This document shows positions 1 through 64,000 of a stretch of 64,000 nucleotides of DNA, one piece after another. Every line of letters starts with the position of its first letter. Within the stretch, counting starts at the first letter, position 1. The translations under genes and the position numbers were made by a program. Source of the DNA: Lingula anatina (lineage: Eukaryota > Animalia > Brachiopoda). Under the pieces are notes generated by a model, which ran no database searches, was not told the DNA's origin, and worked only from the letters and a program-made list of their open reading frames with translations. The stretch is taken from NCBI GenBank assembly GCA_051362555.1, contig CM120644.1:3170954-3234953 (forward strand). The letters run 5' to 3'.

Positions 1-500
1 TATTATATTATTTCTCTGTTCCAGGGTGAGGTACAGAGAGCTCCAGTATCTGGTAACCTGTATATATTATATTATTTCTCTGTTCCAGGGTGAGGTACAG
101 AGAGCTCCAGTATCTGGTAACCTGTATATATTATATTATTTCTATGTTCCAGGGTGAGGTACAGAGAGCTCCAGTATCTGGTAACCTGTATATATTATAT
201 TATTTCTCTGTTCCAGGGTGAGGTACAGAGAGCTCCAGTATCTGGTAACCTGTATATATTATATTATTTCTCTGTTCCAGGGTGAGGTACAGAGAGCTCC
301 AGTATCTGGTAACCTGTATATATTATATTATTTCTCTGTTCCAGGGTGAGGTACAGAGAGCTCCAGTATCTGGTAATCTGTATATATTATATTATTTCTG
401 TCTTGCAGGGTGAGCTACAGAGGGCATTAGTATCTGGTAACCTGTATATATTATATTATTTCTCTCTTTCAGGGTGAGGTACAGAGAGCTCCAGTATCTG
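1..500 (+). repeat. 64-bp tandem array (7 full copies plus the real junction) of an integrin intron 3' end and the first ~33 nt of the exon
   Basis: Unit TATTATATTATTTCTCTGTTCCAG|GGTGAGGTACAGAGAGCTCCAGTATCTGGTAACCTGTATA. Acceptor-like AGs end at 24, 88, 152, 216, 280, 344, 408 and 472; only the last continues into the coding exon. The array may extend left of the window. Confidence 0.95.
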
Positions 501-3500
501 GTAACTTGGATTCTCCAGAAGGAGGCTTCGATGCCATCATGCAGGCCACAGTGTGCAAGGTTGGTGTACTCCCTACATTGGTATAATTGAGCTTTCAATA
601 TGTAATGCTGTATTACGATATATGATGCATGATTTCATGACTTATAACAGCAACCAAATGTGATAATGCAGTTTTAATGACCCACTTTCATCTCTGGTAA
701 ATTACATGGTCTAATGCATGTGCACGCTGTCTACAAGCTCATGGTCCAGTTTTACCTGTAAGTTGTCTTGATATTAAAGCATGTTGTATTATATCGTGTT
801 CTAGGAGCAGATCGGGTGGAGAGACCAGTCCAGGAAGATGTTGTTGTTTTCTACAGATGCTACCTTCCACTATGCTGGGGATGGAAAGGTATTATGGACG
901 TTCTTGTATTGGGGATATTTTTGGTTATTATGTTACAGGTCTTTAAAATGTTGTGTGACATCTTAAATTCTTTGGATTCTGTGTTATGAAAATGTGTGTT
1001 ACTGGATGGAAATTAACAAATTAAATGACTATGAATATTATTGTGCACCATTCAAGTTGAGAGAAAGAAAATCTGGTACCTCCTTACTGCTTACTGCTAA
1101 ATATTATGACTGACTTAACTTAGTGAACAGAGTGTGCCATCTACAGTGGAAAACAGCCTGTTCTCTCAGTATGTTCAGTCTTTTTTAGCCAAAAAAAGTG
1201 TCAGATAATATTTCTTGCAACAAGTGAAATGTTTTTGTTTTAGAAAGATTTACATTTATTTTACAAATTTTAGAAAAGTTACATAATCTTGAAAGGTTGC
1301 TTCCAGTGCCCGAGATTGAAATAGATTAAGATTCTGATTTAGTGGTTATAAGTTGTTTTAATGTGTGTTTTAAGAGGTCTATTTCTCCGTATTCCAGCTA
1401 GGAGGTATTGTCACCCCCAATGATGGCCAGTGTCACCTTGATGGCACGGGGACATACACTCACAGCACTCTCTTGGTAAGACACAGCTTTGATACTGATT
1501 TTGAAGTTGAAACCTTGTTAGAATAATTGCCAGTTTTGCCAATTACATCTCAGTGGAGAGCAATCAGACAAAGCTGCAACAAAAGTTGGCTCTTGGAATT
1601 ATCATTCACAATTACCCTTATCCAGTTATTGTCACAGTGACTGCAATAACTGTTAAGCTAAGTTGCCATTTTGCTTTTCATGTTTGTTAACCATGTCACG
1701 CGACATTTCTAGGATTACCCATCCATCAGTCAGATACGCAGCAAGCTATCAGAGAACAAGATGAACCTGATATTTGCCGTCACAGCTGAGCAGAAAGCAA
1801 TCTACGAAAAACTAAGTGATCTCATTGAGGGTTCCAGCACAGGAGAACTGGCGGATGATTCCAGCAATATTGTGGATCTTATTCAGCGGAATTATGATGT
1901 AAGATAATTTACTTTTATTATTCTATTTTATTACTTTGCTTGGCCTTATGCTGCTATGAATAATGCTTGCTGGTGAGTTTTCCAGAAAAATAATTTCAGT
2001 TCTCTTACACATTAAGCTACTGTAATAGTTTCTTCAAAGCAACAGAATTTCTATATTTTTGTGTCTCTAAATGCTTTTATCATCAGCCTCAGGTAATGGT
2101 TACAGTTGGTATTCCAGCCTTTTTTGTCTGAAGTGGAATAGTTCTTGTTTTGAAGAAACTACTCTTTGATTAGCAACTATGTTTATATCATAACTGATAA
2201 GATTCTTTATTGATCTAAGTTTAAATATTTGCAATATAGCTAACACTAAATTAAATGCTTTTCACTGTTGCTAAGGTTTTACTATTGAAAAGGGACATAC
2301 GTTTAAAAGGCTAACATAAATAATAAAAAATTAGACCTTAATATAAAGAACTGCATTCATTTTAAAGTGGAAAAGGACAATGGATTTTAAAAGGTGAGAT
2401 AGACAATGCAGATAATGTCTAGCATTCTTGATCTCATGGTATTCTATTTTATATTTGAATGTTTCAGCTGATTACTTCCAAGCTAGAGTTGGTGGCCAGT
2501 AGTATGGAGAATATATCTGTCAGCTTCAGGTCCAAATGTCAGGGGTGGGTAACAGTTTAAAATGGGGTACTTAAATACAGGGTGACCCCAAGTTATGGAC
2601 TTTCAAGACACAAATAATGTAACTTTATGTCAAATTTCAGGGGTGGGTAGCAGTTTAAAATGTACTTAAATACAGGGTGACCCCAAGTTTTGTACTTTCA
2701 AGATGCAAATAATGTAACTTTATGTCAAATTTCAGGGGTGGGTAGCATTTTAAAATGGGATACTTTGATACAGGGTGACCCCAAGTTATGGACATAACAT
2801 TTTTATGTACAGACACAGATGTGTCTGTACATATTGCCATCACCTGCGTCTGTCGTCGCCGTCGCCGTCACCGTCGCCGTGCACTTTCAGCGTTAACACC
2901 ATAAGTGGAAGACAGTTTTACTTTTTGGCTTTATATTGACAGAGCTGATGAATATTCATAAAACACAGGTCAAATTCGAAAATCAGCATGATCGGGCCAT
3001 TATTGTAGAATTTATGCTGTTTTTTCACTTTTCAGCATATATGCAACACTGTTAACACATTTCAAGGAAAACTCATAGGCCTGTTGTCATGAAACTCACA
3101 GGAGTAATCAATCTTACTAAAACGCAGGTCAAGTTCGAAAATCGGCATGATCGGGCCACTATTTTAGTAGTTATGCTGTTTTTTCACTTTTCAGCATATA
3201 TGCAACACTGTTAACACATTTCAAGGAAAACCCATAGGCCTGTTGTCGTGAAACTCACAGGAGTAATCAATCTTACTAAAACGCAGGTCAAGTTCGAAAA
3301 TCAGCATAATCGGACCATTATTTTATAAGTTATGCTGTTTTTTCACATTTCCTCAGATTCAATTCTTAGGCATGTTAACAGTCTCATTATTTAATTAATA
3401 AGATAAGTAAAAGTGTTTGTTTGACATTTCCTGCATCTTTACAACATTGTTAGTTGATTTTGTAAAAATGATGGTAAACTTGTTATCGTGTATTGTGTAA

Positions 3501-6500
3501 TAAAGTTTCAAAAATGGAAATAAACTCATATCATTGCAGTTTGTAAGATTCAATCATTCACTATGTTCAGAAACTCAGAATGGAGGAAATTGGACATTTG
3601 ACACTGTTCTATTGATATTTTTCACATCTCATCAATTTTCTTTGTTGATCATATAAAAATGGCAGTAAACTGTTAATTTTGTTTTATGTTAAAAAAGTGT
3701 TAAAAATGGAAAAAAAAACATTTCAGAACAGTGCTGTCTTGTTTACATTTTGGCATTTTCAAGTTGTGACTTTGAAGTTCCATGGGCCTGAAGACCTTTG
3801 CTAGTCACTTTTTCTGAATATCCATAATACTAATATTTTATTATTAAAAATTGATGGTCATTATGCTGTTAAACGTTATGTAATATTGCATCAAAATTTG
3901 GTAAAAAATATTTTGGGCACTGCTCCTATGATGACCATTTAAGAAAAATCATGTCACTTACTGTTCTCAAACTTACAGGAAAGAAACATGGGACTAAAAT
4001 ACAGCTTCAGTAGGCAATGCAGTCTGTTTGGTAATTCTTTCTGCTAGTTAAACAGTTTTTTTGTGAAAATTTAATTTTTCACATATTGGCATTTTCAAGG
4101 TGTGACTTTGAAGTTCCATGGGCTTGAAGACCCATGCTTGTCACATTTTCTGAAAATCCATGATACGTATATTTTATTATTAAAAATTGACGGTCATTAT
4201 GCTGTTTACCACGATGTAATATTGCATCAGAATAGAAGAAAACACAATTTTGGGTGCTGCTGCCATGATGACCATTATGGGAAAACCATGTTACTGATGA
4301 TTGCCAAACGTTCAGAAAAGAAATACAGGACTAAAATGCAGCCTGAGTTGGAAAAGCAGTCTAATTGGCTTCTTTTTCTGGAAGTTATACATTTTCAAAA
4401 TGTGAACTTGAACTGCCATGGGCCTGAAGCCTTATGCTTGTTACACATTTTACTTACATTGGTATTACCTGTTGAGCATAATTAAAATTTGATGTTGAAT
4501 TTGCAGTTTAACATAATGTACTTTTGCATCAGAATTGACAGTAGCCTATTTTGTGCATAGTTATTTCCTGCTTTTTGTCTGTACATTTGACAGCTTTGCT
4601 GCCTTGTTGACATTTATAAGATCCCAGTGTGGGTATCAGTTAGGCTGCTATAGGGTGACCCCCAAGTTACCAACATTGGATTTTTGACTTTTCAAAGATC
4701 TGAGGGTGGGAATAATTTGTGTTGAGCTAGGGTGAGCCCAAGATATGAACTTTCAAGATGCAAATTACGTAACCTTTTGTCAATTTGTTAACAATATCAG
4801 CTCATAATGTTAGGGGTAGGGCAACAGAGTAAAATCTGCTGAGAAAGATTTTAAGACATGGAAATTCAGATGTTTCTCCTTCACTTAAATTTAATGGTAA
4901 ACTGATGTCTTCTTCATTATTTGCCCTCAGTTAGTTAATTTTGTAATCAATAAAAAAGATGAATATTAGAGAGGACTTGTATAAATTTAATTTGTACAGT
5001 AATTTGAAAGTATAAATATTATACCTAGTAATGGACAATGTTTTTTGTAACTTTATTTCAGAAACATAACCAGGGACACTTCTTCCTGTGATGGTATGAA
5101 AATTGGAGATGAAGTAAGGGAAAAAAATCATGATCAACAATATATGAAATGTTATAAAATCAATATTATACAAATCAAAGATTTTGAGCATGTTGAAAGA
5201 ATGCACATCCTTGTTTTAATTTCTCAAAAATATCATGGAAGCAATAAAATTCACAGAATAAATTTCGGCAAAACCATCTAGTACGTGGTATTTCCTCTTT
5301 GTGTTGAGTCTGACTGTGTGTCTCTGTAGTTAAAGAGGATATATGTTTAACACAGTGTCACTCGATTGACTGAAATGTATGGAAACAAATGTTGCCAATA
5401 TTTGTTGAATTTTGTGCATTTGTTTATAAAAAGCACATCAGAAAATATAAAATAGGTGCACGTACAGATGACTATTGATAAATACAATTGGATGATTCAA
5501 AAATTAAAATCTAATTGTACATTTCCTTGTTAAAATTTCTATGTACCTATGACAGTCCCTTAATGTCAACATTTATCTTGTAGGTAACATTCGAGGTCAC
5601 AGTAGAGGTCAAGTCTTGTCCCACTGACCGCCAGCAGAGAGTGAGGAACATCACCATCTCTCCCATAGGTTTGACTGACCAGTTAACTCTCCAGATTGAC
5701 CTCATTTGCGAGTGTGACTGTGAGAAAACAGCCAACGAGGTGAGTCTGTGCTGCAGGAGGAGACAGGCAGGAGAATTTAGTGGTGCTCTCTGTGGTAGTC
5801 CTAACGTCACTTTGCTGGTGATTTTGTAGTGTTACAGATGTCCATTTGTGCCAGTTAGACCATAGAGATGAAAGTCTCAGATTTATCTGGGAATTCTGAT
5901 TTTTAGGCGTTTTATTTTTGCCCTCAAAATCACCCATGTAGAACAGCAGGTCTTTGGTACCAACATTTTCAGGGTATTTTTTGAAACCTTCACTTTCATT
6001 TCTGAGATCATTTATTAGTTTTTCTATTTTATTTCACTGCTGCATAAGAAAGAGACAGGGGTAAGATTCAAATTGAGAATGAATTGAATATTATGAACTT
6101 ATGATAGTATTGGGCCAAGGGGGTTACAGTACAGTTGTATTTCTGAGTAGTCACATTTTGTAAATTAATTCAATTGCTTTCCTATGTATCTGCTTTGAGG
6201 AACAACATTTCTGGAAGCTTGTGGCCAAGAGGACCAGTTGTATAAATTTTTTTGGCTTAAAAGTTTTTGTTCCTATAAATTGATTTTTTTCTGCCAACAG
6301 AAAAGAAATGCATCAGAGTGCTCGTACCATGGGACCTTAGAATGTGGCATGTGCACGTGTGATGAAAAACGCTACGGAAAATTCTGTGAATGTGACGGCA
6401 CCAATCTCCAGAGTGAGGATTATGATGCTGCTTGTAAAATGTGAGTTTTTTGTCATTGAGTAAAGTTTAAAAGATCCAGAAAGAGAATGGGCAGTGTTTC

Positions 6501-9500
6501 CGTGCTATAATGTGCTCTTGTATTTTTTTTTTCCATTTTTCTCCATCTCAAGACTTACTAATTAACGCGTTCTACTGAATTTTATTGTTAATGATTTCTG
6601 TTGCTTTGACATGTAATTTTGTACTTCAGGACCAATGATTCCCTCACCTGCTCTGGTCGTGGAGAGTGTCTGTGTGGGAAGTGCTATTGTAGCGCAAGGA
6701 CCAGAGGATCCCAGCAGAAATTCAGCGGCACGTTCTGTGAATGCTACGACTATGACTGCCCGCGACACAACAAGGAGTTGTGTGGAGGTAAGGGCATATT
6801 TTCTTGATTTTAATTATCCCCTTCTTATGTTACTTAAACTTTGATATATTTTATTTCGATAGAAGAAAATGAAATTAAAATAATACAATATGTTAACTCG
6901 GCATAGTTTGCTGTGAAGTTGAAGTGGAATAAAAAATACAAAATAGAACTAGATGATAATATAATAACTAGCTATAGGTTCCTTGATGCATTTTCATACA
7001 GTTTTCAGTTGCAAGAAATTATTATGATGAAACAATAAATGCAATGATAATGATAATAATAATTATAATAGATAATAAATGGCAATTAAATATCAGAGTT
7101 ATAATTATATTTTTGATAAATTCTGACATGAATATTTTGTACCTCCAGGTCGCGGGACGTGTAACTGTGGTCAGTGTATTTGCTCCCAGGGTTACAATGG
7201 GTCAGCCTGTGAGTGTCCAACCAGTCAGGACAGCTGTAAGGCCTCCAATGGGGTACGTCCAGCAGCCGTGTGCTTTCAGAATCGTCCTTTTTTCACATTG
7301 GAGAAAATCAGCTCTAGTTTGTAATGCTATAATTATCATGACTAGTGATAAATAAATAAATATCTTGTTTTACATGTTACAACACTTACATGCCAACTCA
7401 CAAACAAACACACACACACACACACACACATTATAACAAACATAGATGTATACATGCATGCGCAAACGGACACACACACATATACTGCATATATATGAGT
7501 ATTGCTGTTGAATAAAATTGAAATTGAATAAGAAAGTTGATTGATTTTTTCAGGAGCTGTGCAATGGCCGTGGAAGGTGTGAATGTGGCAAATGCAAATG
7601 TGATCTGGAGTCATTTTACAGAGGACCTACTTGTGAAGATTGTCCTGTGAGTAGTGCATCTTTCTGTCACATGTGAAACAATGTCACACAAGACACAGTG
7701 TCATATCTCGCCTCTCAGGCTTACGTCAGAAACAGTTGTTTTTTGGGCAGAAAAGTTTGTAAGTGCATTACATGTATCAGCTGTCATAAAACAAATTAGC
7801 TCTTGATATATGAAGATAATAAAACGCTTGCTTGGCCTGAAATCTCCACAACTGAACTCAAAACTGTTTTAATAAAACATCATAAAACACCTGCCTTTTG
7901 CTTGATTTGCCAGCTGTAACATTATCATAATGTTTCTCTCACCTCCAGACTTGCACGGGGAAGTGTAATGACAACAAGGCATGTGTTCAGTGCCGAGCGT
8001 TTGAGTCGGGACCTCTGTCTCAAGAGGAGTGTAAGGCCAAGTGCCCTGAGATTACCATGCAGGATAATGTGGAAGGTGGGTTTATTGTGTTGAGATATCT
8101 GGAAAATATTTAATGTTTTTGGCTACCCCCTAAGCCCCTGCAACACTACAGGAATGAGAGGATTTAAGATTTCTGACTTTTTGGGAGTTGGAAATGCTGC
8201 GCCCTGACTTTTTCACTAAATAGCAGTCTCTTCCCCGAACACCAGTTCTGAATTTTGGGTCTCCTCTCTCAAATATTTAACAAAAGAAAAGGTTGCCATA
8301 TTTAAAGTTGAATAACACCGATTTGTGAATCTGATGTTGACTACCAAATATTTAGATGTATGTTATTATATTATCATTATTACTGTAAGAGTCTAGTTTT
8401 CTGCAGGTGTAGCTTTGAATGGGCAGTGGCTACAGAAATTTAAAATTTTTTCACAAATTTTCCTATTAAAACCAATGCTTTAGATAAGTTTTCTTGTGGT
8501 TATGTACCAGTGTGTCTTATTACAGAAACGGCAGAGGCCAAACTTTGCCAGTTTAAGGATGACGATGACTGCCAGTTTTTCTTCACCTACGAATACGACG
8601 CCAACAACCAAGTCATCATCAAGGCCCAGAATACTAAAGGTGAGGCTTTTCCCTCCTAATTTACCCACGCCAATGAGGAAGGTCATGTTTTCATTAGCAC
8701 CTGTTTTTCTGTTTGTAAGTGAGCAGGATATCTCAAAAAAGTTCTTCCCAGATTTTGATGAAGTAGAAAGTTTTTTCTCTAGCACTAGTGTGTAGTACTG
8801 TAATCACCTTAGCTATTTCAGTTCCCTTTTTGTCTTGGAGTGAAAAATTCCTAAAGTAGATTTCACCTTTACACTCCGACCTTTCCAAATACTGGTTCAG
8901 ACACTGTTTAATGCACTCTAAAGTACAGGTAGAGATCACCACAATTATAACACCTGTGACCTTATCTTCTAAAGGGGTCACTTTGGCCACTGAATTATTG
9001 ATGTGCAAAAACTGGTTTGAAAAAACTATCATATGATTTTGATGGAAAATGCTCCTTGTTGCCAGTGGTCTTCAGAGGTAACAGCAAAGATGGTTGACGT
9101 GGAAGTTTTTAGTAAGGTTCTGAGTATCCAGCATACTGGTGCCTGCTAGTCTGAGAGGCACCTGTTGGAGTTATGCTTGTAATCTTGGTTTAGAGAGGCA
9201 CTGGTATGATGCAGTTTGTGTTTCTTGGATAGCCAAAGATTATGCTGATTTTGTGAGAAAACAGGGTAAACAAGCATTTTTATATACATTTGAAAAAATT
9301 TATGTCAGTCCAGTATTTTAGTTGGAAAGAGTCCTTTTGTTGATCCTTTTGAAACAAAAGAAGGAAGAAAGTGCATTGCATCTTATTTTGAAATAAAGTC
9401 AGCACCTGGACAAGCATCAATTAGTTCTGGGGTGTAAGGTCATTTTGAGGGGAACAGGGTGCGAGAATCCATTTGTAAATTTTTGCTTCAAGGCCAAAAT

Positions 9501-10592
9501 TATTTTGGAAAGTTCTGGTTTGCAGAAAAGCTAAGTATTATAGACATCTACCTGGTTACTGGTCATTATGGTAACCCAATTGAATTTTGACAGTTACTGT
9601 GGAGTCTGGAATGAAAAGGGTTAGGAAGGAAGGAACTTAAAGGTTTTTTAGGAAGATACTGTACATTCTGTTTGCTGATGACCAAATGCTGAGAGGTATA
9701 GTTTGAAGTACTTTATCCCAAAGATTTACTGATGGTATAAATATGGTTTTCTCGTGTAACATTTGATAAGTGTGGTATTGGAAATGTCATATCTGTCTGC
9801 TGCTATTACTTTTATTTCAGTTCTTTTATTTTATGAATGCATTTTTTACATTGTGACAGGTGTGACAGCACAATGAAAATTATGCCAAATGCCATTACTT
9901 TTATTTCAGTGTGCCAGTCCAGGAATATTTTTTTCTTCATTAATTTGCAATGTGACAGGAAGATCTAACACACAGCATACATAACAATAGTTTTACACAC
10001 ATTTAATGCTTAGTGCCATTACTTTTATTACAGTGTGCCCTTAGCTCAGTTTTGTCCTTCTGTTGTAGTGTGTACTATATACGATTATGCTGACTGCCAT
10101 TACTTTCATATTCAGAGCATACATTGTGTACTGTATACAATTAAACTTACTGCCATTACTTTCAATTTCAGTGTGCCCCACCCCAGTGAATGTGATGTGG
10201 ATAGTGATAGGAGTGATAGCGGGTATTGTGCTGATAGGACTGGCACTGCTTCTGGTGTGGAAGGTTCTCACCACAATACACGACAGGAGAGAGTTTGCCA
10301 AGTTTGAGAAGGAGAGGTTAAATGCTCGATGGGACACGGTAAGTAATGAAGAATAAAGTGATCGCTAAGATATGGATATTTACCTAAATCAATTTAATGA
10401 CACTTTCACCTGAACTATACATATCAAGTAGGCAATCAATTTATTTTAAATAAGGTTGCAACTTGAATTTTATTGAATGAGTTTATGACCGTTGAACTGT
10501 TTCTATCTTATTTGCTTGTTTAGGGAGAAAACCCCATCTACAAACAGGCAACGTCCACATTTAAAAACCCCACATATGCTGGAAGTGGATAG
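473..10592 (+). CDS. ITGB1: Integrin beta subunit (beta1/betaPS-like), 5'-truncated by the window; 15 coding exons visible
   Basis: GT-AG exons in one continuous frame: 473-559 ([16 protein letters not shown]), 805-888 ([18 protein letters not shown]), 1398-1475, 1713-1898 (DYPS), 2468-2544, 5062-5113, 5584-5739, 6301-6440, 6630-6787, 7149-7252, 7554-7646, 7949-8075, 8526-8639, 10172-10338 (TM, then [19 protein letters not shown]), 10524-10592 ([22 protein letters not shown], two NPxY motifs). Symbol indicates family likeness, not proven orthology. Confidence 0.95.
2530..2795 (+). repeat. ~96-bp tandem repeat (3 copies) including the 5' splice donor of integrin exon 2468-2544
   Basis: CAAAT(G/T)TCAGGG|GTGGGTA...TACAGGGTGACCCCAAGTT recurs with GT at 2545, 2643 and 2738; degenerate copies resume at ~4650-4790. 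Confidence 0.85.
2800..4560 (+). mobile_element. Non-autonomous Helentron/HINE-like element with ~160-bp core repeats
   Basis: T-run start, hairpin TGTACAGACACAGATGTGTCTGTACA, (GTCGCC)n microsatellite, three ~159-bp core repeats, then a long tail closely similar to 62040-63610. Class inferred from architecture; 3' end approximate. Confidence 0.75.
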
Positions 10593-11124
10593 AACCAGGA
10601 ATACAGTGAAGTCAACGATAGAAGTCTTAAACAGCTCTATGCAATGTGGACATGTGTAATATGTATTAACAGTGGTGCTCAAGTAACAGTCCTCTCTCAC
10701 AAAAATAAACTTTTTTAATTGAATTGAATTTGGATGACCGGGCAGGACATACAGCAGCCATTGTTCAGTCATAGAATTTGTCCCCAGTAATGGGAGGTAA
10801 AGGTGGATGGTGCTAGCAAGGAGGAAGCATTCATTTTATGAAAAAAAGAACTTGGTCCTCAAAGAAGAAAAAATGCTTGAAATATGAAGTTTTTTAAAAG
10901 CCATCTTCTTGGCCTCATTTCTATAGAATCTGCACATATATTTTTGGCATATTAAAAACACCATTGTAATTGTCGTCTATACAGTGCATTACTTAGTGTC
11001 TAGCTTAATAGCCTCTGCATAATTTCTTTGCCTAATATCTATAGTCATTGCTTATATGGAACAAATCTTGTGCAATGCATTTTTAAATTTTTCTATAACT
11101 CAAAGACAATTCTGATGTACATGA

Positions 11125-11290
11125 ATTTACAGTACCCTAATAGTGGTAATCAGAATATTTACAGTACCCTAATAGTGGTAATCAGAATATTTACAGTACC
11201 CTAATAGTGGTAATCAGAATATTTACAGTACCCTAATAGTGGTAATCAGAATATTTACAGTACCCTTATAGTGGTAATCAGAATATTTAC
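11125..11290 (+). repeat. 32-bp minisatellite (5 copies) in the probable integrin 3' UTR
   Basis: ATTTACAGTACCCTAATAGTGGTAATCAGAAT at 11125, 11157, 11189, 11221 and 11253. Confidence 0.95.
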
Positions 11291-13149
11291 GTCTGTGGCA
11301 GAGCTATCAAGTAAGCTTGAATATTACAACATATGTAATATATATTACTACATATGTACAGTGCTCTCTTACTATGAAAAAAAATCCCATTTCATGGGGC
11401 ATACATATATTTTATGTATGTATATCTAGTTGTAGAGAATTTATTTATAGATATTATACTAGCCAAGTGAAAGATATTTAGTCTGTACCAAGTCTCTTGG
11501 TATATTTGAGCTATACCTGTAAAGTTGGTACATGTGTGACTTTGCTAAGAGATATACAGTATTAGTAGAGGTATTTTTGTGAGTATAATGGCCAAGGACA
11601 TAAGTTGCACAAAACAGCATAGTTATTACGCATTAAAATGAAGAAGTGTTAAGAGTTACTTGTATTTAATATCATAGCAGTATAGAGGAACAGTTCTGCC
11701 TAGTTTACGAAATGTTGCCATGGAGAATTAGTAATTGATGTGGCATTCGTAGTGAAGTGTATATTTTGAAGTAGAAAAGCTGGAGCTTTGTGACTGGTAG
11801 ATTTTCCTGATGTGATAGCTTAGAGTTGGTTGTAGCAGAATATATGAACGCTGTTGCCTGTTTCCTTTTTGAAAACACTGTGCAATTAGCCTGCATTTCA
11901 ATGTACAAATGCTTTTCTTTAAATTTGTCCAAAATTTCATATGTTTCTTACCAAATACTACCCATAGTGGGCAGTGTTCTAGGTAAAAAATAGTTAAAGA
12001 CAATTGCTCTCGTAAATTTGTATTTTTTACTTACATTTGCCAAACCCAAAGATGTTTTTTTATTGAAAACCAATCTGAATACTCATAGATACATCGATTG
12101 TATGTATTTGTATGTGTGCTTACAGCCATGTGTGCTTGATTTGGTGTGTTGTCAAGTTTTGAGTCTCTTTTTTGACTTTTTGATGTTTTTAACTTCAGTC
12201 CCCATTTTACAGTGTTCCCATTTTCAAACTGCCTTTGTACATTTTTAATTTTTTCTCCATATTTTTCTCTTGTCTCACTGTTTCAACTTAAAGTGCATTT
12301 TACGGGCATATTCTGCCTTTTTTTAAGAGTAGAGAGATGTTAGAACTTTTGTGGGCATGTGTTTAAAAAAAAAATAGCGAATGAAAATTTTATTCTTCAC
12401 TCAGCAGTAAGGTTTTTGAAATGCTTTAGGTAATGTCCAAACCAACATGCTAAACTCAAACACCTTATTGTATCAGTCAGATGGGCTTCCATATGTTCTA
12501 GCATGGTGTACATTTTTAATACCCACCCAACCACCACCCAACTCTTTTAACAATGGCATTGTTTTATGGAGTATACCATTTATCAAGATTTTCAATAAAA
12601 CTTATTTGTGTCAAAATTTATCTTTTGACATGCTTTTCCAAGTTTTGCAGGTTTTAATAGAGGCGAGTTGAAATGTATGGTCTCTCTAAAATAATTGTTT
12701 TATTACACGTGGTGCTGTGTCAAATATAATTCATTCAGGTCATGTGACCAAAATAATTCACAATATTTCCCAAATTATGAGAGAACAATTCTTATAAATT
12801 AGAGCTAGATGTGACGCCGCTACAATATTGACAGTGGACCTGAGTTAATTTTTTCTAGTGACTGCATGCATTTTGCACTGTAATGTCGGTAATAAAGAAA
12901 TCGTTCAGGTATGGCTAATTAAATCCATGAAAGATGCGCGTACGGAATAGGCTAATTCGATGGCGATTGGGTGTTTTCTCTGTCTTTTTATATAGCAAGT
13001 CCAAATGGCAATGAGCTATACATAAAACACATGATGGAGTACAGGTATGTATGGAGGTAATGGATATTCCAGACATTTACAACAGGTGCGAGATGTCAGA
13101 GCAGAGCTGCACCCTGAGGTTCACAGCCTTGAATTCACACAGTTCTTTC

Positions 13150-13372
13150 AAGGATGTTTTTTTTCACTTCCGGTTGTCTGTTCGTTTGTTTATTCATCAC
13201 CAGCTTAACTTAAAGATTATGGCTGCATTTTGATGAAATTTTCACGTTGAGTCAGAAATGCGCTAACTTCACAATGATTAGATTTTGGTGATGATCTATT
13301 TGTTACTGTTAATGTTTAATAAATTATATGTCTTGGCGGAGGCATGCGCTATTTGGGTGCTTTTCTAGTTCT
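13150..13372 (+). mobile_element. Degenerate short HINE/DINE-like element
   Basis: GTCTGTTCGTTTGTTT microsatellite-like stretch, TTTTGATGAAATTTT core and 3' motif CTTGGCGGAGGCATGCGCT...GTGCTTTTCTAGTT; the same end motif recurs at ~27143-27182. Confidence 0.5.
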
Positions 13373-13478
13373 TTTTGTTTAATGAAATATGGTATTTCTA
13401 AACGTTAAAGTGTGGGATGCATGGTTGGCACAAAACCCTGAGTAGCCAGGTATTAACATGAACGTCTTTTATTGGGAT

Positions 13479-13798
13479 TGTTACGAATAAGCAAACTTCT
13501 TTAGTCTTTTTCACATCTATTTTATTTGCTTGTCATTGAAATTGTCACGTAGAAACTGAAATGAACAAAATACATCAAATTAAGAAATTATCCTTAAATT
13601 ATGTTACAATTACAACTTATAAAGTTCTTATTAACTGTTTAAATTACTAAATGATTCATAAAGTCTTACCTCATTGCGGGAATTAGTGACTTTTAATGAT
13701 CAGAACATAACTAACTATAAGCGCGTGCTCTAGTCAAAAAAGTAAAACGCTATCTCCACCGATGTGCATAACAGCTAAGACGGGCCAAAACCTTAACA
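13479..13798 (-). repeat. 3' LTR of the BEL/Pao element
   Basis: 320 bp, termini TGTTA...TAACA, no differences from 19324-19643 seen by eye. Confidence 0.97.
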
Positions 13799-14089
13799 TG
13801 GCTCCCCTAAATTGTGAAAGCAATTTACACAATATACACCGTTTACCTTATCATTACGTATAAAAAATATTTGCTCGGAAATTATTAAGAATTACCGTAC
13901 CTTAAACACTTTTAAGGAACATCAAAACTTACTGTTAATTACCGTATTAAAACATAAAATACTTTGCAATCCCATAAACACAAATAGCTCGACATGTAAC
14001 TGTCTTTAGAAAACAAAAGTGTTCATTAAATCTACACAAACTGTAGCATAGAATCATAACAAAACTGACATTATTGTCACAGTTAACAG

Positions 14090-17000
14090 TTATTTTGGCT
14101 CCTCGACAGGGTCTTCTCCGGTCAACAAAAGAATTAACTTGTGCACTGGTCTCTCATATGTAGAGTCCCTAACTTTCAACTTGACCTTACGCACATATCC
14201 ATCTGCACTTTGAAAGGTTTCTGCTATGCGACCAAGTGGCCACTGATTTCTTGGTGCACTGTCATCTATCATGAGAACAATATCTCCAACTTGTACATCT
14301 TTATGTTGTTTGATCCACTTTTTTCTTTCTTGTAATGTAGGAAGAAATTCCTTTCTCCACCTGCTCCAAAATTCATTGGCTAGATATTGAACATGTCGCC
14401 ATCTTCGATGAAGATATGTGTCTTTCCTTATGAAATTCCCAGGTGGTGGCATCACGACCTTAGTTTTCAGGGTCAGGAGCTGATTTGGAGACAAAGGCAT
14501 TGGAGAATCTGGTGACTGTGTATCAATGTAGGTCAAAGGTCTACTGTTAACTATGGCTTCTGCCTCAGCTAACAATGTGGACAAGGAATCATCATCTAAA
14601 CGGTCACTGTGAGCTGTGAGAAGTCCTGATAAAGCATTTCTGGCTGATCTGATCATCCTTTCCCACACGCCTCCCATATGTGAAGCATGAGGAACATTCA
14701 TTTCAAACTGAATCCAGTCACAATGGTCTTTCAGAAGTTCTCTCCTGATCTTGTCCTGATCCATATCCATAAAGGCAGTTTCTTGCTCTCCCTTAACTCC
14801 AATGAAATTGGTTCCACGGTCTGCTCTGAGTAGACGTACTGGTCCACGCCTGCATACAAAGCGTCTGTAGCAGTTAATGAAAGAATCTGTGCTGAGTGAA
14901 TATGCAACTTCTATATGAATAGCACGTGATGCTAAACATGTAAACAAAGCACCATATCTCTTCATCTGCTTTCTTCCCTCCTTCACATAGAATGGTCCAA
15001 AGAAATCTACTGCACTGTAGGTGAATGGAGGTGCTGGTTCCAGTCTGTCAGCTGGAAGATCTGACATTTTCTGACTCTGTGAGTTTGCTCGTAGCTTACG
15101 ACAGGTCACACATTTCCATATATATGATCCAATCTTGGCACGGCCAGAAATTATCCAATAGCCACTAGCTTGGACTTCATTAAGAGTAATGCCACTTCCT
15201 GAATGTCCGCATCGTGTATGATAGTGGTCAATTATGAGATTTGTGACGTGATGATGCTTAGGCAGAATCACTGGGTGTGTAAGCTCTCTGGGTAGATTTG
15301 CCCTCTTTATACGACCACCTACTCTGAGTAGTCCATCTTCACATAAAAATGGGTCTAGGCGGTATAGTGAACTGGTTTTCTTGATTTGTTTGTTGCGATA
15401 TCTTGCCTGTTTTCTCTCTGTGTGTTCACTGTTATCTTCTCTGTTAATTGCTTTCAGTATTGCAATTTCCTTCTCAAATGTAGCAGTCTGTGTTGACTTG
15501 AGAATGATCTTTTCTGCCACTTGTATTTCTTGAACATTCAACGGTTCATTGCTGGTCTCAACTGTGTTCTGCTGTGTAGATTTCCTGTTCTTAGCTTGTT
15601 TCAGCTTCTGTATGAATCGTAAACACCACGTAACAACTCGTGTTGCTCTGTTCCAGGAAGAAAACCTTTTCAATACATCAGACAAGTGATCATGGTTGGT
15701 TTCTACTTTAGTAGCAAATACACTGACTTCAGATTTGCGTACTTCTGGGTCATCTGGTGCTAGTCTGAATTGGGTATTAGTGGTAGATGGTGGTTCATCA
15801 ATGAGCAGAAAGTCTGGCCCACTCCACCACTGTTCATTCTGTAGTAGCTCTGTCACACCTGTTCCCCTGGAGGCTATATCAGCTGGGTTGTCACTGGACT
15901 TAACATGCCTCCATTGCGATGGCTGACTGACTTCTCTAATTTGTTGTATTCTATTTGCTACAAAGACATGAAATCTCTTAGCATCATTATTGACATACCC
16001 TAGAACAACTTTGCTGTCAGTCCAATACACATGGGTGATGTCCTCATACTCTAACTCCTTGGCAAGAAAGGTCCCCACCTTTATAGACATCACTGCTGCT
16101 GACAACTCTAGGCGTGGGACTGTCACTGGTTTAGAGGGAGCTACCTTGGACTTGCCCATAACTAATGTGGTTGCTATTCTTCCTGTGTTGCTTTTAAGTC
16201 TCAAGTAACTGCACTGACCTAGGCCTTCTACACTGGCATCTGAGAAGTGATGAAGTTCTGCAGTAGTCACTTCACCAAAATCATTTGGCTTATAGCACCG
16301 TGGTATATTCAACTTGGTTAAGTTCAGCAAATCTGAGCGCCATCTTTCCCATCTGCATCTAATACTCTCTGGCACTTGATCATCCCACTCTGCACCGTCT
16401 CTGCATAGCTCTTGGAGAATTTTCTTACCGGCAAGGATGAATGGTGAGACAAGGCCTAAAGGGTCAAATATGGAACTTACAGTGGAGAGAATTCCCCTTC
16501 TTGTTAATGGCTTATCATTGATCTGGACCTTAAACTGAAAACTGTCCGCTTCTACACACCACTGTACTCCTAAAGCTGGGCATATTGGCATTGTGTCTCT
16601 GTTAAGGTCAATGTTTCTCATTTCTTTGGCTCTCTCTGACATTGGGATTGTATTCATCACTTCACGGTTGTTTGATACTAGCTTGTGAAGTCTTAGGTTA
16701 CCTTTGTTCAGCAGCTCTCTTGTTTCTCTAACAAGACGTATAGCTTCTTCACTTGACTCGATGCTCTTGAGTCCATCGTCTACATAGAAGTCATTCTTAA
16801 GAAAGGCAATGACGTCTGGTGAATACTCATCTTGGTAGTCCTCTGCTAGTTTCCTCAGTCCATACAATGCGCATGCTGGTGAACTTATCGCTCCAAATAT
16901 ATGAGACGTCATTCTGTATGTGATGGGATTACTACTGAGGTCACCGTCTTTCCACCATAGGAACTGTAAAAACTTTCTATCCTCTTCTTTCACTTTAAAC

Positions 17001-19237
17001 CTGTGAAACATGTTCTCCATGTCACCCATGATTGCTACTGGCTGCTCTCTAAACCTCAATAAAACACCTATGAGCGAGTTATTCTGATCAGGTCCTTTCA
17101 ACAGGCAGTCGTTTAGCGCAACATTTTCATGTTTTGCACTGGCATCAAACACCACTCGTAATTTCTCACGTTTCTTGGGGTGATATACACCATGATGTGG
17201 TAAGTACCAACCTCCATCTTCATGAGGTGATTCTTCTGCATAGCATTTATCTATGAGGTCCTGCATAAAACTGTTATAGTGCTCATAATACTTCGGGTTG
17301 TGGATTAGCCTTTTCCTTAGCTGCTCTAGCCTGATCTCAGCTGCTGGTTTGTTGTTTGGCAATGCTGGATGTCCATCTTTAAATGGTAGTGGCATCTCAT
17401 AAAAACCCTCATTGAAATGTATGCCTTCCTCCATAATCTTCATGAACTTCTGGTCTTGAAGGCTTAACTTCTCATCTTTCTGTTGGTCGAAACCTTGGTC
17501 AAAGAGACTGCAAACCTCAGCGGGGCTGATCTCTGTCACTTGTGTTCTAAAGGCAAAGGCATGTGTTCCAAAGCTCTTGTTCTCATCTATGGGTCTTGAT
17601 TTGTCCACTGGCCCTACTATACCCCAACCTAGGTTACATCTGTATGCATATGGCTCCTCTCCTCTACCATGTATGTACTCCAGACCTCTAATGGCTTTCA
17701 TACAGTTTACTCCCAACAGCAGTCCTACCTCTATGTCTGGGCGATAAGGAGTAATCTTATCAGCAATTGAGTGCAAGTGTGGCCATTTCTTAGCAGTTTC
17801 TGGTCTGGGTATCTGTGATCGCTTAACTGGAATGGAGTCTCTGGAGTATGTATCTGGGAGCTCAATCAATGTCTCTTGGTTCAGACCTCTCACAACAAGT
17901 CCTCTAACTTTCCTGCTCGGGACGGTTTTTTCTCCAAGTATGGTTGAAAGTCTGATGTCTACATGCTTCCCTTTACATTCGAGTTCACTGAGGGTCGAGG
18001 ACTTTACAAAGCAGGCATCTGACTGCTCGTCTAGTACTGCATATACCACTGAATAAACGTCTGGATTATCCTCGTGGTGCACTACAACTGGCACTATCAT
18101 GGAATGCACATTCTCAGAACTGTGGGTGGTATGGCATACAGCTGCACCCACTACTTTACTAGTGTAATTGTCATCATGTAGAATTGTTGGATGATAAGAG
18201 TTACATTTTTGGCATTTCATTTTACTTCTGCATTCATGTTTTCTGTGACCATATGCAAGGCACCCAAAACATAACCCATTATTCTTTATAATGCTGATTC
18301 TTTCATCCATTGTCTTTTCTTGCATTTCTGGGCAATGGTGAAGTTTATGTTGTTCCTTGCATAATATACACTTGTGAATGTGTCTTTCGTTGCTGGATGC
18401 AGAGGTACTAGACAGTACTGTTTGTGCTGGAACTCTTCTCCTTGGTGCTGGTATAGGTCTCTCTGGTGGCGGTGGAACCTTTCCAAAAATGGGGTCAGCC
18501 AATTTTCGTGCTTCTTTCTGCACAAAATCGACGAAAACCTGAAAGGTTATCTTCTGTCCCCTTTCCTTCCTTTCATATACTATGCTTCTCCATTTATCAT
18601 GCAATTTGAGCGGCAGCTTCGTCATTAGCCTCTTAAGGTTATCGGGATACTCGAGGACTGGAATGGCATCTATTTCTTTTACTGCATATTCACATTCCCT
18701 TAAAAATATGCCGTATTTGTCTAATGCGACATAATCATCATGCTTTATCACTGGCCACTGTTTGGCACGATTTATATACGATGTCGCAATCTGTTCTTGG
18801 TCCCCATACCTTCTCTCAAATTCCTTCCATGTGGCCTTGAAACCAATGGATGCATCTAAGTGAGCGAATCCTAGCGTAATTTCATGAGGCTCACCTCTGG
18901 TGTATTGCAGTAGATAGTTCAGTTTTTCATCGTCAGAGTCGCATGTTTCTATGATTCTACTTTTGAACTGTCTCTTAAACAGCACATATTTGATCGGGTC
19001 ACCTTCAAATACTTGAATCTGAATTCTTGGTTTACTGAGTTCCTTTGCTATCGTAGTTTGCTCACACAAAGTGAGTGGGGCACAAGATGTTAGTGCATTT
19101 TTGGGCGTAGATGTCTTTTTTATATTTGACTTTGTGAAATTAAAATGCTTTTCCAACTCACACATGGTTTGGTCTATATCCGACTCTACCCTTTTCAGTT
19201 CTGCTTGCAGCAGTAACATTTCCGCTTGTGTTGCCAT
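14090..19237 (-). CDS. BEL/Pao Gag-Pol polyprotein (1715 aa)
   Basis: DUF1759-like Gag (FEGDP), three Zn knuckles (CILCKEQHKLHHC, CFGCLAYGHRKHEC, CQKCNSYHPTILH), protease (VLDEQSDACF), RT (YLPHHGV, KLRVVFDAS, FYVDDG), Pao RNase H (HFSDAS, VPRLEL, DNPADIASRG), integrase (HHCC, VDFFGP, GGVWERMI) and C-terminal WPLGRI/RPVHKL. Order PR-RT-RH-IN. Confidence 0.97.
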   Translation of the reverse strand: MATQAEMLLLQAELKRVESDIDQTMCELEKHFNFTKSNIKKTSTPKNALTSCAPLTLCEQTTIAKELSKPRIQIQVFEGDPIKYVLFKRQFKSRIIETCDSDDEKLNYLLQYTRGEPHEITLGFAHLDASIGFKATWKEFERRYGDQEQIATSYINRAKQWPVIKHDDYVALDKYGIFLRECEYAVKEIDAIPVLEYPDNLKRLMTKLPLKLHDKWRSIVYERKERGQKITFQVFVDFVQKEARKLADPIFGKVPPPPERPIPAPRRRVPAQTVLSSTSASSNERHIHKCILCKEQHKLHHCPEMQEKTMDERISIIKNNGLCFGCLAYGHRKHECRSKMKCQKCNSYHPTILHDDNYTSKVVGAAVCHTTHSSENVHSMIVPVVVHHEDNPDVYSVVYAVLDEQSDACFVKSSTLSELECKGKHVDIRLSTILGEKTVPSRKVRGLVVRGLNQETLIELPDTYSRDSIPVKRSQIPRPETAKKWPHLHSIADKITPYRPDIEVGLLLGVNCMKAIRGLEYIHGRGEEPYAYRCNLGWGIVGPVDKSRPIDENKSFGTHAFAFRTQVTEISPAEVCSLFDQGFDQQKDEKLSLQDQKFMKIMEEGIHFNEGFYEMPLPFKDGHPALPNNKPAAEIRLEQLRKRLIHNPKYYEHYNSFMQDLIDKCYAEESPHEDGGWYLPHHGVYHPKKREKLRVVFDASAKHENVALNDCLLKGPDQNNSLIGVLLRFREQPVAIMGDMENMFHRFKVKEEDRKFLQFLWWKDGDLSSNPITYRMTSHIFGAISSPACALYGLRKLAEDYQDEYSPDVIAFLKNDFYVDDGLKSIESSEEAIRLVRETRELLNKGNLRLHKLVSNNREVMNTIPMSERAKEMRNIDLNRDTMPICPALGVQWCVEADSFQFKVQINDKPLTRRGILSTVSSIFDPLGLVSPFILAGKKILQELCRDGAEWDDQVPESIRCRWERWRSDLLNLTKLNIPRCYKPNDFGEVTTAELHHFSDASVEGLGQCSYLRLKSNTGRIATTLVMGKSKVAPSKPVTVPRLELSAAVMSIKVGTFLAKELEYEDITHVYWTDSKVVLGYVNNDAKRFHVFVANRIQQIREVSQPSQWRHVKSSDNPADIASRGTGVTELLQNEQWWSGPDFLLIDEPPSTTNTQFRLAPDDPEVRKSEVSVFATKVETNHDHLSDVLKRFSSWNRATRVVTWCLRFIQKLKQAKNRKSTQQNTVETSNEPLNVQEIQVAEKIILKSTQTATFEKEIAILKAINREDNSEHTERKQARYRNKQIKKTSSLYRLDPFLCEDGLLRVGGRIKRANLPRELTHPVILPKHHHVTNLIIDHYHTRCGHSGSGITLNEVQASGYWIISGRAKIGSYIWKCVTCRKLRANSQSQKMSDLPADRLEPAPPFTYSAVDFFGPFYVKEGRKQMKRYGALFTCLASRAIHIEVAYSLSTDSFINCYRRFVCRRGPVRLLRADRGTNFIGVKGEQETAFMDMDQDKIRRELLKDHCDWIQFEMNVPHASHMGGVWERMIRSARNALSGLLTAHSDRLDDDSLSTLLAEAEAIVNSRPLTYIDTQSPDSPMPLSPNQLLTLKTKVVMPPPGNFIRKDTYLHRRWRHVQYLANEFWSRWRKEFLPTLQERKKWIKQHKDVQVGDIVLMIDDSAPRNQWPLGRIAETFQSADGYVRKVKLKVRDSTYERPVHKLILLLTGEDPVEEPK

Positions 19238-19323
19238 CTTTTCTAAATACTATGCTGATCGTCTTTCACTAAATCGTCGCTCAGTTTCTATTATCTTTCA
19301 CTAAATCGTCGCTGAGTTTCTAC

Positions 19324-19643
19324 TGTTACGAATAAGCAAACTTCTTTAGTCTTTTTCACATCTATTTTATTTGCTTGTCATTGAAATTGTCACGTAGAAA
19401 CTGAAATGAACAAAATACATCAAATTAAGAAATTATCCTTAAATTATGTTACAATTACAACTTATAAAGTTCTTATTAACTGTTTAAATTACTAAATGAT
19501 TCATAAAGTCTTACCTCATTGCGGGAATTAGTGACTTTTAATGATCAGAACATAACTAACTATAAGCGCGTGCTCTAGTCAAAAAAGTAAAACGCTATCT
19601 CCACCGATGTGCATAACAGCTAAGACGGGCCAAAACCTTAACA
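19324..19643 (-). repeat. 5' LTR of the BEL/Pao element, with a putative 114-nt intron (19514->19401) and an AATAAA (19371->19366)
   Basis: Minus strand reads GAG|GTAAGA ... TCTTAAT (branch-like) ... TTTTGTTCATTTCAG|TTTCTAC, then AATAAA; a TATA-like motif lies at 19564->19561. Confidence 0.95.
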
Positions 19644-21336
19644 GGGATATACTGAAAAAGTCTGATGTTTTTATTCACAGGGTGTGACAACTTAAAAAGC
19701 CAGTGATGTACATGTATCTCTTGTATAGATCTCCCTAGTATGGTAATAAGCACCATTGCTTTCCTTTCTTCAAAAACATGGTTATGTCATCGAATTATTT
19801 GTAAATTGTATGCCCTCACTTTCGTTTTGCGATCTCATTGAAAGCACCATTGTATTTATTGAAGAGAATTTAATTATATGTAATGTTAATCTTGGTAGTT
19901 AGGCCCATTTAGACTGTTTGCAATGCGCATTTCCGTTTTGTCTGTGCTGGAAATTACAGCTGGCATTAACTCAAAAATTTATAGTTTTTCTGTGCCATAT
20001 TTTATTATTATTATAAATGTGATGTAGTGTGCCACGGACTTGATGAAGGTGATGTTACTGTGTGATCTCAATTGCACGATTTTAAGAAGAACCTTCTTCC
20101 GGTAATGAATTATGATCAATGCATCAGTAATCTTATCTGTTTGTTCCTCCTGCATAATGGAATTAAGTAAATAAATGATAATGACATTTTTATCTCGAAA
20201 AGTACAGCTCCGTTTCTCATTTGTACATGTGCCACTGTCATGTGAGATATAAATATGGCGTCAATATTCAACGCTTTTATTTTATTTTATCCCATGAAGA
20301 TCTCGGTGAATGCATTGTCATGCAAAGGAGAATTACAAATAATGCTTTTTCCAGCAACAAAATAATAAAATGTAATAAAACGGACGGCACATTGTAGAAA
20401 TGTATTATAGTTTCAGAGCATTTCCATTTCCTCAACTGCCCTTGCCTCTGGGGTATAATTAATTACATATTTCTCGATCTTATCTGTGCAAATACTTACT
20501 CAGTTGACAGCATGCCAACATATTGTATTTTTTACTTCATGAAACGCGTGGCTACGAAACAGCTATGTTTTTCTTCAACTCAAAAACCAAGCACCCTACT
20601 GTTCGCACGCCCCAGTGCTGGGGTAGAGATTTAGTCAGTTTTAAAGGAACAAAGGAACATCGCCTTTCCGGCAGAAAGGTGGTACCTCATACGTGATACT
20701 GAACTTCACCATAGATTTGAGTCCAGATTTTACGTAAGGATCCCCCCCTCCCCCCAAAAAAAAAATTAAATAAAAAAAATTTACTCCTGGCTGTGAGTAA
20801 AAGCACATATGTGATAGAACACAGGGCGAGTATGGTTAATATATATTCTTTTGTTTGTTCGCCAATTGTTAATGGCCAAAACAGGTGTCTTGCCAGCTGA
20901 GGATGAGTAATACGTGGATCGTACTAATGTACAAGAGAATACAACACACGTACAGGTAAGCTTTGTTGTACTCTTTGTCCTGTCCATATCTTATTGCATG
21001 ATAAAGTGTCTTTTTTTAAATGACCTTGTACCATGATAGCAGTATATGAGGTTAAAATAGTCACAAATATATATATATATATATAATCAGATAATACAGT
21101 GTTTCGCGCATGCTTTATCACTCAGCGTTTAAATACCTATACTATGCACAATGATACGTACATATACCAATATTACAGGTAATTATCGTGGCAGAACTGC
21201 GATGTTGGGCCTAATTCACTGATTTTTCGAAACAGTATGAAAGCGACTTGCAGGTAAACAGCGCCGTTTTAAAGACCTATAACCCGAGAGGGTTCGAATC
21301 TGAGTCTGGACGTCTGGTAGTTGAGCGTGTATGTAA

Positions 21337-21515
21337 GCATCACAACAGCGGACTAGCAAGTTCACGGATCAAATATGGCCGACCCATGTGAATACTTGTC
21401 GCATAATCCCCTCGGGAATCTATTCAGTGTTTATTAGGAGATTAGACGACAAGCTTTTAAGTCTGTCGCCATATTTGATCCGCGGACTAGTTAGTGAGCT
21501 GATTTGAATGAAGCC
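21337..21515. mobile_element. ~180-bp MITE (family A), ~90 bp upstream of the signal-peptide exon
   Basis: Long imperfect TIRs (CAGCGGACTAG..CGGATCAAATATGG / CCATATTTGATCCGCGGACTAG); homologous to 28296-28479 and 52317-52493. Confidence 0.8.
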
Positions 21516-21605
21516 TAAGTGAGACATCGAGAAGACTGCAATGAAAGTTCTATTTTCGTCCTTTTGACATCAAATTTGATCAAATAGATTATTCTCTTTT
21601 CAGAC

Positions 21606-24600
21606 ATGACAGTGTTGTACACGCTAGCCGTTTTGTGGTTGATATCATTTTTACTAGGTGTAGGTAAGAAAATTAGGACATAGAATGATTTTATATATAA
21701 TGGAGCATTGCTCATCATCCTCTGACTGTGAAAACTGAAAGGGAAAATGGACTTTCAAGGAATTTATGTTTATTGATAACCAACAATTCGTATTTGTTAA
21801 CATAAACGTGTCAGTAACATTAGTAGTGATAGAGCCAAGGTCACTTATTTAATCAAATCTAAACCAGGGACCGGTTTAATAGAAAAAAATGATAAAACTT
21901 TAGACATAAAGAGGGTAGTCTATTTTTTCACCCACGATAAATCGATATTTTTTAAAAATCTAAATGATGTGTTATAAAAAAAAGATATTGCTAATGTTGT
22001 AGACCTACCTTTATATTGTTTTCTTTTAGTAAAGTTCTTTGCTAATTTATTTATTTAATTCATGGACAAAATTATCTTAAAATTCATTCAATTTTACCAA
22101 CTTGCGGTCTATGAATAGTTCTATGAATTCGTGTCCTATTAACAATATAAACAATAACACACGACTCCCTCCCACAGTGTCCCAGGATTTACACGTCCAC
22201 TTGGAACCTGACCGGAACACATTTTACGTCAACATCGGAGACGATTTTGAGGTGACGTGTGCGCTGGACAGTGGTTCCCTGAATGGCGGGACGACATTTC
22301 AGTGGTACCGGGATGACGGGACAATACCAGGCAAGGAGATCACGGACACCGCTTTGCCTGTCGACACGTAAGTGTGTTCAGTGTGCCCTAGTGATGATTG
22401 TCTGAGTACCCAGACAGTAGAGAACCGTGCCCTCTACAAGGTCCACAGATTGATCTTTCGCTAGATGTTTGCCGATACCTACTTTGCCTCTGGCTAATTC
22501 ATGACACGATTATTTGCGGTGGAGAAAGGTGTCCACAATTAACCTGCGGCCCTGGTAGAGGGCACATGTAAGAAAAACCCCTGGTGACATTTGCCCGAGT
22601 AAGTCAAGTCCTTGGTTCAGTGAAATTTGCAACTGACCTTTTTTTTCAATTTTCCATCTGTCATAGCTTTGGGTAATATTATTCACTAATCAAGTTGGTA
22701 AATACACTTTGAATCAATTGTTTCTTCAGGCACTTCTTAAAATATTCTATTAAAAAATTCGATTTTTTTAAATGCCCTTGCAAAAATTCAATTATTGGAC
22801 ATTTACTTTTGTTATGTATCCACCACATGACCTCTTGCAGCCAATCAGGCCAGGTGGTAGAACACAGTTCAGGACCGCCTCCTGAGTCGAAACTGAAGTT
22901 TTATCAGGTACAGAGCAGCGATTTTGGGAGATTTAAGTGTATAGGATCGTTCAATGGGACAACCTCAGACCCAGTCGTTTTCTCATTGGAGATAAAAGGT
23001 AAGTTGCGCGCCGTTTTAGAAATCACACCTATAACGCATTGTGACGACTCCAACGTATTCCGTATAATATAACTACAAGTACTGGATAAGGAAGCTGTGC
23101 ATGACGTCATGAGCAGCAACTCAACCCGACTGGTCAACGAAAAATGCCCAATTGTTGAGAAAAAATTTGCAATCCTACCAGAAATTGCGAGCTGGAATTT
23201 CGCCAATATGAACTCTTCCAGTTATACCACGCTCCTTTATGCGTATACTCTCTTGATCTAATGTAATTTTTGTGATAATTGAAGGGCTGAAATCACCAGT
23301 GTGAATAATGCTCAATATGAAAAAAAAAATGATTTAAAAAAATTAATAATCCGAAAAAGGACGTTAATTTAAATTTCCCAAAATATAGCTTCACGTAAAT
23401 ATCAACCAAAACATGTGGTTTAGGGTTTATATCATTGTTTTTGTTTATATTCATTTTGATTATATTCATATAAGATGTCTCGGTACAGTATCTTTCCAAT
23501 GTTTTCCAAAATTTTTTCTAGAATCTGTTTGCCCCCCCCCCCCAAAAAAAAAAGACCATAAAATGCATATTAAACAAAAAGTTATTTACAAGTAACCAAT
23601 AACAAAATGGTTTATGGTAATCTTATTTCAAGTTGTCAGAAAGTCCTAATACCAGCATGCATATAAAAAGAAAGTTCTTTATATGGAAAAATGACTTTTT
23701 TACCATAATGCCATAAAAAAGACCAAATGTTGACTCATTAGTTTTTTCCCATCGAAGAGCGAGGGCGGTTCGTTCGAACCTCAGGAACTACCTTCCCTGC
23801 GTCCCGTTACAATACCAACTCCACCTTACTTCCAGAACCAATCGCTTTCACTGACGCCGAGTCCACACAGACAGTGACTTTACACCAGGAGGCGCTAGTG
23901 AAATGCCAGGCGACAGGACGACCCGCACCCAAGATTACCTGGAGTTTTGTCCCTCTGGGGACAGATACCAGGGAATCTGATATCACGGCGAATCAAGGTT
24001 TGTATGGCTTCAATTTAACGAGTTTAGTTTACCGAGACATCTCTTTCTCTCTCGAATCGTACTTGAACAACCTTTTTTCCTTTTTCCTTTTTTCTTTAAC
24101 CCTTTTTTTATTTTTTGCAATCATTCAATATCTATAATTTCTGAGCGATACAATAAACGACCAAGGAAGATGGCGACGTAGGTTATGTACATTTCGAGCA
24201 TGCAGTATAAATAACATCAGGACAGCCCTCTACAATATGTGAGCTAGAAACCATGTTGTGTGGATAGAGTACTCCCTAAATATCTGATATATTAAAGGCA
24301 CACTTCATGAGATTTACCCGCCAAAATGGATTTTCCAGGGGAAACAACCAATTTTCTCGTACTCACGAATTATTATTTTTTGGTCCATCTGCACTTTGAT
24401 TCGACCTTGAAGAAATCATTTTCAAGTTGTATGTAAGGTTTTATAAGAAGCTTTGGTTTTATAAGCATTTTTGGGGATTATCAAGCCCATAGAGTGTACC
24501 TTTAAACCACTTTCTTTCAGCTGAGTTTTACTCAGCAACTCACGAGGGCCTCGTCATCAAGAATGTCACCCTGAGTAACGAAGGCACGTTTGTGTGTGAG

Positions 24601-25420
24601 GCAGAGTCACTGAATTCCACGCTCAGTCTAAATATTTCGGTGGAAGTTTTTGGTAAGTGTTAATGTTGAATTTGGAAATATTATATGATAGATAGATAGA
24701 TCATAGGTAGATGGATTGGTGTTATCCATTATTGCTACGTGTATTTCCAGACAATACAACAAAAAAGACAACTTTAAGCACTGGAAAATATAATTTTGTT
24801 TTTCCTTTACATTGATGATATAACTAGCATATGCTTCATGAAGGCGTTTGCCATTCTTCAGAGTATTTCATTCTTCTATTTGAATATGTAAGTGTAAATG
24901 TGACGTTCAATGGCGCCACAGACTTTTGAAAAGAAATTACGGTTTGAAAATTCCCTTTTTGTTAATAACGACAACAAATGAATAATTTTTAAATAAAACG
25001 CCCCAACTATTTAACTAGTTTAAATTTCTTCATTCTGTTATTCATTGTCAAAATCCCTTTCAGTTGTTTTTCTTTCATTATTTGTTTTTCGTTAATTAAT
25101 GTATCTGTTTTATTTTTTGTTATATGTATTTTTTTGTTATATGTACTTTTATTAATTTATTTTGGTTGGGGGACACAAATGTCAGTGAACAAGCTGCTAT
25201 ATATATATTATTTTCCACCTGGCATAGGCCATACTATTTAGGACCCGTGTTTTCGTTCTTTCCAGAACCCCTGAGCTGGGTGACAGTGCCTGAGGACATT
25301 GAAGGGTACCTTAACCACTCCATAGCGTTCATCTGTGTGGCTCAAAGCAAACCAGACCCGCAGTATAAGTGGTTTAAGGTAAATCAGAATTACATCTGAA
25401 CCACATTGGAGGATGAAGGG

Positions 25421-25480
<60 letters not shown>

Positions 25481-28400
25481 GGCGCAAAAGGGCAATTAAA
25501 AAAAACATTTATTAAGTTAATGCATGAAATAATATTTAGGCATTTAATTTTGTCACAGGGCTAATATTTAAACAGTAAAAAATAATAGATTAAAATGTCT
25601 ACTCTTGAGAAACAATTTTTGTGCGTATTTTTCGAAATCCAATGACGGCTTAATAACATTAAAGGCACCCTCCGCGTCCGAAACGCCAACGATCTTAGTT
25701 CCAAACAGCCGAGTGTCAGTTAACTCGACCAGTGGTCAGTTGACCATCACTGCAGCGCAACAGTCTGACGCAGGGGTGTACACGTGCATGGCAGAGCAGT
25801 CAGCGGGGAGTAACATCACAATAAGTGCCATCCTGGAGGTCAGCGGTATGTCATGTTTGGTAGAATACTAGGATGATCGATTTTGTTCACGTTCAAGCTA
25901 TTAATATAAATATCAGAAATAATAGGCTCTTTTTACAGAAAGACAAATTTGTATTGCAAGAAAATACCCAAAATGGACGATATATGCAAAAATGTATTCT
26001 TTTCTAAAAAAAAAAACCTTCATATTCTCACCAATGTGTGCAAGCTTTTTGATTATATACCGCAGAATGTTAGTTTTCCACTTGGTTTAAATCTATGATT
26101 CTATCTCAATATCTCATTTTTTTATTTTTTTCTGTAACAAAATACGTCTTAAAAAGAAAAACTGGGATTGTTTTCAGACCCAGCACCAAGGATTGTCAGC
26201 TTTCAGAACTCGACAACCTTGGAAACGTCTGAGGGCGTAATGACGTGCAGCGCGCAAGGCAAACAACCAATAAACATTACGTTTACAAAAGTTGTACTTC
26301 CGGTGCCAGAGAACCTGGATGAGGTAATGCTTTCATTTCCAGCATGCATCGTTGAGCGGCAATTCAATGAAAATTTCGAACTGCACGATTATTTCGACCA
26401 TATTATTATTTCAATTTCGATCGAAATGTTTGTCGGTTGCCAAACTCAGTAAAGGTTTTGATTGTTCTGCCTTTGTTGTATGTATAATCTGCTAATTCAT
26501 TTTACATGGATGGCTGACAAATCCCTCCGAAATGGACTGAATTAGACATCATTTTCTACATCTGTGCCGGATCTATCTTGAGTATGCTGTGTTTTCGTAT
26601 GCTTAAAGAATTATTATCATATCATTGGTCACAAGGATTGTACTGAACAGATAAAAACAAATATGAAATGTATTTACATTTTGTATGTTCCAAATGTTCC
26701 AAATTTCAAATTAGAAATAAAATTGCCTGTGTGTGTCTATCTTCCTATCGGTTTGTATATATTTTCATTCTGTTGTCATTTCTTGCAAGACTTCTCCCCG
26801 CATAACACTGGAGAGATCTCATAACGATACCACGGTCAGCTCCACGCTGCGGATAGCTAACTCCATTGCAGCGGATACCGGTACCTACAGATGCTTGGCG
26901 GACAACGACTTTGGTTCCGATACCAGTGATGCCATGTTAACAGTGGAATGTGAGTTGAGTTATGGACGTTTTGCTCAACGCTTGAATTTTTTATCGCCAC
27001 CCAGGATTTTGTTTTTACCTTTATGGATTTGTTCGTAAACGGGCTAACTTAATTGAAAATAGGAACTAATTGCGATTAGCTTTTCTGGAATCTATCAAAT
27101 TATAATTAATTTTGATTTCATCTTAATATGAAAATTAAGCTTGCTTGGCGGAGGAACGCGCTCTCTGAGTGCTTTTGCAAGTCGTTAAAGATGCATACAA
27201 AGTCAACTTTTTGTCACAAAAGCCGACCAAATGCCAGCATATAGTTTCAAGTAGTATAACTAAGAGAATTACCAAAAGGCATTGTTTAATTTTACCCGAA
27301 AATGATGTTTGAACAGATTTTTTTGTTAGCATTCTATGCTGTATGTCAATGGGGCAGAAAAGTAGGTCACGAAAGTAGGTTAAATTTCGAACCAAAAATT
27401 TAAAGAAAGGAGCAGTCTAAAGCTCTTTTATGTCTGATCGAGTGATGTATTCAGTTTATCCCTTGGCATGTTGAATTTATTTGAGAAACTAGTAGAAGTG
27501 GTTTACATGTGTTACTGGGAATCCACGCTCCACCGATGCTTGGTTCGTATGTACCTTTAAAGGATTTTTTGCAAAGAGAGGGATAGAGAAATAGAAACTA
27601 ATTAAGCATATTGCAGTTCGAGTTCCAATGCTGAACACATGCACTGGTTCGGATAATTATAAATTCACTTTTCGTAAATTGTTCAGACCCACCCCGTTTT
27701 ACCGACACAATGCCAGTGGCCAATGAATCCCAACGATTCTGGCTTTACGACAACCAGGCTGTTGCCATGGTCACCCTGATGTGTAAAGTGGACGCCGTCC
27801 CTCCCCCTAGCCAGTGGTTTTGGTGGAAGGGGAATGACCATATTATTGACGATGACAATCATACCATTGTCATTGATGGACTGACCAGTAACCTGTCTGT
27901 GAGTGTTACTGTGTAATAATTCAGCAAATGCGCAATCTGTGTACATTTTGTTTTATTTATACAGTGTCGTCAAAGTAATGTCACCATTATTACGATACGG
28001 TGCTTCTAGTTGCGTTGTTAACAGGGGCCGGTTTCACAAAATAAATGTAGCCCTAAAATTGGTCTTAATTGGAAGACCAAAATTTTGGTCTACTTCATTT
28101 AGTTGAAGGTAAATCCGCATTAGTCCATTTGAATAAAGTAAGAACAAGTGTGAACCATAACTACATTACATGTTGTCTGTTTTACTATAAAACAGGTCAG
28201 TTAATTCATTTGATCGAAGTATTACTGATTCATCTTAGGTCAAACTGGACTCAAGTTTTGGCCAAAGAAATGAGATTATACTTCGGGCTTCAATAGGCCG
28301 CATTCACAACAGCGGACTAACTAGTCTGCGGATCAAATATGGTCAACCCACTTGAATGCTTGATGCGTAATTACCGGGTGGAATCTATTCAGTGTCCATT

Positions 28401-31400
28401 AGGGATAAGACGGCAAGCTTTTAAGTGTCTCGCCATGTTTGATCCGCGGACTAGTAAGTCCGCTATTCTGAATGCGACCTAAGATCTTTTGTACTATTCC
28501 TTATCATTATGACTATTATACATTTGAACATACAAATGGACGTAAATGCGACCTTTCCCATGCAACAACTGCAGGCTAAGAATTTTTTTTTTTTCAGATT
28601 GCCGTGGACGAGAACAACATTGGAACTGTTAGCGGGGTGTATCACTGCAACGTGTATAACTCCCGTGGAATGGAGAAACATTACATAACTCTGACGGAGT
28701 CTAGTATGCTTGTGGATTTTTATCTTTCTTGATTTCTTGATTTGTAACATTATTACAATAAATACTGACGATTATATATACTATCATAATCCTCCCACGT
28801 GGTAATTCGACACGTCATATGTAGTATGAGAAGATGTAGGCAGAGTCAGCGTACATCTTACTGTTTTTACACGAAGCATATATTAATAATAGATTTTTTG
28901 CTTCGAGGCAATATGATATATATAATATTTATATTGCGTTAAAGCCAGTACTATTGCAAAGAAGCCAAAAATAAACTTAAAACAGTCATACGATTTTGCA
29001 GACATCAAAGAGACAGAGAATTATGATCAGTTTCCATTGTATATCAACAAAGTGACTTGTCTCCATAACAGACAAACAAAAAGGATCACACCTTACTAAC
29101 TAAAGTTACCAATATAAAAGGAAGTTAAACGATTAAAAAAGCTTACTTCCGGTGACCTCCAACAAGATAAATTATAATTATGATTAACTCTGCTTTTTCC
29201 AGCCGCTCCAAGTAAAGTGACCGACATACATATTAACGAGACCAATTCCACAACTGTCCAGCTGATAATTAACCCCCCGCAGGACAATGGCGGCCTGCCA
29301 GTGACAGATTACTTAGTTGACGTGGCCGAGCTCTCACAAACGGGCACCTCGCGGCATGTAAAACTCCCAATAGGTACAACTTACACGGTAGTGAACAGGA
29401 ATATGCCTGATTGGGGATCATCCTAGACAGCCCATAACAATACCTATTTTATTTAAGTAGATTTATATATGTCTGGGGCAACTTTTTTGCATACATGTAC
29501 GAATAGAGCAATTTTGAGACTACAGTTTGTTTTCATTAAGGCCAGATCCATGGCCGAGGTTTGCCACTATTGTAACGTTGTTTCCTGTTGTATGGTACGA
29601 CAGATTTGGATCTACTTGGACACACGATATTCCCATTCAAAATTTAAGCTCCCCTTTTAGATTCGGACCTCGTCATCACGGAACTGAAGCCCAACACGAC
29701 GTACGTGGTCAAAGCTAAGGCCATAAATGCCGCGGGGATGAGTGACCAGAGCGAGGGGGTCACCGTGCTTACTGCACCCTCTCAAGGTGAGGATGTGTCT
29801 CATTGACGTGTGGTCAAATTATGTTACACTTTGGATTTTAATCATGTTTTATTAAGCGATACTTTTCCTATTAGGACAATGTCTTTACATTTTGAAATGT
29901 GATTAAAACTCACTTAATTTGTTGAGAATCTTGAGGTCCTTCAAATACAAATTATTATTCACGACTATAATTCGGATTTATTATTGAGGCATTCCTAAAG
30001 GACAGCTATTGAGTTTGTTTGCGAGTGTTCAAGCGGTTGGGTTGGCGATGGCAAAAAAAAAGGACAATAAGGAAAAGGTTTATTCGAAATATGGCGTGCT
30101 TTTGATGTGGTGTTGCAACTGCTAGTGTAACTTATTAATTACCATGTTTGATTTGCTTTTATCTGGTTTTATGGTGTGGTTTGAGGCGCTAGAGGTAAAG
30201 CATTTTACAGTCTTACCGCCAGCACACACAGAAGATTTCTTCTGTCTGCACAACGGATGACAAGCGCTCGCAGGACTGTTCGTGACCTGGGTACATGTAA
30301 GTGCGATTTACTGTCAAAAAACCACCCCACAAAAGATGGACTACGATATTTATTTAGTATTATAGATAGAGATAACGATGAATATAACCGTCAGTATCAA
30401 GGTATATTTTTTATCTAACCAGTTTCTGTTAAAGTTAACTGATCACAAGCAAACATGCTCATAACAAAAATAAATAAATAAAATAAATAAAATAAATAAA
30501 TAATAAAATAGACAATAAATTAAAATGATAATAATAATAATTGCGTTAATTGTATAACAGTTTTCAGAAGATGTTGATTTTAATTACTGGCGTTTTCATT
30601 TTGTGTTGTGGATTTTGCATTTGGTACAACTTTGTACATACAGCCTTGCCGTGTCTCAGTCTGCTTCTCAAGGTATTGCCAATGTAACCATTGCTTTTTT
30701 TATCCACTTCACGAGTACTTTGAATAAAAGACCCTTTCGCTTTCACTTTCATTTTCACAGCAAGCACCCCCGGTCCGCTCTCACAGTTGAACGTTACCAA
30801 CGTAACGTCGGATTCCATAACGCTGGAGATTTCCCCGCCGTCTGACAATGGTGGACTACCCATAACGGGTTACATGGTCATCATGGGAACGCAACACCAG
30901 TCCTACAATCTTAGTAGGTATAAGTATCTATTGACAAGACATGACTTCTAGAAATAAAAGAAGTATTTTTGTAGACCAGTGCTTACATCATCTTCGATAT
31001 TATATATGCATGCATTTTTCCCATAGTCAATCATATCGCTGCGAACCGATAAAACTATCTATAATACGATAATCAGAGTATATGGTACCTTAAGTTACGT
31101 TATTCACATTTATAATAATATTTTTATTTTCATTTTTATTGAGTAGTATTGTAAATTTAAAAAAAAAACTTATATATTATTGCTAGCGGCAGATTATTCA
31201 CTCTTTTTATCTGATACCATGGATATTCAAAAAGGGTTAACCAAAACGCAGATAATTCCTCACTTAGAGAGGGGGTTTCCGCATCTATTTGCTTTAGTCA
31301 AGTTTTTCACATACAGGTACAGATACAATTTTTCTTAAAATACAAACCTTCGAATTCATGGATACGACTTCAGGTCATCAAGTCCTTTACGTTATTATTC

Positions 31401-33069
31401 TTTTTATTTATACACTTATTTATATATTTGAATAACTACATGGGAAATTATACATGTATATTAATTAATGCCATTCAATGTATTCTAGATGACACCCTGA
31501 CTATACATGGGTTAGAGAACGGGACTCTCTATAACGTCCAAGTAATGGCAGTTAACGCAGAAGGAATGGGTCCTCCAACTACAATTAATGTTACTACGCT
31601 GACGACAGACGGTAAGAGACACTGTATTATGTCATATAAATTGAAACGTTTAACGAATTGAAACAGACCTACTGCGATATCTACTGGGGTAACTACAGTA
31701 TTATCTATTTTAGCTGTACTGAAGTTCGGGAAAATATTTTATTATCATGTAATGCTGATAAAGAAGTAAATCGTTCCAAAAAGAATATCAAAGGATTTGA
31801 GAAAGATGAGCTTTTTAATTGTATATACAATGATAAATCATGTCGGCGCCTTATCTTGGGAGATAACTCTTTATGGATTTTTTTTCAATATTTGCTCTAT
31901 CTTTTTGATTAATTTTAAAGGTATGATAATAATGATTATTAGTGTTATTAATTATGTACCTGTTGTTTACACCACGCGCAGTCACGATGCGCAGCAATGC
32001 ACGCCCCGCACTCCAAGTGTGCCGTGCACGGGTTGCTGTCATTTACCACGATCCACGGAGTGTACTTCTCGTAGTAGAATCCTGGAGTATAAAAATAGAT
32101 ATATAAATGAATATACAGGTCGATGGTAACCCCAAACTAATACTAGGTTTGGTACACTAGAATTTTTGTTTTTTGTTTCTTGGGTAAAGGTGACAAAAAG
32201 TTAATCGTTTACAAAGGTTATGAATAGTCTAATATTTTTACAAACTGTTCACTTTTAACCATGTACAGTTGTAGGTACTCCTGCCCCTACAGACCTGCCC
32301 TCCACCAGTACGACTGTAACCACAACCAGTTCTTCCGGCACAACCACTTCAACAACTTCAACCACAACCACAACAACCAGTAGAACCACCGTGACAGCAC
32401 CACCGCCTCTGCCCACTGATGCCGATACCACCACAACACTAACGCCATCTACTGCCAAGACATTGGAATCAACAACTCCCACTGTTGAACCCATGGTAGT
32501 ACCAGTCAAAACGAAAACAGGTGCTCTCTCTCCCTCTCTCCCCCTCTATCTCTATTTTATTATTTCCAGACACGTCACAGTCGTTAAAGTTCTTTTTTTC
32601 TTTAAAGGTATGACATGGTATGAAATGTAAATCTGTTGGAATCTTCCGCCACATTTGAGACTACTTTCGCAATCTATATGTTGCACTAATCTCTTCATAC
32701 AATGTACTCTTAGATCCTTATTCTGTGCTGTTTTAAACATAGTGATAAAATTTGAGCTAGTAGCAATAACGATTATTGTTCTTATTATTTTATATTAAAC
32801 GTATAGGCCTACTGCCTCAGCAGTAGCTTCTTTTTTAGAAGAACATTTCCCAGACATTGTCCAAGACAATTAAAACGTGTCAGAAACCTATTGATAGTGT
32901 GATTATATATATTAATGTAAGTTCCCGGATTTGTTTTGTTCCAGAGTTCTACTACGAGAAGTACACTCCGTGGATCGTGGTGAATGACAGCAACCCGTGC
33001 ACGGCACACTTGGAGTGCGGGGCGTGCATTGCTGCGCATCGTGACTGCGCATGGTGTAAACAACAGGTA

Positions 33070-33109
<40 letters not shown>

Positions 33110-34228
33110 GAGTACATTTATCGGATGACGCACCGTAGTTTTGCTCTCAATAATCGCTTCATTTTCCGATTAAAACCGATGTATTTATCATTATAGGGTT
33201 GGGAAGACTTTCATTCCGATGACCGCTGCGATACATTGAGCAAGCTGCAGGAGTTGGGATGTACGCCAGATAACATCGTGAATCCAAATAATAAAATAGT
33301 GACTAGAACGGTAATACATATCGGGATTATTGCATTGTGTTACAACTGGATTGATTAAACAATCGCTGACTTTTTATTCTTGTATCCGACAAACGTGTTG
33401 TATGTAAACTGGTGTGTGTACGAAAAACGACTAGAACACTGAAAGTCGTTCTACAAAGAGAAGTGCAATGTAGCCTAACCGTTACACTGTTTGATTGCTG
33501 CAAATAGCCAGAGTTATTGTCATTGACTTTTTCTTCCAGAGTTCGGCAGATCTTTTCATTGGCCCGCCGGAAGTCACCATTACACTAAAACCCGGTAAGA
33601 ACGACAGAACACAAAAAAGCATTATTCGGTTAAGACCTGTAACCTGTTTTACAAAAAATCTCAACTTCCGTGGTTGAGCTCACTGGAGAGTCAACTACGC
33701 AAAGGCAACTTCGTGGTATTGGTCTGAGAGATTTAAAGAATGGTTTATCAGCAGTAAATGTGTGTGACATAACTAATTGGACTACCGTCCGTCGACAATT
33801 TAGAGTAAAAACCATCAAGACAATCATAATTTGCTCAAATTTGCTCAAGGGGCGTAAATGAAAGACCGTTAGATCAAAGAAAGCGCTCTTCTACATTTTT
33901 CTTTCAGTAAAGGCCCTACTATCACGCCTTGGCGATTTACCCAGTGGATGCCGCCGTATGAAAAAGTTGACAAATACTTGGCATTTTATTAATCATAACA
34001 TTACACCATTATTATTGTTGTTGTTGTTGCTGTTGCTGTTGAAGTTGTTGTTTGATAATTTTTAACATATTGTAGGCAGCATCGTGTCTTTCACTGGTAC
34101 ATACGCCGTACCTCCCTCCTACTTGCTGGATGTCTACATTTTACTGGAGGTCAATTATATGGATGAAGACAACCAAATGAAGATGTACCTGGAATCAAAT
34201 ATGCAGTCAATAGGTGATCTCTCTTTTT

Positions 34229-34275
<47 letters not shown>

Positions 34276-36313
34276 AGTTTAGTGCTTTAATGATAGCTTT
34301 TAGAATCACTTTTATGTAAAAATAATAATTTAAAAATTGAACTACATGATGACCTTTGTTTACAATGTTTTGTTTATTCTCTTTCATAAAGCAAACACGC
34401 TGAATACTTTTTCCAGTGATTTACGGTTTGGATTCGGAACATTTATCGATAAACCCGAGATGCCGTTTATGTCAGAAGAACGGTATGTAAAACTATGTTA
34501 GAATGTGAATGCATGTATCACAAATGTATGGCGAAGCACTGTACTTTCTGGTATCAAACAGAGTCACACTAAACGTGTTGAAATGGGGAAACCAAACACA
34601 AAAAAAAAAAAAAACTGTTGCAGTGACGCAAATATATCAATGTCTCATGAGACAGAAACGTACCACATCCACACATACATACACACATCCGTGCGTGCAC
34701 ACATACATATTCAGTCCCATGGTAGAACGTTGCAGACATATCAGAACATTAGTAGACGTCAGAACACTAGTAGGTTGTTACTTTTCTGGGAAGACATCGT
34801 TTGAATGTATTACTACGATAATATGTGGTATATATGAAGGAAAATCTAATAATCCAGATAGGGCCTACTGTCACGTTTTTTTTTGTTCCTCAAATATATG
34901 AACTTTAAGCACACGAAGGATTGCGTCTTATTTATTGGCACCACTATAATACCGTCAGTTTGTTGATAACATTTCAACAGTTGGTAGTCTTAAATAAGTC
35001 GCAAATATCTGAATCAGTAAGCCGTGATATACGAACGTGTATGCATAAGATAGGAGTATGGGTGCACATTTAAACAGAATTTTCTTTTTGTATTTAGTAA
35101 CCAATATTGCCTTAATTGTGCTGAGAACTGCACGTGCCAACCATCCAGTTTCCAACATGTCGTCGGAATGACGGAGGATTTGGCTTTGATAGAGGTTGGT
35201 AGAGTTTCAGAATCGACATATTTACCTTCATCATCATCTTATTTCAATACAAGCAAACTTGGCGCGTCTGAACTTCAACTGTATTTGATTGAAGATTTCT
35301 GCACCAGTCACGGTTTTTTTATTCACTGTGTCACGTGTCCTCCAAAGGAACCACGAAATCTGATTGGCCAATGCGCTTTTTTGATCGGTGCGGTGGACTT
35401 CAAAGGCCCTAGTGAGATAAGCATAAAAACCTAGCTGAATTAAAAAAAAAGAATATTATTGCAAAGCTGCCGATTGACTTTTTATAGAAATATGTGTATC
35501 GGTAGCGCATTTTTAACCTTTTCGAAGTTCCATTAATAGATAGAACTGATAAATAGAAGTACAAAATAACTGCAAACTAAAACGTCACATTGAGGGTTTT
35601 TTTAATTGGTCTTGTATTGTCTTCTAAGCACACATGTACATAGCTTAAGTAATTCTTTGTGAAAATGTCAACGATTTCCCTTTAATCACAAAATGTTTCA
35701 TATCTAAACCGTAGGAAAAAATAGCGATTTATGAATCTCTTTTGTTACTGAATATCATCTTTTACGTGACCGTTTCCATTGATGCAGGAGAGGGTTTACG
35801 AATCACTGGAAAACTTCAGTAAGGATCCGTTAGACGCGGGGCTGGATGCGTTGCTGCAAGTTATTCTATGCAAGGTAGGCTAATTTCATATGTTGACAAC
35901 ACTAACAGGCCTAGTGTAGCCAGCAATTTCAAAAGAGGGGTTCTTTTTCTAAAAAAGTGGACCTATTACCCCCCCCCCCCCGTCCCGGCTACGGACCTGA
36001 CATAATTGGAGTCTGGCTCATGGAAATCATCCGAGATAGCCTAACACGAGGCTGACGACACTGTGTCAGCGGTAAACAAGAGCTTATCAGTTTTCCGGTT
36101 TGGGGTTAGAGTTAAGCACATGGCAACAGAACAGCTCCTGAATTCCATTGATGAAATCAGATTTGATTCTGGTCGTGGTATACTTGATATTTATGATATT
36201 CAAGCAGTTTACATTATGATATACAATAATATAATAGTATATATGTACAGTGTGCAACATTATGGTGGATCCAGGGTTAAGGATTTTCTGGGAATGTATA
36301 TTTAAGTTGACAT

Positions 36314-36348
<35 letters not shown>

Positions 36349-39300
36349 TGTTAATTATAGGATCAAATTGGTTGGAGGGACAAGTCAAGGAAAGTTGTGT
36401 TACTTTTAGGCAGAAACACATTTCATCTTGCCGGAGAGGGGAAGGTGAGCGCTTTTAAAACATTCTCTTGTCTATAGAGGGTTGCGTGAAGCCTACATCG
36501 CGTGCGCCTAGATTGTTCGGATTCAATAGCAAACGGCGACATGCGCGGTTCTCGCAGTATCGCGAACCATTGGAGAAACTGATAATTGCAACCGATTAAA
36601 ATGTTATGAGATTTTATTTGAGCAGACACTTTGTGAAATATTGGCGAAACGGGCATAATGCAATGCTAAAAAGAGGAAATTTGAAAAGTTAGTAATAAGA
36701 GAAACCAATATCTGAGGATGACTTCCGTGAGCTTTCTATAGTCTTCGGGTATTTTTGATTTACGATAAATAGCCAAATGTAGTCAAAAAATACACCATAT
36801 GATGCTGTCTTGCCGCATACGTTTCTTACGACTGCCAGACCAAAAAAGCCTTATTTATCCGTTTGAACTTTGTCATCTTTGTGAAGCTAGTTGCTAATGT
36901 GTTGCCTATTATGTTTAACACTTACAGCTTGCAGGTGCCGTATTACCGTACGATGACACTTGCCACCTGGATTCAAATGGACAGTACGCAGAGGATTTCA
37001 AAAGGGTAACAATTTTTACTAGCTCGAGTTTTAGAGCCGTTGTGGTTCAATTCCTTTATTTTCAATTTCCAATACATACCCGTTTGTCGGGATGTCTGAC
37101 TTACCCTTACCGTTTTAAAGATTTCTAAAATAATTTTATCTATTTCCTTCCGTTCATCTTTTCACTTCATTTTAATTTTAAATATTTTTATTTGACTCTC
37201 GGAACAATGAAATAATTTTAAATGATTTAATAATTTCATTCTCTGAATACACGTTATTGCAAGTGACACAGTATTTATGTATTTATTGTTTAGGATTATC
37301 CCTCCTTACACAAAGTAAAGAAGATCGTGGAAAGCAATAAAGTCAACGTCATATTTGGTGTCCTCCCTGGCGTCGCATCCGGGTTCCGGACGCTGTCCGA
37401 AATGGTCAGCGGGACGGTGGTTGAGGAAACCGCGGGGACAGATATTGACCGGGCTCTGCTGTCAGGAATGCAGGTACTGTACACCGTAACCAGGGGTGAG
37501 CCTACATCCTACTTCACCACATGTTTTGAATTGTAGACGCCATGTGCTAGGAAGGGATCGTGTTGACTTTCATTTGCCCCAGTAATATTGCTTGTTGACT
37601 ATTTTCAACCAGTAGATATGTTGAAACAATTCTCAAGCCAAAACAATAATCCTACTCTTGCTCTAATATCAGAATATCATTTGTATACTATACTACGTTG
37701 TAGGCACTGAATAGCAAGCTAGAACTCAGAGTAAAAGATGATCCAGTTCACAGCGACGTGCAGTTGCATGCTGAATGTCAGAGGTGAGTGCTTTAGAAAT
37801 ACAAACCAGTTGTTAGCTGTGTAAACCTGTTAACAGGCTTTGGAGTTCTTATTCTGAAAATTCGCGTCTTTTTTGGGTGGGTCCCAAGTTGACCAAGCTT
37901 GATAAATGGCATAGAACCAATTTACGAAGTGTTATTTGGGTGGATATTTCAGACGTTAAATTAGTCAGCTAATTTTTTTTTTAGCAAAGTTGACTTTACG
38001 AAGTCTGTGATCCGATTTTAGCAATACAGGCTATTACAAAATTGTATGTTCGCTGGAAGACTTCTTATATCGAATAAGCGCTGAGGACATGAACTTACAC
38101 ACTTCTTTTTGAAAGAGACCCCAAGAACCCTTGCCCTAAAATTGTTCTAAGGTTTAAGACCAAAATAAAGTGTACTTTGACTCCATATTAGTCGGTGTTC
38201 TTCCGATTAAATTGAATACAGCGCCCATTTTAAAACAAGATACACATGTAAACATCAACAGTGTTTCAGACCAATCACTTCTTTTTTTAACTAGGCCACT
38301 ATAAAGAATATTGTTTGAATTTGAACTGATGTTTTGGACCAAGTTTTTGGCTAAGGTTCTTAAAGTGAAACTGACCTCAGATGTCCATATTGTTTGCCAC
38401 TCCTCATTGCTAAATGCACAGTGTACAAAGCATACAAAGCGTCTGGGGTACTGTCTGGGGTGCAAACGAACACATTTATGAACATGTTCCTGGTATAAAA
38501 TAGAGCCTGATGAAAAGTGTTTTGATTTACTTCCTATTTATTACAGAGGGAACGCTTTAGACGAACGAAACAAGACGCTTATTTGTGAAAACCTAGGTCC
38601 GTCAGACGTGGTGAGTGTTATGTTTCCTACGCTACTAAAACGACAGAGGCGTGAGATACACTATATAAAAACAGGATAACTTTTGCCGTTTAAATCATTG
38701 CATATGGCAGTTTCCTGTTGTCTATTTTTCAACGATCTGCAGTCTTCTTCCGGAAGTAGGAAAACGTAATGCTTCAATGCTTCCAAACATATCGAAAAAG
38801 GAAAGTAAACTAACATCGAGTTTGATACTTTCGTTCAACAGTTGTCTTAACGTAAAGGACATTATTGTTTGAAATTTTTATTTTTCATTTCCCTCATTTC
38901 CATTCGTCTTTAATTTTTGTTTTCGTGTCTGATAGGTTAATTTTCGGGTTACTGTGGCTGTCGATAAATGTCCTTTGGAAGACCACGTGGTATACGTGTC
39001 ACCAATCGGAATAGGGGAGGAGGTCAAGGTCAGCCTGCACCCGCTTTGCACCTGTCCATGTGAGGCCGCGACGCCGGCAGCCATGGTAACGACACCAGCA
39101 ACCATGGTAACTATCGTACAACTCCCTGGTTTCTTATAAAGGTATCCCATCTGGGATTTTCGCGCCAAATGGAATTTTCATCTAAAAAATATTTTCATTT
39201 TTCTATTACTCATGAATCATTACTCCAGTCGTCCCTGTACTTGAATTCGATGTTTTACACCAATCCCAACGAAATGGTTTTGTTTTAAACCGGTATCCAG

Positions 39301-42300
39301 TTGCTTTCACCGCAATGTCTCCCTGTACATCTCAAAAGGATACATAAACATCATATTCTTGAGGTATTTTATCATTCTTGTGGTCTGAAATTTGCATGAC
39401 ATGTAGACATACAAAAAATGACTTTGGGACAATTTTGGACGCAGATAATTATAAAGCACCTTTAAGTCTAGGTCAATTTGGATATTAATGGTATCGTAAC
39501 GTCATCTGTTCAAGTATATCAGTGGAGGATTTAACAGGGGAGCAGGACCCCACGGGGAGTCAGGGGGGGTCCTGACCCCCCTTCGGTTTCTGAAAAAATC
39601 ACACTAATATTCCCCTCTAAAAAGCCTTTAGCGGGCCCCAAAACCCTCCACAAGGGAGCCGAGAGGCGGCTTCGAATCCAATGCCTGTCATTCGCTAAAA
39701 ACACTGACCCCCCCTCCTTCAAATCCTGGATTTGCCCCTGTCTTACAACCTGTATATAGCAGACAAAAATGTGTCTTCTTTGCAGAATTATTTGTCAAAC
39801 TGCTATACCTTTGTACGCGGGTTCAAATGCTAGAGTGTTTCTGATTTCTGAAAAATTGAATTTTATTGCTAGAAGAAGAAAAACGTATGGGCGGGTGGGT
39901 CAGGCATATCGCTGTCGTTGGCGTGTGCAGCTGCAAGAAAAAAAAACAAACAAAGCCGTCATCAACTATGGTAACAGAAAGTCACGAGTTCCAAGTTCCG
40001 GATAACGCATATCAGTCCGTTACAGCAACGACCTGGCCCTGCAACCGGGAAGTCACGGGAAAAAAAGCCGGTATAGTTCAGAATATGTGATCGATTTGAC
40101 AACAACTTAATTGCTGGTCATTATCTTAGTCTTCCTTTCTCTTCACTATTAAAGATTTTAAAATGATGCTTAGGCAGGGATGGTCATAGTTCTCTATCCT
40201 TTACCATCTATGCAACAGATCAAACTTTAATGGAGTCAATAGCTAATCCGGCATGGCGGCATGCATGTCATACTGCCCTTACAAAAAAAAAAAAATTGCT
40301 CGTGTACATGATGAACTATGACAACGTTGATGATGATACCCAGTTCGCAGACTGACGATGCGCGGGATGAAATACATATGCACGGCTCACGGCCTATTGA
40401 TTGTAAAAGCAGATATATACATGTACAGCCAAACTGGCCCTTTCTGTGAGAAAGTATAAAGTTTCTATTTGATCCGCATGTTACCAACGAAGCTTCTGTG
40501 GCACCGTGGTAACGTCGACGTCTTGGACACAACTATACAACCATACGCGGGTTCGAATCCCAAGATGTTCTATTTGGTATTTTTGCTCGAAATCATTTTT
40601 TAAATATTGCGTTTGGTTACTTTAAGAGGAAACTCGTATGTACGGAGGGTGGGCGGTTCAGTCACGGCGCAGTCGATAGCGTGCTTGGTTGTAAAAAACA
40701 CCAAGCCATCAGCAAACCATGGTAACGGCAAGTCACGAGTTCAAATCCCAGATGGTGCATGTCATTTCACCACAACAACGAGCTGCCCGCAGTCTACTAC
40801 GAATGCAGGCATTCGTGTGTCCTAGCAAAATTTTTTTCATAAAAATCCAGCATAGTTTAGAATTAGTGATTGCTTTTGACAAAAACTAATTGCTCGTCAT
40901 TACGATAAAGCCAGCTTCGTCAACTATTTTTATCTTTGTTTTAGAGTCTTTAAAATGATAGTTATGCGGGGATGGTCAATGGTCTCTATCCTTTACCAAC
41001 TACACAACAGATCACAATTGAATCAAGTCAATGCCTTGCCCGGCATGGCGTCATGCATGGCATACAACCCTTTCATAAAAAAAGCTATCTGCTCCTTGGG
41101 GCTATCAGCAAGAAAAGTTTTTTTCAAAAGTCACATTGCTGCTATTGCTTTATCTAATCATATATTGCGTTTCTAATGCCCCCCCCCCCCCTTTTTCCTT
41201 GCTTTTTAAGACTGTACATATTTTCATACAGTATCCGGGGCAACTCCACAGTCGACGCTTGAAACGGTAAAGACTGCTCACAACTAAAACCGCCATTTTG
41301 TGAACCCCTTTCGCTCTCACTGTGTTCTATAACGTTACAGGAGAAGTCGAACGTAAACTCAGTGTAAAACAAAATGAAAATAACAGCATCTGAAATCATC
41401 TTACTAGGAAGGTTCCGGGCAGACTTTTAAAAAAGCGACACGAATTGATTCAGTAGCTTTCCCGTTATAGGACCACGTCATACGACCTGTACATATATTC
41501 ATACGATTCATATGAAACTCGTTCAACTCCACAGTGGACGTTTGAAATGACAAAGACTACTCATAACTTAAACCGCTAAGGTGTGAGCTGTTTTGGCTCT
41601 CATCGTGCTCTATGACGTCACAGTTGAAGTCAAAATCAGTGTACATGTAATCTCAGTAATCTCTCAGTAATCTCAGTGTAAAACAAAATGAAAGTAAAAG
41701 GATATAAGAAGTCATCTAACTAGGAACGTCCGGGCAATAAAAACGATCAAACTTGAATTGATTCAGTAGCTTTCCCACCTTAACACCACGTCATACAGTG
41801 GCGGATTTAGGAGGTTCTGAAGAAAAGGTCAAACTAATTTTCTTCCCTTGAAATTAGAATTTTGATTAGCTGATTCATAGTTCTAAACCACACCAAAAAG
41901 GCGCCGTTTGCTCTCTAAAATACTCCAAGCGGGCCGACGGTTGGCTTTTTATCCGAGGCCTGTCATTTCTAAAGAAATCAGACCCCCATTTAAATAATCC
42001 TTTATCCACCCCTGGAGAGACTGTCAGATTAATGTTTGACTATTACGTAAGATTGTCGCCTAAATGGCTGACTTTTGGGTGCCTTGGGACCAGTGAAAGG
42101 GAGTACCCCCCCCCCCCCCCCCGGACGAATTACCTGTAAGAACCCGGTAAAGTGGCACGGTAAACAGTGGCGGATTTAGGGGTTGCCAAGGGGGTCCGCC
42201 CTCCCCCTTCTATTTTAAAAAAAATCATCCCAATGGTCCCTTCTCGAATTTAGAATTTTACTAGCTGAATCATAGTTCTAAACCGTACCAAGTGTCACAG

Positions 42301-43741
42301 TTCGCCCTCTAAAATGCCATTTTCCGGCCCCTTCAGCGAGCTCCGGACCCCACGCCAAGGAGGGGGGGGGGTCGACTTCGCGTCCGCAGACCCCCCTTCA
42401 AAAAATTTTGGACCCTGTATATATTTATATATATAGCAAATGAGAAGCGCTGAGCAACGCTTTCTTACCTGCAGTAGGATTAACTTGTCTACTGCATGTG
42501 TTGGTAAAAATTTATGGATTTATATTTTCGAATGTATGGAGACTGATATTTAAAAAGTATTAAGAATTCGGCTCTTTCACGTACAGTATATACATGTTTG
42601 CATCTCACCCCCACTCCCCCCCCCCCCCACACACACACGCACATACAGACGCACACACAGGCCTACGCACATGTACACACTCACGCACATACTGTATGCA
42701 CATTAAAGGAAGACGATTTTTTTTAAATCTAAGTTCAAAACCTTGAACTCTGTTAACTCCAAGTCTCAGAGCGTGGCGTGTATATATCTGCCTTAATTTC
42801 TTCCAGAACGCATCCCCGGAGTGTTCCAGCAACGGTGTCCTATCCTGTGGTAGCTGCGTCTGTAATGAGGGCTACTTTGGACGCTGGTGCGAATGCAATT
42901 TGGAGAAACTGACCAACTCCACCTGGGATCAGTGTCGAAGGTAAAACACAGATGACCGGTGTAACGAAACCGAGGGTCCGTGTAACAGAAAGTCCGCCCT
43001 CCATTTATTTCTAATGGTTAGGGTTAGCCTGACATAAGTGGGTCAAAATCGAAGGAGAGGCTTACCTATACAAATGGATGGGAAGCGTAGTCTCTATCAC
43101 AGGGACTCTCTGTCACATTACAACGGCCTGGAGGCAGAAATTCCAAATGGGGTTTTGGGGGGTACTTTTTCTGAAAAAGCGATTCTTTCTGCCTCCTATT
43201 ATCAGTAAGGCCTTGTAGACCAAACTTGAGAAATGCCATAAAATGTCAATTGAAATTTGTATTTTGTTTCAGATCTTATAAGATTTCCGGCCTATAAGTT
43301 ATATTGAATTTATTTTCATGTCATGTTTCAATTAAAAGTGACATGTTTGATGGTAGTTCTTAACGAAAGAAAGTTTTTTGAGTTTTTTTTTGGTGTTTGT
43401 TTCCTTTTTCTTTCCTTTTCTTTTTTGACAATTTAAGTTAAATTAATTTACTATTATCCCAACGACAAGAATATTTATTTTCTCGTAGCGATGAAAATAG
43501 CTCGGTGTGTTTCGGCCAGGGGGAGTGTTTCTGCGGGTCCTGCTACTGCAACCGTGTCCCAGGAGAGAGGGTGAAGTTTGACGGGGACTACTGTTTTTGT
43601 GACAACACCTCATGTCCACGAGACACTGACTTCAGGATGTGTGGAGGTAGGTTCGCAGCCTCGGTCTTCTTTATATGCTGTACAGTGTGTTGTGTAGCGA
43701 GTCTGTAAAATGTATCTGCAAAACAGTTTAGTGCACAATTA

Positions 43742-43790
<49 letters not shown>

Positions 43791-46700
43791 CTTAATAATG
43801 TTAAAACATACACAAGTCTGGGACATCCTAAACTTGAAATTGGTTCGAGCATTTATATTAAATTTAAATTTACTTTTACCCTAGATAACATAACATTTAT
43901 TAATATATATCTAGGTCCTCTGCACGGCAATTGTGTTTGTGGCAGCTGTGAATGTGAACCGGGGTTCAGTGGCGACGCCTGTCAGTGTAACTCCACGTCC
44001 GGTACATTACTGTGTACATCGTCCAATGGGGTGAGTGTGCCCTCCGATCACAGTCTCTGGTACAGCGTGATCTGGTACAAAATCGAATAAGATATTTATT
44101 CAGTTTTGTAACAGACTACAGAGACTGCTGTCTTGTGATGGCAAAACAAAGCAAAAGTCCGAGTTTTTTGTCTCTAATAATAGTTTAATTTGTAATATTT
44201 TTTTCCAAAGCACGCCATGTTATTTAGTCCGTTATATAACAAAAAATTAAAATACTTATAAAGAAATAAAAAATTACGGTAGGTGATGATTTTTTTTTTT
44301 TTTTTGCTGGGAATTTCAACAAATTTCTATGAAATGTCAGGATACACCCTCGTCAAAACCATAGAGAAAATAGTGATGTATAGATCCACTTTTGGGTTTT
44401 TTAAGTCGTGCGTAAATATAGTTAAAGATATTTGATAATTCCCCAGTGTTCCTCATAGTGTCTCAAAGTTTGGAAAGGTGGAACTTTGAAAACTGGATTA
44501 AAACCGCTTTGTTTTGAACGGTTTTAATAGGTAACTACAGGTAGTATAGCGTAGTGATCAAGAGAAAATTGGTTAAATATTTTTGGATTTTTTCTCATTC
44601 CTAATTTATTTATTTATTTATATGCTAAGAAAATCCATAACATATAATTTCAGTTGCTGTGTAATGGGAAGGGTGACTGTCGCTGTGGTCGCTGCTACTG
44701 TGACGTCAACTCCGGCTACTCCGGCCCCACCTGTGAAATATGTCCGGTAGGGGGTGCTGCAGTCGCGACCAATCATGCGACTTTCACTTAATAATTTTCA
44801 TATTAATGTTTCATATTAATGATTTTGTGTAAATAGTCTTCATATTTACTTATCTATTTATTGAGTTTACTTAATTACATTTTGACTTTTAGGCCTATGC
44901 ATAAGAAAAGATAAAATATATTACTCCTATAAATTAACATCTTCCCAAATTAAAAATTGGAACAATTTGTGGGAAAAACTCTGAATTATTATGTGCCTGG
45001 CCGCAGTTTGGTAAACTTAAGATAGTTCTCAAGTAAAAAAAGGATCCACAGTATTTTGTATCTCATATAAAGTTAATAACTACCTTGCTTTGTTTACTTC
45101 CAGACATGTCGTGAAGTCCGGTGTCCCGATATCATAAGCTGTATTCGATGCACGTTGAAAGCACGAGTCCAAGAAGCGCATGCGTTACACACTCCAGAGG
45201 TCCTTCAATTTGAAGCAGAGTGCGACAACATCTGCAGGTTACACGAAATACAGACGGTTTCAGATATCCGAGGTACATGCCGTTTATCCCACTTAGACCC
45301 TCGTTTTTAAAATAAAATCCAATGCAGAATTCAAATAAACGTCTTTAAAATGTCAAGAAATTACAGTGAAATCACTTCATCAAAAAGTATTTTGAGTAAG
45401 AAAACGTAATAAAGCTTACTCGATTTTTTAAGCTCGCACAAAAGCTCGCACAAAAGCTACACGACCCCTTAATATTCCAGAGGCGGACCTGTTTGACTTC
45501 GTGTGTCGCGTCCCCACTGGCCATAAAAATTGCTTCAACCTCGTCACCTACAAAGAATTGGGGCAGGAGAAAGTCGCCATGAAGATAAAGACCGTGGAAG
45601 GTACATGTAGGGTTTTTTTATGAAGCTCTTTTATTGTGTCATCTCTTATTGTGCACTATGCCATTTTATGATTATGATATACTTAAAAGTGCTATATAGC
45701 TCAAACGTGTCTGTTTTTTTTTTTTTTTTTTTTTTTTTTTTGTTCCTTTTTTTAATTTCACTTTATTACTGAATCTTTTTTACAAGTAGAAAGCTAGTTA
45801 ACGCGACTGTGATCAATTAAGAGCTCGAGAAACTGTAGTTATTATTATTATTATTATTATTATTATGTGTTGATCTAGGCCTGGGAAGGGAATAATTGTC
45901 AGTGATTTGTTTAAAACTGATAAAAACTGACACTTTTAAGGCAGAAAAACTTAGAAGTAATCTCGACCAAGCCCCCGATTTTGATTTAAGGTGAAATGTA
46001 TTGGAATCTTCTTCTGCTCTCCGTTAAATGTATTCTTTATCGGATTTTCGCGTCAGATCTAATTTTCCACGAGAAAGAAGCATTTTGCTTCTATTCTGCG
46101 TTTCCTACCATTCCTAAAATCAAATTACTTAGTTTAAGGCAATCGCGATTCATTTCACTGCCAACCGTCTTCACGTCACAATATCGGCGTCATGCGGGCT
46201 TCAAGGGAACTTCAGTTCTATTTTATTTATTTTTTGTACTGACCGAATCGTAGTAAGAAGCTGTGTGGGCAATTTAGACATCAAGCTACAACTCTGGAAT
46301 ATTTTCAAACGTGTATGCGTAGAATTAAAATACAACTTACTTGAAACATCGTTTGCTTTCAGAATGCCCAATGAACGAAACGGCCATGTATGACCTTATT
46401 TGGAAGTGTGTCGTCATAGACCTGGCTATCCTAGTTTTAGTTCTCCTAATACTGCTGTTATGGCGCCTCATAGTCTGGTGTATAGACAGAAATGCCGTAC
46501 AACACGTATGTATGCCGCTGTGTGTAAATTCCATTGATCACATTGGATAAGCGTAAAAAATGATCATGTGATAATAAAGCCACTGAGCACAAGCTAGAAT
46601 TGTCCTGCTGTACGTTGTTGTCCTGTTGTTGAAGAGCAACAACTTGATGTACGTGAATGATGTAACAAACCTGACAACGGTCGGAGACTTGTGGCAATTG

Positions 46701-47066
46701 TGTTCATTAATTTTATTATAATATGATCAAACTACCATGCTTATCTGCGATATATTTTGCTCATAAAAGCCGTCAGTATGGTTTTTGTGCATAAAATGAT
46801 ATCAGTGTTATGATATTGGAATGAGTCTTATAACATTTGGATACGATTTTCAGTCGTTGGTTGAAGTTACTAAAGGTACACAATTTATGTAGAAAAAATA
46901 TTGGTATCCCAGAACGATTTTGGCATGCTAAATAAAATGATGTAATTTTTTTCAATTTTCAATATTTGAAGATAAAGCTCAGTTCATTTGACCCTTGTGT
47001 GATTCATTTTCCTTTCAGCCTATGATAGTTCCATTGGAGGAATTCCAGTCCACGGACGCAAAATAG
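21606..47066 (+). CDS. Putative chimeric adhesion receptor: signal peptide, 5 Ig, 2 FN3, Thr-rich stalk, complete divergent integrin beta (PSI, hybrid, betaI, 4 I-EGF, tail domain, TM, short cytoplasmic tail); ~1587 aa
   Basis: 37 phase-compatible GT-AG exons totalling 4764 nt with no internal stop: 21606-21663, 22178-22367, 22841-22998, 23836-23997, 24521-24652, 25266-25378, 25665-25845, 26178-26323, 26790-26949, 27687-27898, 28598-28703, 29203-29373, 29661-29786, 30761-30913, 31489-31611, 32269-32520, 32945-33066, 33197-33310, 33540-33594, 34076-34213, 34392-34482, 35098-35194, 35788-35874, 36361-36444, 36928-37005, 37294-37473, 37704-37783, 38547-38610, 38936-39085, 42807-42940, 43489-43646, 43915-44030, 44654-44746, 45104-45272, 45481-45600, 46363-46505, 47019-47066. 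The fusion junction 32520/32945 is inferred. Confidence 0.8.
22427..22570. mobile_element. MITE family B
   Basis: TIR-like ends GTGCCCTCTAC(A/C)AGG...CCCTGGTAGAGGGCAC; related copy at ~52803-53008 and a partial copy at ~53247. Confidence 0.6.
24296..24501. mobile_element. TTAA-flanked MITE (Kolobok/piggyBac-type)
   Basis: TTAA|AGGCACACT ... AGTGTACCT|TTAA. Confidence 0.6.
28296..28479. mobile_element. MITE family A (PIF/Harbinger-like)
   Basis: TIR GGCCGCATTCACAACAGCGGACTAACTAGTC / GACTAGTAAGTCCGCTATTCTGAATGCGACC, flanked by ATA and TAA. Confidence 0.8.
31957..32086 (-). repeat. Inverted duplicate of the PSI exon 32945-33066, with both splice sites
   Basis: Reverse complement reads ctccag|GATTCTACTACGAGAAG...TGGTGTAAACAACAG|gtac. 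It differs from the + exon only at the first two bases and two synonymous positions. Confidence 0.95.
39520..39740. mobile_element. CAG(T/G)GGCGGA-type MITE (hAT-like); related copies at ~41796-42013 and ~42166-42416
   Basis: Ends CAGTGGAGGATTTA ... TGGATTTGCCCCTG; the other copies start CAGTGGCGGATTTAGG. Confidence 0.6.
39813..41795 (+). repeat. Two diverged local duplications in the largest intron of the chimeric gene
   Basis: ~39813-40290 resembles ~40543-41080 (TACGCGGGTTC.., AAGTCACGAGTTC.., GGGATGGTCA.., CCGGCATGGCG); ~41240-41483 resembles ~41523-41796 (CAACTCCACAGT.., GAATTGATTCAGTAGCTTTCCC). Confidence 0.75.
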
Positions 47067-50000
47067 CTCAAATAGTGTTTGTCAGTATTAGGTTCTCGTA
47101 TATTTGGTGGTGGTGGTGGTGGTGGTGGTGGTGGGGGGGGGGGGGTTCTTGACCCAAGAACACATGTTGAATAAAAGCGCTTAATTTTTTGTTATATTGT
47201 TTATTTGTTGTGCATGCTTGACTGGAAAGCACATGCTGTTTAAAAGCGCTTAGTTTTATATGAAGTTTTTTTTTTTTTTTGTCATAAGAAAGAATGAGCA
47301 TTGTATACAACATGTACGCCGTGTAATAAACATACTAAAATGGCGGTATTAGCCTTTTTCATCTTTTGCGGAAATACAAAGTGCGCATGACAGGAACCGC
47401 GCGCCACAGGGGACATGGTGGTCCTCTGCTGTTTCCAGCATGGCGATGCTAGGTGTAGATGATGTACAAGGTGCGCATATAAAAAGGTCGTATGAAGCGT
47501 GCATTGCTTTCTGCCAAACTAAAAAGGTGGCTGATGCACAGAAATGCGTAAACTGTAGGCAAGATACAGCTATTTGGACGGAGAATCGAGCAATTAAATG
47601 TTTTCTTTCTCAGTTTAAATACGATGCGCTGTACAACTAGACTTCACCTAAGCGTCCGAGCCTTGATTGCACTGTCAATATTGATGACGAACTAAAGCTT
47701 CAGAGTTCTTTAAAATGCTTCCAATAATAAAGATATGCGAAAGAGACTCGTTATTTTTTTATATATAAAATCAAAATAGCCAGTAGACTTGTACACAGCT
47801 TTCAAGAGTGTGGACAGGTGCGTAGGCCTACGTCTTCACAATATTACATGTAGGCCTACATATGCAAGCTGTAGCGATATCAACTCATTTACCGGCAGTG
47901 TCAATTCTTTACGATTTTTATATCTTGTTTGAAGGATGTCTTAAGAGATTTTTGAAGTGATAAAATGAAAAGATCCCCTGCATTGTTTGAGCGGTACCTA
48001 CTGTGTATACAGGTAAAACTGATACGCAGATCGTTCGTCGGCGAACTGATTAAATCGTTTGGTACCTGATAAGACATCAGGTGTTACTTGTTCAATTGTT
48101 CGGTAAGGGGGGCGGCCACAACTACGACCTTTCCTCTGTAATTAAAACCTTCCAATTTTAAGTGTTAAATAGATGAGACAGGAATTCTCGACTATTTCCC
48201 GGAAGATAATTAAAGTTTACCGTGTCTTACTCTAGTATGTGTACAAAATTTACGACAGGTAAAAAATGTCAGACTTTCGGTCTGACAAGTATGAAAATTT
48301 TGTCAAACTGAAACAAAACCGTCAGGCAAAAACAAAATTCTGGCAAGAGGCCAAATTATTTGATTTTTAAATTTTTTTATGCGTATTTTCATCGTTTTCA
48401 ATCAAAGACAATAAAATCATTCAAATAAAGTGTTTTCCACACATTTCATACTTTTCATCTATCTAAGACAGTTAAAATATACGCAGGCCTTCTTTAATAC
48501 TTAGCATATTTGTATTACTTTACAAATAGGCCTACGTTGTTAGTGATTTTTATTATCCATTTTGTCTTTACCATACATGTATTATGTACGTGTAACTTAC
48601 AGAACGTTTCTCCTTTTTTTTTTTTCTGTAAATACATGCCCATTGAATTTTCCAATTCTCTTGTCATTGAGTTCAGAAATAAATAACTTTTTATTTTGCC
48701 GATAACGCGTTCAACAAGAGCCGATGTACTTTCTTCTTCGTATGTCTCTGTTGATCTTGATAATATGAGCCCCGTTTGTACAACTCAGTAATACGTATAC
48801 GGGACTGGATATATAATAATAAAAATTTAATTAACGTCTCACGTTAAAAAAATAGAACCCACCCTACTAAGGGTTATGAGAGACTAAAACCTGTGATAGG
48901 TCTACAACATTTAAAATGATCACTTATCAATAAAACACACAAAAAGGTTATTACATACAAAACTTTTCAAACCTTCTCTTTGTTGTTACACAAAAAGTCG
49001 TGAAAGTTCTTGAATTTTTGTAATTAGAATCCCCGTGTAAAACTTCACACCTTTTACATGTACTTTCTTTTTCCATAATCTCATGCTTAAAATCTTTTCA
49101 TTCTTTTTAGGCCCCTATTCTTCAATTTTTTCTTCAGAACTATATAATGTTTTTTCTAGCATTGTTTACCCCCGAGTTCTATTTGCCGATAGTTCGTTAT
49201 ATCCGTTGATTAACTAAGCATTTCTGTTTTTTATTGAAGCACCGTTGATCTCCTAATATTATATTTTTTCTTCCCGCCTTCAAAATGTTCAGCGCAAACG
49301 CGGTGTCCTGCTTTTATATTTTCCTTTCTTTCTACCATATTTTTCATTCTTACGGGTTTGTTGGGAAGTTATTAAACCTCATGTGTCAATCTCGCTTACT
49401 GTTATTGTAGCAGCGGGACAAAGCACGTAAACCCAGCCATGGTTTTTAGCACCGCTGTAAGTGTTTCGACGTAGCATGGCTCCCCTACCCACAATGCAAT
49501 TTCCATTTCCGGAAAAGATGAAAAAGGCTTATTGGCCAGATTACATACAGGTGTTGGAGTATAGGCCTTTGTAACAGATGAGACATTTCACTTTTTTAGA
49601 ACTATACTATTAGACTGTTGTTATTTACCATCCTTCAGGAAAAAGAACTCTGACTTTATTTATAATATTGATAGCTAAGTGTTAGAACATTATGGCAGCA
49701 AGGTTACGGAAATTAACTTGATACATGTAATGTCAAAGAAGTGATATTTAAATGGTTCAACCACTGGTTAGTTCAAAGAGTTTTGGGTACAAAGAGCTTT
49801 ATATTTTTACACCACCTATATCTTTAATAATTTTTAGCTACTTACAACTGCTTGTCCGTCGGCGCAACACTGTTTTTTCTTTTTTTTTTCTTTCTTTTTT
49901 TAAAGAATAACTTATAATGGTATAAAGCAGGTTTTTAATATTTATAACGAATAATAAACTTTCGTTTTTAAAAAAAACAACAAATTCGGTCTTGCTGTCA

Positions 50001-51125
50001 TTGTTTTCATTGTATGTCCATAGGCGCAGCATTGTGAGTGCGTGCGGGCAAACGTATCTTAAGAGCTTGTTTGTTAATTATTTTTTGAGTCCCTGAGGAA
50101 GGCAACAAGCCGAAAGCCCCAGGCATTGTACCCAATACTTTACCGATACATACGTTACCAAATTGCTTGTATATTGTTGTTGTTGTCATTTTCGTTGTCT
50201 GTTGTCCGTCGGCGCTACAATGTGCGTGCGACGTCATACATGGGCGCACGTGTGTTTCGACGTCACACATTCTTCTTTGTTACATTTCCGTAGGACTTTG
50301 ATATCCCTCGACACTTACGTTACCTACTTTCTTTTTAATAAATGTTAGCTGCTTTCAACTTCTTATGAGTCACCACCTTATTATTTTTTTTACTTTATAT
50401 TACGTTATTATAAAATGGAAAAGGGACAAAAAGGGAAGTTGTCTTCAAACGATTTGCAAAAGATTTACCCGTGATACATACGTTACCGACTTTTTAATAA
50501 CTGCTAGCAGATTGAAACTTTTTATGTGTCATGGCCTTTTTTTTACTGTATGTTACGTTATGTTATAGGCGTAGTGGTTGTGAGGGAAAAAGTAAAAGAT
50601 CACCCTTTCCTTTTTGAATCACGTTAGTCAGAATCGCACGTCACCCGTACAAAACGGTCATACAAACAATAACACAGGGCATGGACGACCTCAATTTCCA
50701 ATAAATCGCAACAAAGCGCGTACATGCACTATCTAGAAGAATGCGGAGACTTCGGACGACCTGACACCGATCTGTTATAAATAAACCCCAAGAAAGGGAG
50801 GAAGGGCTAAATGAAAATTCTCCTCCTCCCCGCTTTTCATAGCCTAGTTCCGTGCTATTGAATACCGTCACCAATGCAAGTGCTTGGACCACAATACGGT
50901 GTCCTGGTTTAACCTGAAATGGACATGCCACATGCGCTGTAAGAAAGGCGCTGCACGGTGCTAGCGACACACGTTATCATCTACCTGTAGTGTTAAGATT
51001 GCAGACTGGAACCATTGTCAACTTATACTGGCCTAGAGCACGGCGCTGCTGTCACTTTAAATGTTGACGTTAAATTTTAAAAACAGAATTAAGCTAGAAC
51101 AGGGCTAAGGATACGTGAAGACGGT

Positions 51126-51569
51126 ATGTCAGTCACCTCTATTATATACGCGGTGGTGATCGCAGCCAGTGTGACAGGTAAGAGTCATCTTATTTAATAT
51201 CTACATGCATGATAGTAAAGTTGAACTCGCAATAGTACTTAAAAATCCCTGCAAAATGTTTTATGACCATGTGCAAAATATTCTATGGAGCGTAGTTTTC
51301 TGAAGACACTCTGTTTGCTTGCACAGTGCCTGCAAGTACTCGCACGTGTGTTTTTCATTGTGAGCGCACGTACGTTTCGCGTGAACGCGCATGTTTGTGT
51401 GTGTGTGCGTATGTTTAAATAAATGGGTTTGTATACGAATCTGTGTCCTTGCGACAGCTTGTTTGGATATGAGCGGGTGTGCGAGTGATAGCGGATTCGA
51501 AACTTTCAAAGAATTAGTAAATTATGTTAAAGTGCTAGAATTTGCGTGTGTTCAAGAAAAAAATGTAGG

Positions 51570-51614
<45 letters not shown>

Positions 51615-53834
51615 AAGAGTGAACAGGTCTTTGAGCTCATAATAACTTGTTCCTGTGGAAATATTATTTCAGTTTTCATGTCACAGTGGAGTGGCAATAA
51701 CAATATTTGTACCGCTGAACATCAATATAGTGGTTATTGTAGTTATTGTAGCAGAGCACCTGCGTTTGTTTATTTTCTTTTATTCTATGATGTATTTAAA
51801 GTTAATTCTCGTATAAAGCGTCTTCGTTTTCTTTCAGTCTGACGCCCATTGCAGTGATTAGGTACCTTTAATCGGCTACAGGTTTTATTTTTCTTTCCTT
51901 CAGCCTCGCATACACACAGTTCCATTCCTGTAAGTCACGTGTATGTCAACAAACACATGTCTCGGTCAGTGACCTTGACCTGCGAGCACGCGGGTCACAT
52001 GACACAGAATAAACTGCAGTGGTTGAAAGACGGTCGTCCCATAACAGACCAAACAACGCCGACTGTAATCCTACCACCTTTTTCAGCAACAGGTCGCTTC
52101 TCTGTTAACCTTCATTATTCCTCGGTTAGCCATAAGTGGGTACAAACCCTTCTGATACATGGTGAGAGACGCAGCTGAGTTACACGTGAATAAATTAACT
52201 GTGGATTAAGTGGAATTGCAGAATTATTGTATAATAAAAGACAATTGTATTATTGCCCACATGCCCTAAAGTTTATTTAATGATGCTAACATATTACTTT
52301 AGTAATGCTTTACTAAGCCCCCATTCATAATAGGGGACGAACTAGTCCGAGGGTCAAATATGGCCGACCAACTTGAATACTTCCCCAAGGGATATCTATT
52401 CAGTGTCTGTTAGTGGATTAGACGGCTATCTTTGTAGTGGGTCACCATATTTGACCTTGGGAGACTAGTTAGTCCCCTATTCTGAATGGGTCCTAAGAGG
52501 AAATACAAACTGAGGCGTGCAAATGAGAATGATTCATGTCTCATGTGAATAATTGTCCTGCTTCTTTTTTATTGTTTTAATTAACATTAGGTGTTAACTC
52601 CTACGACTTTACAACATACCCATTCCCAATGAAAAGATGATAAAAATGACATTTTTTAAATGAGACAAAGCCAAGTGTCGTGTTGTCAAAATTACTCTCG
52701 TCTACTATTCCGTATTATGCTGAAGCGAGATAAATATTCCACACAGTAACTGTTTCGGTAGCAAGTAAGCGTCAGTAAACGGTACATGTAATATGTACAT
52801 AATCTACCCTCTACCAGGGCCATAGATTGACTTTTCACAGGATATTCACAGATATATTCATAGATATATGTCTTTAGATGAATAGACGATCATTTTACTA
52901 TCTCTGACGCTGTAACGAAATCTCTAGGTTGATTACATGGCTGGTAATTGTTTGTGGTTTTTTCACTTTTTCCCTATAATATCTGCCACCCTGGTAGAAG
53001 GTACACGTAATCCTACACATGTTATGATTAAGTGAAGTGTTATATTTCTCCAGGCATAACATCTGTTGACCAAGGTGTCTACTCCTGCGTGTCCATACAA
53101 GACAACGGTATTAGAACCATAGTTAAGAAGACTGTTGTCAGTAAGTACCTTGTGGGGAATAAATAGGTGTTGCGCTCAAAAAGAGGGGAGAGAGGAACGG
53201 CAAAGGGCGCTGCCACAAATTAAAGGTCTTAAATCTATACATTCAATGTACCCTCCACCAGGACCACAGATAGGCCTATTTTATCTCTAGATATATATAT
53301 TCACGGATAATTTTCTGGTTTCTTCTGCGCATAGGCCTGTGTTGTCCAATGAGAACGTTCTGTGCAGAATTTAAATGAATGAATAAATTGGTTAATAAAG
53401 TCATTATTTAGCTGAAGAACATCATTTCTAAGAAAATAACGGTAAATGAGAATCAATATTGTTAGTTACGTAACTTAAATTAGGTTTTTAATAATCATAG
53501 GACTTAGAAGCTACATGTGGAGCGTAACATTCTGTTATTGCTGCTATTTGTGTCACTACAGTAGACAACTGTTTGATAACCTCTCTCTCAGCTGTTTGAT
53601 AACCTCTCTCGTCTTCCAGGTTTTCTCTACGAGCCCGTCTCTCTCAGTGAGGCTCGGGTAGCAGCGGGCACAGTCTACGTGGTGGTGGGAGTATTGGGCT
53701 GTGTAGGGCTGGCCATCGCCGTGGCCGTGTTGTCTGTAATACTGTGTAGAGAGCGACAAAAGCCGCGGCGAGATCGCACGAGACGGCAGAGGAACAGGCG
53801 AGCGCATCAAATCACTATAATGACGATTGCTTAG
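51126..53834 (+). CDS. Small type I membrane protein with a single Ig domain (~203 aa)
   Basis: Exons 51126-51177 (signal MSVTSIIYAVVIAASVT), 51904-52161 (VTLTC..LQWLKDG..RF), 53054-53140 (DQGVYSC) and 53620-53834 (TM VYVVVGVLGCVGLAIAVAVLSVILC, Arg-rich tail ending MTIA*). All phase 1, 612 nt, open frame. Confidence 0.85.
52317..52493. mobile_element. MITE family A variant
   Basis: Same internal sequence (TCTATTCAGTGT) as the other copies; TIR with AATAGGGGAC/GTCCCCTATT; TAA on both sides. Confidence 0.75.
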
Positions 53835-55445
53835 AAGAGGCAGCGGAAATCTACTTGGATTATATTTTTGAATCAAAGGCATTTTATAAATCACACAAAG
53901 AAGCGCATGCGTTTATCGGCACGTTCACGCTCCCGTTTATCAGCACGTTCACGCGTGTGACGTCACAGGTTGATTCTTTAGGTGAAGCTGTATTAGTTAG
54001 CCTATTACCAGCTGCTTAATTAACACATATCCTCACTGCTCCCCAAGTGAAAAACGAAACATTTACATCAAATATGAATTTATCCACTTCAAACATAAAC
54101 CGTGCCAATACACGTGGTTTTATTCTAAGGAGTACTCTTCATTTGTTATATAGAAAAACTACATGTAGTACATATTTCAATAGGCCTATATTTAAATTCA
54201 TAAAAGAAGTTCCGCATCAAAATAACCATAAACGTACACAGTGTACTTTTTCTTGAATATTTTAATGTGATCATGCTTTAAGCAGTCGTTTAATTATTAT
54301 AAATTAAATGTTCATTTTAAAAGATTAAGATGTTCTTTCTCCATAGTCAATCTAGGATCATAGAGCACACTACTGCATATCAGAGAACGGTGCTTGACAA
54401 GATGTATCTTGGTTTCTGCGGCAAACGTGGTGAAATGTACAGGAAAGACAACTTTTGCTAGATAAAGGTCTACGCTGCATTATATGTCTTTATTAAAACG
54501 TAAAAATAGGATAACGGGTTAAAAGCCAGCTCAATTCACACGTGTTCGCTGTGATTGGACGACAGTAGCCTACGTACATGGTCAGCGCCGTTCTTCCACT
54601 ATACGTTCACTGTCCTTTTTTCGGCAGGAATGTCGACCTTAGTTTACCTTCCTAACAACTGAGGCTGATAATAAACTGGCATTCACATATCTATACAAAG
54701 TGCGTAAACATTTATAGCCATTGATGTATAGATATTCATTTATCCAATTCCGCATGGCAGAGCAATTTATACTGTGCAATGTCATTGCTATGCCAGTGCA
54801 TTTTAAAGTAAGATCAAGGCAATAGTGTTTTCTTGTTAACAAAACAAATATTGAAAAATAAATATCACTTTATCGTATTTTATACAAAATTTACAAGTAG
54901 TGAAAAGACCACCTCTCCCTCTCTCTCTCCCTCTCTCTCTCTCTATCATAAAAATGAGCAGTCGTCTTCCTTTCATATTTGTGTTATTAGATTTCAGAAG
55001 GCACAAACACACACACGCACTGCAATGTCTTCCTTCATATAAAATGAGACCCAAAAGGCTAACCGGTATTATACCATACACATATACAGCAAAATAAGTT
55101 CCCCAGACAACCAAAAAGGACAGCATCATACAGAGCTGAACAAAAGAGAACGTATCAAAAGCCTTCAAGTTTGGACAAAATATATATATATATATCGACA
55201 ATATAGACGGGTCACTTTGGGACGCGGGCAATAATACTGACATGCACTAATTAGCGAGTTGCGTAGAATGGGAAGTTGTGGAAAAAGCAGAGAACATGTG
55301 TAATACATCATGCAAAGGGAATGTGACATGAGAAAATAAAGGCTATAGTTCAAAGATTGTAAGATTAAGAATATACGGCCAAACATTTTGTGCAACAAAT
55401 GAGTGTTTTTCCTTCCTATTTCTATGTGGTAGATTTACTTTACCA

Positions 55446-55506
<61 letters not shown>

Positions 55507-57079
55507 TTGTAGCTACAGGTACGTTTGTTTTGGCACAAAAGAAATTGTGTAATAAATACATTCCCACTGACAATTTTACAAGCTTCATGATATGGTCACG
55601 TCTGTTTCGCATCTAGATCACATTTGTCATCATGTTTGCCTGTTTATCATATAAGCTTAAGGTCACAACAGCCTATGAATGTGTTCAGACGCGAGAAATA
55701 AAAAAACAATAGCCAAACAGATCTCTGGATAAGGGGGCCGTGGGGAACAGAAAATGGATAGGCTAATTAATCAGATTTTACTGTGCATAAAGTTCTCTTT
55801 TTGTACCTAGCCGCGTAAAAGTCTTATACCCATTGAAACTAGCGACCTGCGTACCGGTAGATCGATCTAACTCTACGGGGACTCTTGCTGAATGCAATCA
55901 GTTTAACAGATGATATTTTCATCCTCCTGGCGTTGCGTAGAACACAGCATAGTTGATGATTGTACCGAGTATGTACGCACGAGTGCGAAACAAGAGGAAC
56001 AAAAACAAAACAATTTAAAAATAACAATAAAAACAACAATAATAAATAAAACATTAAAAATGCATAAAAAATACCCATACTTAAAAAAACTTATTTGAAA
56101 TATGTGCTTTCAGTTGCAAGAAGTTCTAAAAGGATCATTGTCTGTATTTTATTTGTATGTCTTATTGCAAGTTAAAATTTGGGGCGTGTATAGGCCTACT
56201 TGTAGGGACCTACATGTACATGTACCTCAACTTCATGATCGCCATTGTGTACTCCTACATTTTATTTCCCACTGACAGGGGAATACCGTAATACTAGGAT
56301 AGACCATGCAAAATCTAAGTCTATATATATTTTTTTTCTTTTTTTTTTCTTTCTTTTTTTTTTTTTTTTTTTTTTTTAGGAAATAATTAAGAATTAAGAC
56401 ACCCATATATCACCCCGATTAAAAAAGAGAAATGGCACAATTAAAAGTGCAATGTTGCATTTTTTCTATTTCACAGAAAATCCATCATGTTTAAATATAA
56501 TTCTCAAAAAATAAGAAAATAAATCTACGGATCCATCAGATAATGTGCTTTCCACACTTTCTGAGCATTATGTCTGTCTGAGAATGACGACGCCCTGAGA
56601 CCGTGAGACGGGATGTGCACATGCGCAAACGTTTTTCTCCCTGGCTTAACTCGGCCACGGAACGTGACCTATTTGTTATACTTTAAACCAATGAATGAGT
56701 GAAAAGCTAGGAAGTGCGCGGCTAGTCAACATGTGGAAACACTGCACACTGTAGTTGTCCCTATCAATTAAAACAGAATCCTTTGTCTTTCCAGTGCACA
56801 GTTTGTTAGATCAAGCGGGACAGGCGAAATAATGTTTCCATGGCAATGCTGCTAGTAAGGATATCAACTGCAATTTGTCCACTGTCGCTGAGGTACAGAT
56901 ACTAACGTCAGTAATCTACTCGATCGTACAGTTGTTTACATTGTCGTACTACTAGTAGTACTACAGTCTATACCCCCCCCCCCACCCCCCCAGTAGAACT
57001 ATAAGTACCAGTGTATTTCTGTTCAAAACAGAGCCCATTATTGTATAATATATTTCAGAGGCTACCAACAAGGCAGGAC

Positions 57080-57157
57080 ATTTGATCTGCAGTTCCTGCA
57101 CAACTTGCCTCAAACTTTAAAGTTTGAGGCAAGTTGTGCAGAAACTGCAGATCAAAT
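57080..57157. repeat. 78-bp spacerless palindrome
   Basis: ATTTGATCTGCAGTTCCTGCACAACTTGCCTCAAACTTT|AAAGTTTGAGGCAAGTTGTGCAGAAACTGCAGATCAAAT; 39-bp arms with one mismatch. Confidence 0.95.
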
Positions 57158-57298
57158 ATTAAAATTAGAAATACAAGTCATGTATATATGCTAGAAGTTA
57201 ATGTTTTTCTTTAAAATATTTTTCAAATACTTGAATCTTCATTGACTTCATGATTTCAATAACATTTAAGTAGAAAAATTACACTTTTTCATTACCCC

Positions 57299-57365
<67 letters not shown>

Positions 57366-57842
57366 TACCTACATTGCAGTACTTACCATACACAGTACAT
57401 GTGACTGCACACAGCGAGAGTCCCTTCAGAATTGGATCAATCTACGTACTGGGTAGACCAATGGTATCTTTGGGAATGGGGCCTTATAAAATGGGAAAGT
57501 GAGGGGAATAATGCAAAAATATTGAAAAAAATTACATTAAAGGTACAGTCATTTGAAACTGAACCTATGAATTGTTATAACATACAACAACTATTAGCAA
57601 ATTACAGTAGTGATGATACAGGTACCAAACTAGTAGGTAGACAATTAAATAAATAGATGGGGGGGGGGGGGGGGGGGGGGAGGGGGGGGAGGGGGGGAGG
57701 ACATGATGTAGTAGTACAACTGTACATGTGTGCCTGTTGCAAGGTCTTAACCATATTCTCAAACTCTGGTAAAGTGCAGTCAATGGAAATACACTTTTAA
57801 TATCCACATCGTTTCTATTCCAGGTTTGTGTGTCTCAGAAGA

Positions 57843-59580
57843 ATGTCCACATTAAGTCAAGGAGACCATCCTAACACATTGCTGATTGAGCCATTCTATG
57901 GAGGTTCTCACCGTCAGCTTTTGGATGTTCTGAGTGAGAATATCCACGGCTGCCAAGTGTGCACTCTGCCAGCTAAGAAGTGGCACTGGAGGTCCCGTGT
58001 AGCTGCTCTCTGGTTCTCTCAAAATATACCTGTACGAGAGAGTTACAGGTAAGATTCTTATAAGGATTGATAATCTCTATAGTGAACCTGGAAAGTTGGG
58101 TGAGAGGAGTGGGGGGAGGGGTCTGCAGGCAAGTGCCCTACCTTACCTTTTCAGGTAGGTAGACAAATTTCTTTAGCCAGCTTATTTCTTTTCTAAATGA
58201 AAGGATAGATTGTTAATATAAGCCATCAATTTTTTTTTTTTTTGATAAGTAGATAAAAATAAAATCGTGTATTTCCAGAGTTCTGTTTGCCAGTTCTGTC
58301 CTCAACCTTGCAGAGTTAGTTGCGTTGAGGCCAGATCTGGGAAAGCTGCAGAAGATCCTTTACTTCCATGAAAACCAGCTGGTGTACCCCGTCAGGAAGG
58401 CAAAAAAGGAGAGAGATTTTCAGTTTGGATATAATCAGATTTTATCCTGGTATGTAAATGCATTATCAACTTGTCTGTTTATAAATTTATTTATTTATTT
58501 ATATATTATTATTTGTTTTTTATTTGTTTTGTTTTTTTGTTGTGATATATTATCAAAATTTGTCCCGATAAGAGCTGGTGTGGATATTTTGACTGTCATG
58601 CCAGTCAAAATATTTTGTCTGTATCGACTTATCACCTCAGCTTAGGAGAATATGTTTTGACCTAATATATATTTTTTTACCTAAATGTTGGTTTTGTCAG
58701 ATAAAAGTTATGGACAGATTTTCAAAATATACATGTACATGTACCTCAGCTATCTTGGAATTTATTTGATTTTGGCAGTGATCAGTTGTGATTAATTGAT
58801 ATTAATGAGAATTTAGCTGTGTTGGCATTGGTCTGTACTACTCTCAGTGTTAATTACATTTAATTAATTAATTAATTAATTTTTTCATTCTTCCAAAGCA
58901 TTTTTTTCATTGACCTTTCTCCCTGTGTTTCAGCCTTGTTGCAGACAAGATCGTCTTCAATTCCAAGTTCAACAGGGATTCTTTCCTCCAGTCCATAGAC
59001 ACATATCTCAATGTGCTGCCTGACTACAAACCTAAAGGTCTAGCCAAGCAGATCGAACCAAAATGTACTGTGCTCTACTTTCCCCTCAAGTTGCCCGTGG
59101 TGGTGGTAGAGGATTCGGGGCTGGATGAAAGAGTTTCACATGAATTGATAAAGAAAAAAAGAATAGATCAAGGCATCTGCGATGTTTCTCATGACTGTGA
59201 TAGTAAGAGCAATTTTGGAAATAGCCCTGGGCAGGCGGGTAGCCATATTGAACTAGATTCCAGCTCGTCTGGCTATGGTGACAGACAGGAAGATGAAAGG
59301 AAGAAGCATGAGGACGGCCATTTTTCCAGAAAACTCTCAGAGGAACACTTTAAGTCAGAGGGCTCAGAAACCTCAGGTACACCATTAGAAAGAAGGAACA
59401 GTCAAATTTTTCTACAGAGGTTTCCCAGAGTCAAGGGACAACCCCTCCACATTGTGTGGGCACACAGGTGGGAGCATGACAAAGACCCCGAACTTTTCTT
59501 CAACACAGTGTTACAATTGAAGGAGCAAGGACTGAAGTTTGAGTTGTCTGTTCTGGGAGAGTCCTTCACTGACAATCCAG
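57843..59580 (+). CDS. GTDC1: GTDC1 / tRNA-queuosine mannosyltransferase (QTMAN), 5' part; the gene continues beyond the window
   Basis: Exons 57843-58048 ([24 protein letters not shown]), 58279-58449 ([41 protein letters not shown]) and 58934-59580 ([39 protein letters not shown]). These are hallmark GTDC1 motifs. Confidence 0.95.
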
Positions 59581-60115
59581 GTAGGCTGCATATTTTCTTT
59601 TCGCTGTCGTGGAACCATATTCAAATAATTTGCATTTAGTTAATTTACTGTCAGTGATGGGTGTTAATAATCCATGTTTAAGTATGATGTGTAACTGTCA
59701 TCGAAATTATGAGAAATTTCACTGTTAATTTGATATGGAATAAAGTGTTTTTTTTTTTGTCATTAGACCATGATGCCTTATATTTAGAGTAACCACTAAC
59801 ACATTGATCTTAGCTGGTTGTGGTAGGCGAGATTTTGAGTAACTACTAACACATTGACCGTGGCTGGTTGTGGTAGGTGAGATGTCTTGCATATCAGTAG
59901 CAATTGTTTCCACTCATGATGTCTTGAATTAAGAAGACATGATATTTTGAACTTTGACAAAGTTGGTTTTCAGAGCTATTAAACATCTATGTCATAACTG
60001 AGGAAGTATATTTTGAAGTAGATTTATTATTGAAGTAAATAGTTTGGCGACCCATGTAGAACTGGATAAATACATACTAGTAGACACTGCCAGGTGATCT
60101 ATCACTAAATAATAA

Positions 60116-60167
60116 TTTTTATGTACAGACACAGATGTGTCTGTACATATAGCCATCATCTGCGTCT

Positions 60168-60220
<53 letters not shown>

Positions 60221-61058
60221 GCACTTTTACCGATAACACGATAAGTGGAAAACCATTTTGCCTTTTGATTTGAAACTTGCAGAACTGATGAATATTCATA
60301 ATACGCAGGTCAAGTTCGAAAATCAGCATGATCGGGTCACTCTTAGGGAATTTATGCTGTTTTTTCACTTTTTTCAACATATATGCAGCACCGATAACAC
60401 GATAAGTAGAAAACCATTTTACATTTTGATTTGAAACTTACAAAACTGATGAATATTCATAATATGCAGGTCAAGTTCGAAAAACAGCATGATCGGGTCA
60501 CTTTTAGGGAATTTATGCTGTTTTTTCACTTTTTTCAGCATATATACAGCACTGATAACACGATAAGTGGAAAACCATTTTACCTTTTGACTTGAAACTT
60601 ACAAAACTGATGAATATTCATAATACGCAGGTCAAGTTCGAAAATCAGCATGATCGGGTCACTTTTAGGGCATTTATGCTGTTTTTTCACTTTTTTCAGC
60701 ATATATGCAGCACCGATAACACGATAAGTGAAAAACCATTTTACCTTTTGGCTTGAAAGTTACAGAACTGATGAATATTCATAATACGCAGGTCAAGTTC
60801 GAAAATCAGCATGATCGGGTCATTTTTAGGGAATTTATGCTGTTTTTTCACTTTTTTTCAGCATATATGCAGCACCGATAACACCATAAGTGGAAAACCA
60901 ATTTACCTTTTGGCTTGAAACTTGCAGAACTGATAAATATTCATAATACGCAAGTCAAGTTCGAAAATGAGCATGATTCGATTATTGTTAGGGAATTTAT
61001 GCTGTTTTTTATGTACAGACACAGATGTGTCTGTACATATAGCCATCATCTGCGTCTG

Positions 61059-61093
<35 letters not shown>

Positions 61094-63610
61094 GTGCACT
61101 TTTACCGATAACACGATAAGTGGAAAACCATTTTGCCTTTTGATTTGAAACTTGCAGAACTGATGAATATTCATAATACGCAGGTCAAGTTCGAAAATCA
61201 GCATGATCGGGTCACTCTTAGGGAATTTATGCTGTTTTTTCACTTTTTTCAACATATATGCAGCACCGATAACACGATAAGTGGAAAACCATTGTACCTT
61301 TTGGCTTGAAACTTACAGAACTGATGAATATTCATAATACGCAGGTCGAGTTCGAAAATCAGCATGATCGAGTCACTTATAGGGAATTTATGCTGTTTTT
61401 TCACTTTTTTCAGCATATATGCAGCACCGATAACACGATAAGTGGAAAACCATTTTACCTTTTGGCTTGAAACTTACAGAACTGATGAATATACATAATA
61501 CGCAGGTCAAGTTCGAAAATCAGCGTGATTGGGTCATTTTTAGTGAATTTAGGCTATTTTTTCTCTTTTTTCAGCATATATGCAGCACCGATAACACCAT
61601 AAATGGAAAACCATTTGACCTTTTGGCTTGAAACCTACAGAACTGATGAATATTCATAATACGCAGGTCAAGTTCGAAAATCAGCATGATTGGGTCATTT
61701 TTAGTGAATTTAGGCTATTTTTTCACTTTTTTTCAGCATTTTTGCAACACTGATAACACAATAAATGAAGAGCTGTTTTACCCTATGGCTTGAAACTTAC
61801 AGAACTGATAAATATTCATAATACGCAGGTCAAGTTCGAAAATCAGCACGATCCGGTCACTTATAGGGAATTTATGCTGTTTTTTTTTTCACTTTTTTCA
61901 GTATATATGCAACACTGATAACACAATATAAGAAAAACAGATTGGCCAATTGTCATTATACTCACAGGAGGGGCCAATCTTACTAAAACGCAGGTTGAGT
62001 TTGAAAATCAGCATAATCAGTCCATTATTTTAAAAGGTAATGCTGTTTTTTCACATTTCCTCACATTCAATTCTTAGGCATGTTAACAGTCTCATTATTG
62101 AACTAATAAGATACGTAAATGTGTTTGTTTGGCATTTCCTGCATCTTTACAACATTGTTAGTTGATTTTGTAAAAATGATGGTAAACTTGTTATCATGTA
62201 TTGTGTAATAAAGTGTCAAAAATGGAAATAAACTCATATCATTGCAGTTTGTCAGATGCATTCATCCACTATGTTCAGAATCTCAGAATGGAGGAAGTTG
62301 GACATTTAAAACTGTTCTATTGATACTTTTCCCATCTCATCAATTTTCTTCATTGGTCATATAAAAATGGCAGTAAACTGTTTATTTTGTTTTATGTTTA
62401 AAAAGTGTTAAAAATGGAAATAAACCCATTTCAGAACAGTGTTGTATTGTTTACATTTTGGCATTTTCAATATGTGACTTTGAAGTTCCATGGGCCTGAA
62501 GGCTTTTGCTAGTTACATTTTCTGAATAACCATGATACTAATATTTTATAATTAAAAATTGATGGTCATTATGCTGTTAAACATTATGTAATGTTGCATG
62601 AAAATTTGGAGAAACCCCTATTTTGGGCACTGCTCCCATGATGACCATTTAACAAAAATCATGTCAATTACTGTTCTCAAACTTACAGGAAAGAAACATG
62701 GGTCTAAAATACAGCTCCAGTAGGCAATGCAGTCTGTTTGGTAAATTTTTCTGGCAATTAAACAATTTTTTGTGAAAATTTAATTCTTCACATATTGGCA
62801 TTTCCAAGGTGTGACTTAGAACCTCCACGGGCTTGAAGACCCGTGCTAGTCACATTTTGTGAAAATCCATGACACTTATATTTTATTATTAAAAATCGAT
62901 GGTCATTATGCTGTTAAGCATTATGTAATGTTGCATCAAAATAGAAGAAAACACAATTTTTGGTGCTGCTGCCTTGATGACCATTATGGAAAAACCGTGT
63001 TACTTATGACTGTCAAACTTTCAAAAAAGAAACACAGGACTAAAATGCAGCCTGAGTTAGAAAAGCAGTCTAATTGGCTTCTTTTTCTGGAAGTTATACA
63101 TTTTAGTGTTATATTCATTATCTTTTTTGGCATATTCATTGTGGGACTCGGAGCTCCCATGGACATGAAGCCAAATGGTAATCATATTTTCTACATGTCC
63201 ATCCTATTTATAGTCAATAAACAAAAATTGGTGATAATTATTCTCTAATTTATTATGTAATGTTACATCAAAATTGACAATCTTTTTGCACTGCTACTGC
63301 AAACATTATGAAAAGAAAACTGTGCTACTTATTATAATTTTAAACTTACAAGTACGATTTTTAGGATTGGCCTTCAGCTCATGAGAAAACCAGCTCTATT
63401 GGATTATCATGTTTATTGTATTTATGCATTTTTTGTGAAATTTTCATTTTTCTCATTCTGGCACTTTCTAAGTATAAACTTGAACTCTGATGGGCCTGAA
63501 GCCTTATGCTTTTACTTTCGTCTGTGTTACCTGTTGTGCATAAGTTGATGTTGACTGTGCAGTTAAACATAATGTATTATTGCATCAGGATTGGTAGTCT
63601 CCTATTTTGG
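60116..63610 (+). mobile_element. Helentron/HINE-like element with a duplicated head and ~161-bp satellite-like core array, in a GTDC1 intron
   Basis: Head (hairpin plus (GTCGCC)n) at ~60116 and again at ~61007. Core units start at 60230, 60391, 60552, 60713, 60875 and 61105, 61266, 61427, 61588, 61750, 61915. Tail homologous to 3330-4560. Confidence 0.8.
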
Positions 63611-63877
63611 GCATTATGGTTTTGTGCTTTTCTTAAGGTGTGACTTATGGGCCTGAAGACCTTTGAGTGGGTCAGTCTGTAAATTACCCTTGGGTATCAC
63701 TAGATTAATTTCAGAGTTATAAAGTCATTTGCTTTAATAGGCCATTAAATGAGATTACATAAAGCACACTTGTTGATATTTCCCTGTAAACTCCCAAAGG
63801 TAAAGCTCTCTGCTAGATTAATAATAAGGAAGCAGTGATAATTATGCAGGTAAATTTTGTTTAATATTGCAAATAAG

Positions 63878-63935
<58 letters not shown>

Positions 63936-64000
63936 AACTGGAAGATTAAAAGTTTGAATAGCAGCTTCATTGGAATTATATTTACCTCAAGCTCTGCCAA

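Follow-up and report, generated by a model that had tools for sequence, protein, structure and literature searches.

The BEL/Pao retrotransposon described here, which lies on the reverse strand of a 64,000-nucleotide stretch of Lingula anatina DNA (the window), probably primes reverse transcription with its own spliced RNA, acting in cis, instead of with a tRNA. When this form is taken together with one in which the spliced RNA acts in trans, a self-primer assembled by splicing is very likely. An intron in the LTR, its splicing in a copy of the family, the complementarity of the splice joint to the primer-binding site (PBS), the covariation of joint and PBS among relatives, and exact loss of the intron from other LTRs are established, and RNase H cleavage and priming are proposed by analogy with Tf1. 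A splice-made primer had been suggested in a first-pass annotation of the DNA made from the letters alone. Splicing in a family copy and covariation now support that suggestion, the transcript start it placed at TCACT is not supported by RNA reads of a variant copy, and its cleavage and priming steps would follow the Tf1 precedent.

The window element is an intact, young insertion (Table 1). Its two LTRs are 100% alike across 320 bp, and its single gag-pol ORF carries, in order, Gag with Cys-His motifs, protease, reverse transcriptase (RT, with YVDD), RNase H and integrase. The acidic motifs of the predicted RNase H enzyme are present. Pfam DUF1759, Peptidase_A17 and DUF5641 score above cut-off in the gag-pol protein, no chromodomain occurs among its Pfam matches, and PF05380 was found in 120 of 120 homologues among the matches listed. 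Residues 560-1100 show 100% identity to a Lingula anatina database protein, and the next relatives reach at most 56%. An LTR length within 0.2-1.2 kb, a polypurine tract and a target-site duplication also agree with BEL/Pao membership. The LTRs, the single gag-pol ORF, the protease-RT-RNase H-integrase order, the polypurine tract and the Peptidase_A17, DUF1759 and DUF5641 domains are all shared with the Belpaoviridae as described by ICTV, for which an 18-nt PBS complementary to the 3' end of tRNA-Arg or tRNA-Gly is given and replication is called poorly understood (PMC8742986). In contrast, the PBS of the window element starts with GT and matches its own splice joint. The BEL/Pao assignment is by protein only, and the PBS does not fit the description of the family as tRNA-primed. 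A search of positions 13300-19900 against Rfam gave no match at E values up to 1, and ARAGORN detected no tRNA gene in the 64-kb window or in 24 scanned loci of the 61 related loci described below.

Table 1. Features of the BEL/Pao element and its immediate surroundings, in window positions.
Feature	Position	Strand	Remark
Full-length BEL/Pao LTR retrotransposon, 6165 bp	13479..19643	-	
5' LTR, 320 bp, TG...CA	19324..19643	-	identical to 3' LTR
3' LTR, 320 bp	13479..13798	-	same intron at 13556-13669
Target-site duplication ATCCC (5 bp), upstream copy	19644..19648	-	
Target-site duplication ATCCC (5 bp), downstream copy	13474..13478	-	
TATA-like motif, putative promoter	19559..19564	-	X4 variant-copy reads begin upstream
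Exon-1 part of bulge and outer helices (7 bp, 2 bp, 3 bp)	19519..19534	-	
Exon 1, last 4 nt: 5' part of 11-nt primer helix	19515..19518	-	
GT-AG intron of 5' LTR, 114 nt	19401..19514	-	interval skipped by 12 reads, run X4
Exon 2, first 7 nt: 3' part of primer helix	19394..19400	-	
AATAAA, 3' of inferred RNase H cut	19366..19371	-	
11-nt PBS, directly after LTR, without TGG, starts GT	19313..19323	-	
Leader half of outer helices	19298..19312	-	
Tandem second copy of PBS region, 32 nt, 9/11 identical	19260..19291	-	
Single gag-pol ORF, 1715 aa	14090..19237	-	
Polypurine tract GGGGAGCCA, common to many relatives	13799..13807	-	

Other parts of the window hold several further features. A 241-aa open frame at 58914-59639 on the plus strand has a partial match to QTMAN_N (tRNA-queuosine mannosyltransferase) and is probably a host-gene exon. 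Related composite repeats with units of ~160 nt and 336 nt lie ~58 kb apart at 2567-4811 and 60116-63594, and are likely copies of one repetitive element. Tandem arrays (64 nt, 32 nt) and one MITE-like pair of 145-nt inverted repeats, 835 nt apart, are present at 1-575, 11093-11322 and 31951-33075.

The LTR intron has the features of a spliceosomal intron: a GT donor at 19514-19513, a branch-like motif at ~19429, a pyrimidine-rich acceptor whose AG ends at 19401, and removal from RNA, which was seen for a variant copy in one of seven runs. Donor, branch-like motif and acceptor, which bound an intron of 114 nt, agree with the first-pass annotation, as do the sequence after the LTR (19323 to 19298), which is free of TGG, and the extent of pairing. 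Contiguous pairs anchored at PBS base 1 number 11 across the spliced joint, ending at the LTR boundary, versus 9 in unspliced RNA, such that splicing adds just two contiguous pairs in this element (9 to 11); the next-best LTR site gives 3. Beyond the 11-bp helix and a 2-nt bulge are outer helices, which comprise the 3-bp and 7-bp helices already annotated and a further 2 bp. The duplex energy is -27.2 kcal/mol for spliced RNA versus -12.2 kcal/mol for unspliced RNA, and none of 3000 shuffled primers reached the observed value. Among dinucleotide-shuffled LTRs, 1 of 3000 reached 11 pairs over any GT..AG joint. With the 5' region folded from four possible starts, the predicted probability of the helix is ~1.0 for spliced RNA versus 0.2-0.3 for unspliced RNA. 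The polarity of the helix fits priming, in that the 3' end of the primer pairs with the first base after the LTR.

A feature absent from the first-pass annotation is a tandem repeat of the PBS region, a second copy of 32 nt whose first base is 19291. This copy carries a C>G change at 19282 that improves the fit to the unspliced acceptor (-16.5 vs -12.2), and the copy (19260-19291) could pair with the unspliced 3' LTR. A role as a conserved decoy for unspliced RNA was considered and, as a general feature, rejected: only the window element and one relative (L049, in which a second PBS-like copy with 9/11 identity lies 131 nt away) reach 9/11.

Splicing was assessed in seven of nine RNA runs picked by species label, each of which was sampled (~6% of each, 25% of X7, and one of them twice). 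The junction 19515/19400 predicted by the earlier annotation was found in run X4, where 12 reads with 11 starts join 19400 to 19515, skipping 114 nt with CT..AC on the plus strand. These reads have the mate orientation that sense RNA gives in most stranded libraries (the strandedness of this library is not stated), and sense-oriented depth inside the intron (19440-19486) is zero. The joint occurs in one of the seven runs; the other six list none at a threshold of three reads. Zero reads came from X7, sense reads inside the intron are present in X2, and X6, with the most internal reads (283 in the sample, antisense exceeding sense), has no joint among them.

No read in these samples contains both the joint and the PBS. 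In X4, 16 reads continue from the LTR end into sequence other than the PBS, and positions 19252-19298 have zero depth, so that the most likely source of the spliced reads is a variant family copy, either its 3' LTR or a solo LTR. These reads prove that the splice sites function, but not that the 5' LTR is spliced in full-length RNA. They align 44 nt upstream of the donor, up to 19558, and in eight of them ~21 more letters, loose in the alignment, look by eye like the upstream LTR; the transcript of the variant copy thus starts well before TCACT. The TATA-like motif annotated upstream of TCACT is present at 19564, 30 nt before it. However, the suggestion that pairing begins at the 5' end of a transcript starting at TCACT does not fit spliced reads that extend upstream to 19558. 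At 19323, spliced LTR transcripts in X4 run past the LTR AATAAA into unrelated sequence, and this LTR copy may drive, or sit within, a host transcript. Separately, X6 reads cover window positions 13799-19100 nearly throughout, with antisense exceeding sense and many differences, which suggests that other copies are transcribed in antisense.

An alignment of 52 proteins yielded 61 related loci from metagenome contigs, of which 19 were counted together with the window element (n = 20). Near-duplicates (L008, L011, L013, L015, L022-L024, L058), loci without a 5' region, loci with LTRs split by a contig end (L019, L020, L029, L056) and unreadable loci (L051, L054, L055, L061) were left out, and intron-less loci and those with a second PBS type were handled separately. 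The joint test counted contiguous Watson-Crick pairs anchored at PBS base 1 and allowed any GT with any AG, with donors unweighted. Flanking sequence fixes the LTR end for the window element, L013, L016, L022 and L042; in other relatives it was set by an ACA|GT motif, in some cases picked among several candidates after the pairing had been seen. This choice cannot yield the result below, because null rates are just 0.6-2% per site.

At least 10 pairs form across a GT..AG joint in 19 of the 20 elements (the window element and 18 of 19 relatives), a count in which rows are phylogenetically non-independent and many loci may derive from related hosts. The pairing spans 11 nt in 13 of these 19, 10 in four, 12 in one and 14 in one, and L049 is the one readable relative without a joint. 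Unspliced pairing is 5-9 in all 20, with none reaching 10. Ten pairs were reached in 8 of 352 controls with the PBS swapped between families and in 34 of 5999 with a shuffled PBS. GT..AG ranks first among 256 intron-end pairs, with 19 elements versus 10 for the next and a median of 1. The first-pass annotation had named failure of conservation as grounds for abandoning its proposal; both intron and pairing are kept, with compensatory changes, in 18 of the 19 readable relatives.

The joint and the PBS change together among elements that share 50-82% identity in RT/RNase H (52-58% when compared with the window element). Fifteen distinct PBS 11-mers were found, all starting with GT and none containing TGG. 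Positions 1-2 are fixed; positions 3-10 each vary yet pair in 15 of 15, position 11 pairs in 11 of 15 and position 12 in 2 of 15. Across introns of 107-536 nt, the range seen in these elements, PBS positions 6-11 covary with the exon-1 half, and the joint lies 5, 6 or 7 bases from the primer end. Donors at these joints are mostly GTAAGT-like, even though the search left them unweighted. All primers end with AC. In 18 of 19 a G follows, and in no case is there a T, with which the helix could continue. Two of the relatives with split LTRs (L020, L029) have a visible exon-1 half and donor, and both match their own PBS. An AATAAA or ATTAAA lies between the inferred cut and the LTR end in 15 of 19, and the loop between this cut and the PBS measures 69-206 nt. 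The outer helix has -10.5 kcal/mol with own pairs versus -6.7 kcal/mol with swapped pairs, for rows that are not independent. No fixed TATA-to-donor distance was observed among 13 LTRs. A 1038-nt intron in L053 was dropped, its donor being upstream of the polypurine tract; an in-LTR joint in this locus gives 10 pairs. A tree built by a quick method without L045, an outgroup or named reference elements, does not settle the nearest kin of the window element or the order of events. A search for relatives in viral contigs gave 103 pattern matches, of which 0 were confirmed. In L061 (1-450), the leader adjoins telomere-like sequence rich in TTAGGG, without a readable LTR.

Two relatives carry LTRs that lack precisely the intron predicted in a close counterpart. 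Missing from the 3' LTR of L016 (6695-7104) is just the intron predicted for L018, whose protein is 99% identical to that of L016. The LTR of L030 (1-200, 6924-7206), which ends with ATA and not ACA, is likewise without exactly the intron of L025 (95% protein identity). In both, the 11-mer is unsplit and ready-made. The two LTRs of L016 are just 88% alike, and its contig may mix copies. At the level of DNA, such exact loss is independent evidence for the predicted joints, and intron-less LTRs are the product to be expected if a spliced 3' LTR were copied. These copies also show that a primer can be had by routes other than splicing. A further clade, formed by L035 (1-140), L042 (1129-1145, 7589-8273) and L047 (1-250), has a different PBS and purine tract, and its PBS self-match begins 3 nt after the LTR. 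Unspliced L042 RNA gives 11 pairs directly after an AG, and a candidate joint could extend these to 16. This clade is possibly a second form of self-priming that has no need of splicing.

We propose that a transcript starting in the 5' LTR would undergo splicing and that the joint would then fold onto the PBS, supported by the bulge and the imperfect outer helix. As in Tf1, the RNase H of the element would cleave where the helix ends, at AC^G (19394/19393). RT would extend the resulting 3' end over the 70 nt of LTR still to be copied, and the strong-stop DNA would jump to the 3' repeat. The repeat used for this strand transfer would be the short stretch between the cut and the poly(A) site. 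The 3' LTR would then be copied, usually unspliced, as otherwise the intron would not be inherited; its occasional splicing would give intron-less LTRs like those of the two relatives. Because the 5' part of the LTR is copied from the 3' end of the RNA, progeny with the intron can arise only if the 3' LTR stays unspliced or if priming in trans acts on an unspliced template. A spliced 5' LTR together with an unspliced 3' LTR would result if the cap-proximal intron were spliced preferentially. Finally, plus-strand synthesis would copy the primer back into the PBS, and this proposed step would account for the matched changes in joint and PBS by keeping both in register. The primer probably does not begin the RNA but forms the 3' terminus of a longer 5' fragment. 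With a longer primer RNA, the limit of the match at ~11 nt is unexplained; trimming at the bulge is our guess.

Priming in trans, with a template that stays wholly unspliced and a separate short spliced LTR transcript (from a solo LTR, a 3' LTR or a second packaged RNA) as its primer, is an unlikely alternative that would explain inheritance of the intron without position-specific splicing. It fits the origin of the sole spliced reads in LTR transcripts without a PBS, the sense intron reads in X2, and the excess of intron-bearing elements (19) over intron-less LTRs (2). However, the spliced 5' end is predicted by folding to pair with its own PBS with a probability near 1, the 69-206 nt loop suits a fold in cis, and passages of PMC7175516 describe Tf1 as pairing two regions of its own RNA. 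Priming in cis is also simpler than co-packaging of a spliced RNA. Of similarly low probability is the view that the helix is a structural or regulatory stem that forms once the RNA is spliced (a U5-leader stem, or a switch for packaging, poly(A) or translation) and that another RNA, such as a tRNA fragment, is the primer. Such a stem would be compatible with an outer helix that goes past the 11 bases and with the ICTV description of the family as tRNA-primed (PMC8742986). Yet the helix covers exactly the bases of the primer, from base 1 after the LTR in 19 of 19, and has the right polarity for extension into the LTR. Moreover, each of the 15 different PBS sequences, all of which lack TGG, corresponds to its own joint, and no single tRNA could serve them all as primer.

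Whether splicing matters at all can be judged from the pairing that precedes it. Self-priming of unspliced RNA through the exon-2 part and the acceptor AG, with the intron incidental, could draw on the 9 contiguous unspliced pairs of the window element and seven other readable elements, and on the 11 in L042. Seven elements, however, have just 5-6 pairs unspliced versus 10-11 spliced, and the exon-1 half covaries with PBS positions 6-11. This reading is very improbable, the families with 5 unspliced pairs having already largely refuted it. Chance complementarity is the least credible of all: AT-rich LTRs are rich in GT and AG, and swapped controls do reach 10 in 8 of 352, but against this stand 1 of 3000 shuffles for the window element, 19 of 20 elements versus 34 of 5999, and the marking of the same joint by reads and by intron-less copies. 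The reads, the joint test in relatives and the shuffles together refute it.

Drosophila copia-type elements are primed by internal tRNA fragments and have a PBS without TGG. Such elements keep one tRNA-defined PBS, whereas the present elements have 15 different PBS sequences, each matched to its own joint. The closer parallel is Tf1, whose self-priming by pairing of two regions of its own RNA is described in passages of PMC7175516 and is also covered in part of PMC4600332. The PBS of Tf1 is complementary to ~11 nt of its own LTR RNA, comparable to the 11 contiguous pairs formed here after splicing, and the window element would by analogy work like Tf1 yet outside the Tf1/sushi group. The self-primed elements Tf1 and Tf2 of Schizosaccharomyces pombe, Tj1 and the Tf1/sushi group belong to Ty3/gypsy (chromovirus ancestry), not BEL/Pao. 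Unlike that of Tf1, the complementary stretch of the window element is split by a spliceosomal intron and so is not contiguous in DNA. Tf1 takes its primer from the first 11 nt of its transcript, whereas the helix here lies inside the RNA, with at least 27 nt and probably more than 50 nt separating it from the 5' end. RNase H cleavage is shown for Tf1 and would apply to the window element by analogy. Self-priming in BEL/Pao, or a splice-made primer in any element, was not found in full-text searches as judged by titles and abstract openings, a scope that excludes subscription journals, Repbase, GyDB, supplements and the Saci-1 paper. The available text of a BEL/Pao survey (PMC3118150), the Sinbad paper (PMC554778) and an annelid survey (PMC8556966) contains, by term, nothing on PBS, tRNA or splicing, and the available parts of PMC3601003, PMC4558846, PMC11042837, PMC8672886 and PMC8220671 add nothing relevant.

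Looking beyond the window, we lean towards the view that a widespread animal BEL/Pao lineage uses the host spliceosome in replication, with the primer arising only after removal of the LTR intron, the 5' copy being spliced and the identical 3' copy kept. The model explains the absence of a tRNA PBS from these elements and makes a base-exact prediction, namely a cut at AC^G. If true, it would link the spliceosome to reverse transcription, a connection not found in print in the literature searched, and would establish self-priming in a second LTR superfamily, with the primer built by pre-mRNA splicing. It would also provide a natural case of two identical introns that meet different fates in one RNA, and the control of splicing would gate transposition.

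Follow-up and report, generated by a model that had tools for sequence, protein, structure and literature searches.

A five-Ig, two-FN3 ectodomain joined in one open frame to a complete integrin β chain in the brachiopod Lingula anatina

Few animal receptors are as fixed in their architecture as integrin β chains. The G-D-G-K/R-L motif of the β-I domain is the α-contact motif, and in other integrin β chains α pairing is needed for surface delivery. Integrin β4 has FN3 domains; these are cytoplasmic, follow the integrin part and are not accompanied by an Ig head. About 56 patterned ectodomain cysteines are the norm of integrin β (PMC2397394). A preprint gives the MIDAS consensus as DxSYS-X95-E-X30-D, describes MIDAS and SyMBS as essential in ligand binding and reports amoebozoan type II ITGB proteins with extra domains, including Ig-like folds, on a β scaffold (bioRxiv 2020.04.29.069435). 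The oyster Cg-β3 is reported to have lost NPxY (PMC7390872). In a single-ORF record from Branchiostoma an α head is fused N-terminally onto a β chain which retains DLSKS. As far as these sources extend, none of the amoebozoan, oyster or Branchiostoma β chains carries an N-terminal head of five Ig domains, two FN3 domains and a mucin stalk on a membrane-anchored β. NCAM, Fasciclin II, apCAM and LeechCAM consist of a signal peptide, five Ig and two FN3 domains, as reported for LeechCAM (PMC2139938), and end in a TM segment or GPI anchor.

Here we examined a gene of Lingula anatina within a 64-kb window (the whole stretch of DNA analysed) which combines these two architectures. Its 37 exons, all with AG/GT ends, form one open frame of 1594 aa and encode, in this order, a signal peptide, five Ig domains, two FN3 domains, a Thr-rich stalk of 84 aa and an entire integrin β chain (Table 1). 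An earlier note on this DNA had described an uninterrupted frame over 37 exons, and splice ends and a single ORF bear this out; its length of ~1587 aa has to be corrected to 1594 aa once exon 1 ends at 21663. The boundaries it gave at the fusion point were right: the stalk exon (32269-32520, phase 1/1) and the PSI exon (from 32945, phase 1) are separated by a 424-nt intron. Each Ig domain is encoded by two exons, and the inter-domain introns are in phase 1. Pfam finds on the matching database protein Ig_3 five times, fn3 twice, PSI (831-877), Integrin_beta (927-1149) and integrin EGF modules; Integrin_B_tail gave no match there. In contrast to an integrin β, which starts with signal peptide and PSI, 814 residues precede the PSI exon, and ~790 of them are extra between signal peptide and PSI. 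In a Kyte-Doolittle scan the signal peptide and a single TM (windows starting at 1538-1559) were the only hydrophobic segments, which agrees with the earlier finding that the Ig part has no TM. No hydrophobic segment for a TM or GPI anchor follows FN3-2 or the stalk, where the transcript is spliced on to PSI. Unlike NCAM and its relatives, the protein thus ends in an integrin chain.

Table 1. Features of the fusion gene and its surroundings (positions within the window).
Feature	Position	Strand	Evidence
Canonical integrin β gene, last 15 exons	473..10592	+	[22 protein letters not shown] intact
Exon 1, ATG and signal peptide	21606..21663	+	Hydrophobic N-terminus; donor TAG/gtaaga; length equals matching RefSeq protein
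Exons 2-11, five Ig (aa 22-539)	22178..28703	+	Ig_3 x5; Cys pair per domain
Exons 12-15, two FN3 (aa 540-730)	29203..31611	+	Pfam; joins 14-15, 15-16 in RNA
Inverted intronic copy of PSI exon, 145 nt	31951..32095	-	94% identical, splice sites included
Exon 16, Thr/Ser/Pro-rich stalk (aa 731-814)	32269..32520	+	54% S+T, 13% P; spliced both sides in RNA
Fusion intron, 424 nt, GT..AG, phase 1	32521..32944	+	5 junction reads, zero intronic depth
Exons 17-19, PSI and start of hybrid domain	32945..33594	+	Pfam PSI 831-877
Exons 20-26, β-I with degenerate MIDAS, kept G-E-G-K1077-L	34076..37473	+	Alignments
Exons 27-29, hybrid domain second part with short Thr/Ala/Pro insert	37704..39106	+	
Exons 30-33, I-EGF1-4 leg, 30 Cys	42807..44746	+	Pfam, Cys count
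Exons 34-35, β-tail domain	45104..45600	+	Alignment to β1; model pLDDT mostly >70
Exons 36-37, glycine-free TM helix and short tail without NPxY	46363..47066	+	Stop 47064-47066

The transcript was followed in the interval 31450-33069, to which 38 RNA reads contributed, all from one of four runs aligned out of nine listed; the other three yielded no reads and carry no weight either way. Seven sense-strand reads with differing starts crossed from FN3 to the stalk (31611>32269) and five, again with differing starts, from the stalk to PSI (32520>32945, GT..AG), and RNA depth was absent at 32530-32907. The joins seen in RNA are those from 14-15 through 17-18, and isoforms with fewer than three supporting reads would escape listing. 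The join of the PSI exon to exon 18 was deduced from loose read ends, which match exons 14 and 18. Depth on the FN3 exon (~6.4) matched that on the PSI exon (~4.2) plus 1.7 placed on the inverted PSI copy. Since none of the reads covers the 252-nt stalk exon from end to end, the full-length molecule is deduced from the chain of junctions. Junction reads on both sides and a RefSeq model of the same length supported the proposal of a single-transcript fusion, and we consider the fusion almost certainly real. Exon 16 and the RNA differed by 10 synonymous and 9 non-synonymous changes, with no indels listed. An assembly chimera was ruled out since reads carrying other alleles cross the junction. 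A pseudogene was ruled out by a frame open in two haplotypes and a synonymous excess in exons 15-16 (12/21, p 0.005). The inverted PSI copy encodes the same 40 aa as the real exon and is predicted to pair with it in the pre-mRNA. The earlier note had overlooked this copy as well as the absence of the two NPxY motifs.

The head has the five Ig and two FN3 domains of the NCAM/Fasciclin II ectodomain. The label 'NCAM/Fasciclin-II-like' stands for the architecture only; orthology was not established by the searches. One of three exon searches favoured NCAM2 after titin, and the others VEGFR2, DSCAM or Robo; NCAM2 was the best non-titin PDB match of the FN3-1 half-exon. In the Atlas the top match of the head was an NCAM1 cluster (0.96), with contactin and neuroglian clusters also at 0.95-0.96; the nearest clusters for the whole protein (0.80-0.81), a lead only, point to integrin β4. 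When 7992 candidates were scored as possible stand-alone relatives of the head, nine weak matches emerged, none named NCAM; the best short match with Ig domains was a Robo2-like protein (E 3e-21). Protein database searches found no second protein of the same architecture. Of the claim that the gene is lineage-specific it can be said that no other carrier was found in protein databases, the genus Lingula being the sole one so far. A record with Wnt, kinase, myosin and β domains was set aside as a probable merged gene model. The protein itself is already in RefSeq and UniRef under the names 'uncharacterized' and 'Integrin beta'. Judged from titles and abstract openings no literature on this gene was found, and the word 'integrin' has 0 occurrences in the main text of two Lingula genome papers.

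The β half has the domain order PSI-hybrid-βI-hybrid-I-EGF x4-β-tail-TM and matches β1 with an E of 7.5e-98. It shares domain order, predicted fold and 58 ectodomain Cys with β chains of the β1/βPS type (PDB 7nwl_B, 8xei_B); in the span common with the upstream β the count is 47 vs 47. The structure prediction suggested as a check returned a full integrin β fold for this half, modelled by AlphaFold2 at high confidence, and Foldseek matched the model to β3 (E 1.5e-60) and to headpiece chains (TM 0.83-0.87). Ig5, FN3 and the stalk had a pLDDT <50, i.e. no usable structure, because the alignment held β chains only. A homodimer prediction for Ig1-3 (residues 22-331, without alignment) gave 'no answer' (score 0.00).

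Against this conserved frame the consensus of the metal sites is broken. The MIDAS reads E936-N938-M940...D1036...R1067 instead of D-S-S-E-D; the spacing fits the published consensus exactly, yet none of the five positions carries the consensus residue, and three changes are non-conservative. Of 99 full-length β homologues, 98 have D at position 130, all 99 have S/T at 132 and 97 have S/T at 134; of 100 rows, 97 have E at 229 and none has R at 259. The fusion chain has E, N, M, D and R at these positions. The ADMIDAS (S..DD) keeps D943 and has N944 at the second position; of the SyMBS (D/E...N-D-x-P-x-E), D977 and D1033 are kept and S1031, L1035 and D1036 occupy the remaining positions. Judging from these residues the MIDAS is very probably non-functional, which strengthens the earlier guess that metal-dependent binding has been replaced; the acidic residues that persist (E936, D943, D977, D1033, D1036) might still hold a cation. 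The α-contact motif is kept as G-E-G-K-L at 1074-1078, in which G1074, G1076, K1077 and L1078 match the consensus. The cytoplasmic tail is devoid of NPxY/F motifs, both of which are present in the upstream β. In the membrane-proximal KLLxxxxD(R) region ([10 protein letters not shown]) W, D and R are retained, the latter two as D1573-R1574, and the following helix is shortened. Because the TM is free of glycine and ~11 membrane-proximal tail residues are missing, the usual α-β membrane clasp is expected to be weakened. Human β3 D119A/D217A is reported to retain co-localisation with αV and to show reduced uptake of a ligand-bearing alga.

The canonical β gene lies 11 kb upstream. All 14 testable introns are common to both genes, which fits an origin as tandem duplicate, and 199/536 residues are identical; the upstream β is likely the parent paralog. 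The common introns may also be ancestral to all Lingula βs. In the FastTree result the β half sat on a long branch and did not group with the upstream gene; its sister-grouping with a sea-cucumber β was ruled out as a long-branch effect after inspection of branch lengths and an AU test. In that comparison of 28 hand-picked rows out of 100, a tree joining both genes had the higher likelihood (+7.96 lnL) and was not rejected (p-AU 0.846). The end branch is ~8x that of the upstream β (3.74 vs 0.45).

A second haplotype, known as protein alone, is given by an uncharacterised L. anatina RefSeq protein of equal length (1527/1594 identical). Between these two protein haplotypes 12/780 residues differ in the β half vs 46/709 in the head (Fisher p 6e-7), with peaks in Ig2 (12.2%) and Ig3 (9.2%) and a single difference in the 238 residues of β-I. 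Synonymous divergence was 4-13% in RNA-covered exons. The CpG o/e is 0.88 for the fusion gene vs 0.32 for the upstream β; such a value points to a regulated rather than a housekeeping gene.

How might such a chain work? We assign a probability of roughly 0.55 to a single-pass receptor made from one transcript, in which the IgCAM head binds ligand and the β chain is a metal-independent pedestal, probably α-paired. The neighbouring β gene would have been tandemly duplicated and the copy then spliced onto an IgCAM gene. With metal-site and cytoskeleton-binding motifs lost, the integrin part is likely a pedestal displaying the NCAM-type head, which on its Thr-rich stalk likely does the ligand binding. 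RGD-type binding and activation by talin or kindlin would be absent; adhesion or recognition would proceed via Ig domains which the glycosylated stalk holds off the integrin knee. The motifs retained suggest that the β half is probably paired with an α subunit. A more specific version, an α/β heterodimer, talin-uncoupled and under strong purifying selection, with recognition moved to a tethered polymorphic IgCAM, is tentative and falls a little short of even odds.

Occasional read-through splicing between a GPI-type IgCAM gene and a separate neighbouring gene for a divergent β could be argued from the weak donor CAG/gtgctc, a fairly hydrophobic 36-aa end produced by read-through to TAA 32630, ATTAAA at 32794 and 32869, and the low RNA depth. 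At that low depth, however, of the signs which the earlier note would take as refutation of the fusion neither read-through to the TAA nor another route into the PSI exon was seen, depth beyond the donor was zero, RefSeq models one gene and the fusion intron holds no signal-peptide-like ORF, as had been noted for the integrin half before. We regard this as very improbable. A chain working without α, its β half a stand-alone rigid stalk and membrane anchor, possibly with a new metal-independent β-I surface, would explain the glycine-free TM, the shortened juxtamembrane tail and the long end branch with the deep role change it shows; retention of G-[DE]-G-[KR]-L and of D1573-R1574 and a near-invariant β-I, as expected with a large partner interface, make it unlikely.

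Less likely still is a dual-ligand integrin, with a remodelled acidic cluster that continues to bind a cation and a matrix ligand and a second specificity contributed by the Ig head. Two of the changes, D130>E and E229>D, are conservative, the acidic residues D943, D977 and D1033 have been retained and β-I is strongly conserved, yet both MIDAS serines are lost (N938, M940), Asn and Pro of the SyMBS are replaced, Arg at 259 is without precedent in the 100 rows, and MIDAS and SyMBS are called essential in the preprint cited above. Polymorphic self/non-self, gamete or immune recognition with diversifying selection on Ig2-Ig3 is compatible with the pedestal reading; the excess of differences in the head and the CpG value speak for it. 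With two protein haplotypes compared we consider it improbable: the minimum pN of the head (0.028) is below the pS of RNA-covered exons (0.065 and 0.13), and relaxed constraint therefore suffices.

If the more specific heterodimer version with a polymorphic IgCAM is true, the protein would represent a class of integrin-based recognition receptor not described before, which other brachiopods might share. Metal-dependent binding and NPxY coupling, the two defining features of integrin function, appear to have been traded for an IgCAM head in a chain whose β-I domain is still near-invariant between haplotypes, a natural test of the integrin scaffold role without MIDAS and talin. So far in Lingula only, it is a clear case of two major adhesion families joined into one receptor, beside the likely parent gene.

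The fused Lingula gene is one spliced open frame that has lost the MIDAS and NPxY consensus and whose beta half is constrained. The gene model was built manually from splice sites. All of its 37 exons had AG/GT ends and gave a single frame of 1594 aa with one terminal stop. A signal peptide is followed by five Ig domains (two exons each), two FN3 domains and an 84-aa stalk in which Ser and Thr account for 54%; then come PSI, hybrid, beta-I, hybrid, four I-EGF and beta-tail domains, a TM segment and a short tail. Apart from the signal peptide and the terminal TM, there were no hydrophobic segments. The fusion point proposed in the earlier note was recovered exactly in the rebuilt model, i.e. 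donor 32520 and acceptor 32945, a phase-1 intron of 424 nt.

A database counterpart exists. With one Ig5 exon as query against longer proteins, one of five candidates matched, P0001 (XP_023933489.1, 1594 aa, 'uncharacterized protein LOC106162639', Lingula anatina; 'Integrin beta' in UniRef). Its alignment with our model was gap-free. Because 1527 of 1594 residues were identical, P0001 represents a different haplotype. In a second record of this protein, P0002 (1708 aa), the beta-I exons 24-26 are repeated; as the window carries a single copy, the repeat probably is an assembly or model artefact.

Splicing across the fusion was examined by comparing four of nine available RNA runs with 31450-33069. 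Only run X4 (about 6% read) supplied reads, 38 in total; the three empty runs constitute no test. Junction 31611 to 32269 was crossed by seven reads with seven starts and the fusion junction by five reads with five starts, both GT..AG; depth was low, the stalk exon was covered piecewise with no read running end-to-end, and junctions with fewer than three reads were not listed. Read-through to the TAA at 32630, the alternative raised in the earlier note, was looked for in X4 and was absent at this low depth, since coverage was zero from 32530 to 32907. FN3 and PSI exon depths were similar (about 6). Loose read ends fell exactly where exon 14 ends and exon 18 begins; the reads giving the exon 18 match had aligned to an inverted PSI-exon copy. 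This copy is predicted to pair into a 145-bp pre-mRNA stem enclosing the stalk exon; an editing pattern at the repeat was not evident in X4 at low depth. In the stalk exon the reads carried 19 substitutions (10 synonymous, 9 non-synonymous), no indel was listed, and six of the nine amino-acid changes agreed with P0001. The reads thus carry other stalk alleles, and therefore the fusion junction is present in an individual other than that of the window.

In the collections searched, the architecture was found in Lingula only. The beta half as query gave five matches in 7967 candidates (proteins of 876-2790 aa), with Ig domains in P0001 only. When the Ig5-to-end query was used in a full HMMER scan (1.84 billion representatives), 7895 matches resulted, the best 150 of which were listed. 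Among 163 proteins compared, head and beta-I were both matched by two Lingula records only. The nearest whole-protein Atlas clusters were beta-4 (score <0.9). A literature search found no paper on the gene, and the main text of the Lingula genome papers PMC4595640 and PMC13121700 lacks the term 'integrin'. The Branchiostoma (amphioxus) records P0086, P0164 and P0165 (2658-2797 aa) are a separate matter. P0086 combines an integrin-alpha head (FG-GAP, Integrin_A_Ig_1), basic linker and integrin-beta head (DLSKSMADD intact) with EGFs, four FN3 and VWC. Neither GFFKR nor NPxY occurs in any of the three, and strongly hydrophobic segments are missing from two. They are candidates for a single-chain alpha-beta integrin, possibly secreted; our literature search found no paper on them.

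The head shares the layout described for NCAM, FasII, apCAM and LeechCAM (PMC2139938). In one of three exon searches NCAM2 was favoured after titin; Atlas scores were 0.95-0.96 for NCAM, contactin and neuroglian clusters alike, and no close relative was found among shorter proteins. The head resembles NCAM in layout; these searches did not single out an NCAM orthologue.

For the beta half, residues 434-1594 were submitted to AlphaFold2 with 83 beta homologues. The pLDDT was mostly >80 from PSI to TM; the Ig5-FN3-stalk part was left unmodelled. Foldseek retrieved integrin beta chains, the best at E 1.5e-60, with TM 0.83-0.87 for headpieces. The ectodomain has 58 cysteines; 56 are reported for canonical chains (PMC2397394). 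The five MIDAS positions are E936, N938, M940, D1036 and R1067. Of 99 full-length homologues, 98 have D at the first, 99 S/T at the second and 97 S/T at the third; of 100 rows, 97 have E at the fourth and 93 D at the fifth, which is never R. The assignment is secure, the residues being spaced exactly as in the published DxSYS-X95-E-X30-D (bioRxiv 2020.04.29.069435). ADMIDAS and SyMBS were partly altered. Retained in beta-I was G-E-G-K-L, a motif whose counterpart touches the alpha propeller in solved integrins. In the tail, W and D-R of the membrane-proximal motif are still present, about 11 residues and both NPxY motifs have gone, and the TM has no glycine. The fold appears intact in the model; the functional motifs are not. 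The protein descends from the integrin beta family; unlike canonical members it lacks the MIDAS consensus and NPxY, and on these grounds is not to be classed as a working canonical beta.

A canonical beta gene, with an 18-residue stretch (not shown) and NPTY intact, lies upstream on the same strand. All 14 testable introns were common in phase and approximate aligned position, and 199 of 536 residues were identical. FastTree (100 rows) placed the fused beta apart from it on a long branch. By path length in a site-heterogeneous tree, built from 28 chosen rows, no row was closer to the fused beta than the upstream beta (end branches: fused 3.74, upstream 0.45); constraining both together gave a likelihood change of +7.96 and p-AU 0.846, which is no proof of a clade. 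The simplest reading is a tandem duplicate that would have changed rapidly once joined to an IgCAM gene. As speculation, the weak fusion donor and the hydrophobic read-through peptide may be what remains of a GPI-type end in the donor gene. CpG o/e was 0.88 in the fused versus 0.32 in the upstream gene.

Features of the fused locus and its surroundings (window positions)
Feature	Position	Strand	Remarks
Tandem array	1-470		unit ~64 nt; each copy has splice acceptor and first part of upstream beta exon starting at 473
Upstream beta, last 15 exons	473-10592	+	
Uninterrupted 1719-aa ORF	14093-19249	-	between the two beta genes; by its motifs presumably a BEL/Pao-type LTR retrotransposon polyprotein
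MITE-like element copies (short inverted repeat)	21340-21519, 28294-28483		one just 5' of start codon
Fused gene	21606-47066	+	
Inverted PSI exon copy	31951-32095	-	recent; AG and GT intact
21-nt tandem duplication	39069-39111		Thr/Ala/Pro insert between hybrid domain and I-EGF1
Small gene	51127-53834	+	second IgSF gene adjoining the fusion; signal peptide exon, one Ig over two exons, TM, basic tail
Stretch similar to MITE-like element	near 52330-52490		
Glycosyltransferase gene start	57840-58450	+	presumably GTDC1-like

Between the two haplotypes 12 of 780 residues differed in the beta half (beta-I, 1/238) versus 46 of 709 in the head (p 6e-7; Ig2 12.2%, Ig3 9.2%). Synonymous divergence was 4-13% in three RNA-covered exons and minimum pN 0.007 (beta half) and 0.028 (head), a comparison of different haplotype pairs and hence a rough guide only. 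The gene is not decaying. The data indicate that purifying selection is strong on the degenerate beta half and that the head is under weaker constraint. As a rough haplotype comparison, the head figures do not demonstrate positive selection.

IgSF CAM ectodomains typically bind homophilically, also heterophilically (PMC4754453), and for human beta-3, chains mutated at the metal site are reported to be able to arrive at the surface together with alpha-V (PMC12852126). In the fused receptor the Ig head would bind the ligand, and the stalk, joined at the PSI end, would keep it away from the integrin body. The beta chain probably pairs with an alpha subunit and would serve as pedestal and anchor; it would neither bind RGD-type ligands nor respond to talin.
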